This document shows, piece after piece, positions 1 to 64,000 of a DNA stretch of 64,000 bases; the stretch's first letter is position 1, and each line of letters begins with the position of its first letter. The stretch lies in IMG/VR virus record IMGVR_UViG_3300044766_000192, positions 1 through 64,000 of that record; one strand, 5' to 3'. Position numbers and translations under genes: made by a program. The DNA comes from a virus. Below the pieces are notes generated by a model that had not been told where the DNA came from, ran no database searches, and was given only the letters and a program-made list of their open reading frames with translations.

Positions 1-1
1 A

Positions 2-244
2 GCCCCGAAGTACACACACAACGGGGAAGAGTGCATCGGTCAACCTTCGTATCGGCTCACGATCGCGCTACCGCCCGGTATCGAGCCGTTTCGAGCACGT
101 GCGGGCTACTTATCGCGCAAGAAGTATCAACCGACACGACACATCAAGAGCATTGAACCCGATGGTGAAGCGGAAGTTGTCTGCATCTCCGTCGATGCGC
201 TCGATCAGCTCTACGTTACCGAGCACTGCATCGTCACGCATAAT
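2..244 (+). mobile_element. Intein (C-terminal part) in SNF2 helicase
   Basis: VCISVD..DQLYVTEHCIVTHN followed by Thr. Confidence 0.85.
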
Positions 245-1477
245 ACGCTCAGCGCGGCGTACTCTCACGAGCCTCTCATGGGCAAGCTCGTCGTGATCGC
301 GCCGTTGATGGTTCGCGAAGTTTGGCTTGGCTGGCTGCGCCGGGTATTCCCCGGGCAGGACATCGGCATCATGACCGGGCGGCGCTTCGATCCGATCGAA
401 GCTGCCAAGCCGATCGTGTTCGGGCATTACGACATCCTTTATGGCTGGCAGGACGGCGCGCAGATTGGGACGCTGATCCTCGATGAAGCTCACATGCTGA
501 CGAATCGCAACTCGCGCCGAACGCGCGCGGCGGTGTTCCTCGCGAGTCGAGCTGAGCGCGTGATCGCGGCAACGGGCACGCCGATCTGGAACATGCCGCC
601 CGATCTCTGGAGCGTGCTCGGGCTCGTCGCGCCGGGCGCGTTCGGCAGTTATCACGACTTCGGCAATCGCTACGGGGCGCCCGAAGTCACGGAGTACGGC
701 ACGCGATTCACCGGGCTCTCGAACGATGCTGAGCTATCGCTCAGACTCTCCGAGGTCATGTTGCGCCGTCGATGGGTTGACGTCTGCGACGACTTGCCAC
801 CGATCTCGCGTAACGTGATGATCGTCGATCTCGACGAGCGGCAGCGGCGCAAGCTCGATATCGCGGCCGAGAGCCTGCGTCAAGGCGATCGAACGAACAC
901 GGCCGGTGCGCTCGCACGTTATCGCGATGCGCTGTCGATGGCCAAGTTGCCCACGGCGATTCAAGAAGCCGAGCGCTGTCTTGATCGCGGGGATTCCGTC
1001 GTCATCTGGACGTGGCACCGTGAGCTTGCCGATTCGATCGTCGAGCTACTCCTAGCCGGCGAGCGGCAAGCCTTCAAGCTGACTGGCGACACACCGATGA
1101 AGAACCGCGATCAGGTTCTGAACCAGTGGCGCGAAGGCTCCGCTGCGCTCGTCGCAACGATGTCCGTTGCGCAGGTCGGCATCGATCTCAGTCACGCGCA
1201 CCGCGCAATATTCGCCGAGATCGACTACACGCCAGCCATGATTGCTCAAGCCGAGATGCGAACGTTCGCACCGACGCGCCCAATGAACGTGACCTACGTC
1301 GTCGCCGATCACTTCGTCGATCGCAAGATCATCTCGGCGCTGCACCGCAAGCTCGAAGCAGCGTCGCCGCTCGGCGTCGGCTCGGGTGAGGGCGCTATCG
1401 CGTCGATCGACGCCGCGTTTCGTGGGCCCGAGGAGATCGCCGATCTCGATCGCTTCATGAAGGACCTGCTTGCCTAA
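2..1477 (+). CDS. SNF2/DEAD-like helicase, 5'-truncated, with the C-terminal end of an intein
   Basis: Frame open from base 2; DEAH, TGTP and VGIDL motifs; intein block ...YVTEHCIVTHN|T ends at 244, at the expected Walker A GK|T position. Confidence 0.9.
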   Translation, partial: APKYTHNGEECIGQPSYRLTIALPPGIEPFRARAGYLSRKKYQPTRHIKSIEPDGEAEVVCISVDALDQLYVTEHCIVTHNTLSAAYSHEPLMGKLVVIAPLMVREVWLGWLRRVFPGQDIGIMTGRRFDPIEAAKPIVFGHYDILYGWQDGAQIGTLILDEAHMLTNRNSRRTRAAVFLASRAERVIAATGTPIWNMPPDLWSVLGLVAPGAFGSYHDFGNRYGAPEVTEYGTRFTGLSNDAELSLRLSEVMLRRRWVDVCDDLPPISRNVMIVDLDERQRRKLDIAAESLRQGDRTNTAGALARYRDALSMAKLPTAIQEAERCLDRGDSVVIWTWHRELADSIVELLLAGERQAFKLTGDTPMKNRDQVLNQWREGSAALVATMSVAQVGIDLSHAHRAIFAEIDYTPAMIAQAEMRTFAPTRPMNVTYVVADHFVDRKIISALHRKLEAASPLGVGSGEGAIASIDAAFRGPEEIADLDRFMKDLLA

Positions 1478-1643
1478 GCTGAAGAAACAGCCCTGGCTTT
1501 GCCCGTGCTGCCGTGGGCCATTGAATCGCTGGCGCCAGCGCGTGCAGGCTATTCGTCGAGGCAAGCGGGTAGTTTTTGATCGCTGGTACAGCGTCTGTTT
1601 GGCCTGCAAAGTTCGCGTTGTTTTGCACGCACATCGCGGCTAG
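1470..1643 (+). CDS. Small Zn-ribbon protein (57 aa, TTG start, not in ORF track)
   Basis: CPCC...CLAC; fills the gap between helicase and next promoter. Confidence 0.45.
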   Translation: MPKLKKQPWLCPCCRGPLNRWRQRVQAIRRGKRVVFDRWYSVCLACKVRVVLHAHRG

Positions 1644-1644
1644 C

Positions 1645-1666
1645 TGTCAGAGCGATCTGGTAGACC
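1645..1666 (+). promoter_or_regulatory. Class A promoter TGTCAG-N10-TAGACC
   Basis: Repeated motif; GTG start 7 nt after the hexamer. Confidence 0.7.
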
Positions 1667-1673
1667 CTAGTTC

Positions 1674-1868
1674 GTGAAGATTCCACCCGAGATCATCGGC
1701 CCTGTCATCACGTTCCTACTGAGGGCCCAAGCTCGGGGTTGGATTGATCTCCGAGGTATCGAGCCGCTGCTCAAGATCATCGTCGAGTCGGGCAACGCAC
1801 CGCACATGCGTCGCGTGCTCGGCGAGATTCTCCAGATGCTCGAACGCGCGGAACAGGGAGGCTCGTAG
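1674..1868 (+). CDS. Hypothetical protein
   Basis: ORF directly after class A promoter. Confidence 0.6.
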   Translation: MKIPPEIIGPVITFLLRAQARGWIDLRGIEPLLKIIVESGNAPHMRRVLGEILQMLERAEQGGS

Positions 1869-1869
1869 C

Positions 1870-2058
1870 ATGCTTATCCGGTTAACACCCCTGACGAAGA
1901 CGGTTCTCATCGTGTTGTGGATTCTCACGGGCGGGATAGCGGGAACGTACATCATTGGCAACTTCGTCCCGACATTCGCCAGCACGTGCGCGCTCGCCAT
2001 AGTGTTACTCGCGTCTATTGGGCTTCCGGTCGCACTGACCTGGAGGAAACTGAGATGA
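1870..2058 (+). CDS. Small 2-TM membrane protein
   Basis: Two hydrophobic segments; operon packing. Confidence 0.55.
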   Translation: MLIRLTPLTKTVLIVLWILTGGIAGTYIIGNFVPTFASTCALAIVLLASIGLPVALTWRKLR

Positions 2059-2288
2059 GGGGTGGCAACCGGACAAAGATCAGTCTGATCGCTGGCCTCG
2101 TGTCGGCTATGGCCCCTACAACGCACGGCATCGATATCAGGCGGCACAGAGACAAAGTCGTGCTCAAGCACATCTCGCGCGAGACGCTGAACAATCTGCC
2201 GGGCTCGTGCTCGCCGTTGGTTCGTCGGGCTCGTCGAGCAAGTCGCAAGAGCGTGATGCGCCGTCGCAGGCTCCGAGGATGGCAGTGA
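2055..2288 (+). CDS. Small basic hypothetical protein
   Basis: GGAGG SD, ATGA overlap, Arg-rich C terminus. Confidence 0.55.
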   Translation: MRGGNRTKISLIAGLVSAMAPTTHGIDIRRHRDKVVLKHISRETLNNLPGSCSPLVRRARRASRKSVMRRRRLRGWQ

Positions 2289-2443
2289 AACGTTGTAAGC
2301 GTTGCGGCAAGAAGTGGTGCGGTACAGACAGGAAGCTCAGGAAGCTCTACGGTGAAAACTACGCCGATGGCGGCTTGGATGGTCGAGTAGCGCGTATCAC
2401 TTTTGGCGCCAAGAGGTGTCGAGACAAGGGCCCAAAGCGATGA
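2285..2443 (+). CDS. Small Cys/basic hypothetical protein
   Basis: GTGA overlap, CKRC motif. Confidence 0.4.
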   Translation: MKRCKRCGKKWCGTDRKLRKLYGENYADGGLDGRVARITFGAKRCRDKGPKR

Positions 2444-2652
2444 GCTGGACCTGCGAAAAGTGCGGAACGGCGCACGACACGGACGCTCAACGTGAAGACT
2501 GCAAGAAAGCTCAGCGCGTGGTCACGTTCTGGGCTCTCAGCATCTTGCTCGGCCTGGTGATCGTGATCGCTGTTCCCGTGTTCCTGTGGAACCAGTATTG
2601 CTACGGCGACTGGAAGTGCGCGGTCATGCACTGCGTGAAGGTCGTCAAGTGA
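2440..2652 (+). CDS. Small membrane protein with CxxC
   Basis: ATGA overlap, one TM. Confidence 0.5.
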   Translation: MSWTCEKCGTAHDTDAQREDCKKAQRVVTFWALSILLGLVIVIAVPVFLWNQYCYGDWKCAVMHCVKVVK

Positions 2653-5024
2653 ACGAGGCTGCTTGTCTGCTCTGTCAGCGTCGGCTCGACGGTACGACCG
2701 CGCCGGGAATCTATCTTCATGAAGTCGCCGAAGACTGCCTCGTGCGCGTGGCTGATCAGTTTGGTGTCTCGCTCGACGACGACTACGAAGTCAAAGGCGA
2801 TGAGATCTTCTCTAGAGCCCAGAGCGGCTACATCGATCCAGATGACGGCGCGATCGAGCTGACGCAGTTCTTCTCGACGGATCAGGCGATCAGCCAGATC
2901 TTCGCCGAGAAGAAAGTCCCACGACTCGGTGGCATTTCGAGTGGCAGCGGCTGGAGCAACGTCTCGCTGTTCCAGAAATGCCCGTACGCATGGAAGCGAC
3001 GCTACCTCGATCGAGTCGAGCAGCCGAACATCCTCGGTATCGTCGGCGAACCACTCGCGCTCGCGATCGGCTCGCTCACGCACGTGTACCTCGCGATTCA
3101 TTACTACCGGATGATCACACCGGGCTATCCACTCACCGTCGAAGACGTTAACCAGCGGATGCGCGAGCTGGGTTGCAATCCGGCCATCTTCAACGAAGCG
3201 TGGCGGTTGTTCACAGGCTATCGGCTCTACTACAAGAACGAGATACTCGAACCGCTCGCCGTAGAGCACGATCTGAAAGATCCGCGCACCGGCCACTCGT
3301 GCCGCTACGACTTGATCGCGTTCATCCCCGATGAGAGCCCGGGGATCTTGCCGGGGACCTACATCGTCGAAAGTAAATGCTTGACGGGTGACTCGCTCGT
3401 TCACGATTACAATACGAGTCGCTTGGTCAGAATGGACGAGCTGTTCAGACGCGGAATCGCTCCAAAGGTCCTTTCCTATGATTTAGCTACCGGAAGGCTT
3501 GTTCAAGCACAGGCGCTTGTTCCAGTTGCTAACACCGTACGGCCTATTTACGATGTCGTTTCTGAGAGTGGGCGCCGAGTTAGAGCTTCTGATAACCACC
3601 CGATCTTGACGGCTCGTGGCTGGATTTGTGCGGGAGATCTAAAGTCAGGCGATTGGATTGCTGTTGCAAAAAACACGGGCGGCTTGCAACGAGCTTCGCG
3701 TTTCACGGACGCTGAGGTTCGCTTCCTCGGTTTCATGCTCTCTGAGGGCTATCTTACTGATCTCGCGTTTTCGCAGGTGGCTGGGCCTGTGTTCGATGCG
3801 TTTGTTGAGACGCTTTACGCAATGGGGTTCTCTGAGGATGGCAGTACGATTCACACTTTCAGACGAGAGCAGAAGAACTATTCGTTGAAGGACGGCACGC
3901 CATCCACGCTTCACACCATTCGTTTGTCGACGAGCAAAGGCAGCCCAGCGCGAGAACTGATCGGTGATCTCGGTCTATTCGGATTGCGCTCAGCCCAGAA
4001 GCGCGCCCCAGAAGAATTCAACGAGCTATCTGATCATCAAGTTGGAATCTTCCTGGGGGCCTTATGGGATGGCGATGGTTGTCAGTGTGCCGACGAAGCT
4101 CGAACGGACGTGACAATCAAGCACGGATCAAGATCTCGGGCTCTGTGCGAAGCTTCGCGTGATTTGCTCTTGCGTTTGGGTATCCACGCAACAGTTCGAG
4201 CATCGTGGGCTACGTTCAACGGCGTGCGCTACGATGTCTACAACACAACGGTTGTTGGTCGCCCGTCGAAGCGCGTTTTCTTAGATCGTGTGATCGATGG
4301 AACGATTCAATCCGTTCGCTTGATTTCGACTGCCATTGCTCTACGCGAGCGACTAATCGATGGTGATGACACGCTCATACCAGTTGCCTGCATCGTAGAT
4401 GAGCTAACCGAACAGCGCTTGAAAATTCCACGGGTCTACAACGGCACGAGGCAGCTCTCGTCAACGGTTCTCAACAAGTTCAAGAGCCAACCATCGTCTG
4501 CTTTGGAACGTCGAACACTATTCAAGTGGGCCGAGGATCTCCCGTTACTCAAGAAACACGCAGAAACAGAGATCTGGTGGGAACAGATCGAATCGGTTGT
4601 CATTTCAGGCGAGGAACGGACTTACGACTTGACTGTTCCCGGCCAACAAAACTTTGTTGTCAATGGTGTGATCACGCACAACACGACGGCGCGCTTCGAC
4701 TCGAATTCTCTTGAAGGCTGGAGCAACGACGGCGAAGTCTTGGGCCAGGTCGATCTCTGGGACCGGCTTCACCTCGATCGTCGATACGGTCCGCTGCGCG
4801 GCGTGATCATCAACTTGCTCGGCAAGCAGAAAGTCGCCGAGTATCATCGAACGATCGTGAGCCCGTCATCGTGGCAGATCGAACAGCACAGGCTCGATCT
4901 CCGTCGCTGGAATGGGCTCATCCAGCTCGCTAAATCTTCAGACTCGTTTCCTCGCGCTCGAAACAGCTGTGTTGGCCGTTTTGGGAAATGCGGGCACTGG
5001 GATCATTGCGCCTCGGGAGAATAA
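2649..5024 (+). CDS. PD-(D/E)XK Cas4/RecB-like exonuclease with LAGLIDADG intein
   Basis: CPY near N terminus plus C-terminal C..C..C cluster, RYDLI and VESK|T motifs; next to Sak4-like ATPase and SSB. Confidence 0.8.
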   Translation: MNEAACLLCQRRLDGTTAPGIYLHEVAEDCLVRVADQFGVSLDDDYEVKGDEIFSRAQSGYIDPDDGAIELTQFFSTDQAISQIFAEKKVPRLGGISSGSGWSNVSLFQKCPYAWKRRYLDRVEQPNILGIVGEPLALAIGSLTHVYLAIHYYRMITPGYPLTVEDVNQRMRELGCNPAIFNEAWRLFTGYRLYYKNEILEPLAVEHDLKDPRTGHSCRYDLIAFIPDESPGILPGTYIVESKCLTGDSLVHDYNTSRLVRMDELFRRGIAPKVLSYDLATGRLVQAQALVPVANTVRPIYDVVSESGRRVRASDNHPILTARGWICAGDLKSGDWIAVAKNTGGLQRASRFTDAEVRFLGFMLSEGYLTDLAFSQVAGPVFDAFVETLYAMGFSEDGSTIHTFRREQKNYSLKDGTPSTLHTIRLSTSKGSPARELIGDLGLFGLRSAQKRAPEEFNELSDHQVGIFLGALWDGDGCQCADEARTDVTIKHGSRSRALCEASRDLLLRLGIHATVRASWATFNGVRYDVYNTTVVGRPSKRVFLDRVIDGTIQSVRLISTAIALRERLIDGDDTLIPVACIVDELTEQRLKIPRVYNGTRQLSSTVLNKFKSQPSSALERRTLFKWAEDLPLLKKHAETEIWWEQIESVVISGEERTYDLTVPGQQNFVVNGVITHNTTARFDSNSLEGWSNDGEVLGQVDLWDRLHLDRRYGPLRGVIINLLGKQKVAEYHRTIVSPSSWQIEQHRLDLRRWNGLIQLAKSSDSFPRARNSCVGRFGKCGHWDHCASGE
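3378..4682 (+). mobile_element. Intein with LAGLIDADG homing endonuclease (435 aa)
   Basis: CLTGDSLV...ASDNHP...FLGALWDGDG...TYDLTV...VITHN|T. Confidence 0.92.
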
Positions 5025-5026
5025 CC

Positions 5027-5281
5027 ATGTGCGTTGCTCAAGCCATTGCTGATGCCAAGCTCTTTCTTTGGAAGCATCCGCTATCAACCACCGACGTCGA
5101 CAATCCGGTCGAGATCCTCGAAGACATCGTTCGCGAGTACGAGAAGGATGACGACGACGAGGCCGAAGACGATGATCACAACGCGTATCGCTGTGAACGG
5201 CTGCTCACCTTCATCAAGCGCTTGTACGATCAACGGAAGATCTGCGACGCCGAGTATCGAACCGCGTGTGCGATCAAGTAA
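5027..5281 (+). CDS. Hypothetical acidic protein
   Basis: GGAG SD, operon packing. Confidence 0.5.
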   Translation: MCVAQAIADAKLFLWKHPLSTTDVDNPVEILEDIVREYEKDDDDEAEDDDHNAYRCERLLTFIKRLYDQRKICDAEYRTACAIK

Positions 5282-5302
5282 CTAACTAGCTACTACTTAG
5301 AG

Positions 5303-5632
5303 ATGTCGCAGCCCGCAAACGCCGCCCGAACCATCGTCGAAGATGACGACGAAGGCCCTGATCTGCTTTCAGATCCGGCATTCGTGCCGTGTCGTGACGA
5401 GTACTGCACGCGCCCGGGGCTTCATCACGCCCATTCCGAGCCACGAACGCGATCGGGTCGTCATCCACATAAGCACTACGACAACTGCCCAAAGTGTCAG
5501 ACCCCCGTGATAGTCACCAGAACCGGACGAATCAGACAAGGGTCTAAACGAAGCCGCGCGATGACCACGGCCTTGTGCCCGGCTTGCGGATGGACCCACA
5601 GCAAAGCTCTCAAGAGGATAACCGATGCGTGA
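5303..5632 (+). CDS. Zn-finger protein
   Basis: CRDEYC..LHHAH plus CPKC/CPAC. Confidence 0.6.
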   Translation: MSQPANAARTIVEDDDEGPDLLSDPAFVPCRDEYCTRPGLHHAHSEPRTRSGRHPHKHYDNCPKCQTPVIVTRTGRIRQGSKRSRAMTTALCPACGWTHSKALKRITDA

Positions 5633-6614
5633 AATCAACCTCGATCTCCCCGACCAGACCGGCAAGGCGCCGCGCTACACGTTTTTGATCTACGGGCCTA
5701 TGGGATCGGGCAAGACCACGCTCGCGGCGAGCTTCCCACGCCCGCTGTTTCTGTCTGACGTCACGGAGTCGGGCTACGAATCGCTGCGCGGCCTCGACGA
5801 GAGCGTGCTGTTCGAGCCCAACGTTCGACCGCGAGCGCTCGGTATCGAGAAGATGAACGACATGGCGCAGGCACGCGAGATGATCGCGCCGCTCGTCGCG
5901 TCGGGGCAGGTTCAGACGATCGTCGACGATTCGCTCACGTTCTACGCGGATCTCTACCTCAACTCGATCTTCGATATGCAGGGCGCGAACCGCGACAACC
6001 GGAAAGCCTACGGCGAGCTGGGAATTCACCTGCGTGATCTTCGCGTCAAGTGGCAAGGCTTCCAGTGCAACATCGTGTGGCTCTGCCTCGTACGCGATCC
6101 CGACGACGATCGCCCGCAAGGCGGGCCGATGATCCCCGGCGCTGAGTCGGGCAAGTTCGGCGCGGGCTGTGATTATCAGCTGTTCATGCGCCACGATCGC
6201 TTCAAGCGCGGTCAAGAATTCGTCGACAACTATGAGCTGCACTCCAGGAACTGGGGCAAGTACGCCGCGCGCGTTCGCCGTGCAGTCGGCGTGCCCGAGC
6301 TGCCGTCGCCGCTCGTCAACACGACCTATAGCGGAATCTTGCAGGCGATGGGCTTCGATCCAGAGGCCACGCGCGCGGCGCTGCCGCCGTACTTGCCGCC
6401 CAAGCCGTTCGTGATCGCGGCACCGGCACCGCTGGCACCGCCGGTTCAAGCTCCGGTGGCATCTACGGTGCTTCCAAGCACTCCGCGCCCCGCGATGGCG
6501 CCGCACGTCCCCAACGTCGCTCGACCGGTGGCGAACAATAGTGTTCGTCCTCAGCCGGCAGCTCCATCAGTCACTCGCCGCCCGGCCACTCCGGTTGGTC
6601 GGCCAAATAGCTAG
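5625..6614 (+). CDS. AAA_24/Sak4-like ssDNA-annealing ATPase
   Basis: YGPMGSGKTT Walker A, IVDDSLT Walker B, Pro-rich tail. Confidence 0.8.
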   Translation: MREINLDLPDQTGKAPRYTFLIYGPMGSGKTTLAASFPRPLFLSDVTESGYESLRGLDESVLFEPNVRPRALGIEKMNDMAQAREMIAPLVASGQVQTIVDDSLTFYADLYLNSIFDMQGANRDNRKAYGELGIHLRDLRVKWQGFQCNIVWLCLVRDPDDDRPQGGPMIPGAESGKFGAGCDYQLFMRHDRFKRGQEFVDNYELHSRNWGKYAARVRRAVGVPELPSPLVNTTYSGILQAMGFDPEATRAALPPYLPPKPFVIAAPAPLAPPVQAPVASTVLPSTPRPAMAPHVPNVARPVANNSVRPQPAAPSVTRRPATPVGRPNS

Positions 6615-6635
6615 CAAGCAGAAAGAAGACGCGTC

Positions 6636-7184
6636 ATGGCAAACAATGAAACATTCGTAGACCTTCCCGAGATCGAAATCGATCTCACAAACGTCGCAGC
6701 GTGGGACGGCCAACAGGGGCCCAAGCTCCCGGTGGGCGCGTACACGATGGACATCGTGTCAGCCGTTCAGGCTTCGTCGAAGGCCCAACAGCCTGTCCTC
6801 GAAGTGACGTTCAGGGTCGCCGATGAGGGCCCGCAGAACGGTGTCGAGCTGATGAAGAAGTACAGCCTTCAGCAGCAGGCGCTCGGACGCATGGCGCAGC
6901 TGATGGTCGCCTGCGGTGCTCGGCTCGACAAAATCCGCCCGGCCGAGTTGGTCGGCGCACGGATCATCGTCGAGATCACGCACGTCGTGGGTCAGGGCAA
7001 GGTCGATACGCAGGGCGGCGTTCAGCCCGGCGACTTGTTCTGCGAGATCAGCAAGGAGCGAGCGATCGAAGTGGCCGAGCAACCAGTCGCCCCGCCACCG
7101 GCCGCTCGCAAGGCTGCTCCAGCAGCTCAGCCGCCGGCTCAGCCGACGGGACCCAAGAACGGCTCGGTCGCGCGCCGCGCGTAG
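6636..7184 (+). CDS. Phage single-stranded DNA-binding protein (DUF669-like)
   Basis: LPVGAY..I....SSK...LEVTF pattern directly after Sak4-like gene. Confidence 0.7.
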   Translation: MANNETFVDLPEIEIDLTNVAAWDGQQGPKLPVGAYTMDIVSAVQASSKAQQPVLEVTFRVADEGPQNGVELMKKYSLQQQALGRMAQLMVACGARLDKIRPAELVGARIIVEITHVVGQGKVDTQGGVQPGDLFCEISKERAIEVAEQPVAPPPAARKAAPAAQPPAQPTGPKNGSVARRA

Positions 7185-7185
7185 T

Positions 7186-7361
7186 ACGCTTTGCTCGATG
7201 CAAGAGCGTGGATCAGCGTCTTTCCTTTCGCGTTGATCGCGCTTGTCGGCTCCTCATTGCTCCACACTGACGCTGGCCGCATCGAGCGCTTTTCTGGCAG
7301 TTCATCGGCTCGGAGTAATCCGGGCCGTTGATCTTTTCGGAGTCATTGATCTGCGATGAAC
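7186..7361 (+). ncRNA. Candidate structured RNA
   Basis: Nested complementary segments, GUAA and UUCG tetraloops, no convincing ORF. Confidence 0.35.
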
Positions 7362-7405
7362 GCGGTATCACGTGATCTCGGCCGGCACTTTCTTTCGGAA
7401 AAAAG

Positions 7406-7435
7406 TTGACTCGATCGATCTTGATTCGCTATGTA
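7406..7435 (+). promoter_or_regulatory. Sigma70-like promoter TTGACT-N18-TATGTA
   Basis: Consensus-like hexamers with upstream A tract. Confidence 0.45.
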
Positions 7436-7522
7436 CGTGGCTCGCGGTTTCGCGGGTTCATCTGAAGACCGCAACGGAGTCGGTGCCGTTGCTTCACAAC
7501 ATAGCCAGGGGGCTGGCGTTCA

Positions 7523-7975
7523 ATGCTCGATCTCAATCTTGGTCGCGTCCTAGATCTGTACGGCGAAGTTCCCTGTAACTTCGTCTGTCGTCACGAGTCC
7601 TGCGAGCGGCTAGAGTTGCACGGCTTCCACGAGCTGAGACACAAGCCAGGCATCGGCTACCGCACACGGAGCAGGCGCCACGTAGATCAACCGTGGCGGG
7701 CTCAGAATGCTCAAGTATTGCGAGCTTCGATCTTGGAGGCAGTGTCGATCGTCGAGCCGCGCAACTTCCAGATGATCTTGTACATCGTGCACAACGACTA
7801 CGGCAGTTGTTTGGAGCGTTCGGTCTATCGGCATCTGAAGGCGTTGCGCGAAGGCGGCGCGATCGTTAGGATGTCGTGGAAGCAGATCCACGCGTACCTG
7901 AAACCGGGCTCGAAACTGCTCTCTGATCCCGGGCTCGTCTACGAGCAGATCTTGTCTGCGTCGAGGGCAGTATGA
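7523..7975 (+). CDS. Zn-finger plus winged-HTH protein, putative regulator
   Basis: CRHESC..LHGFH; ERSVYRHLKALREGGAI recognition-helix pattern. Confidence 0.55.
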   Translation: MLDLNLGRVLDLYGEVPCNFVCRHESCERLELHGFHELRHKPGIGYRTRSRRHVDQPWRAQNAQVLRASILEAVSIVEPRNFQMILYIVHNDYGSCLERSVYRHLKALREGGAIVRMSWKQIHAYLKPGSKLLSDPGLVYEQILSASRAV

Positions 7976-8211
7976 AGGTGAAACCGAGCATCGGCCGGAT
8001 CGTCATCTACCATCTTCTGGATTCGCGGGGCGTTCCAGAAGAGCGCCCAGCCATCATCACAAGCGTTCTTGACGAAGATCGCGTCAACCTACACGTATTC
8101 TCTGAGCCTAGTGATCACGAGCAAGCCTTTTGTTCGGGCGTCACTCTGTGCCACGCAGATCCATTGAGACCGCCGACGCCTTACACATGGTCTTGGCCAC
8201 CAAGGATCTAG
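7972..8211 (+). CDS. Conserved small phage protein (KPSIGRIV family)
   Basis: KPSIGRIVIY...PAIIT...VNLHVF...WSWPPR. Confidence 0.7.
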   Translation: MKVKPSIGRIVIYHLLDSRGVPEERPAIITSVLDEDRVNLHVFSEPSDHEQAFCSGVTLCHADPLRPPTPYTWSWPPRI

Positions 8212-11200
8212 ATGGTTGCCGTTGCCGAGCAACGTGTGAGCTTGCCGTTGCTTCGCGGCAGTGCTGAGGGCGCGGATTGTATGGCGTGCCCTTTCTCGCA
8301 CGAGGGTCAGCCGAATCGCCCCGTGTTCTCGGAGCATCCTGAGAAGCCGCTGTGGATCTTGATTGGCGAAGGCCCCGGCTTCAATGAAGTCCGTTTTGGT
8401 CGATGCTTCGTTGGAGCATCGGGCTCCGAGGTCGACAAGATTCTGACGAAGATCGGCCGCCCGCGCGAAGAGATCTACGTCGGCAACGCGACGCTTTGCG
8501 TTGATGGCTCAACAAATGTTCGACTCGGCGATGGTTCACTTGGGCGCATCGACCAACTCGTCAAGAGTCGATACTCAGGTTTGGTTCAATCAGTAGCGGC
8601 GGATGGAAGCGTCGTACTTCGCAGAGTGATCGGCTGGTACAGGAACAAGCGTGGTCTCCGTGAAATGCGCGAGGTCTCTACGCGAGGGGCTCAGCACACT
8701 GGTGGGCTCGGGCGGATTCATACGACGATGACCGAAGATCATCCCGTTTTGACCCCTGAGGGTTGGAAAGTAGCTGGAGAGCTGAATGGCGGATCGATCG
8801 CAACCGGCGATCTAGATCCAGGACACATTGGGCAACAGATCGCATACGGCACACTGCTAGGTGATGGAACGCTGCAACGAGGATCTCTCATCGTCCGTCA
8901 CGCCGTCGATCAAGCAGAGTACGCCATGCTCAAGGGGCAGGCGTTGTCTGGGATTGGCATTGGTTTGATCGAAGCGCCTCCGCACGGAAATCAGGTTCAA
9001 CGACAAGTCGGATTCAGAACTAAGGCTGGCTTGTGGGGGCATGCACTTCGATCTTCGTTCTATCCCGACGGAAAAAAACGAATCCCAAAAGAAGTCATCT
9101 CAAACGCGAGTATTTTGTTGTTTGCGATCTGGTATCTCGATGATGGCTCGATGAGCCATCGTGCCGAAAGTGGAAGAAAGCCGCGTGCAGAGATTTGCGG
9201 TGTGGCTTTTCCAGAAGAAGATCTGTTGGCGGCATCAGCCTCACTGAGATCTCTCGGCTTCGAGAACCGGGTTTATCGGGGGCGGATTCAGTTTGGTGTT
9301 GAAGCCTCTGCGAAATTCAGTCGAGCCATTGCTCGATTCGTTCCGCCGAGCATGAGCTACAAGTTGAGACCAGAGGATCGTGATCTATACGATCCGACCA
9401 CATTTCAGGCTGCGTCGGCCATTCCGTTTTTCGCTAAGGCTGATAGCGTTTTTGTGAGTCCGCGAGGGAAGCGTGAGCAGTCAGCGGTGTACTGCTTAGA
9501 AGTAGAGGATACGCACAACTTCATCACGCCAGCCGCAGTCATCCACAACTGCATCCCGAAGCCTGGCAGCACCGACGTTCACAGAAACCAAGCCGCAGCG
9601 GCGTGCAGAGAGCGAATGCAGCGAGAGCTGTCGCAGTTCCCCGGCATCCCGATCCTGACGCTCGGCGCTGTCGCTGCGCGCAGTGTCATCCCGAAAGAAG
9701 CGCTCGACGCGATCGATCCGCCAGATGTTCCTGAGTCTAAGCAAAAGCGCCAAAAGAAACGTCAGGGCGCCGAGACCGATGTCAAACAGAAGCGCGAAAA
9801 GCGGCTCGGCAAGCTGGAGCTGCTGGAGCTGCGAATCTTCAGGGAGCTGCTCGACTACCACAAGCGTGGGATCGCCGACGAGATCCGCCAGCGGTTCAAG
9901 AAGAAGGCGACGCACGCGCAGATCGAAGAGAGGCTAGAGCTTGAACGAGCGCGCCAGGGTATTGAGATCAAGGCCAAGGCCGACGCGCTGATCGAGCTGG
10001 AACAAGTCGAGGTCGAGAAGGCGAAGAAGCCCAAGAAGAAAAAGCCGATCAAGATCAGCGACATCGTGAGCACGTGTTTCGACGTCGACGTCGATGGCTC
10101 GGGTCTGCGCCCGGTGATTCCCGGGATTCATCCGGCGGCGCTACTACGCGGTGGCGGGCGCTCGATCGCCGGCAGTCATACGCCCGATCTCGCGTTCGTA
10201 AACCTGATGTACGACTTCGGCAAGATCGACGCGCTCGCTCGTGGCAAAGACGTTCGGCTCAAGCTCAACGTCGAGGTCGAAGGTCAAGACAGCGCCAAAG
10301 CTACGCGGCTATTCGTCGAGGCGATCCAACGGGCTTTCGACGAGGGCGAGGTAGCAATCGACCTTGAGACCTACGTCGATGATCCGTTGCGCCACCACGC
10401 ACTCATGGCCTACGTCGCGAAGATTCGCGCGATCGGCTTGGCAACGAAAGAGAAATCGATCTCGGTGCTCTGGGATCTGATCCAGCCGTGGGGGCTCTCG
10501 TACTTTCAGGCGATGCTGGCTACAGCCGACATCAAGATCGTCACCCAGAACGGGATCTACGATCGAACGGTCTTGCGCGCCAACGGCTACGAGATCTGCG
10601 GCGACAACTTCGAGGACACGCTGTACGCCCATCACTCGGCGTTTCCTGGTTGTGCGCACAACCTCCAGCAAATCACGGCGCAGTTCTTTGCCGTCTCACC
10701 GTGGAAGTGCTTGCAGGCTGATACAGCTGTTTTGCTGCCAGATCGCTCGACGATATCGATTCGCGAGGCAGTTCAACGGCGGATCCCGGAAGTCCTCTCC
10801 TATGAGGATGGGCAGATCGTTCCTAAACGGGTGCTTGGCTGGCACGAGGCGCGTGCTCCGGGTCAAGCGTGGGTCTCCATCAAGACTGAGCGCAGCGACG
10901 CGAAATACAATCGAGGGCTCATCGTTACTCCGAATCATAGGGTGATGACGCAACGAGGGCTTGTAGAAGCTCAAGAGCTGATCGCTGGGCAAGATCGAAT
11001 TGCAATTGATGAGCCACAACTATCGGACGATCAGATTTCAACGGCGATTGGAACGCTCTTAGGTGACTCAAGTGTGTTTGTCAGCCGTTCGTATCATCAT
11101 CGACCTTGGGAAGCCTCAAGAGCTAGTATTCGTGGTGGGCACGCCAACGAGGGGCTCCGCGATTGTAAGGCCGAATCGCTTGCGCTTGGGACCTCCGGGC

Positions 11201-14200
11201 AGTGTGTGCCTGCACATTCTCGCGTGTCGGGGGGCGTGACCATCAACGCTTCAAACTTCTACGCCTACGGTACAAGGTGGGCCTTTCAGTACATGCAGAT
11301 CGCAAAGCTCGTCTACGACGACGAGTGGAAGCGCCGAATCAAAGCCAAAGCGCTCGAAGTTCTTGGTCGTCGTGGGCTTGCCATGATGTACATGGACGAT
11401 GGTGACCTCCATAAGACCAAACAAACTATTGGGGCAGGTTTTGCGACGAACGGCTTTCCGCTAGAAGACGTTGAGCTGTTCGTTGGATGGTTGAAGGGCA
11501 AGTACGGGGAAGTTAGCATCTACAACTCGCGTGGGCCTTACGTGGCGATGTCGACCGTCGCGACTAAAAACATGCTTGAGGATCTTCGCGGGTTCATTCA
11601 CCCATCAGTCAAGTACAAGACCATTTTCGATGATCCATTCAAGCCCGTTATCAAAGGATATGGTGCTTACCACGCCGCGATTAGGTCTGTTGATCGGATT
11701 GATCGTGTGGCCTTGCGCAAGGGTCGTAGCTCACACGCAACTGACTATCGGTATTGCCTGTCCGTCGAGGATACGCAGCTATTCTATACGAACTACGGGC
11801 TTGTCTCGAACAGCGAGTTTCGCAACGCCGAGGAAGACACCGCGCGATTGCTTGCGTACAACGCCAAAGACACGGGCGCGACGCTCGCGATCAGGCCGGC
11901 GATCGAAATCGTCGTCAAGAAAAACGCGAACGAGCGGACCTACGCGATCGATCTAAAGATGGCCGAGATCGCGAGCCGCATGCACCGCGTCGGCATGCCG
12001 GTGTCGCGCGAGGTCAATTCCGAGCTGCTTACGACGTTCAGTAAGAACGTTGCCGAGGGCCGACAGCACGTCGAAGCTATCGCGAACGATCCGAAACTCC
12101 ATGAGGGAATCTTGCATCATCTCTCGTTGGAGCAAGCCAAGATCCAGCGCAAGGCCGACAGCATCGACTTCGAGGAACGCTACAATGCACGCCGCGGCAA
12201 GATTCTGACCGACGAAGCCAAAGGCAAATGGCGCTGGAAGATCTCGGCTGCCAAGCACGTCGCGGCGTTGCTTCAAGCGATCGGCGTGAACCTGCACCAA
12301 GTCACTAAGAACGGCTCGATCTCGACGAAGAAAGAGATCCTAGAGTCACTCGTTGACGTGCCGATCGTTCGTGATCTGCTCTTGTTCCGCGAAAACGACA
12401 AGCTCCTGTCAACGTTCATCTGGCAGATCTTCGATCGAACCGTCGATGGGAATATCATCCAGCACGGCTTCGCTGACGCCAACGATCGCATCCACCCGAT
12501 CTGGAACGTCCACAAGATCTCGGGCCGGTGGGCGAGCTACGAGCCCGTCGTCTCGAACGTCCCGAAGGCCAAGTACAAAAAGCTCGAAGGCGGCAAGCTC
12601 AAGCTCGTGCGGCCCAACTTGCGCCGACAGGTTCAGGTGACGCGCAAAGGTCGCAAGCTCGTTGGCTTCGATTTTTGCTTGGCGAAGGGAACCCTCGTTG
12701 ACACGCCGAACGGTCACACGCCGATCGAGAAGTTGAAAATCGGTGACCTCGTGTTCTCGTACAATCACGAAACGCAGCGTCCTGATTGCTCGCGCGTGTC
12801 ACAGCGCCTTTTCACCGGGATGCAGAAAACATTGAAGGTGATTCTCGACAATGGGGAGGAGGTTCGTTGCACAGCGAACCATCGGTGGCTAACGCGCAAG
12901 TATGGGTCTGGCCGAGCTGTCTTCGAGGTTGAAGCTAGCGATCTGAAGCCCGGAATGCGCCTGCTACCGTTGCGTCGAACGTATTCGGGCCCAGAACGAA
13001 GCTATGAGATCCTCTACTCGTATTCGGCATTCGAATACGTCAAGACGCATGTCGTTGTGGCAAAGGCACATCTTGGAGATCGGCCAAAGGGCCACGACAT
13101 CCACCACCGCAATGAGAACCCTAAAGACAATCGCCCAAGAAACCTCGAATACAAGCTCGAACATGATCATCTCGGTGAGCACAGCGCCTCCAATACCTCC
13201 GCTCAGTGGAAAGATCCGGCTACTCGCCAGAAGATGGTTGAGGGGATTTCAGCTTCGATCAAAGCACGTGGCGGTTATCACGGAGCCAACAACCCAAACT
13301 TTGGGAAGCGCACTGGTGAAGATGGTACGTGCCCGAATTGCGGAGCCGACACTTACTTCGGTGGAAAACACCCGAAGCGCTTCTGCTCTAAGCCTTGCTT
13401 CTACGAATTCAGGCGAACCAATCCTCGAAGGAGAGGTGAGAAATACGATGACCTTAACCACAAAGTGGTCGCCGTCATTGATGACGGGCTCGTCGTTCCT
13501 ACCTACGATATCGAAGTCGAGCGAGATCACAACTTCGCGCTAGCAGCCGGCGTTTTCGTCCATAACAGCCAACTTGAAGCTAGAAATCTTGCGTTGATCT
13601 CCGGCGACGAATTCTTGTGCAAGATCTTTGCAGAGGGCCGCGATATCCATACCGAATGCGCGCGAGTGATCTTCAAGGGCTTCGATCAACGTGAGGAGAA
13701 AGAGCGCAAACAGCTCCGCGATCTCACCAAGCAGATCGAATACGGAACCTTCTACGGTGGTAGCCCTGAGACCTGTTGGAAAGTCCTACTCAAAGATGGC
13801 CACAACGTCAAACTCGTCGATGTCGCTGCGTCGATCGGCACGCTTATGCGGCAGATGCCCGGGATCGTGCGTTGGCAGCGTCAGACTGTCGCCAAGGCGT
13901 CACTACCGCCGTTCACGATTCGCGATTTCGTGCTCGGGCGGCGCCGTGTATTCCCGATGGGTCAGGTTGATCCCAACGAGGCGTTGAATTTTGAGTCACA
14001 GGCGACCGCCGCTGCGATCATGGACACCGGCATGGCCGCGATGGACGCGCGGATTATCGATCAGGGCTACAAAGAGGTCGACTGCATCGTGCAGGTTCAC
14101 GACGCGGCGGTATACGAAGCGTGGGAAGATGATGCCGAAGACATCGCGCAAGACATCCATGAATGCTTCTCGCAGCAATACGAGCGCGATGGCCGGACGA

Positions 14201-14250
14201 TCCCCTACCCCGTCGATGTCAAGATCGGCGACTCGTGGGATCAGATGTAA
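8212..14250 (+). CDS. polA: Family A DNA polymerase with N-terminal family-4 uracil-DNA glycosylase and 3'-5' exonuclease, three inteins (about 996 aa spliced)
   Basis: IGEGPG..E...FVGASG and HPAALLR (UDG); DLET, YNAKD (exo); SGRW, DF|SQLE, R..TKQIEYG, QVHDA (PolA). Confidence 0.93.
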   Translation: MVAVAEQRVSLPLLRGSAEGADCMACPFSHEGQPNRPVFSEHPEKPLWILIGEGPGFNEVRFGRCFVGASGSEVDKILTKIGRPREEIYVGNATLCVDGSTNVRLGDGSLGRIDQLVKSRYSGLVQSVAADGSVVLRRVIGWYRNKRGLREMREVSTRGAQHTGGLGRIHTTMTEDHPVLTPEGWKVAGELNGGSIATGDLDPGHIGQQIAYGTLLGDGTLQRGSLIVRHAVDQAEYAMLKGQALSGIGIGLIEAPPHGNQVQRQVGFRTKAGLWGHALRSSFYPDGKKRIPKEVISNASILLFAIWYLDDGSMSHRAESGRKPRAEICGVAFPEEDLLAASASLRSLGFENRVYRGRIQFGVEASAKFSRAIARFVPPSMSYKLRPEDRDLYDPTTFQAASAIPFFAKADSVFVSPRGKREQSAVYCLEVEDTHNFITPAAVIHNCIPKPGSTDVHRNQAAAACRERMQRELSQFPGIPILTLGAVAARSVIPKEALDAIDPPDVPESKQKRQKKRQGAETDVKQKREKRLGKLELLELRIFRELLDYHKRGIADEIRQRFKKKATHAQIEERLELERARQGIEIKAKADALIELEQVEVEKAKKPKKKKPIKISDIVSTCFDVDVDGSGLRPVIPGIHPAALLRGGGRSIAGSHTPDLAFVNLMYDFGKIDALARGKDVRLKLNVEVEGQDSAKATRLFVEAIQRAFDEGEVAIDLETYVDDPLRHHALMAYVAKIRAIGLATKEKSISVLWDLIQPWGLSYFQAMLATADIKIVTQNGIYDRTVLRANGYEICGDNFEDTLYAHHSAFPGCAHNLQQITAQFFAVSPWKCLQADTAVLLPDRSTISIREAVQRRIPEVLSYEDGQIVPKRVLGWHEARAPGQAWVSIKTERSDAKYNRGLIVTPNHRVMTQRGLVEAQELIAGQDRIAIDEPQLSDDQISTAIGTLLGDSSVFVSRSYHHRPWEASRASIRGGHANEGLRDCKAESLALGTSGQCVPAHSRVSGGVTINASNFYAYGTRWAFQYMQIAKLVYDDEWKRRIKAKALEVLGRRGLAMMYMDDGDLHKTKQTIGAGFATNGFPLEDVELFVGWLKGKYGEVSIYNSRGPYVAMSTVATKNMLEDLRGFIHPSVKYKTIFDDPFKPVIKGYGAYHAAIRSVDRIDRVALRKGRSSHATDYRYCLSVEDTQLFYTNYGLVSNSEFRNAEEDTARLLAYNAKDTGATLAIRPAIEIVVKKNANERTYAIDLKMAEIASRMHRVGMPVSREVNSELLTTFSKNVAEGRQHVEAIANDPKLHEGILHHLSLEQAKIQRKADSIDFEERYNARRGKILTDEAKGKWRWKISAAKHVAALLQAIGVNLHQVTKNGSISTKKEILESLVDVPIVRDLLLFRENDKLLSTFIWQIFDRTVDGNIIQHGFADANDRIHPIWNVHKISGRWASYEPVVSNVPKAKYKKLEGGKLKLVRPNLRRQVQVTRKGRKLVGFDFCLAKGTLVDTPNGHTPIEKLKIGDLVFSYNHETQRPDCSRVSQRLFTGMQKTLKVILDNGEEVRCTANHRWLTRKYGSGRAVFEVEASDLKPGMRLLPLRRTYSGPERSYEILYSYSAFEYVKTHVVVAKAHLGDRPKGHDIHHRNENPKDNRPRNLEYKLEHDHLGEHSASNTSAQWKDPATRQKMVEGISASIKARGGYHGANNPNFGKRTGEDGTCPNCGADTYFGGKHPKRFCSKPCFYEFRRTNPRRRGEKYDDLNHKVVAVIDDGLVVPTYDIEVERDHNFALAAGVFVHNSQLEARNLALISGDEFLCKIFAEGRDIHTECARVIFKGFDQREEKERKQLRDLTKQIEYGTFYGGSPETCWKVLLKDGHNVKLVDVAASIGTLMRQMPGIVRWQRQTVAKASLPPFTIRDFVLGRRRVFPMGQVDPNEALNFESQATAAAIMDTGMAAMDARIIDQGYKEVDCIVQVHDAAVYEAWEDDAEDIAQDIHECFSQQYERDGRTIPYPVDVKIGDSWDQM
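8497..9549 (+). mobile_element. Intein 1 of polymerase (in UDG domain), LAGLIDADG
   Basis: CVDGST...TEDHP...GTLLGDG...WYLDDG...VIHN|C. Confidence 0.9.
10708..11811 (+). mobile_element. Intein 2 of polymerase (in exonuclease domain), LAGLIDADG
   Basis: CLQADT...TPNHR...GTLLGDS...YMDDG...GLVSN|S. Confidence 0.88.
12676..13566 (+). mobile_element. Intein 3 of polymerase (in motif A), HNH endonuclease
   Basis: CLAKGT...TANHRW...HHRNENPKDNRPRNL...VFVHN|S. Confidence 0.92.
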
Positions 14251-14260
14251 GCGGGCTAGC

Positions 14261-14282
14261 TGTCAGACCCCTCTGATACAGA
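14261..14282 (+). promoter_or_regulatory. Class A promoter TGTCAG-N10-TACAGA
   Basis: Repeated motif between polA and the helicase operon. Confidence 0.7.
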
Positions 14283-14294
14283 TTGAGCGTTGAG

Positions 14295-14432
14295 ATGATC
14301 TATTACCTTGACCTCCCTATTTTCGTGAAAGAAAAGCCACTGCGCTGCGTGAAGTGCAACGCAGTTCAGAACGAAGGCCGCTTCCTACCGTCGCATTGCT
14401 ATCGATGTGGCTGCAAAAAGTTGAGGCGCTAG
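14295..14432 (+). CDS. Small Zn-ribbon protein (45 aa, not in ORF track)
   Basis: CVKC...CYRC; ends 1 nt before the helicase ATG. Confidence 0.55.
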   Translation: MIYYLDLPIFVKEKPLRCVKCNAVQNEGRFLPSHCYRCGCKKLRR

Positions 14433-14433
14433 C

Positions 14434-16956
14434 ATGGAGCTGACTTCAGAACAGCAAGCGATCGTCGCCTTCGTTGCAGCGAACAAAGGCAACCTCGTCA
14501 TCGAAGCGCTCGCCGGCACCGGCAAGACGTTTTGCTTGCTCGAAGCGCTGAATGTTCTGCCTCAGAAGTCCGCGCTCGTCTGCGCGTTCAACAAGCAGAT
14601 CGCCACCGAGATTCTTGGCAGGCTCCCAGTTCTGCCCCGAACACGCGTTGTTCACGTCAAGACGTTCCACGCGCAGGGTCTCGCGATCATCAAGAAGCAT
14701 TTTCCCGGTGTAAAGATCGGTGCAGAGGCGACGGAAGACATCATCAACACGGCTGGTACGACGCTCAAAACGCCCTTCAACGCGAAGCGCGCGGCTGTGA
14801 AGATCCTACGCCAGTGGAAAGAGCAGACGACGGCGCCGTTGCTGATCCCGACCGAAGAGGAGATCTTGGCGCTCGGGCTCGATCGAGATTTGTTCGGCCG
14901 CCTTGGCGACATCAACATCCAGGCGACGATCGATGCCGTGCGCCTCGGCTATCGATTGTCTCTAGAGACCAAGGCGCCCGAGACGATCGACTTTTGTGAC
15001 ATGGTGTGGTTGCCGATCGTCAAAGACCTCGCGCCGCCGTCGCGCTATCAGGCGATTCTCGTCGACGAACTACAAGACATCTCGCCGCCGCAGTTCGAGC
15101 TGATGCGCCGGCTTCTGATTCCCGGCGGTCGATTCATCGGCGTTGGTGATCGCAACCAATGCCATCCAGCTGGCGTGCTCATACAAACGACAGTCGGGCA
15201 AATACCGATTGAGCATCTCGATCCGAAACGACACAAGATCATCCCGTGGAATCGAAAGGCGCAACGCTCAACCGGCCAACGATCTTTCAAACTCGCATCG
15301 TGCCGATACGCGGGTGCCTTGCTGAAAGTTTCAACAATCGACCATTCTGTTGAAGTGACCCCCAATCACAAATTCCTTTGCCGCTGGGCGAAGCGGTCCG
15401 ACGTTTATATCACGTACATTATGCATCGTGCTGATCGTGGTTATCGAGTGGGTTGGTGCCAGCTATTCACAAAGGACAAGCACCTGCACTTCGTTACGCG
15501 ATGGCATCTTGAGCAAGCTGATGCTGCTTGGATAGTTGCTGTTCACGATACTCGTGAGAAAGCCTCGATCCATGAGAGCATTCTTGCTGCGAAATATGGT
15601 TTGTTCACCGCGACATTCAAGCCGGTTAATGCTCAGCGGCATCGTGAAGAAGCGGCTATCAAAAAGATCTTCGCTGGAGTTTCGCTTGTTGATCAACGCG
15701 ATCGGGCTCGGCGCTGTCTAACGGAGTACGGTCGAGATCTAGCCCTGCCGTTCTTTCCTAGACCGGGTAAGAATCCGCGAGATCACGATGGTCGGCCGAC
15801 TTACTTCATCACGCACGCGGCCAACTTAATTCCGGGTTTGATGACACTCCCTTTGCCTGATGGTCAAAATCGATGGACTTCGATTACCGGCGTCGAGCGT
15901 CGGATTTTCAAGGGTTTGATTTACTCACTAGATGTCGATATCGATCATAACTACTCAGCAGATGGATTGATCGTGATGAATAGCATTTACGGTTGGCGCG
16001 GTGCTGATGCGGATAAGGCTTTTCGATTTGCTAGGGAACAGTTCGGCGCCAAGTTCTTGCCGCTTACGACGTCGTTTCGTTGCTCGACGACCGTGGTTCA
16101 TGAGGCTCAGCAACGCGTGCCCGATCTCAAAGCGCACCCTGAAGCCGTGCCCGGTAGCGTCTCGCATGCGAGGCTATCGCAGCTGCCGCACCTGCTCGCG
16201 CGCGGCTACTCCGAGACGATCCATACGTTCATCTTGTCGCGCAACAACGCGGCGCTACTCGATGCCGCGATGTACCTGTGGCGCGAAAAGGTCTCGTTCC
16301 AGATCAACGCCGGGCGCGAGATCTTGGAGCCGCTGTACGGGATCATCGACGGACTACGCCTGACCTCGACCGACGATTTCAAGGTCAGCGTCGGGCAATG
16401 GCACGCTGCCGAGATGTTCCGCGCCGAGAGGTCTGGGTCAACAGCGTGGGCCGATCGCATCGACGAGCAGGCGAAGATGTTGCTCGCGACAGCAGGCTAC
16501 ACGGCGCCAAAGAAAATAAAGCAGCTATTCCAAGAGATGCTCAAGGCTAGCGGCTCGGGCGTGTTGTTGTCGACGGTGCACAAGGTCAAGGGCCTCGAAG
16601 CCGATCGCGTTTTCTTGCTCAAGCAGACGTTCGCGTGTGGTCGAGTAGTCGACGACGACGACGATCGCCCGCCACCGCAAGAAGAGATCAACATCGAATA
16701 CGTCGCGATCACGCGCGCTCGCGAGCACCTGACTTGGGTCGACATCGATCCGCAGGCTCGCGTCGTGGTCAATGCCGAGGACGAGCTTGACAGGCTGCCC
16801 GAATGCACCGACGGCCTATCGATAGGCGAGATCGGAGATCTCTTCGTCTACGCCGAGCGTCGAGCGCTGGAGCTGATGGAGAGCGATGAAGCGCTCGCCG
16901 ATCGCTGGATGGCCCGCGCCGAGATGTTGAACAAGGTGATGAAAGAGGCTCGATGA
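14434..16956 (+). CDS. UvrD/Rep superfamily 1 helicase with intein
   Basis: ALAGTGKT, DELQD, GDRNQ|SIYGWRGA, TVHKVKGLE, YVAITRA. Confidence 0.92.
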   Translation: MELTSEQQAIVAFVAANKGNLVIEALAGTGKTFCLLEALNVLPQKSALVCAFNKQIATEILGRLPVLPRTRVVHVKTFHAQGLAIIKKHFPGVKIGAEATEDIINTAGTTLKTPFNAKRAAVKILRQWKEQTTAPLLIPTEEEILALGLDRDLFGRLGDINIQATIDAVRLGYRLSLETKAPETIDFCDMVWLPIVKDLAPPSRYQAILVDELQDISPPQFELMRRLLIPGGRFIGVGDRNQCHPAGVLIQTTVGQIPIEHLDPKRHKIIPWNRKAQRSTGQRSFKLASCRYAGALLKVSTIDHSVEVTPNHKFLCRWAKRSDVYITYIMHRADRGYRVGWCQLFTKDKHLHFVTRWHLEQADAAWIVAVHDTREKASIHESILAAKYGLFTATFKPVNAQRHREEAAIKKIFAGVSLVDQRDRARRCLTEYGRDLALPFFPRPGKNPRDHDGRPTYFITHAANLIPGLMTLPLPDGQNRWTSITGVERRIFKGLIYSLDVDIDHNYSADGLIVMNSIYGWRGADADKAFRFAREQFGAKFLPLTTSFRCSTTVVHEAQQRVPDLKAHPEAVPGSVSHARLSQLPHLLARGYSETIHTFILSRNNAALLDAAMYLWREKVSFQINAGREILEPLYGIIDGLRLTSTDDFKVSVGQWHAAEMFRAERSGSTAWADRIDEQAKMLLATAGYTAPKKIKQLFQEMLKASGSGVLLSTVHKVKGLEADRVFLLKQTFACGRVVDDDDDRPPPQEEINIEYVAITRAREHLTWVDIDPQARVVVNAEDELDRLPECTDGLSIGEIGDLFVYAERRALELMESDEALADRWMARAEMLNKVMKEAR
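15160..15981 (+). mobile_element. Intein in UvrD motif III (274 aa)
   Basis: CHPAG...TPNHKF...IYSLDVD..HNYSADGLIVMN|S. Confidence 0.88.
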
Positions 16957-17213
16957 TGCAGGTAGAGATGAAGAACGGCCACTTGAACGGCCACTCGAAC
17001 GGCCACTCGACGAACGGATCAAACGGCCATGGCGGTCGTGACGATGGCCTGCACGAGCCTCAGATCGAGCTGTGCTGCAAGCGCTTGGGTCACGGCTCGT
17101 GGTGCAATCTGCCCGAGAAACATCCGGGCGTGTGCGGGGGCGCTGACCCGAGCTATGATGTGATCGAAGAACGCCCACCGCTCTGGCGAAAGCACAAAGG
17201 CCAGAAGCCCTAG
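16953..17213 (+). CDS. Hypothetical protein with NGH repeats and Cys/His motif
   Basis: ATGA overlap; NGH(L/S) repeats. Confidence 0.55.
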   Translation: MMQVEMKNGHLNGHSNGHSTNGSNGHGGRDDGLHEPQIELCCKRLGHGSWCNLPEKHPGVCGGADPSYDVIEERPPLWRKHKGQKP

Positions 17214-17214
17214 C

Positions 17215-17236
17215 TGTCAGAGCGGCGTGCTAGACG
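17215..17236 (+). promoter_or_regulatory. Class A promoter TGTCAG-N10-TAGACG
   Basis: Repeated motif; GTG of the methylase 7 nt downstream. Confidence 0.7.
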
Positions 17237-17243
17237 AGCGTTC

Positions 17244-18182
17244 GTGGAAGCTGTTGCTACTGAAGTATCGCCGCCGCCGAACATCACACCCTGGCTTCGC
17301 TGGGCTGGTGGAAAGCGGCGGCTAGCGGCAAAGCTCGCGACCGAGATCACGGCGATCAAGCCCAAGATGTACGTCGAGCCGTTCCTTGGTGGCGGCGCCG
17401 TCGCGCTCGCACTGCCCGTCGAGCTAAACAAATTCCTCGCCGACGTCAATCCGCACTTGATCGACTGCTGGCTCTGCGTGCAGAAGATCCCAGGCGCGCT
17501 GTTCGCTGAGATCCGCCGCGTCGAGGATCAGTACGGCAACGGCTCGCCTACTGCTCCGCACAGCGAAGAGGGCTACAAGGCCGCGCGCACCGAATTCAAC
17601 ACGATGATCAACAACCCGCGTCCGATGTGGGCTCGCCGGTCGGCGCTGTTCATCTTCTTGAACGCACGTTGCTTCAATGGTCTTTGGCGCACGAACGCGA
17701 GCGGGCGGTTCAACGTGCCGTGGGGCAAGCTCGCGATGCCGCGCTGGCTCGGCGCCGAGGAGATGGCGCACTACAGCTCTGCGTTGAATCGCTGCTCGCT
17801 GTACGCCGAAGGCTACGCGTCGCTCTTGGGACGGCTGGCAACCGCTGCATCGCGCAAGACGCGCGGAACGATCGACGAGCTTCGGCACATGCTCGATGGA
17901 TTCGCCGTTTATTGCGACCCGCCGTACGACACCACGTTCGACGGCTACAGTAAAGACGGCTTCGATGACGCCGATCAGCGCGTGCTCGGCTCGATGCTGT
18001 CGTCGTGGGCGAGCTGCGGCGCTGCCATCTGGGCCACGAACGCCGACACGCCACTGATCCGCGAGATCTACGACTGGGCTCAGATCGAAGCGATCGACGA
18101 ACAGCACTCGGTTGGAGCTACCGGCGATCGTCGAGGCAAGCGAAGCTGTCTGTTGATTAGAGGAGGAGCTGCGATCCGATGA
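17244..18182 (+). CDS. dam: Dam-family (D12 class) N6-adenine DNA methyltransferase
   Basis: LRWAGGK, EPFLGGG, FNGLWR.N..G.FNVP, DPPY. Confidence 0.9.
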   Translation: MEAVATEVSPPPNITPWLRWAGGKRRLAAKLATEITAIKPKMYVEPFLGGGAVALALPVELNKFLADVNPHLIDCWLCVQKIPGALFAEIRRVEDQYGNGSPTAPHSEEGYKAARTEFNTMINNPRPMWARRSALFIFLNARCFNGLWRTNASGRFNVPWGKLAMPRWLGAEEMAHYSSALNRCSLYAEGYASLLGRLATAASRKTRGTIDELRHMLDGFAVYCDPPYDTTFDGYSKDGFDDADQRVLGSMLSSWASCGAAIWATNADTPLIREIYDWAQIEAIDEQHSVGATGDRRGKRSCLLIRGGAAIR

Positions 18183-18604
18183 AGTGTGAACTTTGCAACG
18201 AGCGTCTTCTCGCCCTGGCGGATCCATCCCGCATCGAGCTGTTCTACGTCGCGCATCCCGTCGGCATGGACCACGGAAAGCGGCTGCTCAACGTCGCGAA
18301 CGCCAAGAAGTGGATCGCTAAGCTCGTCGAGGCCGTTCCTGATATCGGCTTCGTTGCGCCGTGGCTGCCTTACGTCGAAGTTCTCGATGAAGGCAAGTAT
18401 CGAGCCCGTGGCATCCGCGATGATCTCGAAGCACTACGACGTTGCGACGGCATTGTCGCGGTTGGCGGTCAGGGCATGTCCTCGGGCATGAAGGCCGAGT
18501 GGAGCAAAGCGAGCGAATGGGCTTTGCGCCGCGTCGACTATTCGGTGCGCGGACTCGAAGGCGTCGTCGATCCCAGAGACTTCGTATCAGGGTACGTGCT
18601 ATGA
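18179..18604 (+). CDS. Nucleoside deoxyribosyltransferase-like fold protein
   Basis: YVAHP...APW...CDGIVAVG...SSGMKAE. Confidence 0.6.
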   Translation: MKCELCNERLLALADPSRIELFYVAHPVGMDHGKRLLNVANAKKWIAKLVEAVPDIGFVAPWLPYVEVLDEGKYRARGIRDDLEALRRCDGIVAVGGQGMSSGMKAEWSKASEWALRRVDYSVRGLEGVVDPRDFVSGYVL

Positions 18605-18855
18605 AAATCTCACCCGAGCTTGATCGAATCATCTCGGCCATCGCCGAGGCCAAGATGCACCTGATCATCGCCGTCGCTTGCAAGGCCGGAAGCTCCGAGC
18701 GCGCCAAAGAGATCGAAGGCATCAAATGCTCGACGGCAGCGACGCGCGAGCTGTTGCCGTTGATCGGCGGCTTCGAGCGGCTGCCGAAGAACCTTGCGAT
18801 CGAGCTGCGGACCTGCGAGATGGCCGTCGAGCGGCTCGAAAAGCAAACCGCGTAG
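18601..18855 (+). CDS. Hypothetical protein
   Basis: ATGA overlap. Confidence 0.5.
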   Translation: MKISPELDRIISAIAEAKMHLIIAVACKAGSSERAKEIEGIKCSTAATRELLPLIGGFERLPKNLAIELRTCEMAVERLEKQTA

Positions 18856-18898
18856 CGACGAGTTGACGACGTGGCCTAGGCTGTGACAGCCTCCTCGC

Positions 18899-19027
18899 AT
18901 GGCAAAGCGACGCAGGAAGCACGGATCTGGCTGTTCCCCGAGTGGCAAGAAGAAGAACGGCAGGCTCAAGAAGGGCTACCGTTGGGCCAAGGGTCGCAAG
19001 GGCTGCGCGATTCCGGCGAAGAAGTAA
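18899..19027 (+). CDS. Tiny basic protein, 42 aa (MAKRRRKHGSGC...), putative DNA-condensing core protein; not in ORF track
   Basis: TTGACG-N18-CAGCCT-N6-ATG leaderless promoter; very K/R-rich. Confidence 0.7.
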   Translation: MAKRRRKHGSGCSPSGKKKNGRLKKGYRWAKGRKGCAIPAKK

Positions 19028-19084
19028 ACTACTTCGTTCGCACGAAGTTTGACGCGCCTTCGTGAATGTGGGATCTTGCTCCAC

Positions 19085-19177
19085 ATGGCAAAGAAGAAAA
19101 CGTGTCCCTTCGGCAAGGTCTCTCGCGGCAAGCGCAAGGGACATTGCCGGAAGCACAAGAAGTCCAAGAAGCACTAG
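19085..19177 (+). CDS. Tiny basic protein, 30 aa (MAKKKTCPFGK...); not in ORF track
   Basis: Own TTGACG-N17 promoter; about half K/R; two Cys. Confidence 0.65.
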   Translation: MAKKKTCPFGKVSRGKRKGHCRKHKKSKKH

Positions 19178-19211
19178 TTCGTCGTCGCTTAGGACGTAGC
19201 GCAGCCTCGCT

Positions 19212-19586
19212 GTGCTCGGCCAGGCGTTGCTCGGCAAGGTCTGGCAACGCAATCCAAGGAAAGGCGCCGCGATGCTATCGCTTGAAACCTGGGAGCAAAC
19301 CGCGATCTTCGATCCGGCCGACCCCACGCAGAAGAAGATCGAGAAGTACGTCGGTATCCCTGGCGGGTACGGCACGTTCTACTTCAACAAGGTCCCGACC
19401 ACGAGCCAGTTGCAAGGCCCGTTCACCGACGGAATCTCGACGGGTGCCGGTGTCGGTATCGGCCTCGTGATCGCGAGCGTCGTGCTCGGCGCTGGCGCGT
19501 GGGCCGCGCACAAGACCGGCTTGCTCAAGCGCGGCAGGAAAGCCATCGCCGGACTCGGCGGCTACCGGCGTCGTCGGAGGCGCTAG
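19212..19586 (+). CDS. Virion membrane protein, C-terminal TM plus IAGLGGYRRRRRR tail
   Basis: Single TM, LxGxG-type site, poly-Arg. Confidence 0.65.
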   Translation: MLGQALLGKVWQRNPRKGAAMLSLETWEQTAIFDPADPTQKKIEKYVGIPGGYGTFYFNKVPTTSQLQGPFTDGISTGAGVGIGLVIASVVLGAGAWAAHKTGLLKRGRKAIAGLGGYRRRRRR

Positions 19587-19589
19587 CTC

Positions 19590-19841
19590 GTGGCGAAGCA
19601 CGGTCCGATTCACAAGATCGCTGGCTATCCGAAGGGCGACAAGATCACAGATTGGCACGGCAAGCCGATCGGAACGATCGTCCACAAGAGCTGCAAGCGC
19701 GTGCGCCCACATGAGCGCGGCGCGTGGATTTCCAACGAGCGCTGCTCGTACACGGTCAAGATCGACGGCCGGCTCTACACGGGGCGCGGTCGTGGCGAAG
19801 GTATTGTCGTCAATCTTCGTCAGATGAAGCGAGGTCTCTGA
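19590..19841 (+). CDS. Small basic protein
   Basis: MAKH start, operon packing. Confidence 0.6.
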   Translation: MAKHGPIHKIAGYPKGDKITDWHGKPIGTIVHKSCKRVRPHERGAWISNERCSYTVKIDGRLYTGRGRGEGIVVNLRQMKRGL

Positions 19842-20059
19842 TGTCGAAGTCGCGTCGTCGTATCTCGACGCAGTATTGCGTTGAAACCGGGCGTGCGAGC
19901 TGGCATCAACAGCGCGCCGGGCACATCTCGTCGGGCTCTACGTGCTTCTGGTCCAAAAAGCAGGCGAAAAAGTACATGCGCGGCTTCAAGAAGCATCATC
20001 CCGACGAGCCGGCGTTCATCAGGTCGGAGCGCAAGCTGCGCCATTTCGGGGGGCGCTAG
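19841..20059 (+). CDS. Small basic protein (MSKSRRR...)
   Basis: TGATG coupling, K/R-rich, two Cys. Confidence 0.6.
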   Translation: MSKSRRRISTQYCVETGRASWHQQRAGHISSGSTCFWSKKQAKKYMRGFKKHHPDEPAFIRSERKLRHFGGR

Positions 20060-20061
20060 TC

Positions 20062-20499
20062 ATGCCAAGCATTCTTACGCTCGAAGGGCCGCGACTGCTC
20101 GGGTTCGGCACGCCGAAGCTCAAACTCCTACGCATGAACGGCGCGATCGGCGATGCGATCGGCTGCGCCGGTTGTCAGCCGCGAGGTTTCGGCGACGCCG
20201 CGAGTGACGATCTAGCACACTTCAACAACGCGCTCACCGCGTACATGGCGCAGGTCGCCGCGGTTAATAAGTCGTCGACGTGGTTGGGCCTCATCGGCGG
20301 CGTTGCGGGCGTGGTCGCGGGTGTTCTGATCAGCCGCCGCGTAAGCAAGCGCAAATACGCCAAGCTTGGCGGCGCGGTCGCTGGCGGGCTCGGGCTCGGA
20401 CTCGGGACGTTCTTCGCGAGCCGATCGATCATGATGCCGGACTTCGTTGCACCGCAGACGACGGCGCAACAGCTGCTCACAAAAGATCTGACGTTCTGA
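20062..20499 (+). CDS. Virion membrane protein, 2 TM
   Basis: MPSILTLEG leader, LLGFG and RGFGD sites, two Gly-rich TMs. Confidence 0.65.
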   Translation: MPSILTLEGPRLLGFGTPKLKLLRMNGAIGDAIGCAGCQPRGFGDAASDDLAHFNNALTAYMAQVAAVNKSSTWLGLIGGVAGVVAGVLISRRVSKRKYAKLGGAVAGGLGLGLGTFFASRSIMMPDFVAPQTTAQQLLTKDLTF

Positions 20500-20996
20500 T
20501 GGCGAAGCGTCGACTACCGATCGAGCCGTATGAAGGCCGTGACAAGCCCTATCACGGTCCATCAGAAGACTACCCGCGCGATCGAAGACCGAGTGGTGAT
20601 GAGGGTCGTGACAAGCCCTATCACGGCCCATCTGAGGACAATCCCCGCAAGGGCCTTCGCGGGCTCGGTATGGAGCGGCTAGTTTGCACGTCCGAACCGA
20701 CGTCGCTCTCGCGTGTGCGCCTCAACCGAGGTGGCTACGTCGCTCCTATGGCCGGTATTCGACGTTGCACCGATCCATCGGGGAAGCCTGGCGGCTCATC
20801 TAGCTACTTCGGCCAGTTCTGCGCGAGCCCGGCGGCGGCCCAGACCTGCGCGTCGGCGAGCGATGGGCTTAGGTCGGGTGGCGTCGGCGGGATCGGCGTC
20901 GGTATGGGGGCCATTCCGCCCATCGCGTTGAAGTCGGCGACGAGCGTCGCCCAGTCGATGCCGTTCGGCGCTTTATCTGCACCTTTGGCGAGCTGA
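20499..20996 (+). CDS. Hypothetical protein with duplicated EGRDKPYHGPSED and LRGLG site
   Basis: TGATG coupling; 3' end overlaps the convergent peptidase gene. Confidence 0.5.
   Translation: MAKRRLPIEPYEGRDKPYHGPSEDYPRDRRPSGDEGRDKPYHGPSEDNPRKGLRGLGMERLVCTSEPTSLSRVRLNRGGYVAPMAGIRRCTDPSGKPGGSSSYFGQFCASPAAAQTCASASDGLRSGGVGGIGVGMGAIPPIALKSATSVAQSMPFGALSAPLAS
20532..20639. repeat. Two 39-bp imperfect direct repeats, 69 bp apart
   Basis: GARGGYCGTGACAAGCCCTATCACGGYCCATCNGARGAC at 20532 and 20601. Confidence 0.85.
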
Positions 20997-21715
20997 TCGG
21001 GCGTGAGGATCACGAACAGCTGGCCTCCGACTCCGCGCGCGGCATACTGCGCGACGGCAGGCCACGTGATCGTACCGAATAGGCCCCACGAATCGATCTG
21101 CACGCCGCTCGGATCGTAGCCGAGGCCGATGACGGCGTGCCCGTTGTTTGGATCTGGCTGCCCGGCAACGTCCCACACGAAGCCGTCGGTTGATGGAAAT
21201 GGGTTGATCCACTCATCGGGCAGCTCGATGCCGAACATCAGATTCTCGAACAGGAACATCGCGGCCTGGACTTCAGATTGATCCGTCGCGTCGACGGCGA
21301 GCCAGCCGCAAATCTTCGTACCATCCACGAAGCCTTGGTTCTGCCAGAAGTTCAGCGCGGTTTCTTCGTCGCAGCCCTGATCCGTGTTCGGATCGTTGGG
21401 ATCGTAGCCGCCGATCGCGCTGTAGTCCCCGACGATCTGGTTGTCCGCTGCGGTGAACAGTACGCCGGCATTTCCGGTCTCGACGCCGACGATGTGGTAG
21501 CCGCCTGCGATCACGCAATCGCCGAGGCGATCGTTGCCGTAGATGTTCCGCAGCACCGGCAATGCTTTCGCGCTGTAGTCGCATGAGGCTGGCATGGCCG
21601 GCAGCTTCAGATAGTGCTTCAGACGAAGGCGCATCCCGAGCGCGCGAGGACGCCGACGTCCCATCTTGACGGTGCGGCCGAGGTGCGGAGCGGCGATCTC
21701 TTTGAGGGCTGTCAT
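20804..21715 (-). CDS. Papain-like (C1-type) cysteine peptidase
   Basis: GND.LGDCV (Cys), NGHAV (His), DSWG. Confidence 0.7.
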   Translation of the reverse strand: MTALKEIAAPHLGRTVKMGRRRPRALGMRLRLKHYLKLPAMPASCDYSAKALPVLRNIYGNDRLGDCVIAGGYHIVGVETGNAGVLFTAADNQIVGDYSAIGGYDPNDPNTDQGCDEETALNFWQNQGFVDGTKICGWLAVDATDQSEVQAAMFLFENLMFGIELPDEWINPFPSTDGFVWDVAGQPDPNNGHAVIGLGYDPSGVQIDSWGLFGTITWPAVAQYAARGVGGQLFVILTPDQLAKGADKAPNGIDWATLVADFNAMGGMAPIPTPIPPTPPDLSPSLADAQVWAAAGLAQNWPK

Positions 21716-21721
21716 GGGCGC

Positions 21722-21750
21722 AGCCTACAAGAATCTCCTCGTGATAGGCT
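21722..21750. promoter_or_regulatory. Back-to-back leaderless -10 promoters (TAGGCT on both strands)
   Basis: Each hexamer is exactly 6 nt from the ATG at 21715 (-) or 21757 (+). Confidence 0.7.
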
Positions 21751-21756
21751 AGCCCC

Positions 21757-22026
21757 ATGGCTAAGCGGTGCCCGATCTCGACCGTCGCACAGACCGTGAT
21801 CTTTCCTCGGGCCTACGGCGTCGCGCGGGCCAAGAAATGGTTGCGCAAGCACAAGCTCAAGGCCAACAAGGTCGACTACGAGGCGAACACAATCCGGTTT
21901 CGGCAGATTTCGCCCAAGAGCTGTCGGCATGGCGACTTCGCGTCGATCCCGATGGGCAAGACGAGCATCCGCAAGATCATCTGTTGTCCCAAGACGAAAC
22001 GTCGGCGCAAGAAAGCGAAGCGCTAG
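21757..22026 (+). CDS. Small basic protein
   Basis: MAKR start, RFRQ..P motif, K/R tail. Confidence 0.65.
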   Translation: MAKRCPISTVAQTVIFPRAYGVARAKKWLRKHKLKANKVDYEANTIRFRQISPKSCRHGDFASIPMGKTSIRKIICCPKTKRRRKKAKR

Positions 22027-22287
22027 ATGGCGAAGCGTTCAAAGAAGCGTGCGAAGCCTCGCGTGAAGCGGGGCAAGAGCACCACGCGCGTCGTGCGTAC
22101 GATGACACGGACCACGACGACGCTGCGGGGCTCGCCGTCGGATCATGCGCACGAATACATGAACTACGTCGAGCGCGCCGAAGACGCGGTTCGACAAGGC
22201 GAAAAGGCGTCGGCCTGTGACGCGATGTACACCGCCGCGCTTCAGTCGAGCGGAGCCGGGGCAGTTGCAGTCCGCGAGAGCACTTAG
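22027..22287 (+). CDS. Basic protein; frame continues past TAG to 22398
   Basis: MAKRSKKR start; see finding on internal stop. Confidence 0.6.
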   Translation: MAKRSKKRAKPRVKRGKSTTRVVRTMTRTTTTLRGSPSDHAHEYMNYVERAEDAVRQGEKASACDAMYTAALQSSGAGAVAVREST

Positions 22288-22394
22288 GCGTTCAGCCAAG
22301 GATCGTTCGAGCGCAAGCAAGCTGATGCCCGCCACGACAAGCTACTCAAGCGCTCGATCAGGCTCGACGACAAAATTCGCGCAAAGTGCCTCCG

Positions 22395-22736
22395 ATGACC
22401 ACCGCGAAGCAAACATATCGGCTGCGCATCGGGAAGCATAAAGAGAAAGAGATCATCGCAACGCCTCACCAAGCCGCGCGGCAAGCTGCCCGGTTCGCAG
22501 CGCGCGGCACGCTCGTCCGTACCAAAGGAATGTGGGATCAGCCCGAGGACATGCAGCTACCCGAGAAAACCACGCTCGTCGACGATCACGGCGCCGTGCT
22601 CATGACTTGTGCGCCGTCAGTTGTATCGACAGGCGCAGCGCGTGCTGGGCGGCGGGTCAAGTACAGCTTTGCGCGTTGTACGATCAAGCCGGCGTTCAAG
22701 AAACTGATCCACAAGACCAAGCGCAAGAAGCGCTAG
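22395..22736 (+). CDS. Small basic protein
   Basis: K/R-rich C terminus, two Cys. Confidence 0.55.
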   Translation: MTTAKQTYRLRIGKHKEKEIIATPHQAARQAARFAARGTLVRTKGMWDQPEDMQLPEKTTLVDDHGAVLMTCAPSVVSTGAARAGRRVKYSFARCTIKPAFKKLIHKTKRKKR

Positions 22737-23032
22737 CCGATCTTTTCGATCTTCCACTTGCGGCCGATGCCACCGTCGTACAACGCCTCTTCGCATGTAG
22801 AACGAATCACGTCGCCGATCGGGCCGTCGTCGTCGAACGTCGTGAGCTGCATCTTGCCGCGCTCTTTGGTGCTCGGGTGTAGGATCGCGTACCAGTCTTT
22901 GCGCCAGCGAGCCCTGAACTGCACGGTCATGCCGACTTTGCTCGGGCACTTCCACTTGCAGATCTTCATGTCGTCGCCGACGTCGAGCCACGGGCGCGTA
23001 CAGACGAGCTTGATGGGAGATTTCTTGGCCAT
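22733..23032 (-). CDS. Hypothetical protein (MAKKSP...)
   Basis: Operon packing after esterase. Confidence 0.55.
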   Translation of the reverse strand: MAKKSPIKLVCTRPWLDVGDDMKICKWKCPSKVGMTVQFRARWRKDWYAILHPSTKERGKMQLTTFDDDGPIGDVIRSTCEEALYDGGIGRKWKIEKIG

Positions 23033-23035
23033 TGG

Positions 23036-24094
23036 CTAGCTGGTTGGTTTGGTCAACAACGCATGTACGTCATCCCGGCGCGCGTCATCGATGAATCTAC
23101 CCGGACGCACGGCCCCTTTCACCGGCACGTGCTTGCCGGTCATTGTTTCGATCCAAGTCGTCTCACTGCGCCCCCACTTCCGCCGCCACGCTTCTGCCTC
23201 GGCTATCGTGAGCGGTCGCGGGGCATCTACGATTGCGCGAACCGGGACAATTTTACCGTTACGCCGCGTGACGAGCATATACGCGACACGGTAACCCTCA
23301 GTGCTCGGCCGCGATTCGAGGTTGCGTCGTGCGTCGTACGCCATCAATGCCGGACCTGCGAACTTCGGCGAGATCAGCATCCCGATCGGCCCGAGTAGCT
23401 GGCGCTTCTTGAGCGCGCTCAGCGCGTAGCCGACGACCACGATCCCGACGACGCCGATCCCGGCGATGATCAGGCCCTTCTTGATCTTGCTGCTCGTGCT
23501 CGATGTCGAGGTCAGAGCTTGTGCAAGCGCTTGCGCAGTTGGCAACGCAGCGGCGTACGTGAAATGAACGCCGTCACCGGTTCGGCCTTCGAGCACGGAC
23601 AGTGGCCGAGCATCGATCGTCTTGTCGGCGCCGAAGACGTTCTGCATGACGCTGAAGACGTCGGGCGCGAGCGCGTTCATGCTCTCGCTCCTGCCGACGT
23701 AGGTCATCGGGCCGATTGCCCAGACCTCGGCGCCCATGCCGGCGTACGCGTCGCGGATCTGCGTCATCGCTTGCTGGGTGTTACCGAGATCTCGGCCAAG
23801 ATCGTTGGTCCCGAGCATGACAATGACTTTGGTTGGCTGAAAAGCTGCGTCAGCAGCGACGAGATCATTGACAGGCTCGTTGTAGACGAACGAGATCGCC
23901 GAGCGGCCGATCTTAGCGTCGATCTGAGCCGCGCTGGCACCTTGTTCGAGCAACATGCTCGCGAGCAGGTCACCGGGTACGGAGCTAGCTCGATTCGATC
24001 CTTGTGTGACGATTTGGATTGTCGGCGCAGAATCGGGATCGGGATGGCTGAGGCTATCTCCAATCACAAGTATTCGTTCGCCTTGGACGTCCAC
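23036..24094 (-). CDS. SGNH/GDSL esterase with TM anchor and basic C-terminal domain
   Basis: IGDSL, IGRS, LGTND, DGVH blocks; TM GLIIAGIGVVGIVVVGYAL. Confidence 0.8.
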   Translation of the reverse strand: MDVQGERILVIGDSLSHPDPDSAPTIQIVTQGSNRASSVPGDLLASMLLEQGASAAQIDAKIGRSAISFVYNEPVNDLVAADAAFQPTKVIVMLGTNDLGRDLGNTQQAMTQIRDAYAGMGAEVWAIGPMTYVGRSESMNALAPDVFSVMQNVFGADKTIDARPLSVLEGRTGDGVHFTYAAALPTAQALAQALTSTSSTSSKIKKGLIIAGIGVVGIVVVGYALSALKKRQLLGPIGMLISPKFAGPALMAYDARRNLESRPSTEGYRVAYMLVTRRNGKIVPVRAIVDAPRPLTIAEAEAWRRKWGRSETTWIETMTGKHVPVKGAVRPGRFIDDARRDDVHALLTKPTS

Positions 24095-24101
24095 AAGCTA
24101 C

Positions 24102-24434
24102 CTACGCGCGAGCCTTGCGCTTGCTGATTGCATAACCGATACCCCCGATCAAACCCAACGCGCCGACAAGAATCGCAAGCGGCTTCCAGCCGATGCTTTC
24201 GAGTGACGTCGCCATGCCGGCTTGAGCCGGCCCTACAGCCAGCGCTGGGTAGCAGGCGCCGTTTTGAAGGACATAGCCCGGTGCGCAAGTCCGCGTAACA
24301 GGATCTGGGTCAAATGCGATTTCGCCACCTGTGGCGGTCAGTGCACAGATCGGATCGTTCGGGTCGTAGCTCGGGCTGCCTGGCGTACACGGATCATTCT
24401 CGTCGATGATGTCAGCCAGGCCGATCGTGATCAT
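24102..24434 (-). CDS. Cys-containing virion membrane protein
   Basis: MITIGLAD leader, C-terminal TM plus KRKARA; TAGCCT 7 nt upstream. Confidence 0.7.
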   Translation of the reverse strand: MITIGLADIIDENDPCTPGSPSYDPNDPICALTATGGEIAFDPDPVTRTCAPGYVLQNGACYPALAVGPAQAGMATSLESIGWKPLAILVGALGLIGGIGYAISKRKARA

Positions 24435-24475
24435 GGGCCCCAGGCTATCACAGGCGGGCTGTCAAGAATGCCAAC

Positions 24476-24703
24476 TCACGCGCGATGAGGGCTTGTCGAC
24501 AAGCTCGCCGGGAATCGACCCAGTGCGCGAAGGATCAGCGCAGCATGATCGGTGTCGTTGTCGCAGCAACCGCACGCGGTGCTGTTCACGATCATGTCGA
24601 GGAGCGTGTCCGTGATGCGATCAAGATTCGCGCGTAGCTTGGCTAGTTCGCCATCAAGGCGTGCAATTTCGGCTTGGTCTGGATTGTTCATCACTCGCTC
24701 CAC
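24476..24703 (-). CDS. Hypothetical coiled-coil protein
   Basis: Last gene of leftward operon. Confidence 0.4.
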   Translation of the reverse strand: MERVMNNPDQAEIARLDGELAKLRANLDRITDTLLDMIVNSTACGCCDNDTDHAALILRALGRFPASLSTSPHRA

Positions 24704-25344
24704 ATGCGTAGAAGGTTCATCGCGGTCTTCGCGAGCATGTCTGTTTCGGGTGTCTTGCCGTGCCTATGAAACAGGGCGCCACGAGCGGCATCGAGATCGA
24801 GTAACAACTCGCGTTTGTCTGCATCTCGGACGTAGCTCTGAGCCCAGCCGACAGCCGCGAGCCGAGTGCCACGTGTGACCGCATTGACGCGATGGATCGC
24901 CGTCGCAGCGTAGACAAACATGCAACCAGCTTCGAGCTTGATGGTTGTCTCCATGCCAGGTCTCTCGATGACTAGCTCGCCGCCTTCGTAGCTTTCGGGC
25001 TCTGACAAGAACAGCGTGAACGCAACGTCTCGGCGTTGGTCGCCGCCGTTCATCATCGCGTTGTCGACGTGGGGGCCGTAGTAATCCCCGGGTTCGTACT
25101 TCGAGAATAGAACCTGGAATAGTTTTGGGCGAACCGCCGCCTCGAAGATTTTGTTAGCCCTGCAGCTAGAAACTATCGTGTTCCAGTAGTCGAGCACGTC
25201 GGATTGATGTGCTTGCTTGTTGTGTTTGATGGGCGCCGCCGTGACTCCAGCGGTTTGCTTGCCGTCGACGAATCGAGCTTTATCCAGGCCCCTGCGAACC
25301 CCGGCGATCTCGGACGCCGGCAAGATGTCTTTGATTTCGATCAT
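24691..25344 (-). CDS. PKHD-type Fe(II)/2-oxoglutarate hydroxylase (YbiX/PiuC family)
   Basis: YGPHVDNA, TLFLSEPESYEGGEL, HRV..VTRGTR, NLLRMW. Confidence 0.92.
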   Translation of the reverse strand: MIEIKDILPASEIAGVRRGLDKARFVDGKQTAGVTAAPIKHNKQAHQSDVLDYWNTIVSSCRANKIFEAAVRPKLFQVLFSKYEPGDYYGPHVDNAMMNGGDQRRDVAFTLFLSEPESYEGGELVIERPGMETTIKLEAGCMFVYAATAIHRVNAVTRGTRLAAVGWAQSYVRDADKRELLLDLDAARGALFHRHGKTPETDMLAKTAMNLLRMWSE

Positions 25345-25577
25345 TGGATCACGGTGGTCACTGGTAGCGGCACGGGAGTTTCCTGGACCTCTTTGGCCTC
25401 TGCAAGTTGGGGTGCTTCACCCGGAGCCTGCAAGCGCAGTTGATCTTTCAGCTGTTCGATCTCTAGCTGAAGCCGATATTCAAGTGCGTCCGTACGCCGT
25501 CGCGTCCATTCGACCGCGAACAACACAGCAAAAAACACCGTCAGAGTTTGAAACAAAGTTGTTACGAGCATGGTCAC
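25341..25577 (-). CDS. Small membrane protein
   Basis: N-terminal TM, coupled ORFs. Confidence 0.5.
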   Translation of the reverse strand: MTMLVTTLFQTLTVFFAVLFAVEWTRRRTDALEYRLQLEIEQLKDQLRLQAPGEAPQLAEAKEVQETPVPLPVTTVIQ

Positions 25578-25716
25578 TCCACGAGATAGACTTCAAGCAA
25601 GATGACGTAGCCGAGCAGGATGAGCGGAAACAGCACGGCTTCGCCGATGAGCGCAGCGCCGAACAGCCCGGCACGTGTGCCGTCGTTCAGACAGTTCAGC
25701 CACCAGCTCATCGGGT

Positions 25717-25989
25717 TCATGGCGCCGCCCACCCACTCGGTAGTTCGCGATCATCGACGAGCGCGCAATGTCGTGCGAGCGCACGTTTGATCTCGATCGG
25801 TGCGTCGTCACCGAGCAGTCGCGCGGCATCGAGCACGACCCGAGCCGCATCAAGCTCCATCATCATGGACGCGATAGCGTTGAACGCTTCGTGCTGAACG
25901 TGCCAGGGCTCGCTGTGCCGCAAGATTTCGATCTGCATGCCACTGCTCTTGTTGAACGTGTACTTTCCGTTGTCGACGCGAACGCTCAT
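25717..25989 (-). CDS. Hypothetical phage protein
   Basis: GGAG SD; VDNGKYTF...ILRH.EPW. Confidence 0.55.
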   Translation of the reverse strand: MSVRVDNGKYTFNKSSGMQIEILRHSEPWHVQHEAFNAIASMMMELDAARVVLDAARLLGDDAPIEIKRALARHCALVDDRELPSGWAAP

Positions 25990-26164
25990 GGCTTTCGACT
26001 CCTCTTTATTTCGGTGAGCAAGATCCACGCGCAGGCCGGACAGAGCCTGATGCGCTGTGCCTGTACGGGATCATTTCCTTGCCCGACCTCGATCGTATTT
26101 GTCGGCTCGGCGCTGCAACCGTTGCAACCGCCTTGTTGCTTGCCTGTGGGGTACCAGCGGACGC

Positions 26165-26434
26165 TCATCGAATGATTCTCCTGTCTGGCGCCATGGTGAT
26201 GTGTTCTGGCGGTCCGACATCCATTCCATATTGCCGTGTAGGGACGAACGGGATGAATGCGAAGCGTCGCCCGTCCTTTTGCACTGAGCCGTACTCCGCA
26301 GATGTCGAATCGACGACGACGCCTCGTGCCTGCGTTTCAACGATACGATGTGCGATTAGCTTGAGGCCCCACGTGACTACATCGCCAACCTTGAATTTCT
26401 TGGCGAGCTTTTTCTGAACGGCTCGACAACTCAC
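26165..26434 (-). CDS. Hypothetical SH3-like protein
   Basis: FKVGDVV motif, coupled ORFs. Confidence 0.5.
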   Translation of the reverse strand: MSCRAVQKKLAKKFKVGDVVTWGLKLIAHRIVETQARGVVVDSTSAEYGSVQKDGRRFAFIPFVPTRQYGMDVGPPEHITMAPDRRIIR

Positions 26435-27321
26435 GGTTTCTTCCCCTTCCTGAATTCGGCGAGCTGGCCGGCAACGGCCTTGCCGCGCGAGCCTCGGTCG
26501 TATCGACGGGTCGTCTTGGAGTCACTGTGATGGACCGATGCCTGGATCTCGTACTCTGGGAGCCCGGCGTCGTAGCAAGCCGTGATGAACGCAGCACGGA
26601 AGCAGTGCGGATGAACGTTCTTGGCTCCGACGGCTTTGGCGCGTTCGTTGACGAGCTTGTTGATGGTGAGGGGATTCAGCGGTCGAATACCATCGGCGCC
26701 CGGAAACATGAATTCGGACGGTGGGGCAAGCCCTAGCCAGCGATCGATCGCTTCGATCGTGCTCTCGGGTAACTTGCTCTCGACTTCGTTGTCACCTTTG
26801 ACGATGGCTCGCAGAATCCCATCGAAGTAGTCGGCTCGCTTGAGTGCCGCGATAGATGCACGGCGCAGCCCAGTGTCATAGAGCAGCCGTAGGATCGCCG
26901 CATCGCGCGCTCCGCGAGTCTTGTCGAGATCTGCGACGGCGTTTGCGATCATCGCCTCGGCGTCGTCAGCCGCCACGAGCCGCGTCTTGTTGACTGTGGA
27001 CTCGGGGGGCCACGCCAGGACGCTGGGATGGAACGGGTTCGAGGTGACGACGCGACCCGCTAGCAGCACGCGGTAGATTCCCGATAGCGATGCGAGCGCG
27101 CGGCGGGCGCTCCCACGCGACAAGCCATCCCGAAACGCCGCTGCTGCGCTGAGCGGTGGCGAAATCGGCTTGCATCCGAATCGCTTGCAGAATTCAACCC
27201 AGTGATGCAAATCGGCTTGATACGCCTTCCGAGTGTTATCGGATCGTTTCGCGGCGATCAACGAAAGCGCTGCGCTTTCGAATTCGTCGACGGAGATTCG
27301 GATGAGAGCTTGGTCGGACAT
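26431..27321 (-). CDS. Tyrosine recombinase/integrase
   Basis: NTRKAY, RDAAILRLLYDTGLRR, KGD, HCFR, H....TTRRY. Confidence 0.93.
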   Translation of the reverse strand: MSDQALIRISVDEFESAALSLIAAKRSDNTRKAYQADLHHWVEFCKRFGCKPISPPLSAAAAFRDGLSRGSARRALASLSGIYRVLLAGRVVTSNPFHPSVLAWPPESTVNKTRLVAADDAEAMIANAVADLDKTRGARDAAILRLLYDTGLRRASIAALKRADYFDGILRAIVKGDNEVESKLPESTIEAIDRWLGLAPPSEFMFPGADGIRPLNPLTINKLVNERAKAVGAKNVHPHCFRAAFITACYDAGLPEYEIQASVHHSDSKTTRRYDRGSRGKAVAGQLAEFRKGKKP

Positions 27322-27325
27322 GGGG

Positions 27326-27366
27326 GATCGAAATAACTCCTAGTTATGTTAATGGCCCTGATCTAC
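27326..27366. promoter_or_regulatory. Putative recombinase site: ATAAC-N5-GTTAT dyad with TTATGTTAAT arm, plus CCCTGATCTAC
   Basis: Directly upstream of the recombinase; both sub-motifs recur at 35416-35438. Confidence 0.5.
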
Positions 27367-27816
27367 TAGTAAACCATGACGGTTTTTAGACTGCCCGGCC
27401 TTCACTGTCACACGGATAATCTGAGCGGGATCTCGCTTCAGATATCGGATTGCAGCTTTCAGGCTTTTAACCGAGTCGTGAAAGAAGCCAATTCCTAGGT
27501 TGCAGCGCAAACAAAGCAAGCCTCGAATCCGATTGGTCGCGTGGCAATGATCCAAGCTCAGGCGGCGTGTTTCGGATCTCTTACAGATTGCGCATTGACC
27601 CTTCTGCTTTTTGAACAAGTAGGCGTACAGCCATTTGCTTTTCAGCCCCTTGTTGGTGTGCTTGCGCTGATACGCAGCGGCCCGCAACTTTGCGGCCCCG
27701 CGCGCTACACCTGCAGCGATCTCACGTTCAATGATTGATTCGTCGCGTTGTTTCGCTAAAGCCCTGAGGCGTGCCTTGAAATCACGTCGAAATCTCTTCA
27801 GTTTTGCCTGTTCCAT
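27349..27816 (-). CDS. Endonuclease VII-like HNH nuclease
   Basis: CAIC...LDHCH....RGLLC..CN.GIG. Confidence 0.88.
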   Translation of the reverse strand: MEQAKLKRFRRDFKARLRALAKQRDESIIEREIAAGVARGAAKLRAAAYQRKHTNKGLKSKWLYAYLFKKQKGQCAICKRSETRRLSLDHCHATNRIRGLLCLRCNLGIGFFHDSVKSLKAAIRYLKRDPAQIIRVTVKAGQSKNRHGLLVDQGH

Positions 27817-27825
27817 AAACAGTTC

Positions 27826-28158
27826 CTAGTTCCGAGCTTTAGCTACTACCGCATCGTGTGTGGCTACCCACTGCTCGCAGAGCTTGTCGATCAGCTTCTT
27901 ATCGGTCACGAGCTTGCCGTGAATTGCATCCGGTGGCGGCACGCACAAGTCAACCGTGTTGGCCTGCACTTCGCCACCAGGGTTCACACCGAGTGCGTGC
28001 GAGAGCTGAACGGCTGTGATCATCCCGCGAGCTTGAATGATCGTGACGCCGAGAAACCCGGTGTCATCAGCAAATGAAAGATGCCACCACAGCGCGGGTT
28101 CGCTTGTTTCTTTGGCCAGATACTCCGCGATGCGCTTTTGGCGTTCCTTGTCTTTCAT
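27826..28158 (-). CDS. Hypothetical phage protein
   Basis: WWHLSFAD..FLG...GVNPGGEV. Confidence 0.6.
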   Translation of the reverse strand: MKDKERQKRIAEYLAKETSEPALWWHLSFADDTGFLGVTIIQARGMITAVQLSHALGVNPGGEVQANTVDLCVPPPDAIHGKLVTDKKLIDKLCEQWVATHDAVVAKARN

Positions 28159-28985
28159 GATTTGGGCTCTCCTGGGTACTGGCCTTGCTTGATCCGAGCC
28201 TTGCGCATAGCTTCCGTGCCCTTCCGATAGGATCGGATGCGTTCCAAAAGCTCGTAATAGGGCCCAGGAAGCGATACGGCTACCCAAGATGAGATCGCGC
28301 CTTCGACTTGAGCGAGTAGTCCGTCGACTCTGATTCGTTCATCAGCGAGTCCAAGCGAGTAATCCTGTGGTTGAATGTGATTGCGTGATTCGATACACGC
28401 ACAAAGTACTTTCAGTTCCTCGGCGAGAGCATCACGTTGTGTCCTAGCCTCATCGCGCTCTTTGCGGAATATTTGTTCGCAAGAATGAGCGGCTTGCATC
28501 GATGCGAATGCCCCATCGAACTGCGCTCTGGCCTCATCGCGCTGTACCTTGACCGCTTCGCGTTCTTGACGCAGTTGTAGCGCCCGTTCCGAGTTGGCGC
28601 GAGAGTCCTTAGAAAGAGTGCTGACAGCGACGTCGAGCTGCTTCACGCGCACGCGGAGACGATTGATCTCCGCATCGCGCTCGGCAAGCAATTGAGCGTT
28701 GATCAACGGTTGATCGAGCCACGGCATCCGACGCCACTCTTCTTTCGTCTCGGGCTCTTCGCCTTCGGGCAAGAACACGAGCGTGTCGAATATGAGCCCA
28801 TGGCTGTTGTGCTCGATGACCCAAGCGAGCAGCCGAGTATGGGATGGAAAGCTCGATCGCTTCGTGATGCACTCGCCGCCGGGATGTCCGTAGGCACCGC
28901 CGAGATCGGTTCCCTGCCACGGCATCTGATCGCCACAGCGAGAACAGGTGATCGTTCCCCTTTCAATGGACGAGGGCATGTTCAC
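28155..28985 (-). CDS. Coiled-coil hypothetical protein
   Basis: ERDEAR repeats. Confidence 0.6.
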   Translation of the reverse strand: MNMPSSIERGTITCSRCGDQMPWQGTDLGGAYGHPGGECITKRSSFPSHTRLLAWVIEHNSHGLIFDTLVFLPEGEEPETKEEWRRMPWLDQPLINAQLLAERDAEINRLRVRVKQLDVAVSTLSKDSRANSERALQLRQEREAVKVQRDEARAQFDGAFASMQAAHSCEQIFRKERDEARTQRDALAEELKVLCACIESRNHIQPQDYSLGLADERIRVDGLLAQVEGAISSWVAVSLPGPYYELLERIRSYRKGTEAMRKARIKQGQYPGEPKS

Positions 28986-29478
28986 TCCAGAACTTGGTTG
29001 AAGCTTCGAGATCTTTGCAGCTCGGATCGCCGGGCTCTTGCGGTGTCAACGGGCCACCAAACGCTGTGAACAGGATGCAAGCGTGCTTGATCTTGCCGTT
29101 GTGGTCGCACATCGGGCAGCCTTCGTGCCCTGACTGGAGCCCGGGAATCGGGCCAGAGAAGATAGGGATCATCGGACAAGGTTCTTCGTGCGGCCCTGCG
29201 ATCACGGTGACGAGCCGCGTCGTGCGAACGCCGAGTCGCTGTACGATGCGCGACTTCCACGCACGCGATCCACGCACGCCGTAGCTGACCTCAGACTCGG
29301 CGATCGGCTCGTCGCCCATGATCGGCCCGTAGAGCCCGCACGGCACCGAGCCCAGCTCTGGGGGCAACTCGATTGTCTCGATGAAGAACGAGTCACGAGT
29401 CGCGAATCGCTCGAAGATGTAAGCGATCTGAGCCTCGGTGAGCCCGTGGTCTAGATGCGATTCGGGATGGCGCTTCAT
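28963..29478 (-). CDS. Hypothetical phage protein (SHLDH...LYGP...TAFGGP..PQEP)
   Basis: ATGA-coupled start, coherent ORF. Confidence 0.65.
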   Translation of the reverse strand: MKRHPESHLDHGLTEAQIAYIFERFATRDSFFIETIELPPELGSVPCGLYGPIMGDEPIAESEVSYGVRGSRAWKSRIVQRLGVRTTRLVTVIAGPHEEPCPMIPIFSGPIPGLQSGHEGCPMCDHNGKIKHACILFTAFGGPLTPQEPGDPSCKDLEASTKFWSEHALVH

Positions 29479-29786
29479 TTCTTGGTGCTCCGCGATTTGT
29501 AGGTTGGGGCTCCGTAGACTGGCGGCTCTTGGATGGACCAACGTCGAGGAGACGCTGAATGGCCGAAGACTTCAGGCTTGGCGTCCTTCGCTCGCGCTAG
29601 TCCAGCCACTGCGATCAGCGCGAGCCCGAGCTGTTCGGCTTCGTCTGGGGTAAATGTCCCTTCGAATGAGGGTGTAACGGCATTCATCGTGAACATCGTG
29701 ACTACGCGCTCGTTATCAAGCGAAACGGTCTCTTCGACGCCGATCTCAGCGCCATTATCGAGCCTAACGATTCGTTGAGCGCTCAT
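29475..29786 (-). CDS. Hypothetical protein
   Basis: AAGGAG SD, coupled ORFs. Confidence 0.5.
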   Translation of the reverse strand: MSAQRIVRLDNGAEIGVEETVSLDNERVVTMFTMNAVTPSFEGTFTPDEAEQLGLALIAVAGLARAKDAKPEVFGHSASPRRWSIQEPPVYGAPTYKSRSTKK

Positions 29787-30007
29787 CGGCGCTCCTTGCG
29801 GTAGTCATTGACGAACTTGTAGCCCTGTGCTGACGCGACGTCTTGATCAGGGGGATGCGCGACGACCTTGCAGCGAATCTCGTGGCCGTATGCATGGGGT
29901 AACGCGTGGGTCATGATGCTGTGCGCGCGATCGTCAGTCAGATCAAAACCGTCTTCGACCCACGTCTCGCTGACTTCGATCTCGACGGTCCACTTGAAGA
30001 ATTTCAT
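29783..30007 (-). CDS. Hypothetical phage protein (WVEDGFDL family)
   Basis: GGAGG SD. Confidence 0.6.
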   Translation of the reverse strand: MKFFKWTVEIEVSETWVEDGFDLTDDRAHSIMTHALPHAYGHEIRCKVVAHPPDQDVASAQGYKFVNDYRKERR

Positions 30008-30262
30008 TTGCACGCCTCCTCGCAGCGCTCGCACGGATGGTGCAAGCAATGGATGTGGTGATCGGGCTTCGCGCAGCACGCTGCGCCCGCAGCCATCGGC
30101 GGATACTTGAATCCGCACGTGTGGCAGACGAGCCGCCAGTGCTTGGGCAAGATTCCGCACGTGTGCTCGTTTCTTGTTCTCACGTGCGAATCTTGATCAT
30201 GAGCTGGGTTGATGCCGCGAGCGGCGCGCTGATGTCGTTGCTCCCCGGCCGTTCGCAGAGCT

Positions 30263-30646
30263 TCACGGAGATACACTTGCGTCGATCTGCCTGCCACAGA
30301 CGCTGATCTTCGTGAATCCGCCATCTGGGTTTGGGCAGATGAAGACGCCGCACGTATTGTCGGGGAAGCTTGGTAGCGCGCACGCGCGCAGGGCATCTTC
30401 ATCGGGCAAGAGCGCGCAGCACGGATCAATTGCAGTCGCGTCGAGCTTGCTGTCGATCGCAGCGTCGGGCTCTGAGCCAGATAGTACGCACTGCGATCCG
30501 TTGCATTCGCAGACGTGTCGCGACGTGCAAGGCAAAAAACCTGTGCAGCCAAGCTCGGCGCAGGTTTCAAGCTTGTTGTCGCCACATGCTTGCAGCGTGA
30601 GCACGATGAAGAACCACATCCATCGAATAAGCTTTTTGATGATCAC
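30263..30646 (-). CDS. Cys-rich lipoprotein, myxobacterial type
   Basis: AAGGAG SD, signal with LQAC lipobox, PDAAIDS linker, paired Cys. Confidence 0.7.
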   Translation of the reverse strand: MIIKKLIRWMWFFIVLTLQACGDNKLETCAELGCTGFLPCTSRHVCECNGSQCVLSGSEPDAAIDSKLDATAIDPCCALLPDEDALRACALPSFPDNTCGVFICPNPDGGFTKISVCGRQIDASVSP

Positions 30647-30665
30647 GGTTGTCTCCTTTTGGGAT

Positions 30666-30983
30666 CTAAACGCACTCGATGCAGCAGAGACCGCTGACGA
30701 CGACCCCGAGCGCGCAATGGTCCATCGATACGCAGCATTCGTTTGGGTTGATCGCGGCGCACTCCGCGTTCGTCGTGCAAGAAATCGGGCTGTCGATCGG
30801 CGGCGCGTCTGGTACATGACTATCTGTTCGTCCATCCGAGCAGGCATCACATGGCAGCGCGTCGTAGTGGATCTCCTGTAGGTTGAACAGCTGATCGCAC
30901 GCCGCGAGCGCAAACAGCAACCCAGCGTACGCCCAGAATGCGTACAGCCCAGTAACGCGCTTGAATCCGGCACGTGGCTTCAT
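30666..30983 (-). CDS. Cys-rich lipoprotein, myxobacterial type
   Basis: LAAC lipobox, PDAPPID linker, CTTNAEC repeat unit. Confidence 0.65.
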   Translation of the reverse strand: MKPRAGFKRVTGLYAFWAYAGLLFALAACDQLFNLQEIHYDALPCDACSDGRTDSHVPDAPPIDSPISCTTNAECAAINPNECCVSMDHCALGVVVSGLCCIECV

Positions 30984-31192
30984 CGGTATTGACCCTTCGA
31001 GATCGTCAGGGCCATGTCGGCGATGTCTTCATAGATTTTGGCGGCGGGATACGCGACATCCTGTTGATGCTGTTGCTCCTCGGCTGTGCCGTGCAGTGGC
31101 ACGCTGTTGATCAGCTTGGTTGCTTTGCCGCGCAGCATCCCAGCGAACGCGCGCCAGTCTTCTGATGGATGCCGGCTCATCTGAGTCTCCAT
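30980..31192 (-). CDS. Hypothetical protein
   Basis: Coupled ORFs. Confidence 0.45.
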   Translation of the reverse strand: METQMSRHPSEDWRAFAGMLRGKATKLINSVPLHGTAEEQQHQQDVAYPAAKIYEDIADMALTISKGQYR

Positions 31193-31349
31193 GAAACATC
31201 GACGTTGTTGCGCTTGCCGAATCGCCGTGCGGCTTGCTCGGCACCTTTTGGTGTCTTACGAATCGCAACCCGCACGCCACTAGCGTTGCAGGGAAAGTAC
31301 GCAAACACGTGATAGCGGAATCCCGCAGCGGCCTGTAGACGTTCGCCTC

Positions 31350-31622
31350 TCACGCGATCTCCCTTCGGCAAGCCTGACAGTAAGTCACGCCGTGCTCGAT
31401 ACACGGTCGCGGTGACTTGTCGGGAGGCAGGTACCGCGTGTCGCGCTCGAACTTGATTCGCGCTACGTGTGACGCACCGATGACTTTGCGCGTGTTGGCG
31501 TGCCGGCACTTCTCACCGGGGCCAACTTGGCAAGTCGGGCACTCGAGCGCCGCTTCGTGCTCGTTGCCCGCGTTCGCGGCGAGCTTGAGCAGCTTTTGGA
31601 TCCTGTCGATGATCTTGCTCAT
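31350..31622 (-). CDS. DUF2786-like N-terminal segment fused to Zn finger
   Basis: KIIDRIQKLLKLA...NEHEAAL then CPTC..GPGEKC...H.AR. Confidence 0.55.
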   Translation of the reverse strand: MSKIIDRIQKLLKLAANAGNEHEAALECPTCQVGPGEKCRHANTRKVIGASHVARIKFERDTRYLPPDKSPRPCIEHGVTYCQACRREIA

Positions 31623-32308
31623 GACTGCGCCTCGCTTTCGTTCGGCCGGTCCGCCATCTGCTCGGCGACCCACGCGAGCGACTCGACGTCGGCGAGCGCA
31701 TAGCTCGCCGTGGTGATCTGGGTGCCGTTGCTGCGATCAGTGCCGCCGTAGTCGACCGTGCGGTAGGTGCCGCAATGCGAGCAGACGCTCGTGCAGCGGA
31801 CCGAGCCGTGATCGCTGCCCCACACACCGGGGTTTTCCTTGACGCCGCCGACGACCGAATACGGCGAGCGCCAGTCGTGCTCGCGCTCGTCTGCGCAGTC
31901 TGGCTCCGTGGGGTCGATCGTGATCGTGTCCGTGTCCGTCTCGTCGATCAGGTCGTTGGTGACGCGGATCGTGATCCGAAAGGTCTCCTCGACGTCGCCG
32001 TAACAGCTAGCATCGTAGTCGGCGGTGGCGATTTCAAGTGCCTCAGCGGACGAGGAGGCCCACACGGTACGGTAATCGTTGCCCTCCTCGGACACGTCCC
32101 ACTCGATTTCCTCATCAGAGTGCATCAGTATGTTGCGCGCCGCGACAACGGCCTTGTCGGCCGCAAGCGAGGCCAGGTAGGTCGGCGCAGTCTCGTCGTC
32201 GGCGTCTGCTGAGTCGTCCTCCTGCCACGCCTGCTCGGCGAGCTTGGCAGCCGCAACGGCGCACAGTAGAGCCGTCGCGAGCGGGCCGTTCGTGTGGATG
32301 GTGCTCAC
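31619..32308 (-). CDS. Acidic hypothetical protein with C-terminal Zn ribbon
   Basis: D/E-rich; HDW...ENPGV...CSHCG. Confidence 0.65.
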   Translation of the reverse strand: MSTIHTNGPLATALLCAVAAAKLAEQAWQEDDSADADDETAPTYLASLAADKAVVAARNILMHSDEEIEWDVSEEGNDYRTVWASSSAEALEIATADYDASCYGDVEETFRITIRVTNDLIDETDTDTITIDPTEPDCADEREHDWRSPYSVVGGVKENPGVWGSDHGSVRCTSVCSHCGTYRTVDYGGTDRSNGTQITTASYALADVESLAWVAEQMADRPNESEAQS

Positions 32309-32487
32309 GACTGCCCCCTATGGTTGTCGACGAACGAGGTAACGACCTGTCCGCAGTTGTTTGCGATCTCGTCGGCGAGATTCGCGCATTCGATCGGTCC
32401 GACGGCGCCGGGGAGTTTGCGTTCGAGCACGGCGAGCGCTGAGGCTCGCATCGCCTCGGTGATTCGTTTGAGTAGATCGGAATTCAT
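32305..32487 (-). CDS. Hypothetical protein
   Basis: GAAGGAACACCCC leader. Confidence 0.55.
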   Translation of the reverse strand: MNSDLLKRITEAMRASALAVLERKLPGAVGPIECANLADEIANNCGQVVTSFVDNHRGQS

Positions 32488-32571
32488 GGGGTGTTCCTTC
32501 GTTGGGTTTGACTTCGTCAGTGCGCCGGGGACCATCCGAACGCAGACCCGGCACGTTGCCGGGTTTCGTCG

Positions 32572-32844
32572 CTAGTTCGTGCCCTCCGCAGAACACCCCT
32601 GCACCACGGAGGGTGAAATAGCTGACGAAGTAGTAGCGCGAGCCATCGCGTCGATCACTTGCCACGCCTCGGCGAGCGCGAACACGTGACGAGCGACGAG
32701 CAGGGCTCGATCAAACGAAGTCTCGCCGGGCTCGAATGGGGCCGTAGCCAGCTCCGTGATTTCTTGCGCGGCGCGATTAGCTTGATCGACGGCTGCTGAG
32801 ATCAGCCCGCTCGGCGATAGGTCTGTGACGATGACGGTAGGCAT
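32572..32844 (-). CDS. Hypothetical protein
   Basis: AAGGAACCACACCCC leader; class A promoter at 32872-32893. Confidence 0.55.
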   Translation of the reverse strand: MPTVIVTDLSPSGLISAAVDQANRAAQEITELATAPFEPGETSFDRALLVARHVFALAEAWQVIDAMARATTSSAISPSVVQGCSAEGTN

Positions 32845-32894
32845 GGGGTGTGGTTCCTTGGTTGCTTGACGCTTGTAGCTCGCAGATCTGACAA

Positions 32895-33149
32895 CTAGCC
32901 GAACGTGGCCGTGGTCGAGTTAGCGTGTGCTCGCCGTGCGCTCGCGCTCATCGGTGTTGCGCGATACGCACCACACGCGTATCCCGTGCGGTTAGTGGTC
33001 TGGTACCAATGACCTCCGGATCCTGCACGATGTCCGTACGCATCTAGAAACCGGACGTGCTTGATCGCTTCGCGCCATGCTTCACGGGCGCTACGCCGCG
33101 TAAAGCTGGCGACAAGTCGAGACACTCGATACACGTAGATTGTGATCAT
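32895..33149 (-). CDS. Small basic hypothetical protein
   Basis: GAAAGGA SD. Confidence 0.45.
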   Translation of the reverse strand: MITIYVYRVSRLVASFTRRSAREAWREAIKHVRFLDAYGHRAGSGGHWYQTTNRTGYACGAYRATPMSASARRAHANSTTATFG

Positions 33150-33184
33150 CGTAGAGATCCTTTCATCGAGGTACGGCGTTCTCA

Positions 33185-35323
33185 TCAGTCAAGATCCAGC
33201 TCCACAAAGTCACAGAGCGAGTTGAGCAGTGCACGCAGCTCGTCAACGGCAACCTTGAGCGGCGCGTGCGCCTTTGGGCCGATCAGCTCGCGAAAGCCTT
33301 CGACGCGTGCCGCGACCTTGCTCAAATCCTTCACGCGGTTTGCAGCGGCTTCCGGCGACGCATCGGCGCGACGAGCGGCTAGCTCTTGCTCGGCCGTGCC
33401 AAGACAACTTTCGAGCGCTTTGCGCGCCGCTGCTTTGCCAGCGTCGGCTTTGTTGTTCTCGTACGCCTTGCGCACGGCGGCGATCTCGGCTGACAGCGTG
33501 CGAGCGATGCCATCGGCCATCCCCGCTTTGCTGGCCAGCTCTCCCACGCCGATACCGCGCCCGAGGAACGGCAATGCCGCGTTGACGAAGTTTCGAATCT
33601 TGGTGCAATGCTCATCTGACCCGGGGCAGTAGATGAAGCCATCAGACTTGACCGCGTAGAATTCATTGTGCAGCTTGCGCTTGAGCCACCCGAGCAAGTC
33701 ACTCGCGGTGTAGCGCTCGCCGTCGATGCGCTCGTCAAACGCGGCAACCACGCGCTCACGTAGCTCCGTGGTCCCACCAACGAAGCGGATCTCGTCGTCG
33801 GCCGTCAGCTCGGCGATCAACTCCTTATCACCGGCTGAACCCAGCACAGCGGCATCATTCGGGCGATCCACGATCCATCGGCTCGCGACATCCGCCGGCC
33901 ACGCCGTAGCGTGCTTCTTTTTGGCGGCACGTGTCCGCAACCCGCCGCCGTTGAGCGTTTGCATCACGGCGCCAAACTGCGCTTTGTTGCTCTTGACGCC
34001 TGGCGCTAGGTCGCGGAAACCGGCTTCAGTGAGCGCAGCGACGAGCGGCGCGCGTTCTTGCGATACGCCACGATGCGCATCGCCTGGGGCAATCACGATC
34101 CCCATGCCATCAGCAACGAGCCCAGCGATCAACATGCTACGCATCTCGTCGGAGCGCGTCTCGGCCGCACGCGTCTCGGCTCGGGCGATCTCCGTCGCAT
34201 TTTGAGCCGTAGGCGTAGCCGTTGTTTTCCACAGCGCACGGCGTTGCGCGGCGGTCATGTCCATCGCGTTGACGCTCGGCGTGTGCGTGATGCCAACCCC
34301 GACAGGGAGTGTTGACTCGGGGATGATCGTCACGGTGAGCGCGTCGATCTGAGCCTGTGTGTAGTGGTAGGCCCTGCGAAGAATGCTCTTGTAGCTCTCG
34401 GCAGTCGCTTGCTTGACTCCATGCGCAAGCGCCGTCACGTAGCCTTGTGCCGTCGAGAAACCAACACCGCGAAGCTGGCCACCGGCCATCGATCCGAGCG
34501 TCGTACCCGCCGCGTTGCTCGCGCCTTCCGTCGCGATGCCGGTCAAGTCGCCGATGAGCGTCGAGCCCGAGCTAGTTGGCTCTTGCGCCGACTCGGCGGC
34601 AATCTCGACGGGCGCGGCAACATAGCCCGCTGATTGCGCTAGCGCCGCTAGGTAGCCCGACTCGGAGGGCAAGCTCACAGCCGGGGTAGGTGAAACCGGG
34701 CTAGCGCTGCCCACGTATTCCGACTCGGGGACTACAACGCACGCACGCTCACCATTGGCGCGCGTCGTGACGACTGCCGTCACGATCTGGTAGCTCACGC
34801 GCCCGCCCTTCGTAGTCACGCGTAGCCGTGAGCCTACGGTGGCCGGGCCCGTCGTGAGGGCATGGAATGCACCGCCACCGGCCGGGATCCAACGGGCCGC
34901 GAGCGGCGCGGGCTGTGCTACGGGCGCGAGTGCAGCGGCGACGGGAGCCGGGGTAGGAGCCGCGACGGCGACGGGCGCAGGGGCCGCGACGGGGCGCCCG
35001 AAGAACGCGAGCGCGCCAGGTTGCCCGAGCGCAGCCCCGAACGAGCCCCACAGGCGAGCCCACACGAGCGCGAGCACGGTGAGCGGCGTGGGCGCTACGG
35101 GTGCCGTGCAGCGCGCTTGCGCGGCGGCAAGTGCAGCGCGTACGGCGGCTTTGCCTGCACCCTCGGACTGTGCACGGATAGGCTCGATGATCTTGGCGAT
35201 CTCGCTACGCGAGGTAGCGCCGTCGAGCATATCCACTGCGTTGCGAGCCCACGGGGGAAGCGGTAGGGCGTCCATTTCGAGATCGAGCACGTCGTCGGGA
35301 ACGGGGGTGTTTGCGGTCGCCAT
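33185..35323 (-). CDS. Large early protein: Ala/Pro-rich N-terminal half, C-terminal globular/helical domain
   Basis: First gene after the leftward promoter; GAAGGA SD before ATG 35323 (35362 is an alternative start). Confidence 0.7.
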   Translation of the reverse strand: MATANTPVPDDVLDLEMDALPLPPWARNAVDMLDGATSRSEIAKIIEPIRAQSEGAGKAAVRAALAAAQARCTAPVAPTPLTVLALVWARLWGSFGAALGQPGALAFFGRPVAAPAPVAVAAPTPAPVAAALAPVAQPAPLAARWIPAGGGAFHALTTGPATVGSRLRVTTKGGRVSYQIVTAVVTTRANGERACVVVPESEYVGSASPVSPTPAVSLPSESGYLAALAQSAGYVAAPVEIAAESAQEPTSSGSTLIGDLTGIATEGASNAAGTTLGSMAGGQLRGVGFSTAQGYVTALAHGVKQATAESYKSILRRAYHYTQAQIDALTVTIIPESTLPVGVGITHTPSVNAMDMTAAQRRALWKTTATPTAQNATEIARAETRAAETRSDEMRSMLIAGLVADGMGIVIAPGDAHRGVSQERAPLVAALTEAGFRDLAPGVKSNKAQFGAVMQTLNGGGLRTRAAKKKHATAWPADVASRWIVDRPNDAAVLGSAGDKELIAELTADDEIRFVGGTTELRERVVAAFDERIDGERYTASDLLGWLKRKLHNEFYAVKSDGFIYCPGSDEHCTKIRNFVNAALPFLGRGIGVGELASKAGMADGIARTLSAEIAAVRKAYENNKADAGKAAARKALESCLGTAEQELAARRADASPEAAANRVKDLSKVAARVEGFRELIGPKAHAPLKVAVDELRALLNSLCDFVELDLD

Positions 35324-35412
35324 GGGGTGTTTTCCTTCGTTCGGGGTGTTGTCGTCGGTCATGGGGGGCTGTGCTTTTTCCGTCTCACCAACCAACCCAC
35401 CAACCGAAGTCA

Positions 35413-35441
35413 ACTGTAGATCAGGGGTTATGTTAATGCAA
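35413..35441 (-). promoter_or_regulatory. Sigma70-type promoter TTGCAT-N17-TACAGT for the leftward operon
   Basis: Near-consensus hexamers, 17-nt spacer, upstream A tract. Confidence 0.7.
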
Positions 35442-35468
35442 TCTTTTTCGACGGTCGGTGTGTAAGTA

Positions 35469-35747
35469 TCGGATATCTATCCGAAAATAGTTACTTGCCC
35501 AAACCGATCCGATCCCCTACCATGGTTTACAGAATCATCCGAAATATCTGTAATAGTTTCCGAAAGTTATGAAATAGTTTCCGAATTCATCCGAGTTGTT
35601 TCGGATACTTACGAATCGACATCCGAAAGCCATCCGAAATGTCCAAAAACGCCCCGATCCAGGCTCGGATCTGACTCGGATCTGGCTCGGATCCAGCCCC
35701 CTATCTACTGATCCAAAAACCCCCAAAATCCCCCATCCGACTCGGAT
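35469..35747. repeat. Array of ATCCGA/TCGGAT hexamers (13 exact plus 2 TTCCGA), putative origin/centromere/operator
   Basis: AT-richer noncoding region; many copies 10-11 or about 21 bp apart. Confidence 0.75.
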
Positions 35748-35808
35748 TTCGTAGCTCTCCAGCGAGCCGAATCCTCTCCAGCTAGCAACATCGTTTGAGG
35801 TCAAACTA

Positions 35809-36141
35809 ATGCCGCGTTTCAGAAAAGGCGGGCTCTACTCCAGTCGCGATCCATCCGCCAGAACGATCGCCGTTCGACTCTCCGGGGACCTGTGTTCTGC
35901 CGTCGAAGAGGCGTGCTCCGCGCAGGGGATCACGGTCAGCGAATTCTTGCGCGAGATGATCCACGCGTGGTGCTACGGGCAATCGCAACTCCAGAGCCCG
36001 AGCGACGGCTACCGCCAAGCACGATCGATGGCGACACAACTCGCGAACGCCGCGATCAGCCGCGCGCTCGCGGATCTGCCGGATACGCCCGAGGGCGCGA
36101 CGCAGATGCTCGGCGAATTCTACGGGCGGCGCAGTGGTTAG
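35809..36141 (+). CDS. Ribbon-helix-helix (CopG-like) DNA-binding protein
   Basis: TIAVRLSGDL...VEEACSAQGITVSEFLREMI. Confidence 0.75.
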   Translation: MPRFRKGGLYSSRDPSARTIAVRLSGDLCSAVEEACSAQGITVSEFLREMIHAWCYGQSQLQSPSDGYRQARSMATQLANAAISRALADLPDTPEGATQMLGEFYGRRSG

Positions 36142-36730
36142 CGCCTGGCCCCAAGTCTTCGGGCTCATGCCGACGATACCGAGCCGCGCAGACTTCGTCA
36201 CGCGTGCAACGCGGTTCTGGGCGGCACAAGACTACGAGGGCAAGATGCAGCTCGTGATCGAGGCGTCGAGCGAAACCATCCCAGCCAAACTCGACAGGAT
36301 GATTGCCGAGCGCGCCGACGTCGAAGGCGCGATCTTCTTTCGATGGGACGACGATGACTATCACGGACCATCGCGCGTGCGCCGCCAAATCGCGGCGCTA
36401 CTCGCCGATCCAATTGCAGAGGTTTGCGGCTTGCGGCCGGCGCTCTACTACCATCGAGCGCAAGCCAAGGTCCTGAGCTTCGTCACGCGATCATTCGACG
36501 CAACGATCGCATTTCGTCGCGCGTACTGGGCTCGCGGGCCGCGAGATGCCGAGCCCTGGCAAAGACTCGCGCGCCAACCAAAGGACACGATCGTAACGAT
36601 TGACGGCGCGCTCGACTACGTCTGGGTTCGACACGGAATGAACTACTCACCCGATCCAGAGACGAACGATGCACGCTGGCGACCAACGACGGTCACCGCA
36701 GATGAGATCGAGCGCTTGCTAGCTAGCTAG
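36134..36730 (+). CDS. GT2-like glycosyltransferase
   Basis: FFRWDDDDYHGPSRV..Q. Confidence 0.7.
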   Translation: MVSAWPQVFGLMPTIPSRADFVTRATRFWAAQDYEGKMQLVIEASSETIPAKLDRMIAERADVEGAIFFRWDDDDYHGPSRVRRQIAALLADPIAEVCGLRPALYYHRAQAKVLSFVTRSFDATIAFRRAYWARGPRDAEPWQRLARQPKDTIVTIDGALDYVWVRHGMNYSPDPETNDARWRPTTVTADEIERLLAS

Positions 36731-36897
36731 CCAGCCTTGCGTGTGTATTTGATCGCAAGCCGCTCGCACTTCGGGCACTGCCTTGGCTTCAAGACGTAGA
36801 CGTCAGCAACCGTTCCTGATGGGAGCTTGATCGCCCCAACAACAATCTCGATCGTCTCCCATGTGTGCCCGGCCGCGCATGTTGCAACACGCGGCAT
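36727..36897 (-). CDS. Small Zn-ribbon protein
   Basis: CAAGH...CPKC, TGATG coupling. Confidence 0.5.
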   Translation of the reverse strand: MPRVATCAAGHTWETIEIVVGAIKLPSGTVADVYVLKPRQCPKCERLAIKYTRKAG

Positions 36898-36986
36898 CAA
36901 GCACGCTCCGCGGGTTCGATCTCGTCGTGCGCCATCGTCAATACGGGAACGCCCAAGTAGATCCAAACGAGAAACAGCGCCAACAT
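36897..36986 (-). CDS. 29-aa single-TM peptide; not in ORF track
   Basis: TAGGCT-N6-ATG; MLALFLVWIYLGVPVLT. Confidence 0.5.
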   Translation of the reverse strand: MLALFLVWIYLGVPVLTMAHDEIEPAERA

Positions 36987-37019
36987 GATCGAAGCCTACA
37001 GCATCGATCCGACAATGCG

Positions 37020-37448
37020 CTATGTCGTGCCGATTGCGCCGAGATCGATGATGTCGAGGTACGCCACGCTAGAGCTGGCGTTGATCGTCGCCTCGACCGT
37101 TGGCTTGCCGTTGACGTCGACGTTCGCATCGACCCAGACATCATCGGATCCCGAGCGTGGCGTCGTGATCATCTTCGCGCGCGGTGCGTTCTTGTTGCCG
37201 ACGCTGGCGCCCGAGTTGTCTGCGCACAGGATGTCGCGAGCTTGATCCTGCGTGAGCGGCGTGCCGGCCGGTATGGTTCCGATACCGTCATCCTTTGCAC
37301 GAGCAATCTCTCGAAGCTCTCCGGCGAGGGCATCGGTCTGGAGCTGGGCGTTCGAGATCGTTACCGTGCCGCCTCCCTCCCCGTCCGATGTGATGAGGTA
37401 GCGGAGATGATCGTGGCCCTGGAAAACGAGTTGCGCGCTGATGCCCAT
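37020..37448 (-). CDS. Virion protein, paralog 3 of tandem triplet
   Basis: FQGHDHLRY...LTQ..AR.ILCAD..GA..G...APRA; AAGGAG SD. Confidence 0.75.
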   Translation of the reverse strand: MGISAQLVFQGHDHLRYLITSDGEGGGTVTISNAQLQTDALAGELREIARAKDDGIGTIPAGTPLTQDQARDILCADNSGASVGNKNAPRAKMITTPRSGSDDVWVDANVDVNGKPTVEATINASSSVAYLDIIDLGAIGTT

Positions 37449-37485
37449 AGTGATCTCCTTGTCTCCTTGAACGCTTGCGAGGTGC

Positions 37486-37920
37486 TTACGCGCCGATCCC
37501 GCCGATGAATTCTACGTCGACGTAGCCGATCTCGCCGCCGGTTGCCGCGCCTTTGTTGACGACGATCGTCGGATTGCCACCACCGTCGACGTTTGCATCG
37601 ACGTCCCAATCGCCGGCACCGCGGCCCGTGACGATCAACGCAGCTCTTGGAGCCTTGTTGTTGCCGGCATTGGCGCCGAAATCATCGGCGCAGAGAATCG
37701 CGCGCGAATCGGCTTGCGTGAGCGGCGTGGCCGGCGGGAACAGCCCGAGCCCGTCGATCGCCGCGCGAACGATGGCGCGAAGCGGTCCGGCTTGCACGGC
37801 AGCGAGGAGCTGCGCGTTGCTGATGATCGTTTGCGCACCCCCCAAACCGGACCCGCATACGATCTTGAAACGGAGGTTGTTGTGCCCGGCGAACGCGAGT
37901 GAGGCGACTCCTGCGGTCAT
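37486..37920 (-). CDS. Virion protein, paralog 2 of tandem triplet
   Basis: FAGHNNLRF...APRA...VDANVDG. Confidence 0.75.
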   Translation of the reverse strand: MTAGVASLAFAGHNNLRFKIVCGSGLGGAQTIISNAQLLAAVQAGPLRAIVRAAIDGLGLFPPATPLTQADSRAILCADDFGANAGNNKAPRAALIVTGRGAGDWDVDANVDGGGNPTIVVNKGAATGGEIGYVDVEFIGGIGA

Positions 37921-37922
37921 GA

Positions 37923-38363
37923 CTACGCTCCAATCCCGTCGATGAAGTCGACGTCGAGGTAAGTGACACCATCTTCGGTGCCGGTGATGATGATCTCCGG
38001 GTTGGCGCTGCCGTCGACATTGACGTCAACCGAGAACCCGGCCGCGCTGCGCGGCGCGAGCTGAAGTCGCGCACGTGGAGCCTGACGACTACCGACGCTG
38101 GCGCCGGTATCGTCGGCGACGAGGATGTCGCGGCACTCGGCCTGCGTTAGCGCAAGCGGTGCGACCGTTCCGATGCCGTCGACACCTGCACGAGCGATCT
38201 CGTGGATCGGTCCGGCGAGCGCATCGGTCTGAAGATCCGGCGTCGCGCCGCCCGTACTCGGGATGGTCACGGTACCACCGGGGGCTGTTCGACCGCCCTC
38301 CGTCGTGATCTTGTAGCGCAAGTTGTTGTGGCCCTGATAGACGAGCACGGCGGTAGTGGGCAT
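37923..38363 (-). CDS. Virion protein, paralog 1 of tandem triplet
   Basis: YQGHNNLRY...APRA...VDVNVDG; AAGGAG SD. Confidence 0.75.
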   Translation of the reverse strand: MPTTAVLVYQGHNNLRYKITTEGGRTAPGGTVTIPSTGGATPDLQTDALAGPIHEIARAGVDGIGTVAPLALTQAECRDILVADDTGASVGSRQAPRARLQLAPRSAAGFSVDVNVDGSANPEIIITGTEDGVTYLDVDFIDGIGA

Positions 38364-38443
38364 AGATTCAGGTTCTCCTTACGCGTTCTTCGCTTGGAGA
38401 ATACGTTGAAAACCCAAGCCACGTCAAATGCTTCGACTGGCGT

Positions 38444-39193
38444 TCACTTGTGGATGTTGTTGCGCGTCCAATCGATCGCGGCTTTGCCGCCACCCGCAAC
38501 GATGACCGCTGTGATGTCAGCGGGCCCGGGCCCCATCGGGCTCGACGTCGGGTAGCCCTTGAGCAAACCGCCGTCGGGATCTCCGCAGTACTGCCATCCC
38601 CACGGCGTCGGCATCGCCGCCGGATTCTGAAGCCTCCAGCCGATACGCTGATAAATCGTCGACGGGAGATCAGCTGCATAGTGAGCGACTTCGAGCAAGC
38701 CGCAGCCCATCGTCGCCTTCACGCCGCGCTCAGCAAGGTAGATGTTGCCGTAGAGCATTATCGATCGGCCAGTGACCGCACGGATCCTCGCGGCGAACGT
38801 CGAGACCGAGTCGATGATCTGTTGTGCGCTCGCGTTGGGCGGATTCTCCGCGCTCTCGACGTCGATCATCAATTGCAGATCCCCGGGGCCTTCACCGCCA
38901 GCCTCGGCGAGTAGCTGAAGCAGCTTGTTCGCCTGTAACAGCGGATCTTGATCGACGCGATGATAGTGATACGCCTGGCGGAAGAAATCGATGCCGTAGC
39001 GGGCTCCGGCAAGAATTCGTGCCGGCAGCCAGTGCTTGAGGAACCATTCTTTCTCGGACTGCCGCGGGTAGTACGTCCCCTCGGTGGCCTTCATCGAGAT
39101 GCCGTGCCAGGGCGGGCCAGCGGCGACGAGCTTCGCGATGTCCACGACGGGCGACTTGGCATACACGTCGACGATCAGGGGATCTACGACCAT
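38444..39193 (-). CDS. GH25 muramidase (endolysin)
   Basis: IVDVY, KATEG, AYH, IDVE, WQY. Confidence 0.85.
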   Translation of the reverse strand: MVVDPLIVDVYAKSPVVDIAKLVAAGPPWHGISMKATEGTYYPRQSEKEWFLKHWLPARILAGARYGIDFFRQAYHYHRVDQDPLLQANKLLQLLAEAGGEGPGDLQLMIDVESAENPPNASAQQIIDSVSTFAARIRAVTGRSIMLYGNIYLAERGVKATMGCGLLEVAHYAADLPSTIYQRIGWRLQNPAAMPTPWGWQYCGDPDGGLLKGYPTSSPMGPGPADITAVIVAGGGKAAIDWTRNNIHK

Positions 39194-39231
39194 GCTTCCA
39201 TCCTAACACCGGCTCGCGCTATAACGCCGCC

Positions 39232-39684
39232 ATGAAAATCGCAGCTCCGATCACCTTGTTCACCCTCATACTTCTGCTCTGCTTCGCCGCCGTTGCGGTC
39301 CCATCCTGCGGGAGCATCGACTGCAAAGATCCGAAGAACGGCAGCAACGCCAAGTGCGCCATCGAGAACGCAGTCATCGACTGCACGACGAAGACCGCGC
39401 AAGACTTCGTCGCGCAGCACGTCGGCGACGTCTCCAAGTTCTTTGGGCCCAACGGAATCGACTGGGCTGCAATCGAGCAAGCGCTCGTTAATCTCGTTCT
39501 ACCCGAAGCGATCTGCGTGCTCGAAACGGCGTGGGATAGCTACTTTGCGACGATCGCCCCAACACCGACGCTCGCAGATGATCGTGCAGCTTCATGGGCA
39601 CGCCGGCATGCCTCGGCTGACAAGGCAAAGAAGGACGCGCTCAGCGGCAAGCTCTGGCCTGGCAAGAAAGCTAGGCTCCGCTAA
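39232..39684 (+). CDS. Secreted/lipoprotein, possible lysis accessory
   Basis: Signal peptide ending VPSC; divergent from endolysin; TATAAC-N6-ATG. Confidence 0.55.
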   Translation: MKIAAPITLFTLILLLCFAAVAVPSCGSIDCKDPKNGSNAKCAIENAVIDCTTKTAQDFVAQHVGDVSKFFGPNGIDWAAIEQALVNLVLPEAICVLETAWDSYFATIAPTPTLADDRAASWARRHASADKAKKDALSGKLWPGKKARLR

Positions 39685-39688
39685 CGAA

Positions 39689-40144
39689 TCAACGAATTCG
39701 GCAGCTCTTGCCGTAGCGCGCTCGTTCATCGTCGAAGAATCGTTGCTCTGGCTTGAGCAAGCGAACGCCGCGCATCGCGTGCTCGGTGAGCTGCAACATG
39801 ACCTCGGCATCGCGACAAGCCCCACGATCGAGCGCGCGGCGCAGCCCTTTGATACCGTCTCGAATCGACTGGTAGCACCGCGTCTGCGGCCCGATGTCAC
39901 GCAGCCCGTGAGACATCGACGTCCACATGCGCTCGCGATTCTCTGAGCGTTGCTCGTGAGCCTGACGGATTAGCTTTACGATCTGGTTCGGGCTGACCCG
40001 CCTGTGGATGCGCGTGTAGATCTGCGCTAGCTTCTTGGCCGGCAGTGGTCGCGCCTCGCCCGCGTTCCACGCTTCAGCCCGGCGCGCGAATTCGACAGGC
40101 GACCGCGCCTCGCGCGCGATCATCATAGGGATCGAAGCAGTCAC
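39689..40144 (-). CDS. Basic hypothetical protein
   Basis: Coupled to holin-like gene. Confidence 0.5.
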   Translation of the reverse strand: MTASIPMMIAREARSPVEFARRAEAWNAGEARPLPAKKLAQIYTRIHRRVSPNQIVKLIRQAHEQRSENRERMWTSMSHGLRDIGPQTRCYQSIRDGIKGLRRALDRGACRDAEVMLQLTEHAMRGVRLLKPEQRFFDDERARYGKSCRIR

Positions 40145-40404
40145 GCTGGCGGAATGGTAACAGTTAGCGGAACCTTGATCACAGCCGACGGGAGCACCGA
40201 AGTGATCGGCACAGCGCGCTTATGAGCCGTCATGAGGTCCGTGACGCTCGTTGCGGTCTTACCGATGACGTAGGACCCAAAAATGATCTGCGCGAAGCTC
40301 ATCCACTGATCGGTGGCCATCTTGCCGAGAGCCGCCAAGATCGTCGCCGCGATGATGAGCGAGATCGCGAAGATCTCGCGAAATAGATCGGTCGCTACAC
40401 TCAT
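40141..40404 (-). CDS. Holin-like 2-TM protein
   Basis: Two TMs with G....QW...G.Y..G pattern near endolysin. Confidence 0.55.
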   Translation of the reverse strand: MSVATDLFREIFAISLIIAATILAALGKMATDQWMSFAQIIFGSYVIGKTATSVTDLMTAHKRAVPITSVLPSAVIKVPLTVTIPPA

Positions 40405-40416
40405 GTCGCGAGCGTA

Positions 40417-41067
40417 TCACAGCTCGGGCGGCGGCAGTACGAGGCGCTCGGGCTCGGCTAGAACATCAATGACGTCGTCGTCGGCATCATCGTCCATCTC
40501 GTCGGTGCCGTCTGACTCGGGCAGGAAGCCCGAGCGATCGACGCGCCCGAGCACACGGCTATCTGATGCGCCGGCCACGACTGCGAGCCCGGCAAGGCCC
40601 GCGATCGTCACGCCACTCGCGATTAGCCGTTTCTTGGTGAACACGCGCTTGGCAAATGCGATCGGATCTTCGGGCTGAGGTTGAGTCAGCGGCGGCGGCG
40701 AGCGCACGGCGTTCGAATCGCGCGCGAGAATCTGATCGATGTAGCCCGTGAGCATGTCCGCGTGCTGAGCGATCCCGATGATCGTCTGCTCGGCTGGCGC
40801 GTAGATTAACGCGCCCAGATCGCGCAGCACGCCCGGATAGCCCTGTGCGATACGCGCGACGATCATCTGCAAGCCGAGCGCGACCGACGGTCCGATGATG
40901 CCGTCGATGACGATCGCCGTTTTGGGCGGCCCGGGAATCTGCGGGAGCAGCCGACTGAGCTGGAGCTGCAAAACTTTGTACGTGCTCACGACTTCAGGCG
41001 TGAGCGCCGTGCAGAGCACGATCCCAGATCGCAACTCGCAGGCAAAATCTTGATCGCGCGTGAACAT
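40417..41067 (-). CDS. Membrane-anchored protein with peptidoglycan-binding-like domain
   Basis: LQLQL...IDGIIGPSV, Pro linker, TM, acidic tail. Confidence 0.6.
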   Translation of the reverse strand: MFTRDQDFACELRSGIVLCTALTPEVVSTYKVLQLQLSRLLPQIPGPPKTAIVIDGIIGPSVALGLQMIVARIAQGYPGVLRDLGALIYAPAEQTIIGIAQHADMLTGYIDQILARDSNAVRSPPPLTQPQPEDPIAFAKRVFTKKRLIASGVTIAGLAGLAVVAGASDSRVLGRVDRSGFLPESDGTDEMDDDADDDVIDVLAEPERLVLPPPEL

Positions 41068-41072
41068 CAATT

Positions 41073-41615
41073 TTAGCGCCAACTGGCGACAGCTGTACGC
41101 TGGTGCTTCTTTACGTGCGATGCAATGGCTGCGATTACGCCGACGACGAGAACCACGCCGCCCGCGTAGGGCGCCCACGATGGGAGCCCGAGCCCGAGAA
41201 AGCTCGTGGCCTTGTCAATCTTTGCCTTCGTAGCAGCCAAGATGATCCCGCGGGTTGCCGGGGGTTTCTTCGCAACTATGATCGTCGTCGGTGGTGGCGG
41301 CTGAACGGCCCCGAATCCGAGGGTATCAGCCGCCTGGCTGAGATTCGCCAGAAGCGCGGCGGCGTTCGCCGTCACATCTGCTGGGGTGTTGATCGCGCCC
41401 CAAAGCGTGGTGGCGTCTGCGCTGAGCTGCAACATCGCCGGATTCGGGCAGTTGTCGAATGAGGGGCATCCGGCCTGCACGATGTCGAGCGCCATGATCG
41501 CGCCGGCATAGGTATCAGGGCCGATGACGTCGTCGACGCCGATTCGGTCGAAGCCGATCATGGAGTCACCAGAGAAACGGTTGATCGCGTTCTGTAGATC
41601 AGCGGCTACGCCCAT
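41073..41615 (-). CDS. Membrane-anchored protein with peptidoglycan-binding-like domain
   Basis: LQNAIN...VDDVIGPDT, PPPP linker, C-terminal TM plus basic tail. Confidence 0.65.
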   Translation of the reverse strand: MGVAADLQNAINRFSGDSMIGFDRIGVDDVIGPDTYAGAIMALDIVQAGCPSFDNCPNPAMLQLSADATTLWGAINTPADVTANAAALLANLSQAADTLGFGAVQPPPPTTIIVAKKPPATRGIILAATKAKIDKATSFLGLGLPSWAPYAGGVVLVVGVIAAIASHVKKHQRTAVASWR

Positions 41616-41662
41616 GCCCTGAAACTATCACAGAGACTCAGGCTTGCGGTAACCTACGGGAG

Positions 41663-42337
41663 ATGACCTTCTCTCAGCGAGTCGAGGACTGGCGCCTGAT
41701 CGCAGAGGCGTTTGCTGCTGACGCCCCAACTGATTTCTTGCTCGACTGGATAGCCAAGGAATCAGGTGGCAATCGCTGCAACCTGACGACGAGTGCAGGG
41801 TTCCCGGAGGTCGGCCTGCTCCAGCTCGATCCCGGGAACATGGCTCGTGCCGGCACCGACCAAGCTACACTACGCTCTGGCTGCTACGGTCAAACCGACA
41901 ACGGCACGGCAGACGATCAGATTACTGCAATGTCAACCGGCGTCGACTACGTGAACGCGTTGAAGGCACTCGCGCATCAGAAGCTCAGCAGTGTCGGCGT
42001 CGACTGGGACGAGAGCACCGCCGACTTCTGGTCACTCGTTCGTTTGCTGCACGCAGCTGGTGAGAGCGCCGCCGACTCGTGGCTTGGGATCGCCGTCGCC
42101 AATCTTGGACGAGGCCCTCAGAGCTGGGACGAATTCATCGCGAATGGTTGCTGCGATGGACGCGGCCAAAACTACTTCAGCCACTGGACCGGCGTTGCCG
42201 CCGAGAACGGTACGTGGGGCGCGGGCTATATGAAGCCGTCTTCAGCGGCCGAAGCGATTTTCATGACGATTTTGGGGCTCGGGCTCGGGGCGCTCGCGGG
42301 GCGCTGGGCCGCGAAGCGCTATCTGCACTCGGTGTGA
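41663..42337 (+). CDS. Lysozyme-fold/lytic transglycosylase-like protein with C-terminal TM
   Basis: IAKESGGN...VGLLQL...HAAG. Confidence 0.7.
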   Translation: MTFSQRVEDWRLIAEAFAADAPTDFLLDWIAKESGGNRCNLTTSAGFPEVGLLQLDPGNMARAGTDQATLRSGCYGQTDNGTADDQITAMSTGVDYVNALKALAHQKLSSVGVDWDESTADFWSLVRLLHAAGESAADSWLGIAVANLGRGPQSWDEFIANGCCDGRGQNYFSHWTGVAAENGTWGAGYMKPSSAAEAIFMTILGLGLGALAGRWAAKRYLHSV

Positions 42338-42349
42338 TAGGCTTGGGCC

Positions 42350-42454
42350 ATGAGCACCTCGCCCCTACCCAAACCACCACCGCCCGTCAAGCAACCGCTC
42401 CAGCCGATTCGATCAGGCAAGCAGGGCTGTTGCACGCGGCCGATCAAACGTTGA
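42350..42454 (+). CDS. 34-aa Pro/basic peptide; not in ORF track
   Basis: TGA-TAGGCT-N6-ATG; MSTSPLPKPPPP...GCCTRPIKR. Confidence 0.5.
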   Translation: MSTSPLPKPPPPVKQPLQPIRSGKQGCCTRPIKR

Positions 42455-42464
42455 TACTCAGCGC

Positions 42465-42650
42465 ATGGCAAAGCGAAAGAAGCGTCGGAAGGGTACGAAG
42501 CGGGCTCGCCGTGGTGGTGGAGGCTCGCAGCGCGCGAAGTTCAAGAGTGCAGCAGCCACATGCCGCCGAAAAGTCGGAGAGAGCGGTGCTGTCGCCTTCT
42601 CGCCGAAGTCGTGGAGCATGTTCGGCAAGTGCATGAAGTCCGAGCTGTAG
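42465..42650 (+). CDS. Small basic protein (MAKRKKRRK...)
   Basis: K/R-rich; QRAKFK.AA..C...F..CMK. Confidence 0.7.
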   Translation: MAKRKKRRKGTKRARRGGGGSQRAKFKSAAATCRRKVGESGAVAFSPKSWSMFGKCMKSEL

Positions 42651-42657
42651 CAGTTCG

Positions 42658-42930
42658 CTAGAAATCTTCGACGTCGACATTCGGATCGGTGGGCTCATCC
42701 TCGGGCTCACCGAACGATTCGACGCTCGCGCGTTCTAGTGCCTCAGCTTCGATCTTGAGCAGCTCGCCAGTATCGCGCTCGTTGGGGGTAAAGCAGATCG
42801 GGCATAGGTGCTCGTCGAGCTGATGATCGCGGCTCGCAAACGCGCCCGAGATCGGCTTGCCGCACGCAGTCTTCGTGCCCTGGCGGCGATGCCAGAGCCC
42901 GTCAGGGCCGATCTTGATCTGATAGTTCAC
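42658..42930 (-). CDS. Small Zn-binding protein
   Basis: WH...TACG...CPIC. Confidence 0.55.
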   Translation of the reverse strand: MNYQIKIGPDGLWHRRQGTKTACGKPISGAFASRDHQLDEHLCPICFTPNERDTGELLKIEAEALERASVESFGEPEDEPTDPNVDVEDF

Positions 42931-42933
42931 GAA

Positions 42934-43545
42934 TCAGCATCGAGCTGCGAGGAGCGTGATCAACGTCGAAATGATCGCGACGATCGAGCTGACAATCGCT
43001 GCGAACTTGAGTTTGAGCTTGCGCTGCGCCTTACGCTCGTCGCTCGTATCGCGGATCTCGCTGATCGCCTTTTCCTTGCCGACGTCAATCTCGCTGATCG
43101 CGCGCTCCTTACCGACGTCGACTTGAGCCGCGAACGTCACGCGCTGGTGGTGTTCGAGTGTCTTGACGAGCGTCGGGAGGATGTCGAGCTTGCCGTTCAC
43201 CTCAGCGACGGCTTCACGCATGTCGCCGACGTGGCCGCTCAACGCTTTTACGTCACCTTTGACGTCGGCGACGTTACCTTTGACCTCCGCAATATCGGTC
43301 TTCAATTCCGTGCGAACAGCGGCGATCTGCCCGCTAGTTTCCCTGCGCAGATCTTCGATGATGACCAACGTCGTGCTCGCGGTCTGCTTGATACCTCGTG
43401 CGCGAGCATCGAGATCTTCGTTGGACACCGTTCCGGGCGGCGCCGGCTTTGGGGTCAGGTCGTCATCCCACGAATCCGCGGCTGACTGCGCGCGTACGCT
43501 GGCCGGTGGGGTCTTCTCGGTACGTACATCTCGCTTGTCGGCCAT
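42934..43545 (-). CDS. Coiled-coil protein with C-terminal TM
   Basis: Heptad (D/E)VKG repeats; TAGAAT-N6-ATG. Confidence 0.65.
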   Translation of the reverse strand: MADKRDVRTEKTPPASVRAQSAADSWDDDLTPKPAPPGTVSNEDLDARARGIKQTASTTLVIIEDLRRETSGQIAAVRTELKTDIAEVKGNVADVKGDVKALSGHVGDMREAVAEVNGKLDILPTLVKTLEHHQRVTFAAQVDVGKERAISEIDVGKEKAISEIRDTSDERKAQRKLKLKFAAIVSSIVAIISTLITLLAARC

Positions 43546-43564
43546 TCGCCGATTCTAGCGCAAG

Positions 43565-43789
43565 TCAGCTGAGGGCTGTGATGCGGCATTGCGGGCACGG
43601 CATTCGCTTGACCCCATGATGAACATCAGCTCGATTTTGTACGAAGACGGCGTCGGGCACCTGAAGTACAGGCGCGCTCGTCGCGTCGTAGTTTTTGCCG
43701 CAGTAGGTACCGATCTCAATATGGAGCCGCACGCGGCCCGTTGATCGAATCACGTGGAGTGCACCGTCTCGATCGATTGCAGCAATCAT
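43565..43789 (-). CDS. Small Zn-binding protein
   Basis: LH...TYCG...CPQC. Confidence 0.45.
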   Translation of the reverse strand: MIAAIDRDGALHVIRSTGRVRLHIEIGTYCGKNYDATSAPVLQVPDAVFVQNRADVHHGVKRMPCPQCRITALS

Positions 43790-44151
43790 GTTTGGGCTCC
43801 GTGGGCCATCATCAAAATCCACTGAATCTGATTGTTCGCGAGCGAGCCTTCAGCTTTGAACGAGCCGATGCCGCGCGATAGCACGAGCGTCGTCGGCGTC
43901 GCCGTGACGCCATACTTGTCGGCGAATGCCTGCACGTCGACGTTCGGGCTTGCTGCGTCATAAACCAAAACCGGGATCGCTCCTTGCGGGATCGGTTGGC
44001 CTTCCACGTAGACGACAAACGGGAAGCCCTGTTGCCGGAGCGCTTCGACCTCGACGAGAAACCGCGGCAGATAGCTTTCACACGCCGGACACTCGCCCAT
44101 CGCGAAGATCGCGATCACCACGTGCTGACCGTTCAGCTCGATTTGACTCAC
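43786..44151 (-). CDS. Thioredoxin-like protein
   Basis: ECPAC active site, FADKYGVTATPT. Confidence 0.8.
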   Translation of the reverse strand: MSQIELNGQHVVIAIFAMGECPACESYLPRFLVEVEALRQQGFPFVVYVEGQPIPQGAIPVLVYDAASPNVDVQAFADKYGVTATPTTLVLSRGIGSFKAEGSLANNQIQWILMMAHGAQT

Positions 44152-44158
44152 GCTCCAT

Positions 44159-44217
44159 GATCTAGCAGATTGCTCTGACAGCTAGCAGCACGGGGTGTCG
44201 GAGAGTTGTGATAGGAG
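44159..44217. promoter_or_regulatory. Divergent pair of class A promoters (TGTCAG-N10-TAGATC on -, TGTCGG-N10-TAGGAG on +)
   Basis: Same 22-bp geometry on both strands. Confidence 0.65.
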
Positions 44218-44228
44218 CATTCAAGCCG

Positions 44229-47141
44229 ATGAAGCTGACTCTCGTCACAGCCCTCTATGATCTCAGCAAGCGCGGTGCCGACAAGCATCGAACCATCGAT
44301 TGGATGCTCGCGAATGGTAGCTTCGTCCTCGGGCAGCCCCATCACCTCGTGATCTTCACCGAGCCCGAGCTAGCCGATGAATTGAAGGCTCGGCGCGGCA
44401 ATCGGCCGACGACGATCCTGACGCCGCCGATCGAGGTACTCGTTGATCCAGAGCGAACGGCAGCGATTTTTCGCGGACAAATCCAGCACAACGCAACACG
44501 CGACAAGGTCACGCCACACTACATCCACTTGATGTGGGCCAAGTACGGGATGCTTGAGCACGCATTCGAGCGCGTAGACGTACCGATGACTCATCTCGGC
44601 TGGATCGACTTCGCGATCACGCATGTCGCCAAGCTGCCGCCGGCCGACATCGACATTTTCGTGAATCCGCCAGAGCCGCCTCGTGTCCACATGCTTCGCT
44701 ACTTCGACGCGAGTGATACAGCAAAGCCCGAATATCTGCACAACGTTCAAGGGCATCTTGCTGGCGGCCTCGTCGTCGGTCATGCCGGTCAGATGCATCA
44801 ACTCGTGCGCGAATTCTGGCAAGCAGCGGACGCTGCAATTCTACATGGGCTCGCGCCGCTCGATGAGGGCTTGCTCTCTGCGATCGTTGCGCAAAGCCCG
44901 AAGCGCTACTCGTACAGCTGCGGCGACTACTGTGACATCTTGCAGAACCACGACACGATCCGAGGGGGGCGCGATCACATCCGGTGGATGTACGACGATG
45001 CCGTTCAGCGTGGGGGGCAAGCCCGAAAATGGGCGGTAGAGCTTGCGCGATCGACGGTCACGAAATCGCCGCCAACGGCAGCCGTAGCAAAGAATTCGCT
45101 GCTCGGGCTCGTAATGATCGTCAAAGACGAAGCTCACGGAATCCGTGAAACGCTTGCCTCGTTCGCGCACTTCATCGATCGGTGGACGATCCTGGACACA
45201 GGGAGCACTGACGGCACGCAAGCCATCATCCGTGAAGCGCTCGTTGGTATCCCCGGCGAGCTTCACGAAGAACCGTTCATCGACTTCGCGACGTCGCGGA
45301 ACCGCGCGCTTGAGTTGCACAACAAGAAAACCACCTACACGATCATGCCGGACAGCGACGATCGCCTCGTCAACGGCTTGGCGCTGCGCGAGTTTCTTAT
45401 CACCGACGATACATACCAAGCCCGCACCGACGCAGCGTACATGGTCAACCTGCGCCGCGGTGACCTATCGTATTTCTTGCCGCTCGTGTTGCGAGCTTCG
45501 GCCGGTTGGCGCTATCGCGGCGCCGTTCACGAGTATGTTGGCCCAGTCACGGGTGAGGGCTTTGCGTCGACGAAGATTCCCGAAGTTCAAATCGTCCAGG
45601 ATCACGTACCACAGAGCCTCGAAGCTTCGCGCAAGCGCTGGGAGCGTGATCGGGTTCTGCTCATAGCCGAGCTGGCTATCAAGCCTGACGCCCCTCGCGC
45701 GTTGTTCTATGCAGGGCAGACTCACGAATGCCTCGGCTATCCAAAGACCGCGCTCGGCTTCTACAAGCGGCGCGTCGTCGTCGGTGGCTGGGCTGAAGAG
45801 ACCTTCGAGAGCTACCTACGCATCGCGAAGATCTTGCAGGCACTTGACCAGCCGTGGCCGGAAATCCAGCAAGCATACCTTGATGCGCACGGCTTCGATC
45901 CCAAGCGTGCCGAGCCGCTGTTCAAGATCGCCGAGCACTGGTACGCCAAGCAAGTCCACGCGCTGTCATACCTGTTCGCTTCGCGCGCCGCCGAGCTACC
46001 GCGCCCGGCATCGGTGCTGTTCGTCGACGAGGAGGTCTACGCGTGGAAGGCCGCTGATACCGCGGCGATCAGCGGCTACTACCTCAACGATGCTAACGCG
46101 AAGGCTAAAGGCCGCGTGTTCGCCGAGCAGTGCGTGCGCGCCAAGCCAGGTGACGAGCGGCTTCGCGCTAACCGAGCATTTTATGCGCCGCCGGCTCGCG
46201 AGATGTTCGATGGTTACGAATCAAGGGTGATCGGCTTCGTCCCAGAGGAGTCATGGAGTGCCACCAACCCATCAATCTTCTACGATGGCGCTAGCTGGCG
46301 CTGCATCGTCCGCACGACGAACTACAAGATCGTCAACGGCCAATACTTGACTCCCAGCGACAATGTCATCTACACGCGCAACTTCATGTTGGAACTTGAT
46401 GACAACCTCAACACGACGCGTGCCGTCGAGATGATCGACGCTACCGGCTTTCCGCGATCGAGCTATCCGGTTCACGGCTTCGAGGATTGCCGACTGTTCA
46501 AGCACGAGGGCAAGCTCTGCTTCACGGCGACGGTTTGCGATTTCGATCTCGAACGAGCCACCGAAGGCCCACGTGAGATCGTGCTCGGTGATCTAGATCG
46601 CGACTACAAGATCGTCGGCGCGACACCACTGCGCGGCCCGTGGAGCGATCGAGCACAAAAGAACTGGATGCCTCGAAGCGGCGACGGCGTTGATTGTCGG
46701 GCCGATCTCATCTACGCGCTGTCGCCTAATGGTGGGGTACAGCCGACCGTGTTCAATCTCAGCTTCGATCTCGATGGGGCCGATCTCGATGGGGCCACGA
46801 TCACGGCAGACGCGACGAACTTTGATCACGGGCGGCTACGCGGCGGCTCGCAGCTCGTGCGCGTGCCCGAGGGCTGGCTCTGTATCGTTCATGATGTCTC
46901 GTGGCCAGGTACCGGGCGGATCTACCTGCATCGCTTCGTATTGCTCTCCGGTCACCACAAGATCCTTGCAATGACCGATCCGTTCTACTTCGATCGCAAG
47001 GGCGTCGAATTCTGCGCTGGGCTCGCCTACGACAGTAAGCGGCTCGTCGCGAGCTTTGGCGTTGAGGATCGTGAGGCACACTTCGGGATCTTCACGCTCG
47101 AAGCCGTGCGCGCCGCGCTTCGCGTTGACTATCAGATCTAA
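44229..47141 (+). CDS. Multidomain glycosylation protein: HtrL/WlaTC-like + GT2 + TPR + beta-propeller glycosidase-like
   Basis: TLVTALYDL/WIDFAI; MIVKDE, DTGSTDGT, HEY; RAEPL TPRs; NPSI, EDCRLF, KNWMP, EFCAGL. Confidence 0.8.
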   Translation: MKLTLVTALYDLSKRGADKHRTIDWMLANGSFVLGQPHHLVIFTEPELADELKARRGNRPTTILTPPIEVLVDPERTAAIFRGQIQHNATRDKVTPHYIHLMWAKYGMLEHAFERVDVPMTHLGWIDFAITHVAKLPPADIDIFVNPPEPPRVHMLRYFDASDTAKPEYLHNVQGHLAGGLVVGHAGQMHQLVREFWQAADAAILHGLAPLDEGLLSAIVAQSPKRYSYSCGDYCDILQNHDTIRGGRDHIRWMYDDAVQRGGQARKWAVELARSTVTKSPPTAAVAKNSLLGLVMIVKDEAHGIRETLASFAHFIDRWTILDTGSTDGTQAIIREALVGIPGELHEEPFIDFATSRNRALELHNKKTTYTIMPDSDDRLVNGLALREFLITDDTYQARTDAAYMVNLRRGDLSYFLPLVLRASAGWRYRGAVHEYVGPVTGEGFASTKIPEVQIVQDHVPQSLEASRKRWERDRVLLIAELAIKPDAPRALFYAGQTHECLGYPKTALGFYKRRVVVGGWAEETFESYLRIAKILQALDQPWPEIQQAYLDAHGFDPKRAEPLFKIAEHWYAKQVHALSYLFASRAAELPRPASVLFVDEEVYAWKAADTAAISGYYLNDANAKAKGRVFAEQCVRAKPGDERLRANRAFYAPPAREMFDGYESRVIGFVPEESWSATNPSIFYDGASWRCIVRTTNYKIVNGQYLTPSDNVIYTRNFMLELDDNLNTTRAVEMIDATGFPRSSYPVHGFEDCRLFKHEGKLCFTATVCDFDLERATEGPREIVLGDLDRDYKIVGATPLRGPWSDRAQKNWMPRSGDGVDCRADLIYALSPNGGVQPTVFNLSFDLDGADLDGATITADATNFDHGRLRGGSQLVRVPEGWLCIVHDVSWPGTGRIYLHRFVLLSGHHKILAMTDPFYFDRKGVEFCAGLAYDSKRLVASFGVEDREAHFGIFTLEAVRAALRVDYQI

Positions 47142-47731
47142 CGCCCGCTTAAGAACTGCCAGCGGTTGAGGCCAACAGCAGGGTCACCGTTGTAGCGCAA
47201 CCACAACGTCGTCTGCGGCGGCAGCGTGTAATCGACTATGCTGTCCGTAAGAATCCGATTCGCAGCGTTCGACAGCTCATCGTTACCGAAGCGTGTCGCT
47301 AGGCTACCCGGGATCTGGTTGATCGCGATCGTCTTCCCGTCATCGGCGGGCGTCATGTCGGCGCCGTTGTTCGTGATACCCGTGATGACGCTGCTTCCTG
47401 CGACGTCGACCATGTTGATCGTGACGAACGTGTTTTGCCCGAGCACACCAAAGTTGACGTTGTTGTAGATCGTGCCAATGCCCGTGTTGAATGTCTTTGT
47501 TGGGAGAATCGTGTCGAACAGCGGCCCAGCACCACCGCCAGCCGGACCCGTCGGGCCTGTCGAACCAGCACCCGTTGCGCCCGTCGCGCCCGTTGGTCCT
47601 GTCGGTCCTGTTGGACCTGTCGAGCCCGCTCCTGTTGGACCTGTCGGCCCAACAGAACCTGCACCGCCGGGCCCGGTTGGACCCGTGGCACCTGCACTGC
47701 AACAGCCTCCAGCTTCTATCGGTGATTGCAT
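47138..47731 (-). CDS. Collagen-like fibre protein
   Basis: GCC start, G-X-T triplets, beta-rich head. Confidence 0.8.
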   Translation of the reverse strand: MQSPIEAGGCCSAGATGPTGPGGAGSVGPTGPTGAGSTGPTGPTGPTGATGATGAGSTGPTGPAGGGAGPLFDTILPTKTFNTGIGTIYNNVNFGVLGQNTFVTINMVDVAGSSVITGITNNGADMTPADDGKTIAINQIPGSLATRFGNDELSNAANRILTDSIVDYTLPPQTTLWLRYNGDPAVGLNRWQFLSGR

Positions 47732-47789
47732 TACGCGCTCGGCGGTGTGGTGTCTGCTTGGCTTGGCATGTTCTTAGGAAAGTTATGAA

Positions 47790-49840
<2,051 letters not shown>

Positions 49841-50827
49841 TCAGTCGTAAGCGGTGAGCTGAAAGAGAACGGTTCCCGGAGCCGACATCGTCACGTAGAG
49901 GTTCGTGTAGTCGACATCTTCTAGCTCGGCGCACGGCCCGACGATCACAGGCGTGTTCGGCGAAATTGCTTGCGCCCGATCAACGGGCTGCTCCTGTAGA
50001 TCGGTGGTCTGACTGATCGCTCGAATCGCGCCGACACGATAGTCAGCAACCTGCGACGCCATCATCATGATGTGGATGCGCTTGCGGCCGAACGTCGGGA
50101 TCGCCGCGATGAGTCGCTCGGCGCCGACTGCTACGGGCGTGTGCGAACCGACTGTGCCTTGAACTTGAAGTGGAAAGCGCTTCTGTGGAGCATAGACGAT
50201 CGGCGCCTTGAGGTAGAGGTAGAGGTGCAACCTCGGAAATAGGTTGTTGCCGTCAACATTGGTGCCGAAATTAACCCCAGCGCCGCCGGAAGCCGGGCGA
50301 TACGTCTGCGGCAAAACTGTCGTCTCTTGGAGCTTTGGAAACTCGAACTGACTTTGATTCCCGGACCCGAAGTCATCAGCAAATGGGAACACGTACAACG
50401 AGCCGTCCACGACCTGTGAGAAAAGCGGATTGTCGGGTGCTCCCGGAAGATCTTTCTTACCTGGATTCGCGTTCTGCGTGAACATCAGCGGCGTATCGAC
50501 CGATAGTCGATGCAGACGATTGGTGCGCAGCGAAGCCTGTGTCGCGAACGTCGGACTCTTCCCGAGGTTGAAGCTCACCCAGCAGCGATCGACCGTGCTC
50601 TGCGGGCCGATCGCGATTCCGGCGAGTGCTGTTGGAACAGAAACCTCCGTTGGACCATTTGGGGTTGCCGTGTCGACGCTCGTCGGGGGCCACTGCAAAT
50701 TCTTGTAGTCGCCGGTTGGATCTCCGGGATCTCGAAAACCCCACTCGTTGAAGATCACTTCGTATAGATCGTGCCCGCGCGCGATAGCGTCTTTGATGCC
50801 AAATTCTGGATTGTTACTCCACGGCAT
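49841..50827 (-). CDS. Putative vertex/turret structural protein
   Basis: Beta-rich, between small jelly-roll gene and fibres. Confidence 0.5.
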   Translation of the reverse strand: MPWSNNPEFGIKDAIARGHDLYEVIFNEWGFRDPGDPTGDYKNLQWPPTSVDTATPNGPTEVSVPTALAGIAIGPQSTVDRCWVSFNLGKSPTFATQASLRTNRLHRLSVDTPLMFTQNANPGKKDLPGAPDNPLFSQVVDGSLYVFPFADDFGSGNQSQFEFPKLQETTVLPQTYRPASGGAGVNFGTNVDGNNLFPRLHLYLYLKAPIVYAPQKRFPLQVQGTVGSHTPVAVGAERLIAAIPTFGRKRIHIMMMASQVADYRVGAIRAISQTTDLQEQPVDRAQAISPNTPVIVGPCAELEDVDYTNLYVTMSAPGTVLFQLTAYD

Positions 50828-51148
50828 CTACGCCCTCACCAATGCTTCGGGGAATGCCTCGGAGACAGAGATCGAAACTACTCCATCACCTCCGAGGCTA
50901 ACAGCATAGATGCCCTGCTTGGGCGCAAGCACGAAGACTTCCGATCGATCTGACGGCAGCTGAAACTGTCCCGCTAGTCCGGCAGAAGCCTCGACGAGAT
51001 CCGACGGCGAGAATGCTAGAAACACGAGTGCGGGCCCCACATTTCGCACGACGATCCGCAGCGGGTTTACCGTCGCGACGTAGAGCGTCGCCGGGTCTTT
51101 GAACCCGGAGATCGGTACGGCAACGGTGTTCATTAGAGACTCGCGCAC
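50828..51148 (-). CDS. Small single-jelly-roll protein (penton-like)
   Basis: RIVVRNVG..LVFLAF...FQLP...S...IYAVS; GGAGGT SD. Confidence 0.55.
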   Translation of the reverse strand: MRESLMNTVAVPISGFKDPATLYVATVNPLRIVVRNVGPALVFLAFSPSDLVEASAGLAGQFQLPSDRSEVFVLAPKQGIYAVSLGGDGVVSISVSEAFPEALVRA

Positions 51149-51184
51149 TGTCAGACCTCCATGCTAGGGCTAGCGAGCATGCCT

Positions 51185-51682
51185 TTAGCGCGATTCAGAA
51201 GGCGGCGCGACGACGATCAGGAATCCCTGGAACATCCACGCGAGGCGCAGCGTGACGAGGTCGGAGAAGTTCGTGAACGCAAGCGCGTCCACGACGATCT
51301 GAAAGCTCTCCGCTCGCACGATCGTGTAGGGCTCGGCCCATTCCCACGTCTGCTCGGCCGTGCCTTTGGTCAGCAGCGGAAGCGCGGTCGGAGCCTTGGT
51401 CATCAGCTCGTTCTTGCCGAGGTCGGAGATCCGAACCCGCAAGAGCGATTGAAGGACCACCTGATCCGGCTGGTTGTCCAGCACGTCGCCGTTGGTGTCG
51501 AGCGCGATGCAGAATGGCTTGCAGCGATGGATCTCGAACGGCTTGTCGACGTTGTGCAGGAACGTCGCATCCGGGAACTGTTGGCCCACCTGGGCTGTCG
51601 TCATCGGAACTTCCCCGGCCATCTCGTAGGGAATCCGCATCGTGATCTTGCGACCAGCCCAGGAATCAGGAAGGCGACCCAT
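51185..51682 (-). CDS. Putative second (small) single-jelly-roll capsid protein
   Basis: 165 aa, alternating beta strands, DKPFEI...VRISD...PYTI...FQG; own promoter and AGGAG SD. Confidence 0.55.
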   Translation of the reverse strand: MGRLPDSWAGRKITMRIPYEMAGEVPMTTAQVGQQFPDATFLHNVDKPFEIHRCKPFCIALDTNGDVLDNQPDQVVLQSLLRVRISDLGKNELMTKAPTALPLLTKGTAEQTWEWAEPYTIVRAESFQIVVDALAFTNFSDLVTLRLAWMFQGFLIVVAPPSESR

Positions 51683-51762
51683 TTTCTTTCTCCTAAACGC
51701 CGACGTTTACATTTGATGAAGGCGCGTTGATCCCGACACTATCACAATAGGAAGGACTCCTC

Positions 51763-52107
51763 ATGGATCAGGACGATTACGTCAGTAGCTTCACGCGCCC
51801 CACCGTTGGACTCAAGGTCTACCTATCGCGCGGTCCATCGGGCTTGCCCGAGACCTTCGAGCGCAAGAGTGCCGATCGCGAGCTAGAGGTGTACCTCGGG
51901 CGCGTCAAGGTCAAGATCGCCATCGACAGCTTCATCAGGCGCATGTTGCTCGAACGCCGCCGCGAAGAATGGGGTGACGTGATCGAGCATCTCGCCGGGC
52001 TGACCAAGCTCGACGCCGAGATCGTGCCGCTCGATGCCGCCGTGGCGTTCTGGGCTCAGGTCAACCAGTCACGTGAAGCCGCGAGCCGAGCCAAAGCTCA
52101 GGCATAA
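51763..52107 (+). CDS. Hypothetical protein
   Basis: AAGGA SD, divergent. Confidence 0.55.
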   Translation: MDQDDYVSSFTRPTVGLKVYLSRGPSGLPETFERKSADRELEVYLGRVKVKIAIDSFIRRMLLERRREEWGDVIEHLAGLTKLDAEIVPLDAAVAFWAQVNQSREAASRAKAQA

Positions 52108-52112
52108 GGAAA

Positions 52113-52346
52113 TTACGGCTGCACGTGCGCGAACGGCTGCGCCCAAGTCTTGAGCGCCGCGAACGCCGCTTGCACAGCGATCTCGATGTCTTCTTGGGGC
52201 ACAGCATAGGCCGCTTTGAAGAGGGCGATGCCTTCCTGCAAATTCGCGGTGGCCCAACGAGCTGCGACGGCATCAGGCAATCCGCTCTCGATCTTGTACG
52301 CCGTGAGCGCACGAAGAACGCCAGCTTCGAGATTCAACAGCTCCAC
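52113..52346 (-). CDS. Small helical protein after spike (possible chaperone)
   Basis: Starts 4 nt after spike stop. Confidence 0.4.
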   Translation of the reverse strand: MELLNLEAGVLRALTAYKIESGLPDAVAARWATANLQEGIALFKAAYAVPQEDIEIAVQAAFAALKTWAQPFAHVQP

Positions 52347-52350
52347 GATC

Positions 52351-54078
52351 TTACTGGTAGAGCCGCGAACCAGTCCCGGTTGCGCCCGTCGCCGCTGCTG
52401 CGGTGATGTCGTACTCGTTGTCGACGGGCCGACCATCGGCTCCCGACAAGAAGTTGGCCCAGGTTCGAGCGGCACCGTCGCCAACCTTCATCTGGCCGGC
52501 TGTCCCGTTCGGTGGCGGCGTTCCCGCTGCCGACGTCACGGCGTCGACCTTGACGAACATACCGTCATCGACGTGAACACCAATACCCGTGTTGGCCGCG
52601 CCGGTCGTGCCGCAACTCAGAAGCTCCAGGACGCCGCTTCCGAGCGTGGCCGCGATCCCGTCGCGACCGCAGCCATAGACGTCGAGCTTGTTGAAGCGAC
52701 CACGCGAGCCGTGGAAGCGAATGCCGTCGCCCGTTGCGCCCGGCGTGTTGCGGACGATGCAGTTGAGGAAGCCCATGAACGGCGTCGCCGTTGGGATGCC
52801 CGCACCGTAGCCTGGCAACGATGACAGGACCTCGATCGGATCACAGGCATCGAAGCATTGCACGCGAAAGCTCGGCAGGCTCGGCGCGATCGAGAAGATG
52901 CCTCCAGTGCAGGCGTCCATGAGCCCGGCTTGCACGGTGCAGTAGCCGCCGAGAAACGGCGTGCCGATGATCCAATCGCGCACGAGGCGGCTGATCGCTC
53001 GCGTCGCCATGTCGACGTTCGGGCTTTGCAGCTTGCACATCTGCACGGCGATCTCTCCGACGCCAACGCAGGCGAGCCCGGGATTCGCGAGGCCGCCCGT
53101 GTTCGTAACTTCGAGCCCACTGAACGAGAGCGAGTCGGTGTTGAAGGCTCGAAGCGATCCGGCGCCGCCACCACTCGGTACGATGCCCGGCGTGTTCGAT
53201 CCCGAGATGTGAGCGCTCGGTTCCATGACCAGGATCGGCGTGGTGAGCGCCGTGTTCGTCGCGAGCAAGATTGAATTGTTGGTGCTCTCGATGATCACCG
53301 CGTTCTCACCACCACCGGTCGCACCGACGACGAATTTGCCCTTGAGCGCATTCGCGGCCCACGATGCGCGTGCAACGTTGAGCGTAAGTCTGATGAGCCC
53401 GGAGACTGCGACTGGAACGGCGGATAGGATATCGGCGCCGGCAATCGTTGCATCGGCGGGCGAGATCGCCGCCATGAGCTGAGGGATCGCTTGGATCCCG
53501 ACCGCGGTGGCGAACAGGAACCACTGGCTGCCAACGTCGACGGCGATCGTCCGTGGCGTTTTCCAAGCCGGTAGCGTGTAGTCGGCCGGCAGGACTTCCG
53601 TGATGCCGGTGACGTCGACGATGTAGCGCACGCCCGGCGGCAGAATCTCCGGGACGTCGCGAACAGCACGTTGAAGTGTCAAATACGGCGTCGCGAGCGA
53701 GCCGTTGCCGGTCGCGTCCGAGCCGGTAATGCGCGCGTAGATGATGATGGTTCCCACCGAGAACGGCGGGGTCGGGACGCCACCGGCACCACCGCCGCCA
53801 TCGGCGATAAACGGGTGCGGTGTGAGCGCGAGCGTAGCTACGTCGCCGAAGACGCGCTCGATCGAGTGCCAATACTCGACAAGCACGTCGACGTCGCCAT
53901 CGCCGCTGACCGTGACGTTCGTAGCATCCGCAGTGATCACGAACCCGGACTTGGAGGCTTCGATGTGGTCGGGGATGACCGCGCGGCCATTCTGCACGAT
54001 CAAGCCGTGTGGCAGAGAGACAGAGCCGCCACCGGGGGTGACGACGAAGTGCAGGATGTTTTTGAGTCTCGTTGCCAT
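52351..54078 (-). CDS. Beta-helix spike/receptor-binding protein
   Basis: IYARITGSDATGNGSLATPYLTLQRA cap motif of pectin-lyase-like helices; DGI repeats. Confidence 0.7.
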   Translation of the reverse strand: MATRLKNILHFVVTPGGGSVSLPHGLIVQNGRAVIPDHIEASKSGFVITADATNVTVSGDGDVDVLVEYWHSIERVFGDVATLALTPHPFIADGGGGAGGVPTPPFSVGTIIIYARITGSDATGNGSLATPYLTLQRAVRDVPEILPPGVRYIVDVTGITEVLPADYTLPAWKTPRTIAVDVGSQWFLFATAVGIQAIPQLMAAISPADATIAGADILSAVPVAVSGLIRLTLNVARASWAANALKGKFVVGATGGGENAVIIESTNNSILLATNTALTTPILVMEPSAHISGSNTPGIVPSGGGAGSLRAFNTDSLSFSGLEVTNTGGLANPGLACVGVGEIAVQMCKLQSPNVDMATRAISRLVRDWIIGTPFLGGYCTVQAGLMDACTGGIFSIAPSLPSFRVQCFDACDPIEVLSSLPGYGAGIPTATPFMGFLNCIVRNTPGATGDGIRFHGSRGRFNKLDVYGCGRDGIAATLGSGVLELLSCGTTGAANTGIGVHVDDGMFVKVDAVTSAAGTPPPNGTAGQMKVGDGAARTWANFLSGADGRPVDNEYDITAAAATGATGTGSRLYQ

Positions 54079-54121
54079 GGCCCTAGTAAATACTTGATCG
54101 CGCTTGCGATCAAGGAACTAG

Positions 54122-54153
54122 AAACGACAAAGGCGCCCCCGAAGGAGCGCCTC
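54122..54153 (-). terminator. Intrinsic terminator after putative major capsid gene
   Basis: AGGCGCTCC-TTCG-GGGGCGCCT hairpin followed by a T-rich run. Confidence 0.7.
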
Positions 54154-54188
54154 TTATGATTGCCGAGAGGTCGAATCGCGCGTTGCGA

Positions 54189-54899
54189 TTAGACGACCGA
54201 GCGTCGGATCAGGCCGTAGAAGTAGACCTTCTCGTCGGCGAAGTTCAGGTCGTCACCAGCATCCGATGCGTCCTGGGCGATCTGCAACGCCGCTTCCGGT
54301 TGGAAGCTGAACGTGTAGCCGAGGTTCTCACGCATCCACACCGGCAGCACGAGCGCGTTGCGATCACGCGGGCTCGGGATGCCGTTCTGGGCGATCTCGA
54401 AGAACGCGTTGGTCGAGAACACCGCGAAGCCGTGACCCTGCGGATAGTCCTGGATCACACCCGACGTGTAGACCTTGCCGTTGTAGTTGTACTCCAGGAA
54501 CGTCACGCGATCGACCTGGAACAACGTCACGAGCTGCGGAGGATCCGACAGCGCGCCATTGGTGTCCGGCAGCTGCGGATCGCTCTTGCCTTCGGCGGGC
54601 CGCATGACTCGCGTCATCTTGCAGCCGACGCCGTAGACGTACATCTCCCAGTCCTTCGGGAGACCCGCCGATCCCGCGCGCGGGATGTTCGTGTCGACAC
54701 GCGTGCTCGTACGCGTGCCACCAGGGATCTGCTGCGATCGTCCGGCCGAGAACGCCTCGACGGGGCCGTTCTGCTGGTTGTTGAACTGGACCGTCGAGTA
54801 GAGCTTGTCGTCGATCCAATCCGAGATCTGGATCGTCTGCCCGTTGTCCATCGTGATCGTGGTTGTGCCTGGTGCTACGCCAACAGTTCCGCCTGCCAT
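54189..54899 (-). CDS. Putative major capsid protein, single jelly roll
   Basis: 236 aa beta-rich; LYST..F, DTN....LP....V, NG.P, YG..RRSV pattern; AAGGAG SD and terminator; follows a membrane/core gene. Confidence 0.6.
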   Translation of the reverse strand: MAGGTVGVAPGTTTITMDNGQTIQISDWIDDKLYSTVQFNNQQNGPVEAFSAGRSQQIPGGTRTSTRVDTNIPRAGSAGLPKDWEMYVYGVGCKMTRVMRPAEGKSDPQLPDTNGALSDPPQLVTLFQVDRVTFLEYNYNGKVYTSGVIQDYPQGHGFAVFSTNAFFEIAQNGIPSPRDRNALVLPVWMRENLGYTFSFQPEAALQIAQDASDAGDDLNFADEKVYFYGLIRRSVV

Positions 54900-55002
54900 G
54901 ACTCTCTCCTTGTGAAGACTTGGTTTTTGGCTCGCGTGGGAGTCGTCCCCCGCACGAGCAGTGAGCTTTGTCGATCTCGTTCAGTGAACGAGAGTGATCG
55001 GC

Positions 55003-55626
55003 CTAGTGATGCTGGCCGTAGAGCGTCGCGCCGTAGCGCGCCGAGAGCCCCGAGATGTTCGGGCCGCCCGCCGCGAGCTGCTGACCGAGCAGATTCACCG
55101 GAGGCCGAGCACCGCCACCGCGCGCTGCGCCGAAGCCCGAGACTTGCGGACCGGCAACGCCAGGGATCGTGCCTTGCGGATGGCTGGTTGCCGAAACCGA
55201 CGGCAGTCCGAACTGGCCACCGTTGAGAGCACTGATCTGTGGCAGGCCCATCTGACCGTTGAGGGCGTTGATCATCGGCATGCCCATGCCCTTGACCGGC
55301 TGAGCTGGCGCCGATGGCGCGAACAGCACGCCTTCGAGCCACTTCAGGCCGCTCGCGAGGAACGCACCCGCGAACGCGCCCCACGATGCGTGACGTGTGG
55401 ACTTCATCGCCCACAGCGCACCGCCACTCGCGAGCCCGACGAGGAAGCCGATCAGATCGGCATTCTGTTGCGCAGCGCTGCCCGGTGTGCCGCGTGACAG
55501 AGCCATCGAGGTGACGCTTGAGACGCCGCCGCCGATGAGCATGCCGTAGAGCGGGTTCATGCCGGGGTTCTCACCGAATTCGTTGAGGCCGAGCAGGTCG
55601 ACGTTTCCGAGCAGCTTGGTGGTCAT
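55003..55626 (-). CDS. Major membrane/core protein, 3 Gly-rich helices, multiple xxG sites in tail
   Basis: GAAGGAG SD; VKGMG, LNGQ, LNGG, VSGFG, ISGLS. Confidence 0.7.
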   Translation of the reverse strand: MTTKLLGNVDLLGLNEFGENPGMNPLYGMLIGGGVSSVTSMALSRGTPGSAAQQNADLIGFLVGLASGGALWAMKSTRHASWGAFAGAFLASGLKWLEGVLFAPSAPAQPVKGMGMPMINALNGQMGLPQISALNGGQFGLPSVSATSHPQGTIPGVAGPQVSGFGAARGGGARPPVNLLGQQLAAGGPNISGLSARYGATLYGQHH

Positions 55627-55642
55627 GAGATCTATCGCTCCT

Positions 55643-55831
55643 TCAGGGTTTTTTCGGGGCTGGGCAGCTGCCCTTGAACAGCCAGCCACTTCTTGTCTTC
55701 GCGCTCTTGCCGACGAAACAAAGGCGGGCCCCTCGTTTCGTCCTCGTATTGAAAACGCACTTGCACTCGCCGATGCCGAGCTGCTTTCGGCCGGATTCGC
55801 CCGAGCCCGAGAGCGTCATGATGCTCGGCAT
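55643..55831 (-). CDS. Small basic Cys protein with MPSIMTLSG leader
   Basis: GAGGAG SD; leader nearly identical to that at 20062. Confidence 0.65.
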   Translation of the reverse strand: MPSIMTLSGSGESGRKQLGIGECKCVFNTRTKRGARLCFVGKSAKTRSGWLFKGSCPAPKKP

Positions 55832-55841
55832 CGTGATCTCC

Positions 55842-56375
55842 TCAGTGCCAAGGCCAGCGCAGGCCCCGCCACATCATCATCGTGGTCTTGTCGATTCCCT
55901 CCTGCATGTTCGGCGGAAGGTTCGATGATCGGCCGTACGCCTGCGCGACCATCTGATGGATCTGCCGTTGCGGCCCGCCCCACGGACCGATGCCGGCAGC
56001 CGGGCCGTACGCACTTTGCTGTACAGCGACACCACCGCCCGGAACCGAAGAGTCGGCGAACCCCACCGGAGCGCTCGCTTGCATCTTGCGCATCCACGCG
56101 CGAGCCCGAACACCCGCCCACCAATTCCGCAGCCGCGGAAATAGTGGAGCACCGAGCCCGCGCAGCACCGGGCGATAGACGCCGGGGCCTGACAACGTCA
56201 TGCCGCTCTGCGGGCCGGTCGTGAACGCATTCGCGACCATCTGAACGTCTTGTCCGGGGTTGTAGCCAACCATCGGCGAGAGAACGCTCGTGCGCATCAC
56301 GCGATCGGGCCGCATGAAGTGCGAGCCGCCGCCGTGCCGAGGAACTGCGTCACCGAGAAGTGAAATCTGGTGCAT
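55842..56375 (-). CDS. Low-complexity core-like protein with LLGD, LSGPG and LRGLG sites
   Basis: TTGCCC-N17-CATGCT-N7-ATG. Confidence 0.6.
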   Translation of the reverse strand: MHQISLLGDAVPRHGGGSHFMRPDRVMRTSVLSPMVGYNPGQDVQMVANAFTTGPQSGMTLSGPGVYRPVLRGLGAPLFPRLRNWWAGVRARAWMRKMQASAPVGFADSSVPGGGVAVQQSAYGPAAGIGPWGGPQRQIHQMVAQAYGRSSNLPPNMQEGIDKTTMMMWRGLRWPWH

Positions 56376-56533
56376 GAACGCGAGCATGCAGATCTGGATC
56401 TCGCCGGGCAACTAAGTTGTTTAGTGATTCTCGCCAGTTAAATAGACGCTGTGCTAACAACTGCGATGACGATTAAAACTAAATCAGTGAAGTTACGTGC
56501 TGAGTGTCAGAGCAATCTGATAACGAATCCCCC

Positions 56534-57532
56534 GTGGGAAGACCGAAGATTCACGGTCGAAGTAAGCTACCAGAATATGTAGTTTGGTCGGGAATGCTTC
56601 AACGCTGTACAAACCCTAACAACTCCGGTTGGAAAAACTATGGTGGGCGAGGCATCAATGTTTGCGAGCGTTGGCGGTCGTTTGAAAACTTCTTTGCCGA
56701 CATGGGAGTACGACCGAGCCCCGAATTTACAATTGATCGTTTCCCAAACAACAACGGTGACTACGAGCCCACAAACTGCCGTTGGGCGACGCGATTAGAG
56801 CAAGGTCGAAGCACCCGTCGAGTAAAACTCTCAGTTGAGCGTGTTCAAGAGATCTTTCTGTTATCAAAACAAGGCGCAAGTCTTCGATCAATTGCTCAAC
56901 GCTTTGGAGTATCAGACTCTACTGTTAGCTCGGTTCTAAACGGGACAACTTGGTGTCCACCAGGACAACCAAGAAAACAACCAGGCTACAAAAAACTGAT
57001 GCTAGTAATCGGTTCCAACACCGCACAGGCACTCGCGCCGCATACTATAGAGCATTCATGGGTGATGTTCGTTCAAGTGGCATCACCGGGCGGCGTCATC
57101 GGCCCAATCAAGATTGAAGGTGTGCGCGGGTCTCAAGTAAGCAAACGCTTGTTCGCAATCTCCGAGGACAATCCCTATCCAGCGTACTTGATCGGGCTCG
57201 TCGAAACGCCGACGCCCGCTGAGCATGCGCAAGCAATCTGCGAGCAGTACAGCACAAGTCATTTACATGACGGTTGGTTCGAACCGACGCCGGTCTTGCT
57301 GCAATTCATTCAGCATGTCGGGCAAAGCGCGCTCGCGAGCTTGATCGCAGCGACGCGGCCTGGCGGCGTGCCTGATGCTGTTGTCGGCATCGAAGAAATT
57401 GCTACTGTGCTTGATGTTTCAGTGCCGACGATTCGCAGACTTGTCACAGCCGGTGCGATCCCCCACTTTCGTGTCGGTCGTCAGCTGCGATTCGTCGTCG
57501 AAGATGTGCTTGCATCTATGAACCGCGGCTAG
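56534..57532 (+). CDS. HNH endonuclease-HTH fused to GIY-YIG/T5orf172-like domain and excisionase-type HTH
   Basis: YGGRGI.VCERW..FENF, IDR..NNG.YEP.NCRWAT; HDGWF; IATVLDVSVPTIRRLV..G.IP.FRVGRQLRF; class A promoter 56505-56526. Confidence 0.75.
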   Translation: MGRPKIHGRSKLPEYVVWSGMLQRCTNPNNSGWKNYGGRGINVCERWRSFENFFADMGVRPSPEFTIDRFPNNNGDYEPTNCRWATRLEQGRSTRRVKLSVERVQEIFLLSKQGASLRSIAQRFGVSDSTVSSVLNGTTWCPPGQPRKQPGYKKLMLVIGSNTAQALAPHTIEHSWVMFVQVASPGGVIGPIKIEGVRGSQVSKRLFAISEDNPYPAYLIGLVETPTPAEHAQAICEQYSTSHLHDGWFEPTPVLLQFIQHVGQSALASLIAATRPGGVPDAVVGIEEIATVLDVSVPTIRRLVTAGAIPHFRVGRQLRFVVEDVLASMNRG

Positions 57533-57561
57533 CTGTCAGAGCTGCGTGGTAGCCCTTAGAT

Positions 57562-57855
57562 GTGGGGCCAACCCTCGTCGTCAATTGCCGTCGCGAGCCC
57601 TTTGACGTCTACATCGGACGAGGATCGATTTGGGGTAATAGGTTCGTGCACCTTGTAACAGGACGCCACCAAGGTGTGATCGGCGTTGCGACACGCGATG
57701 AAGCGATCGATCGCTACGCTGAGTGGATCCAAACACAGCCGCAGCTTCTCGCGTTGATTCACACGCTCCGTGGAAAGCGTCTCGGTTGCTACTGTCTGTA
57801 CAACCAACGCTGTCACGGCGAAATCCTCGCGGATCTCGCTGACGGCCTTCGCTAG
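57562..57855 (+). CDS. DUF4326 family protein
   Basis: DVYIGRGS.WGN.F, LRGKRLGCYC...CHG; class A promoter 57534-57555. Confidence 0.85.
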   Translation: MGPTLVVNCRREPFDVYIGRGSIWGNRFVHLVTGRHQGVIGVATRDEAIDRYAEWIQTQPQLLALIHTLRGKRLGCYCLYNQRCHGEILADLADGLR

Positions 57856-57884
57856 CTGCCAGACCTCGATGCTACGCCTCGAAA

Positions 57885-58016
57885 ATGCGAATCAACGTCT
57901 ACAGCCAAGAACTGACTAGCGAGGTCATCCGGATGCCGCATTCGCAGAGTCGTCGTGAGGAAATGGCAAAGGCGTTCGAGCAGATCGCTAAGCTGTTCCG
58001 CACTGAAGGGAGGTAG
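57885..58016 (+). CDS. 43-aa hypothetical protein (MRINVYSQELT...); not in ORF track
   Basis: Class A promoter 57857-57878 lies 6 nt upstream; ends 2 nt before thyX. Confidence 0.55.
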   Translation: MRINVYSQELTSEVIRMPHSQSRREEMAKAFEQIAKLFRTEGR

Positions 58017-58018
58017 GG

Positions 58019-58708
58019 ATGGGCCACATCGTCATCAATGGTAACGAGATCCCCTGCCTCGACCACGGATACGTGGCTCTCGTCGACGTGATGGGCGACG
58101 ACCGCACGCCGGCTCAGACCGCGCGCACGAGCTTCCGCAATCGCAAGGAGCGAACGGCCGAAGAGGACGCCAAGCTCACAGACTACTTGATCCGCAATCG
58201 CCACAACACGCCGCTCGAATTTGTGAACCTGCGTTTCTATATGAAGATGCCGATCTTCGTCGCGCGTCAGCTCGTGCGCCACCGGATGGCGAGCATCAAC
58301 GAGATCAGTTATCGCTACGTGCAAGCTGCGCGCGAATTCTACGTACCAACGTCCGATCGCATGCAGCGAAAGGCCGAGACGAACAAGCAGGGCTCATCAG
58401 AGGAGATCGTCGACGATCCGCTCATGTGTAACCGGTTGATGGTCGCCGTCGGGCACCAAGCGTTCGACGCGTACGAGAAGCTCCTCGCACACGGGCTTGC
58501 CCCAGAGATCGCGCGTAGCGTATTGCCGCTCGGCACGTACACCGAGTGGTACTGGGCCGCTGATCTCCACAACACGCTCCACATGCTGAGCTTGCGGCTC
58601 GACCCACACGCGCAGTACGAGATCCGCGTCTACGCCGAGGCGATGTTGAATCTCCTCAAGCCGATCTTTCCGACGATCATCAGCTCTTGGGGGAAAATCC
58701 GTGGCTAA
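58019..58708 (+). CDS. thyX: Flavin-dependent thymidylate synthase
   Basis: H.TPLE, PIFVARQLVRHRMASINEISYRY, AQYEIR. Confidence 0.96.
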   Translation: MGHIVINGNEIPCLDHGYVALVDVMGDDRTPAQTARTSFRNRKERTAEEDAKLTDYLIRNRHNTPLEFVNLRFYMKMPIFVARQLVRHRMASINEISYRYVQAAREFYVPTSDRMQRKAETNKQGSSEEIVDDPLMCNRLMVAVGHQAFDAYEKLLAHGLAPEIARSVLPLGTYTEWYWAADLHNTLHMLSLRLDPHAQYEIRVYAEAMLNLLKPIFPTIISSWGKIRG

Positions 58709-58813
58709 GGATCGTTCGGCGATCGTTGAGCTTCAACCGGCAGACAAGCAGGTTGAGCGCACGCGAACTTGGTACCGCCGCCGAAAGAAGTTGGCGATTC
58801 CTGAAAACCTACG

Positions 58814-59110
58814 ATGGCTAGAAGAATGATCATTCACAAGAATCGACCAAAATCAGAGCCCGACACGTTTCGCATCAGTGGCAAGCCTCCAACAGAAGAG
58901 GCGGTTGATCATCCCGCGCACTACGGCGGCGAGAACAATCCGTACGAAGCGATCAAGGTGATCGAGGCGCTCGGTCTCGGATTCAATCTCGGAAACGCTT
59001 TCAAGTACATCGCGCGAGCGGGCAAGAAAGATCCCGCGAAAGCCCTCGAAGACTTGAAAAAGGGGGCGTGGTATTTGAATCGAGAAATAGAGAACAGATC
59101 GAAAAAATGA
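58814..59110 (+). CDS. DUF3310 family protein
   Basis: VDHPAHY, GNAFKYIARAGKK, EDLKK..WYL. Confidence 0.88.
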   Translation: MARRMIIHKNRPKSEPDTFRISGKPPTEEAVDHPAHYGGENNPYEAIKVIEALGLGFNLGNAFKYIARAGKKDPAKALEDLKKGAWYLNREIENRSKK

Positions 59111-59313
59111 GCGAGCGCTACAAGCCGAAGGATCTCCTCCGAGCACGCGGCACGAGCCCCGTGAAGACTCAACCCAAGCCAACGGCGATCGACTATCACC
59201 AACAGCTACTACGAAAACGAACAGCTGAGCGGATCGGTGGAAGCCCCGTCGAGTGCAGTCACGGCGTGCCGTGGGTCGACTGCACGATCTGCTCGAAACC
59301 GATCAAGCGCTAG
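59107..59313 (+). CDS. Small protein with C-terminal CxHG..CxxC
   Basis: ATGA overlap. Confidence 0.5.
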   Translation: MSERYKPKDLLRARGTSPVKTQPKPTAIDYHQQLLRKRTAERIGGSPVECSHGVPWVDCTICSKPIKR

Positions 59314-59738
59314 CGACGGCGCTTTTTCTTGCCGCCGAGATGCTTCGCGAGGAACCAAGCACCCGTGCCGAGCGCCGCGACGATGCCGAGCTTGGGAACC
59401 CAGCCCCATGTATCTGGGAACACGCCCGCGAGAGCTGGATATGGACGGAGACCTGGAGGATGCTTCCAACCGATCTTCCTATCAGACCCCCAGACGGTTC
59501 CCCCGCCGAGCGAGCTGACGAAGCGCTTGAGCGGCGGATCGACCATCGTGATCCCGAGACCTGCAAGCCCGCGACGGTCGCTCGTTCCGGGGCCGAACGT
59601 CCCGAACACCGTCGGGTTGAGGGGCTGAACAGTCGTCTGCATCACGCCCTCGGGCATCACGAGATTCCGGTTGAGGTTGTAGTTGACGGTGGGATCTGGC
59701 GAGAACTGCCAGTCAGGAATGATGCCGAGCGAGATCAT
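59310..59738 (-). CDS. Virion membrane protein
   Basis: MISLG leader, LAGLG site, C-terminal TM plus KKKRRR. Confidence 0.7.
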   Translation of the reverse strand: MISLGIIPDWQFSPDPTVNYNLNRNLVMPEGVMQTTVQPLNPTVFGTFGPGTSDRRGLAGLGITMVDPPLKRFVSSLGGGTVWGSDRKIGWKHPPGLRPYPALAGVFPDTWGWVPKLGIVAALGTGAWFLAKHLGGKKKRRR

Positions 59739-59740
59739 GG

Positions 59741-60055
59741 TTAGCCCTTCCTTTTCTTGCGGCGCGGTGGGCGTACGATCACGCCAGTCATTCGACGATT
59801 GTACTCAGCGTATTCGCTGATATCGGGTCGTGCAAAAGAGATAGCCGCCGACGCCGCATCCCGCATTGCACGAGGATCATCAACGGCGATTCGCCGATCG
59901 TGAGCACTGCGTGCACCTCCGCTGGGATTTCGAACGTAGACAATCTCGCAACGCTCGCCCTTCACAGTCGGGCAGATCTTCACCCTGTACTGATCCGTTC
60001 GATCGTTCCACGCGACGTCCATCTTAAGCCGCCCGCTGATAAAACGTTTCGCCAT
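59741..60055 (-). CDS. Small basic protein (MAKRF...RRKKRKG)
   Basis: Operon packing, K/R tail. Confidence 0.6.
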   Translation of the reverse strand: MAKRFISGRLKMDVAWNDRTDQYRVKICPTVKGERCEIVYVRNPSGGARSAHDRRIAVDDPRAMRDAASAAISFARPDISEYAEYNRRMTGVIVRPPRRKKRKG

Positions 60056-60058
60056 AGC

Positions 60059-60316
60059 TCAAGCCCTCTTCGGTTTGCCGTAGCCTTCAGCCAGGGCGAT
60101 GGTTGGAACGATCACCGGGAACAACCCACCGAGGATGAACCACAAAATCCCCCACCCGATCGACTTGTTGCGACGGTAGCCGTGGAAGCCGCTGACCGCC
60201 GCTGACGCCGTTGCGAGGTAGGCGAGCCACGGAATCTTTGGCGGCATCGGAACAGGCGGCATCGCAGCCGGATCGATCAACGAAGGATCGTCGCTGAGCC
60301 CGATGAGAGTGATCAC
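60059..60316 (-). CDS. Small 2-TM virion membrane protein
   Basis: FHGYRRN.SIGW...W......P......A.GY; TAGGAT-N6-GTG. Confidence 0.7.
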   Translation of the reverse strand: MITLIGLSDDPSLIDPAAMPPVPMPPKIPWLAYLATASAAVSGFHGYRRNKSIGWGILWFILGGLFPVIVPTIALAEGYGKPKRA

Positions 60317-60338
60317 AGCGTCATCCTACACCAAAACG

Positions 60339-61055
60339 CTATGCGTCAAAATCTGTGATCCGGCCGACCGGCATCTCGACGCCGAAGTTGTTCTTACCGG
60401 GCAAGGTCGAATCGAGCGCGAGCCATTTCGTCGGCGCGACCTTGGGCAAGCCCGCCACCGCGTAGATGTGCGAATCTTCCCCGCGCCGTGTCTCGGCGAC
60501 CACGCGCAAGCGCGGCGTGATGCCGTTGAGTGCGAGCAGCGTCGCCGAAAGCGCAGAGTGATCGTCGCAGTCGCCACCACGAAATTCGTTGGTGCGCTTG
60601 GGGCTCTGGAACAGATCGATACCTTCGACGGGACCGTTGCGGCCAAACTTCACCGGAGCGATGTCGCCCGTGTAGCGCACACGACCCTTGACGTAGTCAT
60701 AGACGGCCTTGGCTTCGCACGTCCCATCACGCTCGGGACAGTGCTGCGTGATCCCGAGCGCGAGCTTACGCATCTGCGGATCCTGCACGCCTTTGTAGAC
60801 GAGATCTTGGATCGACGCGACGCGCTCCTCGATCGGCATCAGGGCCGAGCGCCGATGCTCCGTCCGCATGCCGCCTGATTCAGTAGACCCAACGAGCGGC
60901 GCGGGCGAGTAGCGCTTGGTGACGAGCCGATACTTCGGCTTGAACAGCCCCAAGCCCGCGAGCTGCCGCTGGCGCCGGCCAAAATAGACCAAACCGCCGA
61001 TGATCGCGATGGCGCCGACCGCGATGCCGAGGCGCTTCTTGTTCCGAGACGTCAT
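60339..61055 (-). CDS. Transglutaminase-like cysteine protease, putative maturation protease
   Basis: VRYT.D, GDCDD (Cys), SHIY (His), WLALD (Asp); N-terminal TM then LAGLG. Confidence 0.8.
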   Translation of the reverse strand: MTSRNKKRLGIAVGAIAIIGGLVYFGRRQRQLAGLGLFKPKYRLVTKRYSPAPLVGSTESGGMRTEHRRSALMPIEERVASIQDLVYKGVQDPQMRKLALGITQHCPERDGTCEAKAVYDYVKGRVRYTGDIAPVKFGRNGPVEGIDLFQSPKRTNEFRGGDCDDHSALSATLLALNGITPRLRVVAETRRGEDSHIYAVAGLPKVAPTKWLALDSTLPGKNNFGVEMPVGRITDFDA

Positions 61056-61070
61056 CGTGGCTCTAGCCTA

Positions 61071-61889
61071 TCACGCGCGCTTGTGGTGGCTGAAGATGAG
61101 AGCGAGCGTACCGAGTAACGCGAGGCCAGTCGGGACGTACCAATAACGAGCCGCTACTTCTGGAAGGGAAACACCCATACCGGATTTGCACTCGTTCGAC
61201 CAGCACCACCACGGTCGCGGCGCCATGCAGCCGTCGCCTGTGGGCGTAGGGATCATTCCAGAAGGACACGTCATCGTCGACGGCGGTGTCATCGTCGACT
61301 GAGCGCCAGCGGTCGGTGGCGGGCACAGGCTGATGTCCTGCGCTGAGCTTCCATCTGGACACAAAACGAAAGACGCCGGTTGTTGATCCTGTGGCAACGG
61401 CGGTGGTGGTGGCTGATAGATCGGCACTACGAGCGGCGGCGGCGTGGCAATCAGTGTCGAGGGATCAACGCCGAGATACGACGCGTAGCTCTGTACGAGC
61501 GCCTCTACGTTCGCTGCGATCCAATCAGCATTGACGCTGACGTCGAACAGCGCGAACTGCGGGATCCCGGTGTTCGCCATAAACAGGATCGCGTTGATGG
61601 TCGTCTGTCCGATGTTGCCGTCGACACTGATCGACGGAAAGCTCTGACCTGCTGGAAGATTTGCAGCAACTGCCAGGTTGAGCAGCACTTGAAGCTGCTG
61701 GACGCAGTAGCCTGGCGTGCACGCGTAGCTCGGTGGCGGGGCGTAGCTCGTCGACGGTACGAGCGCGCTCGTACTTTGTGAAGCAGCCGCACGCGTTGGA
61801 AATGATCTCGTCGGCAATAGCGCTGTAGCCGGATCTGATGGATCTGCTGTGCCGCCTGGTGCCATCCCGAGGCTCGTAATCGAGAGCAT
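61071..61889 (-). CDS. Membrane-anchored protein with peptidoglycan-binding-like and Cys-rich domains
   Basis: VQQLQVLLN...VDGNIGQTT, poly-Pro, CPDGS, C-terminal TM. Confidence 0.7.
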   Translation of the reverse strand: MLSITSLGMAPGGTADPSDPATALLPTRSFPTRAAASQSTSALVPSTSYAPPPSYACTPGYCVQQLQVLLNLAVAANLPAGQSFPSISVDGNIGQTTINAILFMANTGIPQFALFDVSVNADWIAANVEALVQSYASYLGVDPSTLIATPPPLVVPIYQPPPPPLPQDQQPASFVLCPDGSSAQDISLCPPPTAGAQSTMTPPSTMTCPSGMIPTPTGDGCMAPRPWWCWSNECKSGMGVSLPEVAARYWYVPTGLALLGTLALIFSHHKRA

Positions 61890-61954
61890 GTTGCGAGCCT
61901 ATCACGAGCACCGTGAAGCTCGCAGGCGTCTCGTACTTGGGATAGGGTAGGCTC

Positions 61955-63064
61955 ATGCTCTCGTTCTCGCTCTTGGGGGCGCTACCTACCGATGCGATCT
62001 CGCTCATCGCCCATCAGGCGACGTTTCTTCCGGCACGGCAGCCACTGACACCCGGCATGTGCTCGGCAGACGGGCAATTCATTTGGAACGGTCCTGACCC
62101 CGGCGGCTACTGGTCGCGGCTCGTAGCAGGTCAGCAATGCACGAGCCTCTCGACAGTTGGCCCAACGGTTCAGACGGAGCCCCAAGGCGGTATCGGTCCG
62201 ACGTTGTGTTATGCGCGCGGGACCCACGACATCGTCGAGTGCCCACCTACGGATCCCAACGCCCCCGCGAACGTGCCAAAGCCCGTCGATTCAAAACCGA
62301 TGAAGATGATCCAGGTCGGGCCGTTCACGATTCCCTATCAGGCGCAGCAATTCACGATCCACTGGAGCACTGCTCTGCCGTCGGACTGGCAGACCTTCAT
62401 CAACAAAGAGCTAGCGCACGACTGCGACAACTGCGTCGTCAGCTCGATGAAGGACGCGAGCGACATCCCCTACCTGAAAGATTTTCTCGGCGGGGGCATG
62501 CCGGCACAGTTCAACCAAGATTTCGTCGTCGGTGCGAAGGGCACGATCCACGGACAGTTCACCGGTCAGATCACTGTCACCCCGGACACGGATCTGTCGA
62601 GCTACAACCCGATCGTCCTGACTCAGCACCCGGATACTGGCGAAGACTTCGGCATCTACATGGCGCTCGGTGTTCAAGATCTATCGCGCCCCTACGACGC
62701 AAAGACCAACCCTGCGGTCCTACAACTCCTGTGGCGAAAAGTTGAGCGGACCTGGTACGCCGCAGCGTGGAATTGGATCAAGCACATTGTCGCCAAGATC
62801 ATTGAGATCGGCGGCGAGCTGATCTGCGGCTACGTCTGTACGCCAGATGCCGTCGACAAAGCCGTCAAAGCGGCGATGGCCAGCAAGAATCCGTACGCCG
62901 TGGCTGGAGCTGTGATCGGTTCTGCCATCGCCGTCGGAAACTGCACGTGTCCGCTTCCGCCGTTGGTGCCCGTCGTGCCGCCGCCGGCAAGCTACACGGG
63001 GTGGATCATCGCCGGGCTCGTTGCAGTAGGCGTCATCGGCGCAGTCGTATACCGGCAGTCATGA
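61955..63064 (+). CDS. Cys-containing virion membrane protein
   Basis: MLSFSLLG leader, Pro linker, C-terminal TM; TAGGGT-N6-ATG. Confidence 0.7.
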   Translation: MLSFSLLGALPTDAISLIAHQATFLPARQPLTPGMCSADGQFIWNGPDPGGYWSRLVAGQQCTSLSTVGPTVQTEPQGGIGPTLCYARGTHDIVECPPTDPNAPANVPKPVDSKPMKMIQVGPFTIPYQAQQFTIHWSTALPSDWQTFINKELAHDCDNCVVSSMKDASDIPYLKDFLGGGMPAQFNQDFVVGAKGTIHGQFTGQITVTPDTDLSSYNPIVLTQHPDTGEDFGIYMALGVQDLSRPYDAKTNPAVLQLLWRKVERTWYAAAWNWIKHIVAKIIEIGGELICGYVCTPDAVDKAVKAAMASKNPYAVAGAVIGSAIAVGNCTCPLPPLVPVVPPPASYTGWIIAGLVAVGVIGAVVYRQS

Positions 63065-63076
63065 TAGGGTAGCCCC

Positions 63077-63571
63077 ATGCTCGCTTTCTCGTTGCTCAGC
63101 GGCCCGCTCACTGTTCGCCTGCTTGGGAACGCGTCCATCGGGTTTCGTGGTGTTCTCGGTAGCCTCGGCGCCGATGTCGATCAGAATGCCGGAGATGGGA
63201 GTAGCTGTCCCACAGAAGAACCCGTGTGGAGCGACTTCTATGGATCATGCGTCGTCGCCTGCCCCGCGGGGCAGACATACGACAACAGCGGCAACTGTGT
63301 CGGCGGCGGCGGTGGTGGAGCACAGCCATCACAACCATCCAGCGGCGGATCATGGTGGTCACAGGCGATCACGGCGTTCACGAAGGGCGCGGCGCAGGGC
63401 GCACTCGCACCCAAGACGCCCACGCCGACGTACCCGAAGCCGATCGCCGTCGCGCCCTGGTACACGCAGTGGTGGGGCATCGGTGCGATTGCCGTCGGTG
63501 TACTCGGCGCCGGAGCGCTAATCTTGAGCCCAAAGAAGTCGACTGCTGTTGCGGGGCATCGTCGCAGGTAG
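63077..63571 (+). CDS. Cys-containing virion membrane protein
   Basis: MLAFSLLSG leader, LGSLGA, C-terminal TM plus VAGHRRR; TAGGGT-N6-ATG. Confidence 0.7.
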   Translation: MLAFSLLSGPLTVRLLGNASIGFRGVLGSLGADVDQNAGDGSSCPTEEPVWSDFYGSCVVACPAGQTYDNSGNCVGGGGGGAQPSQPSSGGSWWSQAITAFTKGAAQGALAPKTPTPTYPKPIAVAPWYTQWWGIGAIAVGVLGAGALILSPKKSTAVAGHRRR

Positions 63572-63577
63572 GAAGCC

Positions 63578-63997
63578 ATGGGACTTTCACATCCCTACAA
63601 CTATGAGCCGCTCTGGCAGGCACGCCGTGCAGAGCTTCGCGAAGCGCGCGAGCTTCACAACCGGACGCTCGGCGACGCCGCCAGCACCATCAGTCAGGCG
63701 ATCAACGTCATCAACGATTCGGGTGAGTATCTGGGAACGATCCAGCACATCCTTGAAGATCCAGATCTGCCGGGGTTGATCCAACGTGTCGAGACGCTTC
63801 GCTCGTTCGAGCCTCCCGCGGATCCGTACGCGCCTGATTCGGGGCCGGGACCGGGCATCGGGCTGCACCAATTTCTCGGGCCGTTCGATCTCTATCTCAA
63901 GATGAAGCAGTATCCGATTCTCCCGTGGCTCGCTGTCGCTGGGATCCTGACGCTGATCGGCGGTGTCGGTTATGCCATCGGAAAGCGTCGAGGATAG
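63578..63997 (+). CDS. Virion membrane protein
   Basis: C-terminal TM ending GGVGYAIGKRRG, similar to 24102-24434. Confidence 0.7.
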   Translation: MGLSHPYNYEPLWQARRAELREARELHNRTLGDAASTISQAINVINDSGEYLGTIQHILEDPDLPGLIQRVETLRSFEPPADPYAPDSGPGPGIGLHQFLGPFDLYLKMKQYPILPWLAVAGILTLIGGVGYAIGKRRG

Positions 63998-64000
63998 ATG

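What the first reader, a model, noticed from the sequence alone, without database searches (positions are those of the whole stretch)
47138..64000. Very large tailless, membrane-containing virus with two single-jelly-roll-like capsid proteins
Seen: 64 kb of viral genes with no recognisable terminase, portal, HK97 capsid, tail tube/sheath or tape measure. Instead the order is membrane/core gene, 236-aa beta protein (strong SD plus terminator), spike, 165-aa beta protein, 106-aa beta protein, 328-aa protein, collagen fibres, with more than 15 TM-anchored proteins elsewhere. Known: Helvetiavirae (SH1, HHIV-2, Thermus P23-77) use a large plus a small vertical single-jelly-roll capsid protein around an internal membrane and have genomes of roughly 30 kb or less with little replication machinery. 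Inference: a relative at least twice that size, with its own PolA, helicases, recombination set and ThyX, in a mesophilic bacterium.
Basis: partly seen in the sequence, partly recalled or inferred. Interest (0 to 1): 0.88.

Follow-up and report, generated by a model that had tools for sequence, protein, structure and literature searches.

The report
Large tailless jelly-roll bacterial virus
This stretch is the shell-building block of a complete 80-kb uncultured bacterial virus with no head, portal, terminase or tail genes of ordinary phages; it appears to build a membrane-lined shell from two small jelly-roll proteins, a design known so far only from viruses with genomes several times smaller.

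Summary
Observation confirmed. The window is bases 1-64000 of one 80,419-bp contig with a 148-bp terminal repeat, so the genome is probably complete. No terminase, portal, HK97 capsid or tail gene was found anywhere in it.

AlphaFold models of the 236-aa and 165-aa proteins are confident (pLDDT 93 and 92), and both are single jelly rolls. The four best solved matches to the 236-aa protein are shell proteins of membrane-containing tailless viruses: SPV1 VP4 (Z 9.3), HHIV-2, SH1 and P23-77. It is the family's most conserved protein.

A small membrane-anchored protein copies its N-terminal arm, and the copy co-varies with it in five genomes. That points to a shell tied to a membrane.

Relatives are complete 85-138 kb genomes from soil and sediment. 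One shell module lies inside a Gemmatimonadota chromosome.

Membership of Helvetiavirae is not supported. There is no sequence similarity, the gene order differs, and the FtsK/HerA-type ATPase outside the window is missing from four complete relatives.

The 328-aa protein could not be folded, so a double-jelly-roll capsid is not excluded. No particle has been seen. This scan had already reached similar readings for the same virus family on other genomes.

The parts
54189..54899 (-). Candidate major capsid protein, 236 aa, single jelly roll
   Evidence: AF2 on 126 sequences gave pLDDT 93.3 and pTM .87. Top four solved matches are SPV1 6oj0_A (Z 9.3, 140 aa, 3.5 A), HHIV-2 6h82_D (8.2), SH1 6qt9_h (7.5) and P23-77 3zn6_A (7.5). 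It is 56-80% identical in 15 IMG/VR relatives, the most conserved gene of the family. 213 clusters were found in 1.84 billion representatives.
54905..54910 (-). Shine-Dalgarno AGGAGA, 5 nt before the ATG of the 236-aa gene
   Evidence: Read directly from the sequence.
54093..54154 (-). Two terminator-like hairpins with T runs just after the 236-aa gene
   Evidence: 11-pair stem with 7 G-C pairs at 54154-54129, and a 9-pair stem at 54114-54093.
51185..51682 (-). Second single-jelly-roll protein, 165 aa; small capsid protein or penton candidate
   Evidence: AF2 on 64 sequences gave pLDDT 91.6. VIA matches: EhV-201 (Z 9.1), PBCV-1 (8.6), SPV1 (7.4), HCIV-1 (7.2), HHIV-2 (7.1), SH1 (6.8). Foldseek gave HHIV-2 6h82_E at 1.7e-3. 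292 homologues were found. AGGAGA lies 6 nt before the ATG.
50828..51148 (-). Conserved 106-aa protein, fold not tested
   Evidence: 36-51% identical in 9 relatives and always next to the 165-aa gene. GGAGG precedes the GTG start.
49841..50827 (-). Conserved 328-aa protein, fold not tested; vertex protein or possible double jelly roll
   Evidence: 25-40% identical in 7 relatives and syntenic. No Pfam, PHROG, NCBIfam or PDB match.
52351..54078 (-). Spike or receptor-binding protein, 575 aa: conserved 92-aa N-terminal anchor and a unique C-terminal part
   Evidence: Only residues 1-92 match relatives (30-46% identity), sometimes in two genes per genome. The gene is inserted between the two jelly-roll genes in this genome only.
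51763..52107 (+). Conserved 114-aa protein on the opposite strand between the two jelly-roll genes
   Evidence: Found in 10 of 15 loci and in G001, G002, G005 and G007.
55003..55689 (-). Glycine-rich hydrophobic 228-aa protein directly upstream of the capsid gene; candidate major membrane protein
   Evidence: Conserved in 13 of 15 loci at 41-63% identity. Sequence.
55842..56411 (-). Conserved 189-aa protein of the module
49310..49834 (-). Collagen-like fibre protein, 174 aa: Cys-rich N-terminus, G-X-Y run, globular C-terminus
   Evidence: Sequence. PHROG 'tail fiber' hits lie on the collagen run only.
47790..49313 (-). 507-aa protein with an N-terminal membrane anchor, between the two fibre genes
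   Evidence: No family match.
47138..47731 (-). Second collagen-like fibre protein, 197 aa
60339..61055 (-). Membrane-anchored transglutaminase-like Cys peptidase, 238 aa, conserved in all relatives
   Evidence: PF01841 at 1.1e-5. 51-73% identical in 15 of 15 loci. N-terminal TM segment.
59310..60316 (-). Two small conserved proteins (142 and 85 aa, the latter with a TM segment), separated by an unassigned stretch at 59739-60058
63998..64000 (+). Start of a 74-aa ORF (genome 63998-64222, running on into L001:1-222) that copies the capsid protein's N-terminal arm and ends in a TM helix plus RGRK
   Evidence: The ORF carries VGVAPSTTT against VGVAPGTTT in the capsid protein. Exactly one such second ORF exists in each of G001, G002, G005 and G007, and its variable residues match that genome's capsid arm.

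Best explanation
The region is the morphogenetic module of a complete genome of about 80.3 kb. The genome is circular, circularly permuted or terminally redundant. It belongs to an uncultured and probably temperate bacterial virus, one of a widespread soil and sediment family whose complete genomes run from 85 to 138 kb.

The virion is predicted to be tailless and icosahedral. The 236-aa single-jelly-roll protein forms the bulk of the shell. The 165-aa single-jelly-roll protein is either a second capsomer subunit or the penton. The spike with a conserved N-terminal anchor and the two collagen-like fibres decorate the vertices.

The shell probably sits on an internal membrane carrying the many small conserved membrane proteins. 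One of these presents a copy of the capsid protein's N-terminal arm and would dock the membrane to the lattice.

Genome encapsidation probably does not depend on an FtsK/HerA motor in this family. It may instead resemble SPV1, where the shell and membrane assemble around condensed DNA.

What is shown:
- The two folds.
- The conservation and synteny of the module.
- The absence of tailed-phage genes.
- The arm copy and its co-variation.
- The patchy distribution of the ATPase.

What is inferred: the capsid roles, the membrane, the vertex assignment and the packaging mode.
For: - The contig is complete or nearly so: it has a 148-bp terminal repeat with 147 of 148 bases identical.
- No TerL, portal, HK97 capsid or tail family was found in ORF scans or in six-frame scans of this genome and of relatives of 86-221 kb.
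- The 236-aa protein is a confident jelly-roll model. Its top four solved matches are all shell proteins of membrane-containing tailless viruses. SPV1 VP4 also comes up in Foldseek against PDB and BFVD.
- The 165-aa protein is also a jelly roll.
- The 236-aa gene is the most conserved gene in the family. It has a consensus SD and a double terminator.
- The module is syntenic in 15 IMG/VR contigs and in four fully fetched complete genomes.
- The arm-copy membrane protein co-varies with the capsid arm in five genomes.
- The spike has a conserved anchor and a variable remainder.
- The only P-loop proteins conserved family-wide are Sak4 and an SF3/VapE-type replicative helicase.
- The HerA-like ATPase is absent from G001, G002, G005 and G007 under a sensitive profile search.
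- Near-identical DNA occurs in sediment metagenomes from other studies.
Against: - No particle, lipid or proteome data exist.
- The jelly-roll Z scores of 7-9 are in the range where the tool warns that a match may reflect only a common arrangement. Cellular jelly rolls (PHM, Z about 7) and phage cement or fibre proteins also appear in the lists.
- This genome does carry an FtsK/HerA-type ATPase (PF01935 at 2.4e-10). Its Walker B region aligns with the P23-77 packaging ATPase, and it is shared at 50-58% identity with several relatives. Motor-driven packaging in this particular virus therefore remains possible.
- IMG/VR lists this record as linear and about 70% complete.
- The membrane-protein count rests on a crude hydropathy scan.
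Confidence: 0.62

Rival explanations
1. The real major capsid protein is the 328-aa protein, folding as a double jelly roll as in PRD1, PM2 and FLiP. The 236-aa and 165-aa jelly rolls would then be penton or minor shell proteins, making this a large Bamfordvirae-type virus.
For: At 328 aa the protein is within the size range of small double-jelly-roll capsid proteins. It sits in the same operon directly after the 165-aa and 106-aa genes. The 165-aa model matches the second jelly roll of giant-virus capsid proteins best (Z 9.1 and 8.6). The 328-aa fold is untested.
Against: The 328-aa protein is far less conserved (25-40% identity) than the 236-aa protein (56-80%). tblastn missed it in complete genome G001 and in 9 of the 15 IMG/VR loci. 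It has no profile similarity to either jelly-roll family or to any solved structure. The 236-aa gene carries the strongest expression signals.
Confidence: 0.12
2. It is a true, very large member of Helvetiavirae (Singelaviria). The two vertical single-jelly-roll proteins form hetero-capsomers, and the FtsK/HerA ATPase at genome 73871-75547 pumps DNA into a preformed membrane-lined procapsid.
For: There are two jelly-roll proteins of unequal size. HHIV-2, SH1 and P23-77 capsid proteins are among the top matches. A HerA/FtsK-type ATPase is present. Its Walker B block aligns with P23-77 ORF13, and its two C-terminal winged-helix-like repeats could read a packaging site.
Against: The ATPase is absent from four complete relatives that share every other core gene. 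It lies 20 kb from the capsid genes in a variable island beside an HNH endonuclease. The gene order is large then small. hhalign against VP16 and VP17 gives about 1% probability. Profile searches of the PDB find no helvetiaviral protein.
Confidence: 0.1
3. It is a highly divergent tailed phage whose HK97 capsid, portal and terminase escape every profile. The jelly-roll proteins would be cement, decoration or fibre proteins.
For: Jelly-roll cement and fibre proteins of tailed phages appear among the weaker matches: Pam1 7eel_H, KHP30/KHP40, and phage 7-7-1 fibres. PHROG 'tail fiber' hits exist, but only on collagen repeats.
Against: No family-wide conserved protein has the size and features of TerL, portal or an HK97 capsid. 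The conserved proteins over 250 aa are helicases, PolA, Sak4, a methyltransferase, a PD-(D/E)XK nuclease-like protein that carries an intein in this genome, and a coiled-coil protein. Six-frame family searches were empty in five genomes while controls rang. The only conserved P-loops are Sak4 and an SF3-type helicase.
Confidence: 0.08
4. It is not a virus but a plasmid-like or conjugative element, and the jelly-roll proteins serve a non-capsid role.
For: It carries a HerA/VirB4-like ATPase, a tyrosine integrase and many membrane proteins.
Against: It has a GH25 lysozyme, spike and fibre genes, and jelly-roll proteins whose best matches are viral shells. The ATPase is dispensable in relatives. 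No relaxase or type IV secretion families were seen in the scans. The contigs have defined terminal repeats.
Confidence: 0.04

Closest known systems
Sulfolobus polyhedral virus 1 (Portogloboviridae; VP4 hexamers and VP10 pentamers, PDB 6OJ0; PMC8459092)
   Same: The best structural match of the 236-aa protein is VP4 (Z 9.3, 140 residues, 3.5 A). VP4 also comes up in Foldseek against PDB and BFVD. Both viruses have two single-jelly-roll shell proteins, an internal membrane with subcapsomer proteins (shown for SPV1, inferred here), and no packaging ATPase that is conserved across the family.
   Different: SPV1 infects a hyperthermophilic archaeon. It has a 20-kb circular genome with no replication genes, and its DNA is in a VP1 nucleoprotein coil. 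This virus has an 80-kb genome with a full replisome and infers a bacterial host. There is no sequence similarity, and this genome carries a HerA-like ATPase.
Helvetiavirae / Singelaviria: SH1, HHIV-2, HCIV-1, Thermus phage P23-77 (PMC5332951, PMC6414509, PMC12714852)
   Same: Both have two unequal single-jelly-roll capsid proteins. Their MCPs rank 2-4 for the 236-aa model and at Z 6.8-7.2 for the 165-aa model. Both have a membrane-protein-rich structural module and vertex spikes that vary between relatives.
   Different: Their conserved block is ATPase, small MCP, large MCP, with the ATPase among the most conserved genes (PMC5332951). Here the order is large then small, and the ATPase is remote and missing from four complete relatives. 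Their genomes are 16-31 kb against 80-138 kb here. No sequence or profile similarity was found.
[quoted passage not shown]
   Same: It is a bacterial, tailless, membrane-containing phage with two MCP types and a genome sequence almost without database relatives. To my knowledge it is the largest genome reported for this virion type in bacteria (about 44 kb, from memory).
   Different: tblastn of the 236-aa protein finds no match in 50,697 GenBank phage records. I did not confirm that SSIP-1 is among those records. Its host is an extreme halophile, and its genome is about half this size.
PRD1 / Tectiviridae and other double-jelly-roll membrane phages
   Same: Both have an internal membrane, a vertex spike with a collagen-like motif (PRD1 P5, from memory), virion-associated wall-degrading enzymes, and a small single-jelly-roll penton.
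   Different: Their major capsid protein is one double-jelly-roll chain, and an FtsK/HerA ATPase (P9) is essential. Their genomes are 10-15 kb. Here the most conserved shell protein is a single jelly roll. PRD1 P3 scores only Z 5.3-6.1.

Membership tests
Helvetiavirae (Halopanivirales: Sphaerolipoviridae, Simuloviridae, Matshushitaviridae) | Two major capsid proteins, each a single jelly roll | tested here: met
   Both models are confident jelly rolls with HHIV-2, SH1 and P23-77 MCPs among the top matches. Their role as capsid proteins is inferred.
Helvetiavirae (Halopanivirales: Sphaerolipoviridae, Simuloviridae, Matshushitaviridae) | Conserved gene block of packaging ATPase, small MCP, large MCP | tested here: not met
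   The order here is large, then spike, then small. In relatives it is large, then a small opposite-strand ORF, then small. The only FtsK/HerA ATPase lies 20 kb away.
Helvetiavirae (Halopanivirales: Sphaerolipoviridae, Simuloviridae, Matshushitaviridae) | FtsK/HerA-type packaging ATPase among the most conserved genes of all members | tested here: not met
   The ATPase is present in this genome. It is absent from complete genomes G001, G002, G005 and G007 by tblastn, the genome search and a sensitive profile search.
Helvetiavirae (Halopanivirales: Sphaerolipoviridae, Simuloviridae, Matshushitaviridae) | Sequence or profile similarity of the MCPs to members | tested here: not met
   hhalign against P23-77 VP17 and VP16 gives about 1% probability. 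Profile searches of all PDB sequences return no capsid protein.
Helvetiavirae (Halopanivirales: Sphaerolipoviridae, Simuloviridae, Matshushitaviridae) | Vertical orientation of the jelly rolls and pseudo-hexameric hetero-capsomers | not testable with these tools
   This needs a capsid reconstruction.
Helvetiavirae (Halopanivirales: Sphaerolipoviridae, Simuloviridae, Matshushitaviridae) | Internal lipid membrane | not testable with these tools
   Only indirect evidence exists: many small conserved TM proteins and a membrane-anchored copy of the capsid arm that co-varies with it.
Portogloboviridae (SPV1) | Single-jelly-roll MCP (VP4) plus single-jelly-roll penton (VP10) | tested here: inconclusive
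   At the fold level, VP4 is the best match of the 236-aa model (Z 9.3) and matches the 165-aa model at Z 7.4. Which protein forms hexamers or pentamers cannot be told.
Portogloboviridae (SPV1) | No packaging ATPase; DNA condensed in a nucleoprotein core | tested here: inconclusive
   Four complete relatives have no candidate motor, but this genome has a HerA-like ATPase. The nucleoprotein was not examined.
Portogloboviridae (SPV1) | Sequence similarity to members, a genome of about 20 kb without replication genes, and a hyperthermophilic archaeal host | tested here: not met
   No PDB sequence match to 6OJ0 chains. The genome is 80 kb with PolA, helicases and Sak4. A relative is integrated in a Gemmatimonadota chromosome.
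Caudoviricetes (tailed phages) | HK97-fold capsid protein, portal and large terminase | tested here: not met
   No hits in Pfam, PHROG or NCBIfam scans of the ORFs, nor in six-frame family searches of five genomes with positive controls. Very divergent versions cannot be fully excluded without folding every unknown protein.
Bamfordvirae (double-jelly-roll viruses) | [quoted passage not shown] | not tested
   The only candidate is the 328-aa protein.

The most novel reading that the evidence does not exclude
This genome and its relatives represent an undescribed, high-rank lineage of large tailless bacterial viruses. Complete genomes run from 85 to 138 kb, and linear records reach 221 kb. The virions would be built from single-jelly-roll proteins over an internal membrane. 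Most members would fill their capsids without any FtsK/HerA or terminase motor, which amounts to a bacterial counterpart of SPV1 scaled up four- to ten-fold and carrying its own replisome.
Probability: 0.4. Interest if true: 0.9.

Novelty: new variant of a known kind. Interest (0 to 1): 0.8.

Why it matters
All cultured tailless, membrane-containing dsDNA phages have small genomes of about 10-44 kb and little replication machinery. Large bacterial virus genomes have so far meant tailed phages.

A widespread soil and sediment family of 80-138 kb genomes with a jelly-roll shell would break that rule. It would extend the single-jelly-roll capsid architecture, recently raised to its own realm (Singelaviria, PMC12714852), well beyond extremophiles.

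It would also raise a concrete mechanistic question: how is 80-138 kb of DNA enclosed when most members lack any recognisable packaging motor? The arm-copy membrane protein gives a directly testable hypothesis for how a protein lattice is coupled to a lipid vesicle.

Tried and rejected
- Complex prediction of the 236-aa and 165-aa proteins returned no answer (score 0.00, below the mark). This is neither support for nor evidence against binding.
- The search for related loci with the ATPase and with distant capsid-family members (P0052, P0022, P0016) found nothing in IMG/VR. Alignments A2 and A7 were too diverse for pattern search.
- The ESM Atlas gave nothing usable for the 328-aa protein: no model, and the best named neighbour scored 0.75.
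- hhalign of the 328-aa family against both jelly-roll families, and of the two jelly-roll families against each other, was empty.
- I considered the conserved 551-aa P-loop protein (genome 77408-79063) as the family's packaging ATPase and rejected it. Its Atlas model superposes on the helicase part of Toprim/DnaG-fused primase-helicases (TM .72-.84). Its feature neighbours carry DUF5906 and VapE domains, and PDB hits are only AAA+ Walker A regions.
- I considered the 704-aa conserved protein (genome 65955-68069) as a portal and rejected it. It is a Q/E-rich coiled-coil, low-complexity protein with no family match.
- No RNA holder was listed among the public runs.
- The laid runs were contigs only, so nothing can be said about genome ends or expression.
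- No tRNA genes were found.
- Host bins other than the Gemmatimonadota chromosome (Actinomycetes, Polyangiales and Woesearchaeota MAG contigs of 1.6-28 kb) were judged too short to trust.

Full report
**Where the window lies.** The window is bases 1-64000 of a single 80,419-bp contig. The first 148 bases recur at the end with one mismatch. The unit genome is therefore about 80,271 bp and is circular, permuted or terminally redundant. IMG/VR lists the record as 'linear, about 70% complete', presumably because the repeat is imperfect. I fetched the remaining 16.4 kb as L001 and called about 109 genes from the strong codon-position GC signature.

**The observation.** The 236-aa gene has AGGAGA five bases before its ATG and is followed by two hairpin plus T-run terminators. 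The 165-aa gene has the same AGGAGA. Two genes encode collagen-like G-X-Y runs.

Pfam, PHROG and NCBIfam scans of about 70 ORFs gave no terminase, portal, HK97 capsid, tail tube, sheath or tape-measure hit. Six-frame searches with Terminase_6N, Phage_capsid and Phage_portal were empty in this genome and in four relatives of 86-221 kb, while control genomes rang.

**The rest of the genome.**
- Replication module (278-18600, plus strand): an SNF2 helicase, an intein-bearing PD-(D/E)XK protein, Sak4, SSB, a 2012-aa UDG-PolA fusion with two inteins, a UvrD helicase and a methyltransferase.
- Elsewhere: a tyrosine integrase, a GH25 lysozyme, a 2OG-Fe(II) oxygenase, glycosyltransferases and ThyX.

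**The folds.** The 236-aa protein has 15 IMG/VR relatives at 56-80% identity. A profile search found 213 clusters among 1.84 billion representatives, nearly all 200-260 aa long.
- AlphaFold2 on 126 sequences gave pLDDT 93.3 and pTM 0.87, an all-beta sandwich.
- VIA-align against 48,161 chains ranked SPV1 (Z 8.7), HHIV-2 (8.1) and HCIV-1 (7.5) first.
- Re-alignment of Foldseek's top 1,000 gave SPV1 6oj0_A (Z 9.3, 140 residues, 3.5 A), HHIV-2 6h82_D (8.2), SH1 6qt9_h (7.5) and P23-77 3zn6_A (7.5) as the top four.
- BFVD identifies the SPV1 chain as capsid protein VP4.

The 165-aa protein has 292 homologues. Its model has pLDDT 91.6 and is also a jelly roll. It matches the second jelly roll of EhV-201 and PBCV-1 capsid proteins (Z 9.1 and 8.6), then SPV1, HCIV-1, HHIV-2 and SH1 at Z 6.8-7.4. 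Foldseek gave HHIV-2 at 1.7e-3.

These Z values are moderate, and cellular jelly rolls such as PHM score about 7. The fold is therefore secure, but kinship is not. No sequence-level link exists to P23-77 VP16 or VP17, between the two proteins, or to any solved structure.

**Family context.** I fetched four complete relatives in full: G001 (85,269 bp), G002 (85,650), G005 (85,185) and G007 (137,914, with a 123-bp exact terminal repeat and not a concatemer). All are collinear with this genome.

The shared core has three parts:
- the replication genes;
- the block 189 aa, 228 aa, 236 aa, 114 aa, 165 aa, 106 aa, 328 aa;
- a membrane-anchored transglutaminase-like peptidase, several small membrane proteins, a 704-aa coiled-coil protein and a 551-aa P-loop protein.

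The 236-aa protein is the most conserved of all. The 575-aa 'spike' shares only its first 92 residues with relatives, the pattern expected of a receptor-binding protein with a conserved virion anchor. No GenBank phage record holds the 236-aa protein.

Near-identical DNA is present in sediment metagenomes from at least two other studies. One relative's module lies in a 4.74-Mb Gemmatimonadota MAG chromosome at 3,687,731-3,719,267. It abuts ordinary metabolic genes on the right side. That region holds the structural genes only, and the helicase homologue lies 1.46 Mb away. It may therefore be a remnant or an assembly artefact, and the host assignment is tentative.

**Membrane link.** I tested this here.
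- A 74-aa ORF starts at 63998, runs into L001 and carries VGVAPSTTT against VGVAPGTTT in the capsid protein. It ends in a hydrophobic helix plus RGRK.
- In each of G001, G002, G005 and G007 exactly one other ORF carries the motif.
- Its variable positions follow that genome's capsid arm in four of the five genomes: GTTT with GTTT, GTYT with GTYT, GSYT with GSYT, and here GTTT with STTT. G007 has GTST against GTIT.

This is the best indirect evidence that the shell is tied to a membrane. About 30 ORFs with hydrophobic segments add to it.

**The packaging problem.** A 558-aa protein at genome 73871-75547 (L001:9871-11547, minus strand) matches DUF87/HerA (2.4e-10), Zot, a PHROG labelled 'terminase large subunit', and HerA structures. 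Its Walker B block aligns with the P23-77 packaging ATPase, and its C-terminal half has two winged-helix-like repeats.

It has over 1,000 full-length homologues. These include the closest relative contig and three more distant family members, G009, G010 and L016. However, it is absent from G001, G002, G005 and G007 by tblastn, by the genome search and by a profile search with all filters off. In this genome it lies in a variable island next to an HNH endonuclease.

The only P-loop proteins shared by all members are Sak4 and the 551-aa protein. The latter is an SF3/VapE/DUF5906-type replicative helicase by the Atlas structure and feature search. The family as a whole therefore lacks a recognisable packaging motor, as SPV1 does (PMC8459092). 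This particular virus may still use its ATPase.

**Verdict.** The most likely reading (0.62) is a large tailless virus with a single-jelly-roll shell over a membrane. It works like SPV1 and the helvetiaviruses but is not a member of either family. Three defining helvetiaviral features were tested and not met: the ATPase-sMCP-lMCP block, a conserved ATPase, and sequence similarity. The main open rival is that the unfolded 328-aa protein is a double-jelly-roll capsid protein (0.12).

Other agents of this scan reached similar conclusions for relatives on other genomes. That is not independent evidence.

Noticed in passing
window 8212-14250 (+): A 2012-aa ORF fuses a uracil-DNA-glycosylase-like domain to a family A DNA polymerase. 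It is interrupted by two intein or homing-endonuclease insertions, one LAGLIDADG near residues 209-388 and one Hint plus HNH at residues 1489-1785.
   Followed up: partly
window 2586-5024 (+): An 812-aa PD-(D/E)XK-like protein carries an intein with a LAGLIDADG domain at residues 281-699. Relatives match only about 240-270 residues, so they probably lack the intein.
   Followed up: partly
L001:9871-11547 (-) = genome 73871-75547: A HerA/FtsK-type ATPase with a coiled-coil linker and two C-terminal winged-helix-like repeats (motif STRNAY-ARL). It has over 1,000 full-length homologues on contigs of about 2-230 kb (many of 40 kb or more) but is patchy within this virus family. Its function is open: packaging, segregation, or defence-related.
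   Followed up: partly
L001:13408-15063 (-) = genome 77408-79063: The SF3/VapE-type helicase is as conserved as the capsid module. In several relatives it carries inteins (Hom_end/Hint or Intein_splicing plus HNH), giving 795-889-aa forms.
   Followed up: partly
window 37020-38363 (-): Three tandem paralogous genes of 142-146 aa correspond to a single gene in each relative examined. No family match was found for the one scanned.
   Followed up: no
window 56504-57532 (+): A 342-aa ORF with atypical composition (GC3 .51 against about .78 elsewhere) lies between the capsid module and ThyX. It is possibly a recently acquired mobile gene and was not scanned against families.
   Followed up: no
window 60339-61889 (-): The membrane-anchored transglutaminase-like Cys peptidase, conserved in all relatives, is followed by a 272-aa protein with a weak peptidoglycan-binding hit (PF09374, 2.2e-3). 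A virion-borne wall-degrading entry enzyme seems at least as likely as the maturation protease proposed in another note.
   Followed up: partly
L045, L046 (records G009 of 221 kb and G010 of 196 kb): The more distant family members are about 200-kb linear records. One encodes a class II-like ribonucleotide reductase next to the ATPase. Whether these are jumbo genomes of the same virion type or proviruses with host flanks was not resolved.
   Followed up: no
L037 (G006:C1:2246421-2250887): In the Gemmatimonadota MAG chromosome the helicase homologue (with one in-frame TAG) lies 1.46 Mb from the capsid module. This suggests two separate remnants or a mis-assembly.
   Followed up: no
window 47138-47731 and 49310-49834 (-): Both collagen-like proteins begin with a similar Cys-rich N-terminal peptide (MQ...AG.CC) before the G-X-Y run. 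This is possibly a shared vertex-attachment or disulfide-linking motif.
   Followed up: no

Follow-up and report, generated by a model that had tools for sequence, protein, structure and literature searches.

What is the role of a membrane-anchored cysteine enzyme in the morphogenetic block of a virus, when the short motif between its anchor and its catalytic domain recurs in unrelated proteins of the same genome? The gene in question occupies positions 60339-61055 (minus strand) of a window that comprises the first 64 kb of one 80,419-bp contig from an uncultivated virus. A sequence-only reading of this DNA had proposed a maturation system resembling that of adenoviruses, in which a transglutaminase-like enzyme frees itself from the membrane and processes virion precursors at a common site. 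Based on homologue searches, structure prediction and comparisons of related loci, we find this overall interpretation partly supported.

The enzyme and the virus that encodes it

The 80,419-bp contig carries a 126-bp repeat at both ends, and the genome is therefore essentially complete, with 122 genes over its whole length according to a codon-model gene call. Genes for replication and metabolism include a family-A DNA polymerase with inteins as well as UvrD-like and SNF2 helicases, and a Dam methylase, ThyX, endonuclease VII, an integrase and a DUF87/HerA-type ATPase are also encoded. None of the predicted proteins of the contig was recognisable as a terminase, portal, HK97 capsid or tail protein. 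More than 30 proteins hold a single transmembrane (TM) helix, often followed by an Arg/Lys tail. The virion module is defined by a candidate jelly-roll major capsid protein, a beta-rich protein of 236 aa with 16 orthologues (54189-54899, minus strand). Its AlphaFold2 model is beta-rich but weak (pLDDT 64), and the best fold matches, likewise weak, are the single-jelly-roll capsid proteins of SPV1, HHIV-2 and HCIV-1 (Z 5.7-6.7), all membrane-containing viruses. The source is thus likely a large tailless membrane-containing virus, with the capsid identity, on which the term virion module rests, that of a candidate from a weak model with Z <7. A profile search of the genome contigs was uninformative as to the host, returning one Actinomycetes-labelled 28-kb MAG contig and weak matches elsewhere.

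The enzyme itself was found as described in the sequence-only reading, with an N-terminal TM helix, an LAGLG motif and a transglutaminase-like Cys-His-Asp domain; its open reading frame starts with ATG and encodes 238 aa, and the coordinates were verified. From the N-terminus, a basic start is followed by the TM helix, RRQRQ-LAGLG (residues 27-36) and the Transglut_core domain. The predicted anchor is Gly/Ala-rich (residues 8-26, 60978-61034; hydropathy 1.81) and is part of a helix spanning residues 3-32 in the AlphaFold2 model. LAGLG (60948-60962) lies in a flexible linker that leads from this helix to the catalytic domain, whose first strand is at residue 41. The model has a pLDDT of 90, and its sole soft segment is residues 31-40 with LAGLG, where pLDDT is lowest (59-68).

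Pfam assigns residues 107-215 to Transglut_core (PF01841, E=1.1e-5), with 26.1 bits against a threshold of 23. The catalytic triad spans 60411-60569 and consists of Cys163 in GGDCDD (60567-60569), His196 (60468-60470) and Asp215 (60411-60413). In an alignment of 37 homologues with 52-89% identity, the triad is invariant, as are the Cys106/Cys113 pair and G36 of the linker. The fold matches are led by 3kd4 (Z 13.5, rmsd 3.0, 140 residues aligned) and 3isr (Z 11.9), both putative cysteine proteases from bacteria, followed by TG3, FXIII and TG2 (approximately 10), TglA, LapG (9.6), PeiP (9.5), CPR-C4 (9.0), PeiW (8.9) and PNGase; of these, LapG and CPR-C4 are proven peptidases. Profile, Cys-His-Asp order and fold all place the enzyme in the transglutaminase-like superfamily, in agreement with the papain-type fold proposed earlier. 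Judging from the invariant triad, the pLDDT of the model and the Z-scores to bacterial putative cysteine proteases, the transglutaminase/papain-fold domain is real and probably active. In one homologue (L014), an intein of about 320 aa is inserted exactly at the catalytic cysteine (GGD–C...N–CDD), as expected for an indispensable active site. The alignment profile matches no PDB chain at E<=1, and PHROGs and NCBIfam hold no family for the enzyme. Among 118 of the 122 predicted proteins, i.e. all except four shorter than 45 aa, Pfam detects no other peptidase family, and the enzyme is thus the sole recognisable peptidase-type protein in this set.

Homologues are numerous in metagenomes (more than 500), many of them on 70-140 kb contigs and many within the range of 70-93 kb, and most carry PF01841. 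The TM anchor is kept in 89 of 120 homologues and missing from distant forms. In the linker of the TM-bearing forms, [LMF]G occurs in 83 of 89 and G[LMF]G in 49, with rough chance expectations of about 30% and 4%, respectively. TM-less homologues lack both anchor and motif; the most distant metagenomic ones (L016-L018) have neither anchor nor linker and start at the catalytic domain. The enzyme profile retrieves 18 IMG/VR loci on contigs of 30-138 kb. A search with the capsid candidate yields 27 loci. In 25 of these the enzyme gene is located upstream of the capsid gene at a distance of no more than 10 kb; of the remaining two loci, one is truncated at the capsid gene. As this synteny persists down to 33-43% capsid identity, the enzyme gene is a core gene of the morphogenetic block. 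We note that the neighbouring gene at 61071-61889 has a sub-threshold match to PG_binding_3 (E=0.002).

Only one homologue, gp34 of the cultured phage SSIP-1, was found among 50,697 phage records. SSIP-1 is a tailless membrane-containing icosahedral phage, and gp34, annotated as a structural protein, shares 30.6% identity with the enzyme (E=2e-14 in tblastn, 1.6e-19 in blastp) and keeps the Cys, His and Asp positions. This annotation and the synteny with the capsid gene place the enzyme in the virion module, as the earlier reading had supposed, and among the virion proteins of a membrane-containing tailless virus, with the caveat of the weak capsid fold assignment. The two proteins differ in their anchoring: gp34 lacks the N-terminal anchor and begins at the catalytic domain, about 2 residues past the LAGLG position, and has instead a C-terminal extension with a TM helix. 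G[LM]G is present at residues 17-34 of the small SSIP-1 structural-module proteins gp36, gp37 (residue 34), gp52 and gp53 (residue 31), and also in the gp34 linker (residue 211). No further genes common to SSIP-1 and the source virus were detectable, and a profile comparison of the capsid candidate with gp45 and gp46 of SSIP-1 gave no relationship.

The motif and the proteins that carry it

Within the source genome, the first pattern examined was [LIMV]xG[LMFSP]G, which the sequence-only reading had put forward for a comparison of virion and replication ORFs. Compared to within-protein shuffles, there is no significant excess genome-wide (16 observed, 11.2 +/- 3.3 expected); significance is reached only within the set of genes that the sequence-only reading had itself picked out, a post hoc choice (11 observed, 3.0 expected). 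Narrower patterns fare better, with nine occurrences of [LIMV]xGLG compared to 3.8 expected (a fraction of 0.017 of the shuffles reach nine) and four of L[RA]GLG compared to 0.2. Taken alone, the source genome makes a weak case for the motif.

The copies listed in the sequence-only reading are all present; one of them, the LRGLG given under 20499, sits at 20655, in a doubtful open reading frame that overlaps a minus-strand gene (20804-21715) and is absent from the codon-model gene call. Several carriers are membrane proteins with basic tails. The 142-aa product of 59310-59738 (minus strand) consists of a conserved N-terminal domain, a variable linker with LAGLG (59553-59567) and a C-terminal TM helix with a KKKRRR tail; its site reads S-L-x-G-L-G-I-T, and G[LMF..]G is kept at the aligned position in 9 of 11 orthologues, with flanks that are 16% identical. 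On the plus strand, a 124-aa protein (19212-19586) has a TM helix, then IAGLG (19545-19559), then an RRRRRR tail. In its five orthologues GL(S/A/G)G precedes the poly-R tail, and a second copy, (L/V)xG..LG, lies about 10 aa before the TM helix. The 64847 family has T-S-L-S-G-L-G in 10 of 14 orthologues, again with 16% identical flanks, and proteins of this and the 19212 type end in a TM helix, (S/T/A)GL(G/A/S)G and a poly-Arg tail. In the 63998 family, L-R-G-L-G is found 8-12 residues ahead of the TM helix and basic tail in 8 of 10 orthologues.

Other carriers have the motif at internal sites or in N-terminal leaders. A 177-aa protein (55842-56375, minus strand) contains LSGPG (56181-56195) and LRGLG (56151-56165); in 42 database homologues G-M-x-L-S-G-L-(G/R) follows directly after a conserved N-terminal domain, and 10 of 13 orthologues from the related loci retain the site, with flanks 20% identical. 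Next to it, a basic, Cys-containing protein of 62 aa (55643-55831, minus strand) starts with the leader MPSIMTLSGSG (LSGSG at 55799-55813). IMTL(S/A/D)G is conserved in 12 orthologues, giving an N-terminal I-M-T-L-S-G-x-G, and the core M-T-L-S-G is common to this leader and the internal site of the 55842 family. Directly upstream of the capsid gene, the 207-aa product of 55003-55626 (minus strand) has three Gly-zipper hydrophobic helices and then three tandem (A)LNG-LG-(I/M)P repeats (55192-55305), which are kept in 9-12 of 15 orthologues; VKGMG, LNGG and VSGFG (55129-55143) are found in it as well. The positional equivalent of this protein in a divergent clade contains 3-4 copies of G[FLM]G. 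A further leader, MPSILTLEGPRLLGFG, belongs to a 145-aa protein (20062-20499, plus strand) with LLGFG (20095-20109), for which no orthologue was found in five related genomes.

Orthologues for the comparison were collected from the 18 IMG/VR loci. The core L-x-G-(L/F/M)-G appears at matching positions in seven unrelated families, the enzyme being the seventh, with [LMF]G in its anchor linker, and the linkers around it are otherwise only 16-32% conserved. This positional conservation spans 30-70% identity with flanks that differ in length and sequence, and sites are retained by 70-80% of orthologues where flanks are 16-20% identical. Site conservation in homologues had been named as a check, and here the alignments bear out the earlier reading. 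In an unbiased count of tripeptides present in at least 60% of family members, GLG ranks first, being conserved in 5 of 18 ortholog families, with the runner-up in 3. Outside TM helices, 125 instances were counted; position -2 is occupied by L in 50 of them, and L (94), F (20) or M (11) separates the two glycines. Considering GxG as a whole, x=L is 2.9-fold over composition, and GGG is over-represented, too. A DNA-level element was considered and ruled out, as synonymous codons differ among the copies, which points to selection on the peptide.

As judged from these alignments, we are dealing with a genuine conserved short linear motif common to the enzyme linker and at least six other families, and it is this comparative evidence, i.e. 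positional conservation in seven families, that is decisive. By the same alignments, N-terminal leaders and internal sites have a common core of L-x-G, then L/F/M, and usually G or R.

Processing and its alternatives

If one short motif recurs in so many unrelated proteins of the same module, something must read it, and the simplest assumption is that this is the one enzyme of the module with a peptidase fold. This enzyme has the motif in its own tether, too, and its anchor-less relatives begin just past the motif point. We therefore tentatively favor a reading in which the enzyme is a virion maturation or processing peptidase that recognises L-x-G-(L/F/M)-(G/R), to which we assign a probability slightly short of even on the available sequence evidence. 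The N-terminal helix would tether the enzyme to the viral or host inner membrane, from where it would read the motif in linkers that are exposed and otherwise evolve rapidly, in seven or more protein families of the morphogenetic module. Cutting would take place during particle assembly or maturation; here we infer recognition and hydrolysis as well as the bond and the timing. In membrane proteins, cleavage would separate ectodomains from their C-terminal anchors of TM helix and basic tail, and in small basic proteins it would trim short N-terminal leaders. The multi-repeat protein beside the capsid gene would be cut several times, and the catalytic domain may be released from its own anchor at LAGLG.

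Several observations weigh against a peptidase. The fold also houses the isopeptidases PeiP and PeiW, PNGase and the cross-linking enzymes FXIII, TG2 and TG3 at similar Z-scores, the broad pattern lacks genome-wide enrichment, and the capsid assignment behind the virion module is weak. The topology is awkward as well. The 19212 family has motif copies on both sides of the TM helix, and the motif of the 55643 family sits in a basic, probably DNA-side protein, so a single membrane-tethered active site would be unable to reach all sites after assembly. For the LNGLGIP repeats beside the capsid gene, three in number and evenly spaced, a role as docking elements is just as conceivable, and the N-terminal leaders of 8-9 residues are conserved beyond what a P4-P1 site needs, hinting at targeting. 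A complex prediction that paired the catalytic domain (residues 41-238) with the three repeats from the 55003 protein gave no answer (score 0.00), which weighs neither way.

Less probable, at roughly one chance in four by our estimate, is that the enzyme is a virion-associated or SAR-type peptidoglycan endopeptidase, acting on stem peptides or cross-links in genome entry or lysis, with the motif as an unrelated docking site, not subject to cleavage, through which membrane proteins and the enzyme are held at the capsid lattice. The phage pseudomurein endoisopeptidases PeiP and PeiW (MEROPS C71, methanogen phages) are likewise phage-encoded Cys-His-Asp enzymes of the transglutaminase fold (Z 9.5 and 8.9; viral match Q77WJ4). 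However, these two act in lysis on an isopeptide bond of the cell wall, equipped with wall-binding repeats and devoid of a TM anchor or shared motif system, and no repeat domain is found in the 238-aa enzyme by Pfam or in its AlphaFold2 model. The Gly/Ala-rich anchor helix resembles SAR domains, the gene at 61071-61889 with its sub-threshold PG_binding_3 match is a direct neighbour, and lytic enzymes are virion components in membrane-containing phages, PRD1 among them. Against such a role, a muramidase of the GH25 family is already encoded in the genome (E=3.6e-9), together with an SLT-like protein whose match falls short of the Pfam cut-off (E=0.013), and SSIP-1 has its own annotated endolysin besides gp34. 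As for docking, the regular tandem LNGLGIP repeats suggest lattice contacts, as does a 74-aa motif-bearing membrane protein with a capsid-like VGVAPGTTT N-terminus; yet it is not obvious why a small basic protein should need a docking motif at its very N-terminus, and the joint loss of motif and anchor in TM-less enzyme forms is left without a reason.

An acyl-transfer reaction of the sortase or transglutaminase kind is improbable in our estimation, clearly more so than a peptidoglycan endopeptidase. The enzyme would form a thioester at the motif and pass the released protein to an amine, such as a capsid lysine, phosphatidylethanolamine or the cell wall, thereby creating covalent links. The layout is indeed sortase-like, with an N-anchored cysteine enzyme and substrates built of ectodomain, short motif, TM helix and Arg/Lys tail, and true transglutaminases are among the fold neighbours (Z ~10). 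Several homologues are even labelled 'LPXTG-motif cell wall-anchored protein' by JGI pipelines, a label that is a composition artefact only. However, neither a Gln nor a Lys is conserved in the motif, which is at odds with classic transglutaminase chemistry, and the motif lies 8-70 residues from the TM helix, whereas in sortase substrates the two are adjacent. The fold, too, is transglutaminase-like rather than the beta-barrel with Cys-His-Arg of sortases.

That the motif is a functionless by-product of Gly/Leu-rich low-complexity linkers is disfavoured and in our view very improbable: the genome-wide count of the broad pattern, the abundance of Gly in motif-bearing proteins and the excess of GGG among GxG are in line with it, but positions kept in seven families across 30-70% identity despite variable flanks, GLG as the single top family-conserved tripeptide and the preference for L at -2 are not.

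Comparison to known systems and implications

The peptidase reading invites comparison to adenain (MEROPS C5, clan CE), likewise a virion-packaged cysteine enzyme of a jelly-roll-capsid virus. Its sites, (M/I/L)XGX-G and (M/I/L)XGG-X, follow the same succession of hydrophobic residue, x, G, x, G, and they, too, are found in short leaders of basic proteins and in a number of unrelated proteins of core or cement type. The differences are substantial, since the triad runs His-Glu/Asp-Cys in adenain and Cys-His-Asp here, in different folds, and neither adenain nor Ulp1 structures appear among the fold matches listed for the enzyme, nor is there a Pfam match to adenain. In addition, the present enzyme is membrane-anchored, its host is prokaryotic, the position between the glycines is confined to L/F/M whereas adenain accepts any residue there, and cleavage is inferred. 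The adenovirus likeness proposed earlier thus holds as an analogy in site grammar and does not extend to fold or triad order.

LapG/BTLCP and CPR-C4 have the same fold (Z 9.0-9.6) and a Cys-His-Asp triad; they differ in that the 37-sequence profile gives no sequence-level match to any PDB chain and that neither is viral. LapG is a proven site-specific peptidase that frees a protein from its membrane-proximal anchor; it cuts at a di-alanine site and is soluble, periplasmic and calcium-dependent. In its working mode the enzyme is putatively most like LapG-type site-specific peptidases, with SSIP-1 gp34 as its closest relative. Precedents in clan CA for reading a hydrophobic residue followed by small Gly residues are the papain-fold C39 bacteriocin-leader peptidases, coronavirus PLpro and USP deubiquitinases, all of which cleave behind (L/I/V)-x-G-G. 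In contrast to their sites, the glycines of the present motif are separated by a bulky L/F/M, and none of the three is among the structural neighbours in the fold matches listed.

Within the PRD1-adenovirus jelly-roll lineage, cysteine proteases for maturation are seen as typical of the eukaryotic branch. None has been identified in Tectiliviricetes or the prokaryotic classes of the lineage (PMC8328091), and the protease of eukaryotic jelly-roll viruses has been presented as acquired in eukaryotes (PMC6260650). Our literature searches brought up no account of transglutaminase-like enzymes for maturation among phages that contain a membrane. We propose, with a confidence that stays just below the midpoint, that a prokaryotic, membrane-containing jelly-roll virus lineage independently evolved processing of many virion proteins at a portable L-x-G-L-G tag, either as convergent cleavage in the manner of adenoviruses or, more radically, as a viral sortase analogue that covalently couples ectodomains to capsid or lipid.

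The processing hypothesis is directly testable with peptides and with cultured SSIP-1. If true, proteolytic virion maturation would have arisen independently with a different papain-like fold, in a widespread group of uncultivated bacterial viruses of 70-140 kb that contain a membrane. It would also provide the first functional handle on SSIP-1 gp34 and a simple sequence tag that predicts virion proteins and their mature ends in otherwise unannotatable genomes.

Genome ends and a doubtful reading frame

A 126-bp sequence at positions 23-148, within positions 1-148 of the window, recurs at the end of the contig (genome positions 80294-80419), and this repeat indicates a complete genome, either circular or terminally redundant.

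The motif copy LRGLG (20499), listed in the sequence-only reading, falls in an ORF at 20280-20996(+) that overlaps the minus-strand gene 20804-21715 by ~190 nt. As codon-model gene prediction gave no call for this ORF, its coding status is doubtful.

Inteins and cysteines

In a 557-aa homologue of the enzyme, encoded at a related locus (L014:9899-11623(+)), an insertion of ~320 aa splits the protein as GGD/C...N/CDD. Because it is placed exactly at the catalytic Cys, the insertion indicates an intein. Within the window, an intein is present in the 791-aa PD-(D/E)XK protein (2649-5024(+)), and the family-A DNA polymerase gene (8212-14250(+)) carries intein, LAGLIDADG and HNH modules, with a UDG-like domain at the N-terminal side of the polymerase.

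The genome also encodes a thioredoxin-like CxxC protein (43786-44151(-)) and is abundant in small Cys-rich basic proteins, and the Cys106/Cys113 pair of the enzyme is invariant; together, these features hint at virus-directed disulfide formation.

Terminal elements of the membrane proteins

Very short N-terminal leaders, among them MLSFSLLG, MLSITSLG, MLAFSLLSG, MISLG and MITLIG, are common to unrelated membrane proteins, encoded at 61071-61889, 59310-59738, 60059-60316 and 24102-24434, all (-), and at 61955-63064 and 63077-63571, both (+). The leaders are too short to be Sec signals.

A second conserved element, C-terminal, was observed in two families and consists of a TM helix followed by (S/T/A)GL(G/A/S)G and a poly-Arg tail, the latter forming the extreme C-terminus. 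Its carriers are encoded at 19212-19586(+) and at genome 64847-65632 (L001:1847-2632(+)). The latter product, of 261 aa, looks like a gene fusion: its N-terminal part, which closes with a TM helix, and its polytopic C-terminal part correspond to separate genes in most of the related genomes.

The N-terminus 'VGVAPGTTT' is common to the capsid candidate (54189-54899(-)) and a 74-aa membrane protein (genome 63998-64222(+), L001:998-1222). In the latter, an N-terminal strand is followed by LRGLG, a TM helix and a basic tail; the protein may serve as a membrane-to-capsid linker, mimicking the capsid arm.
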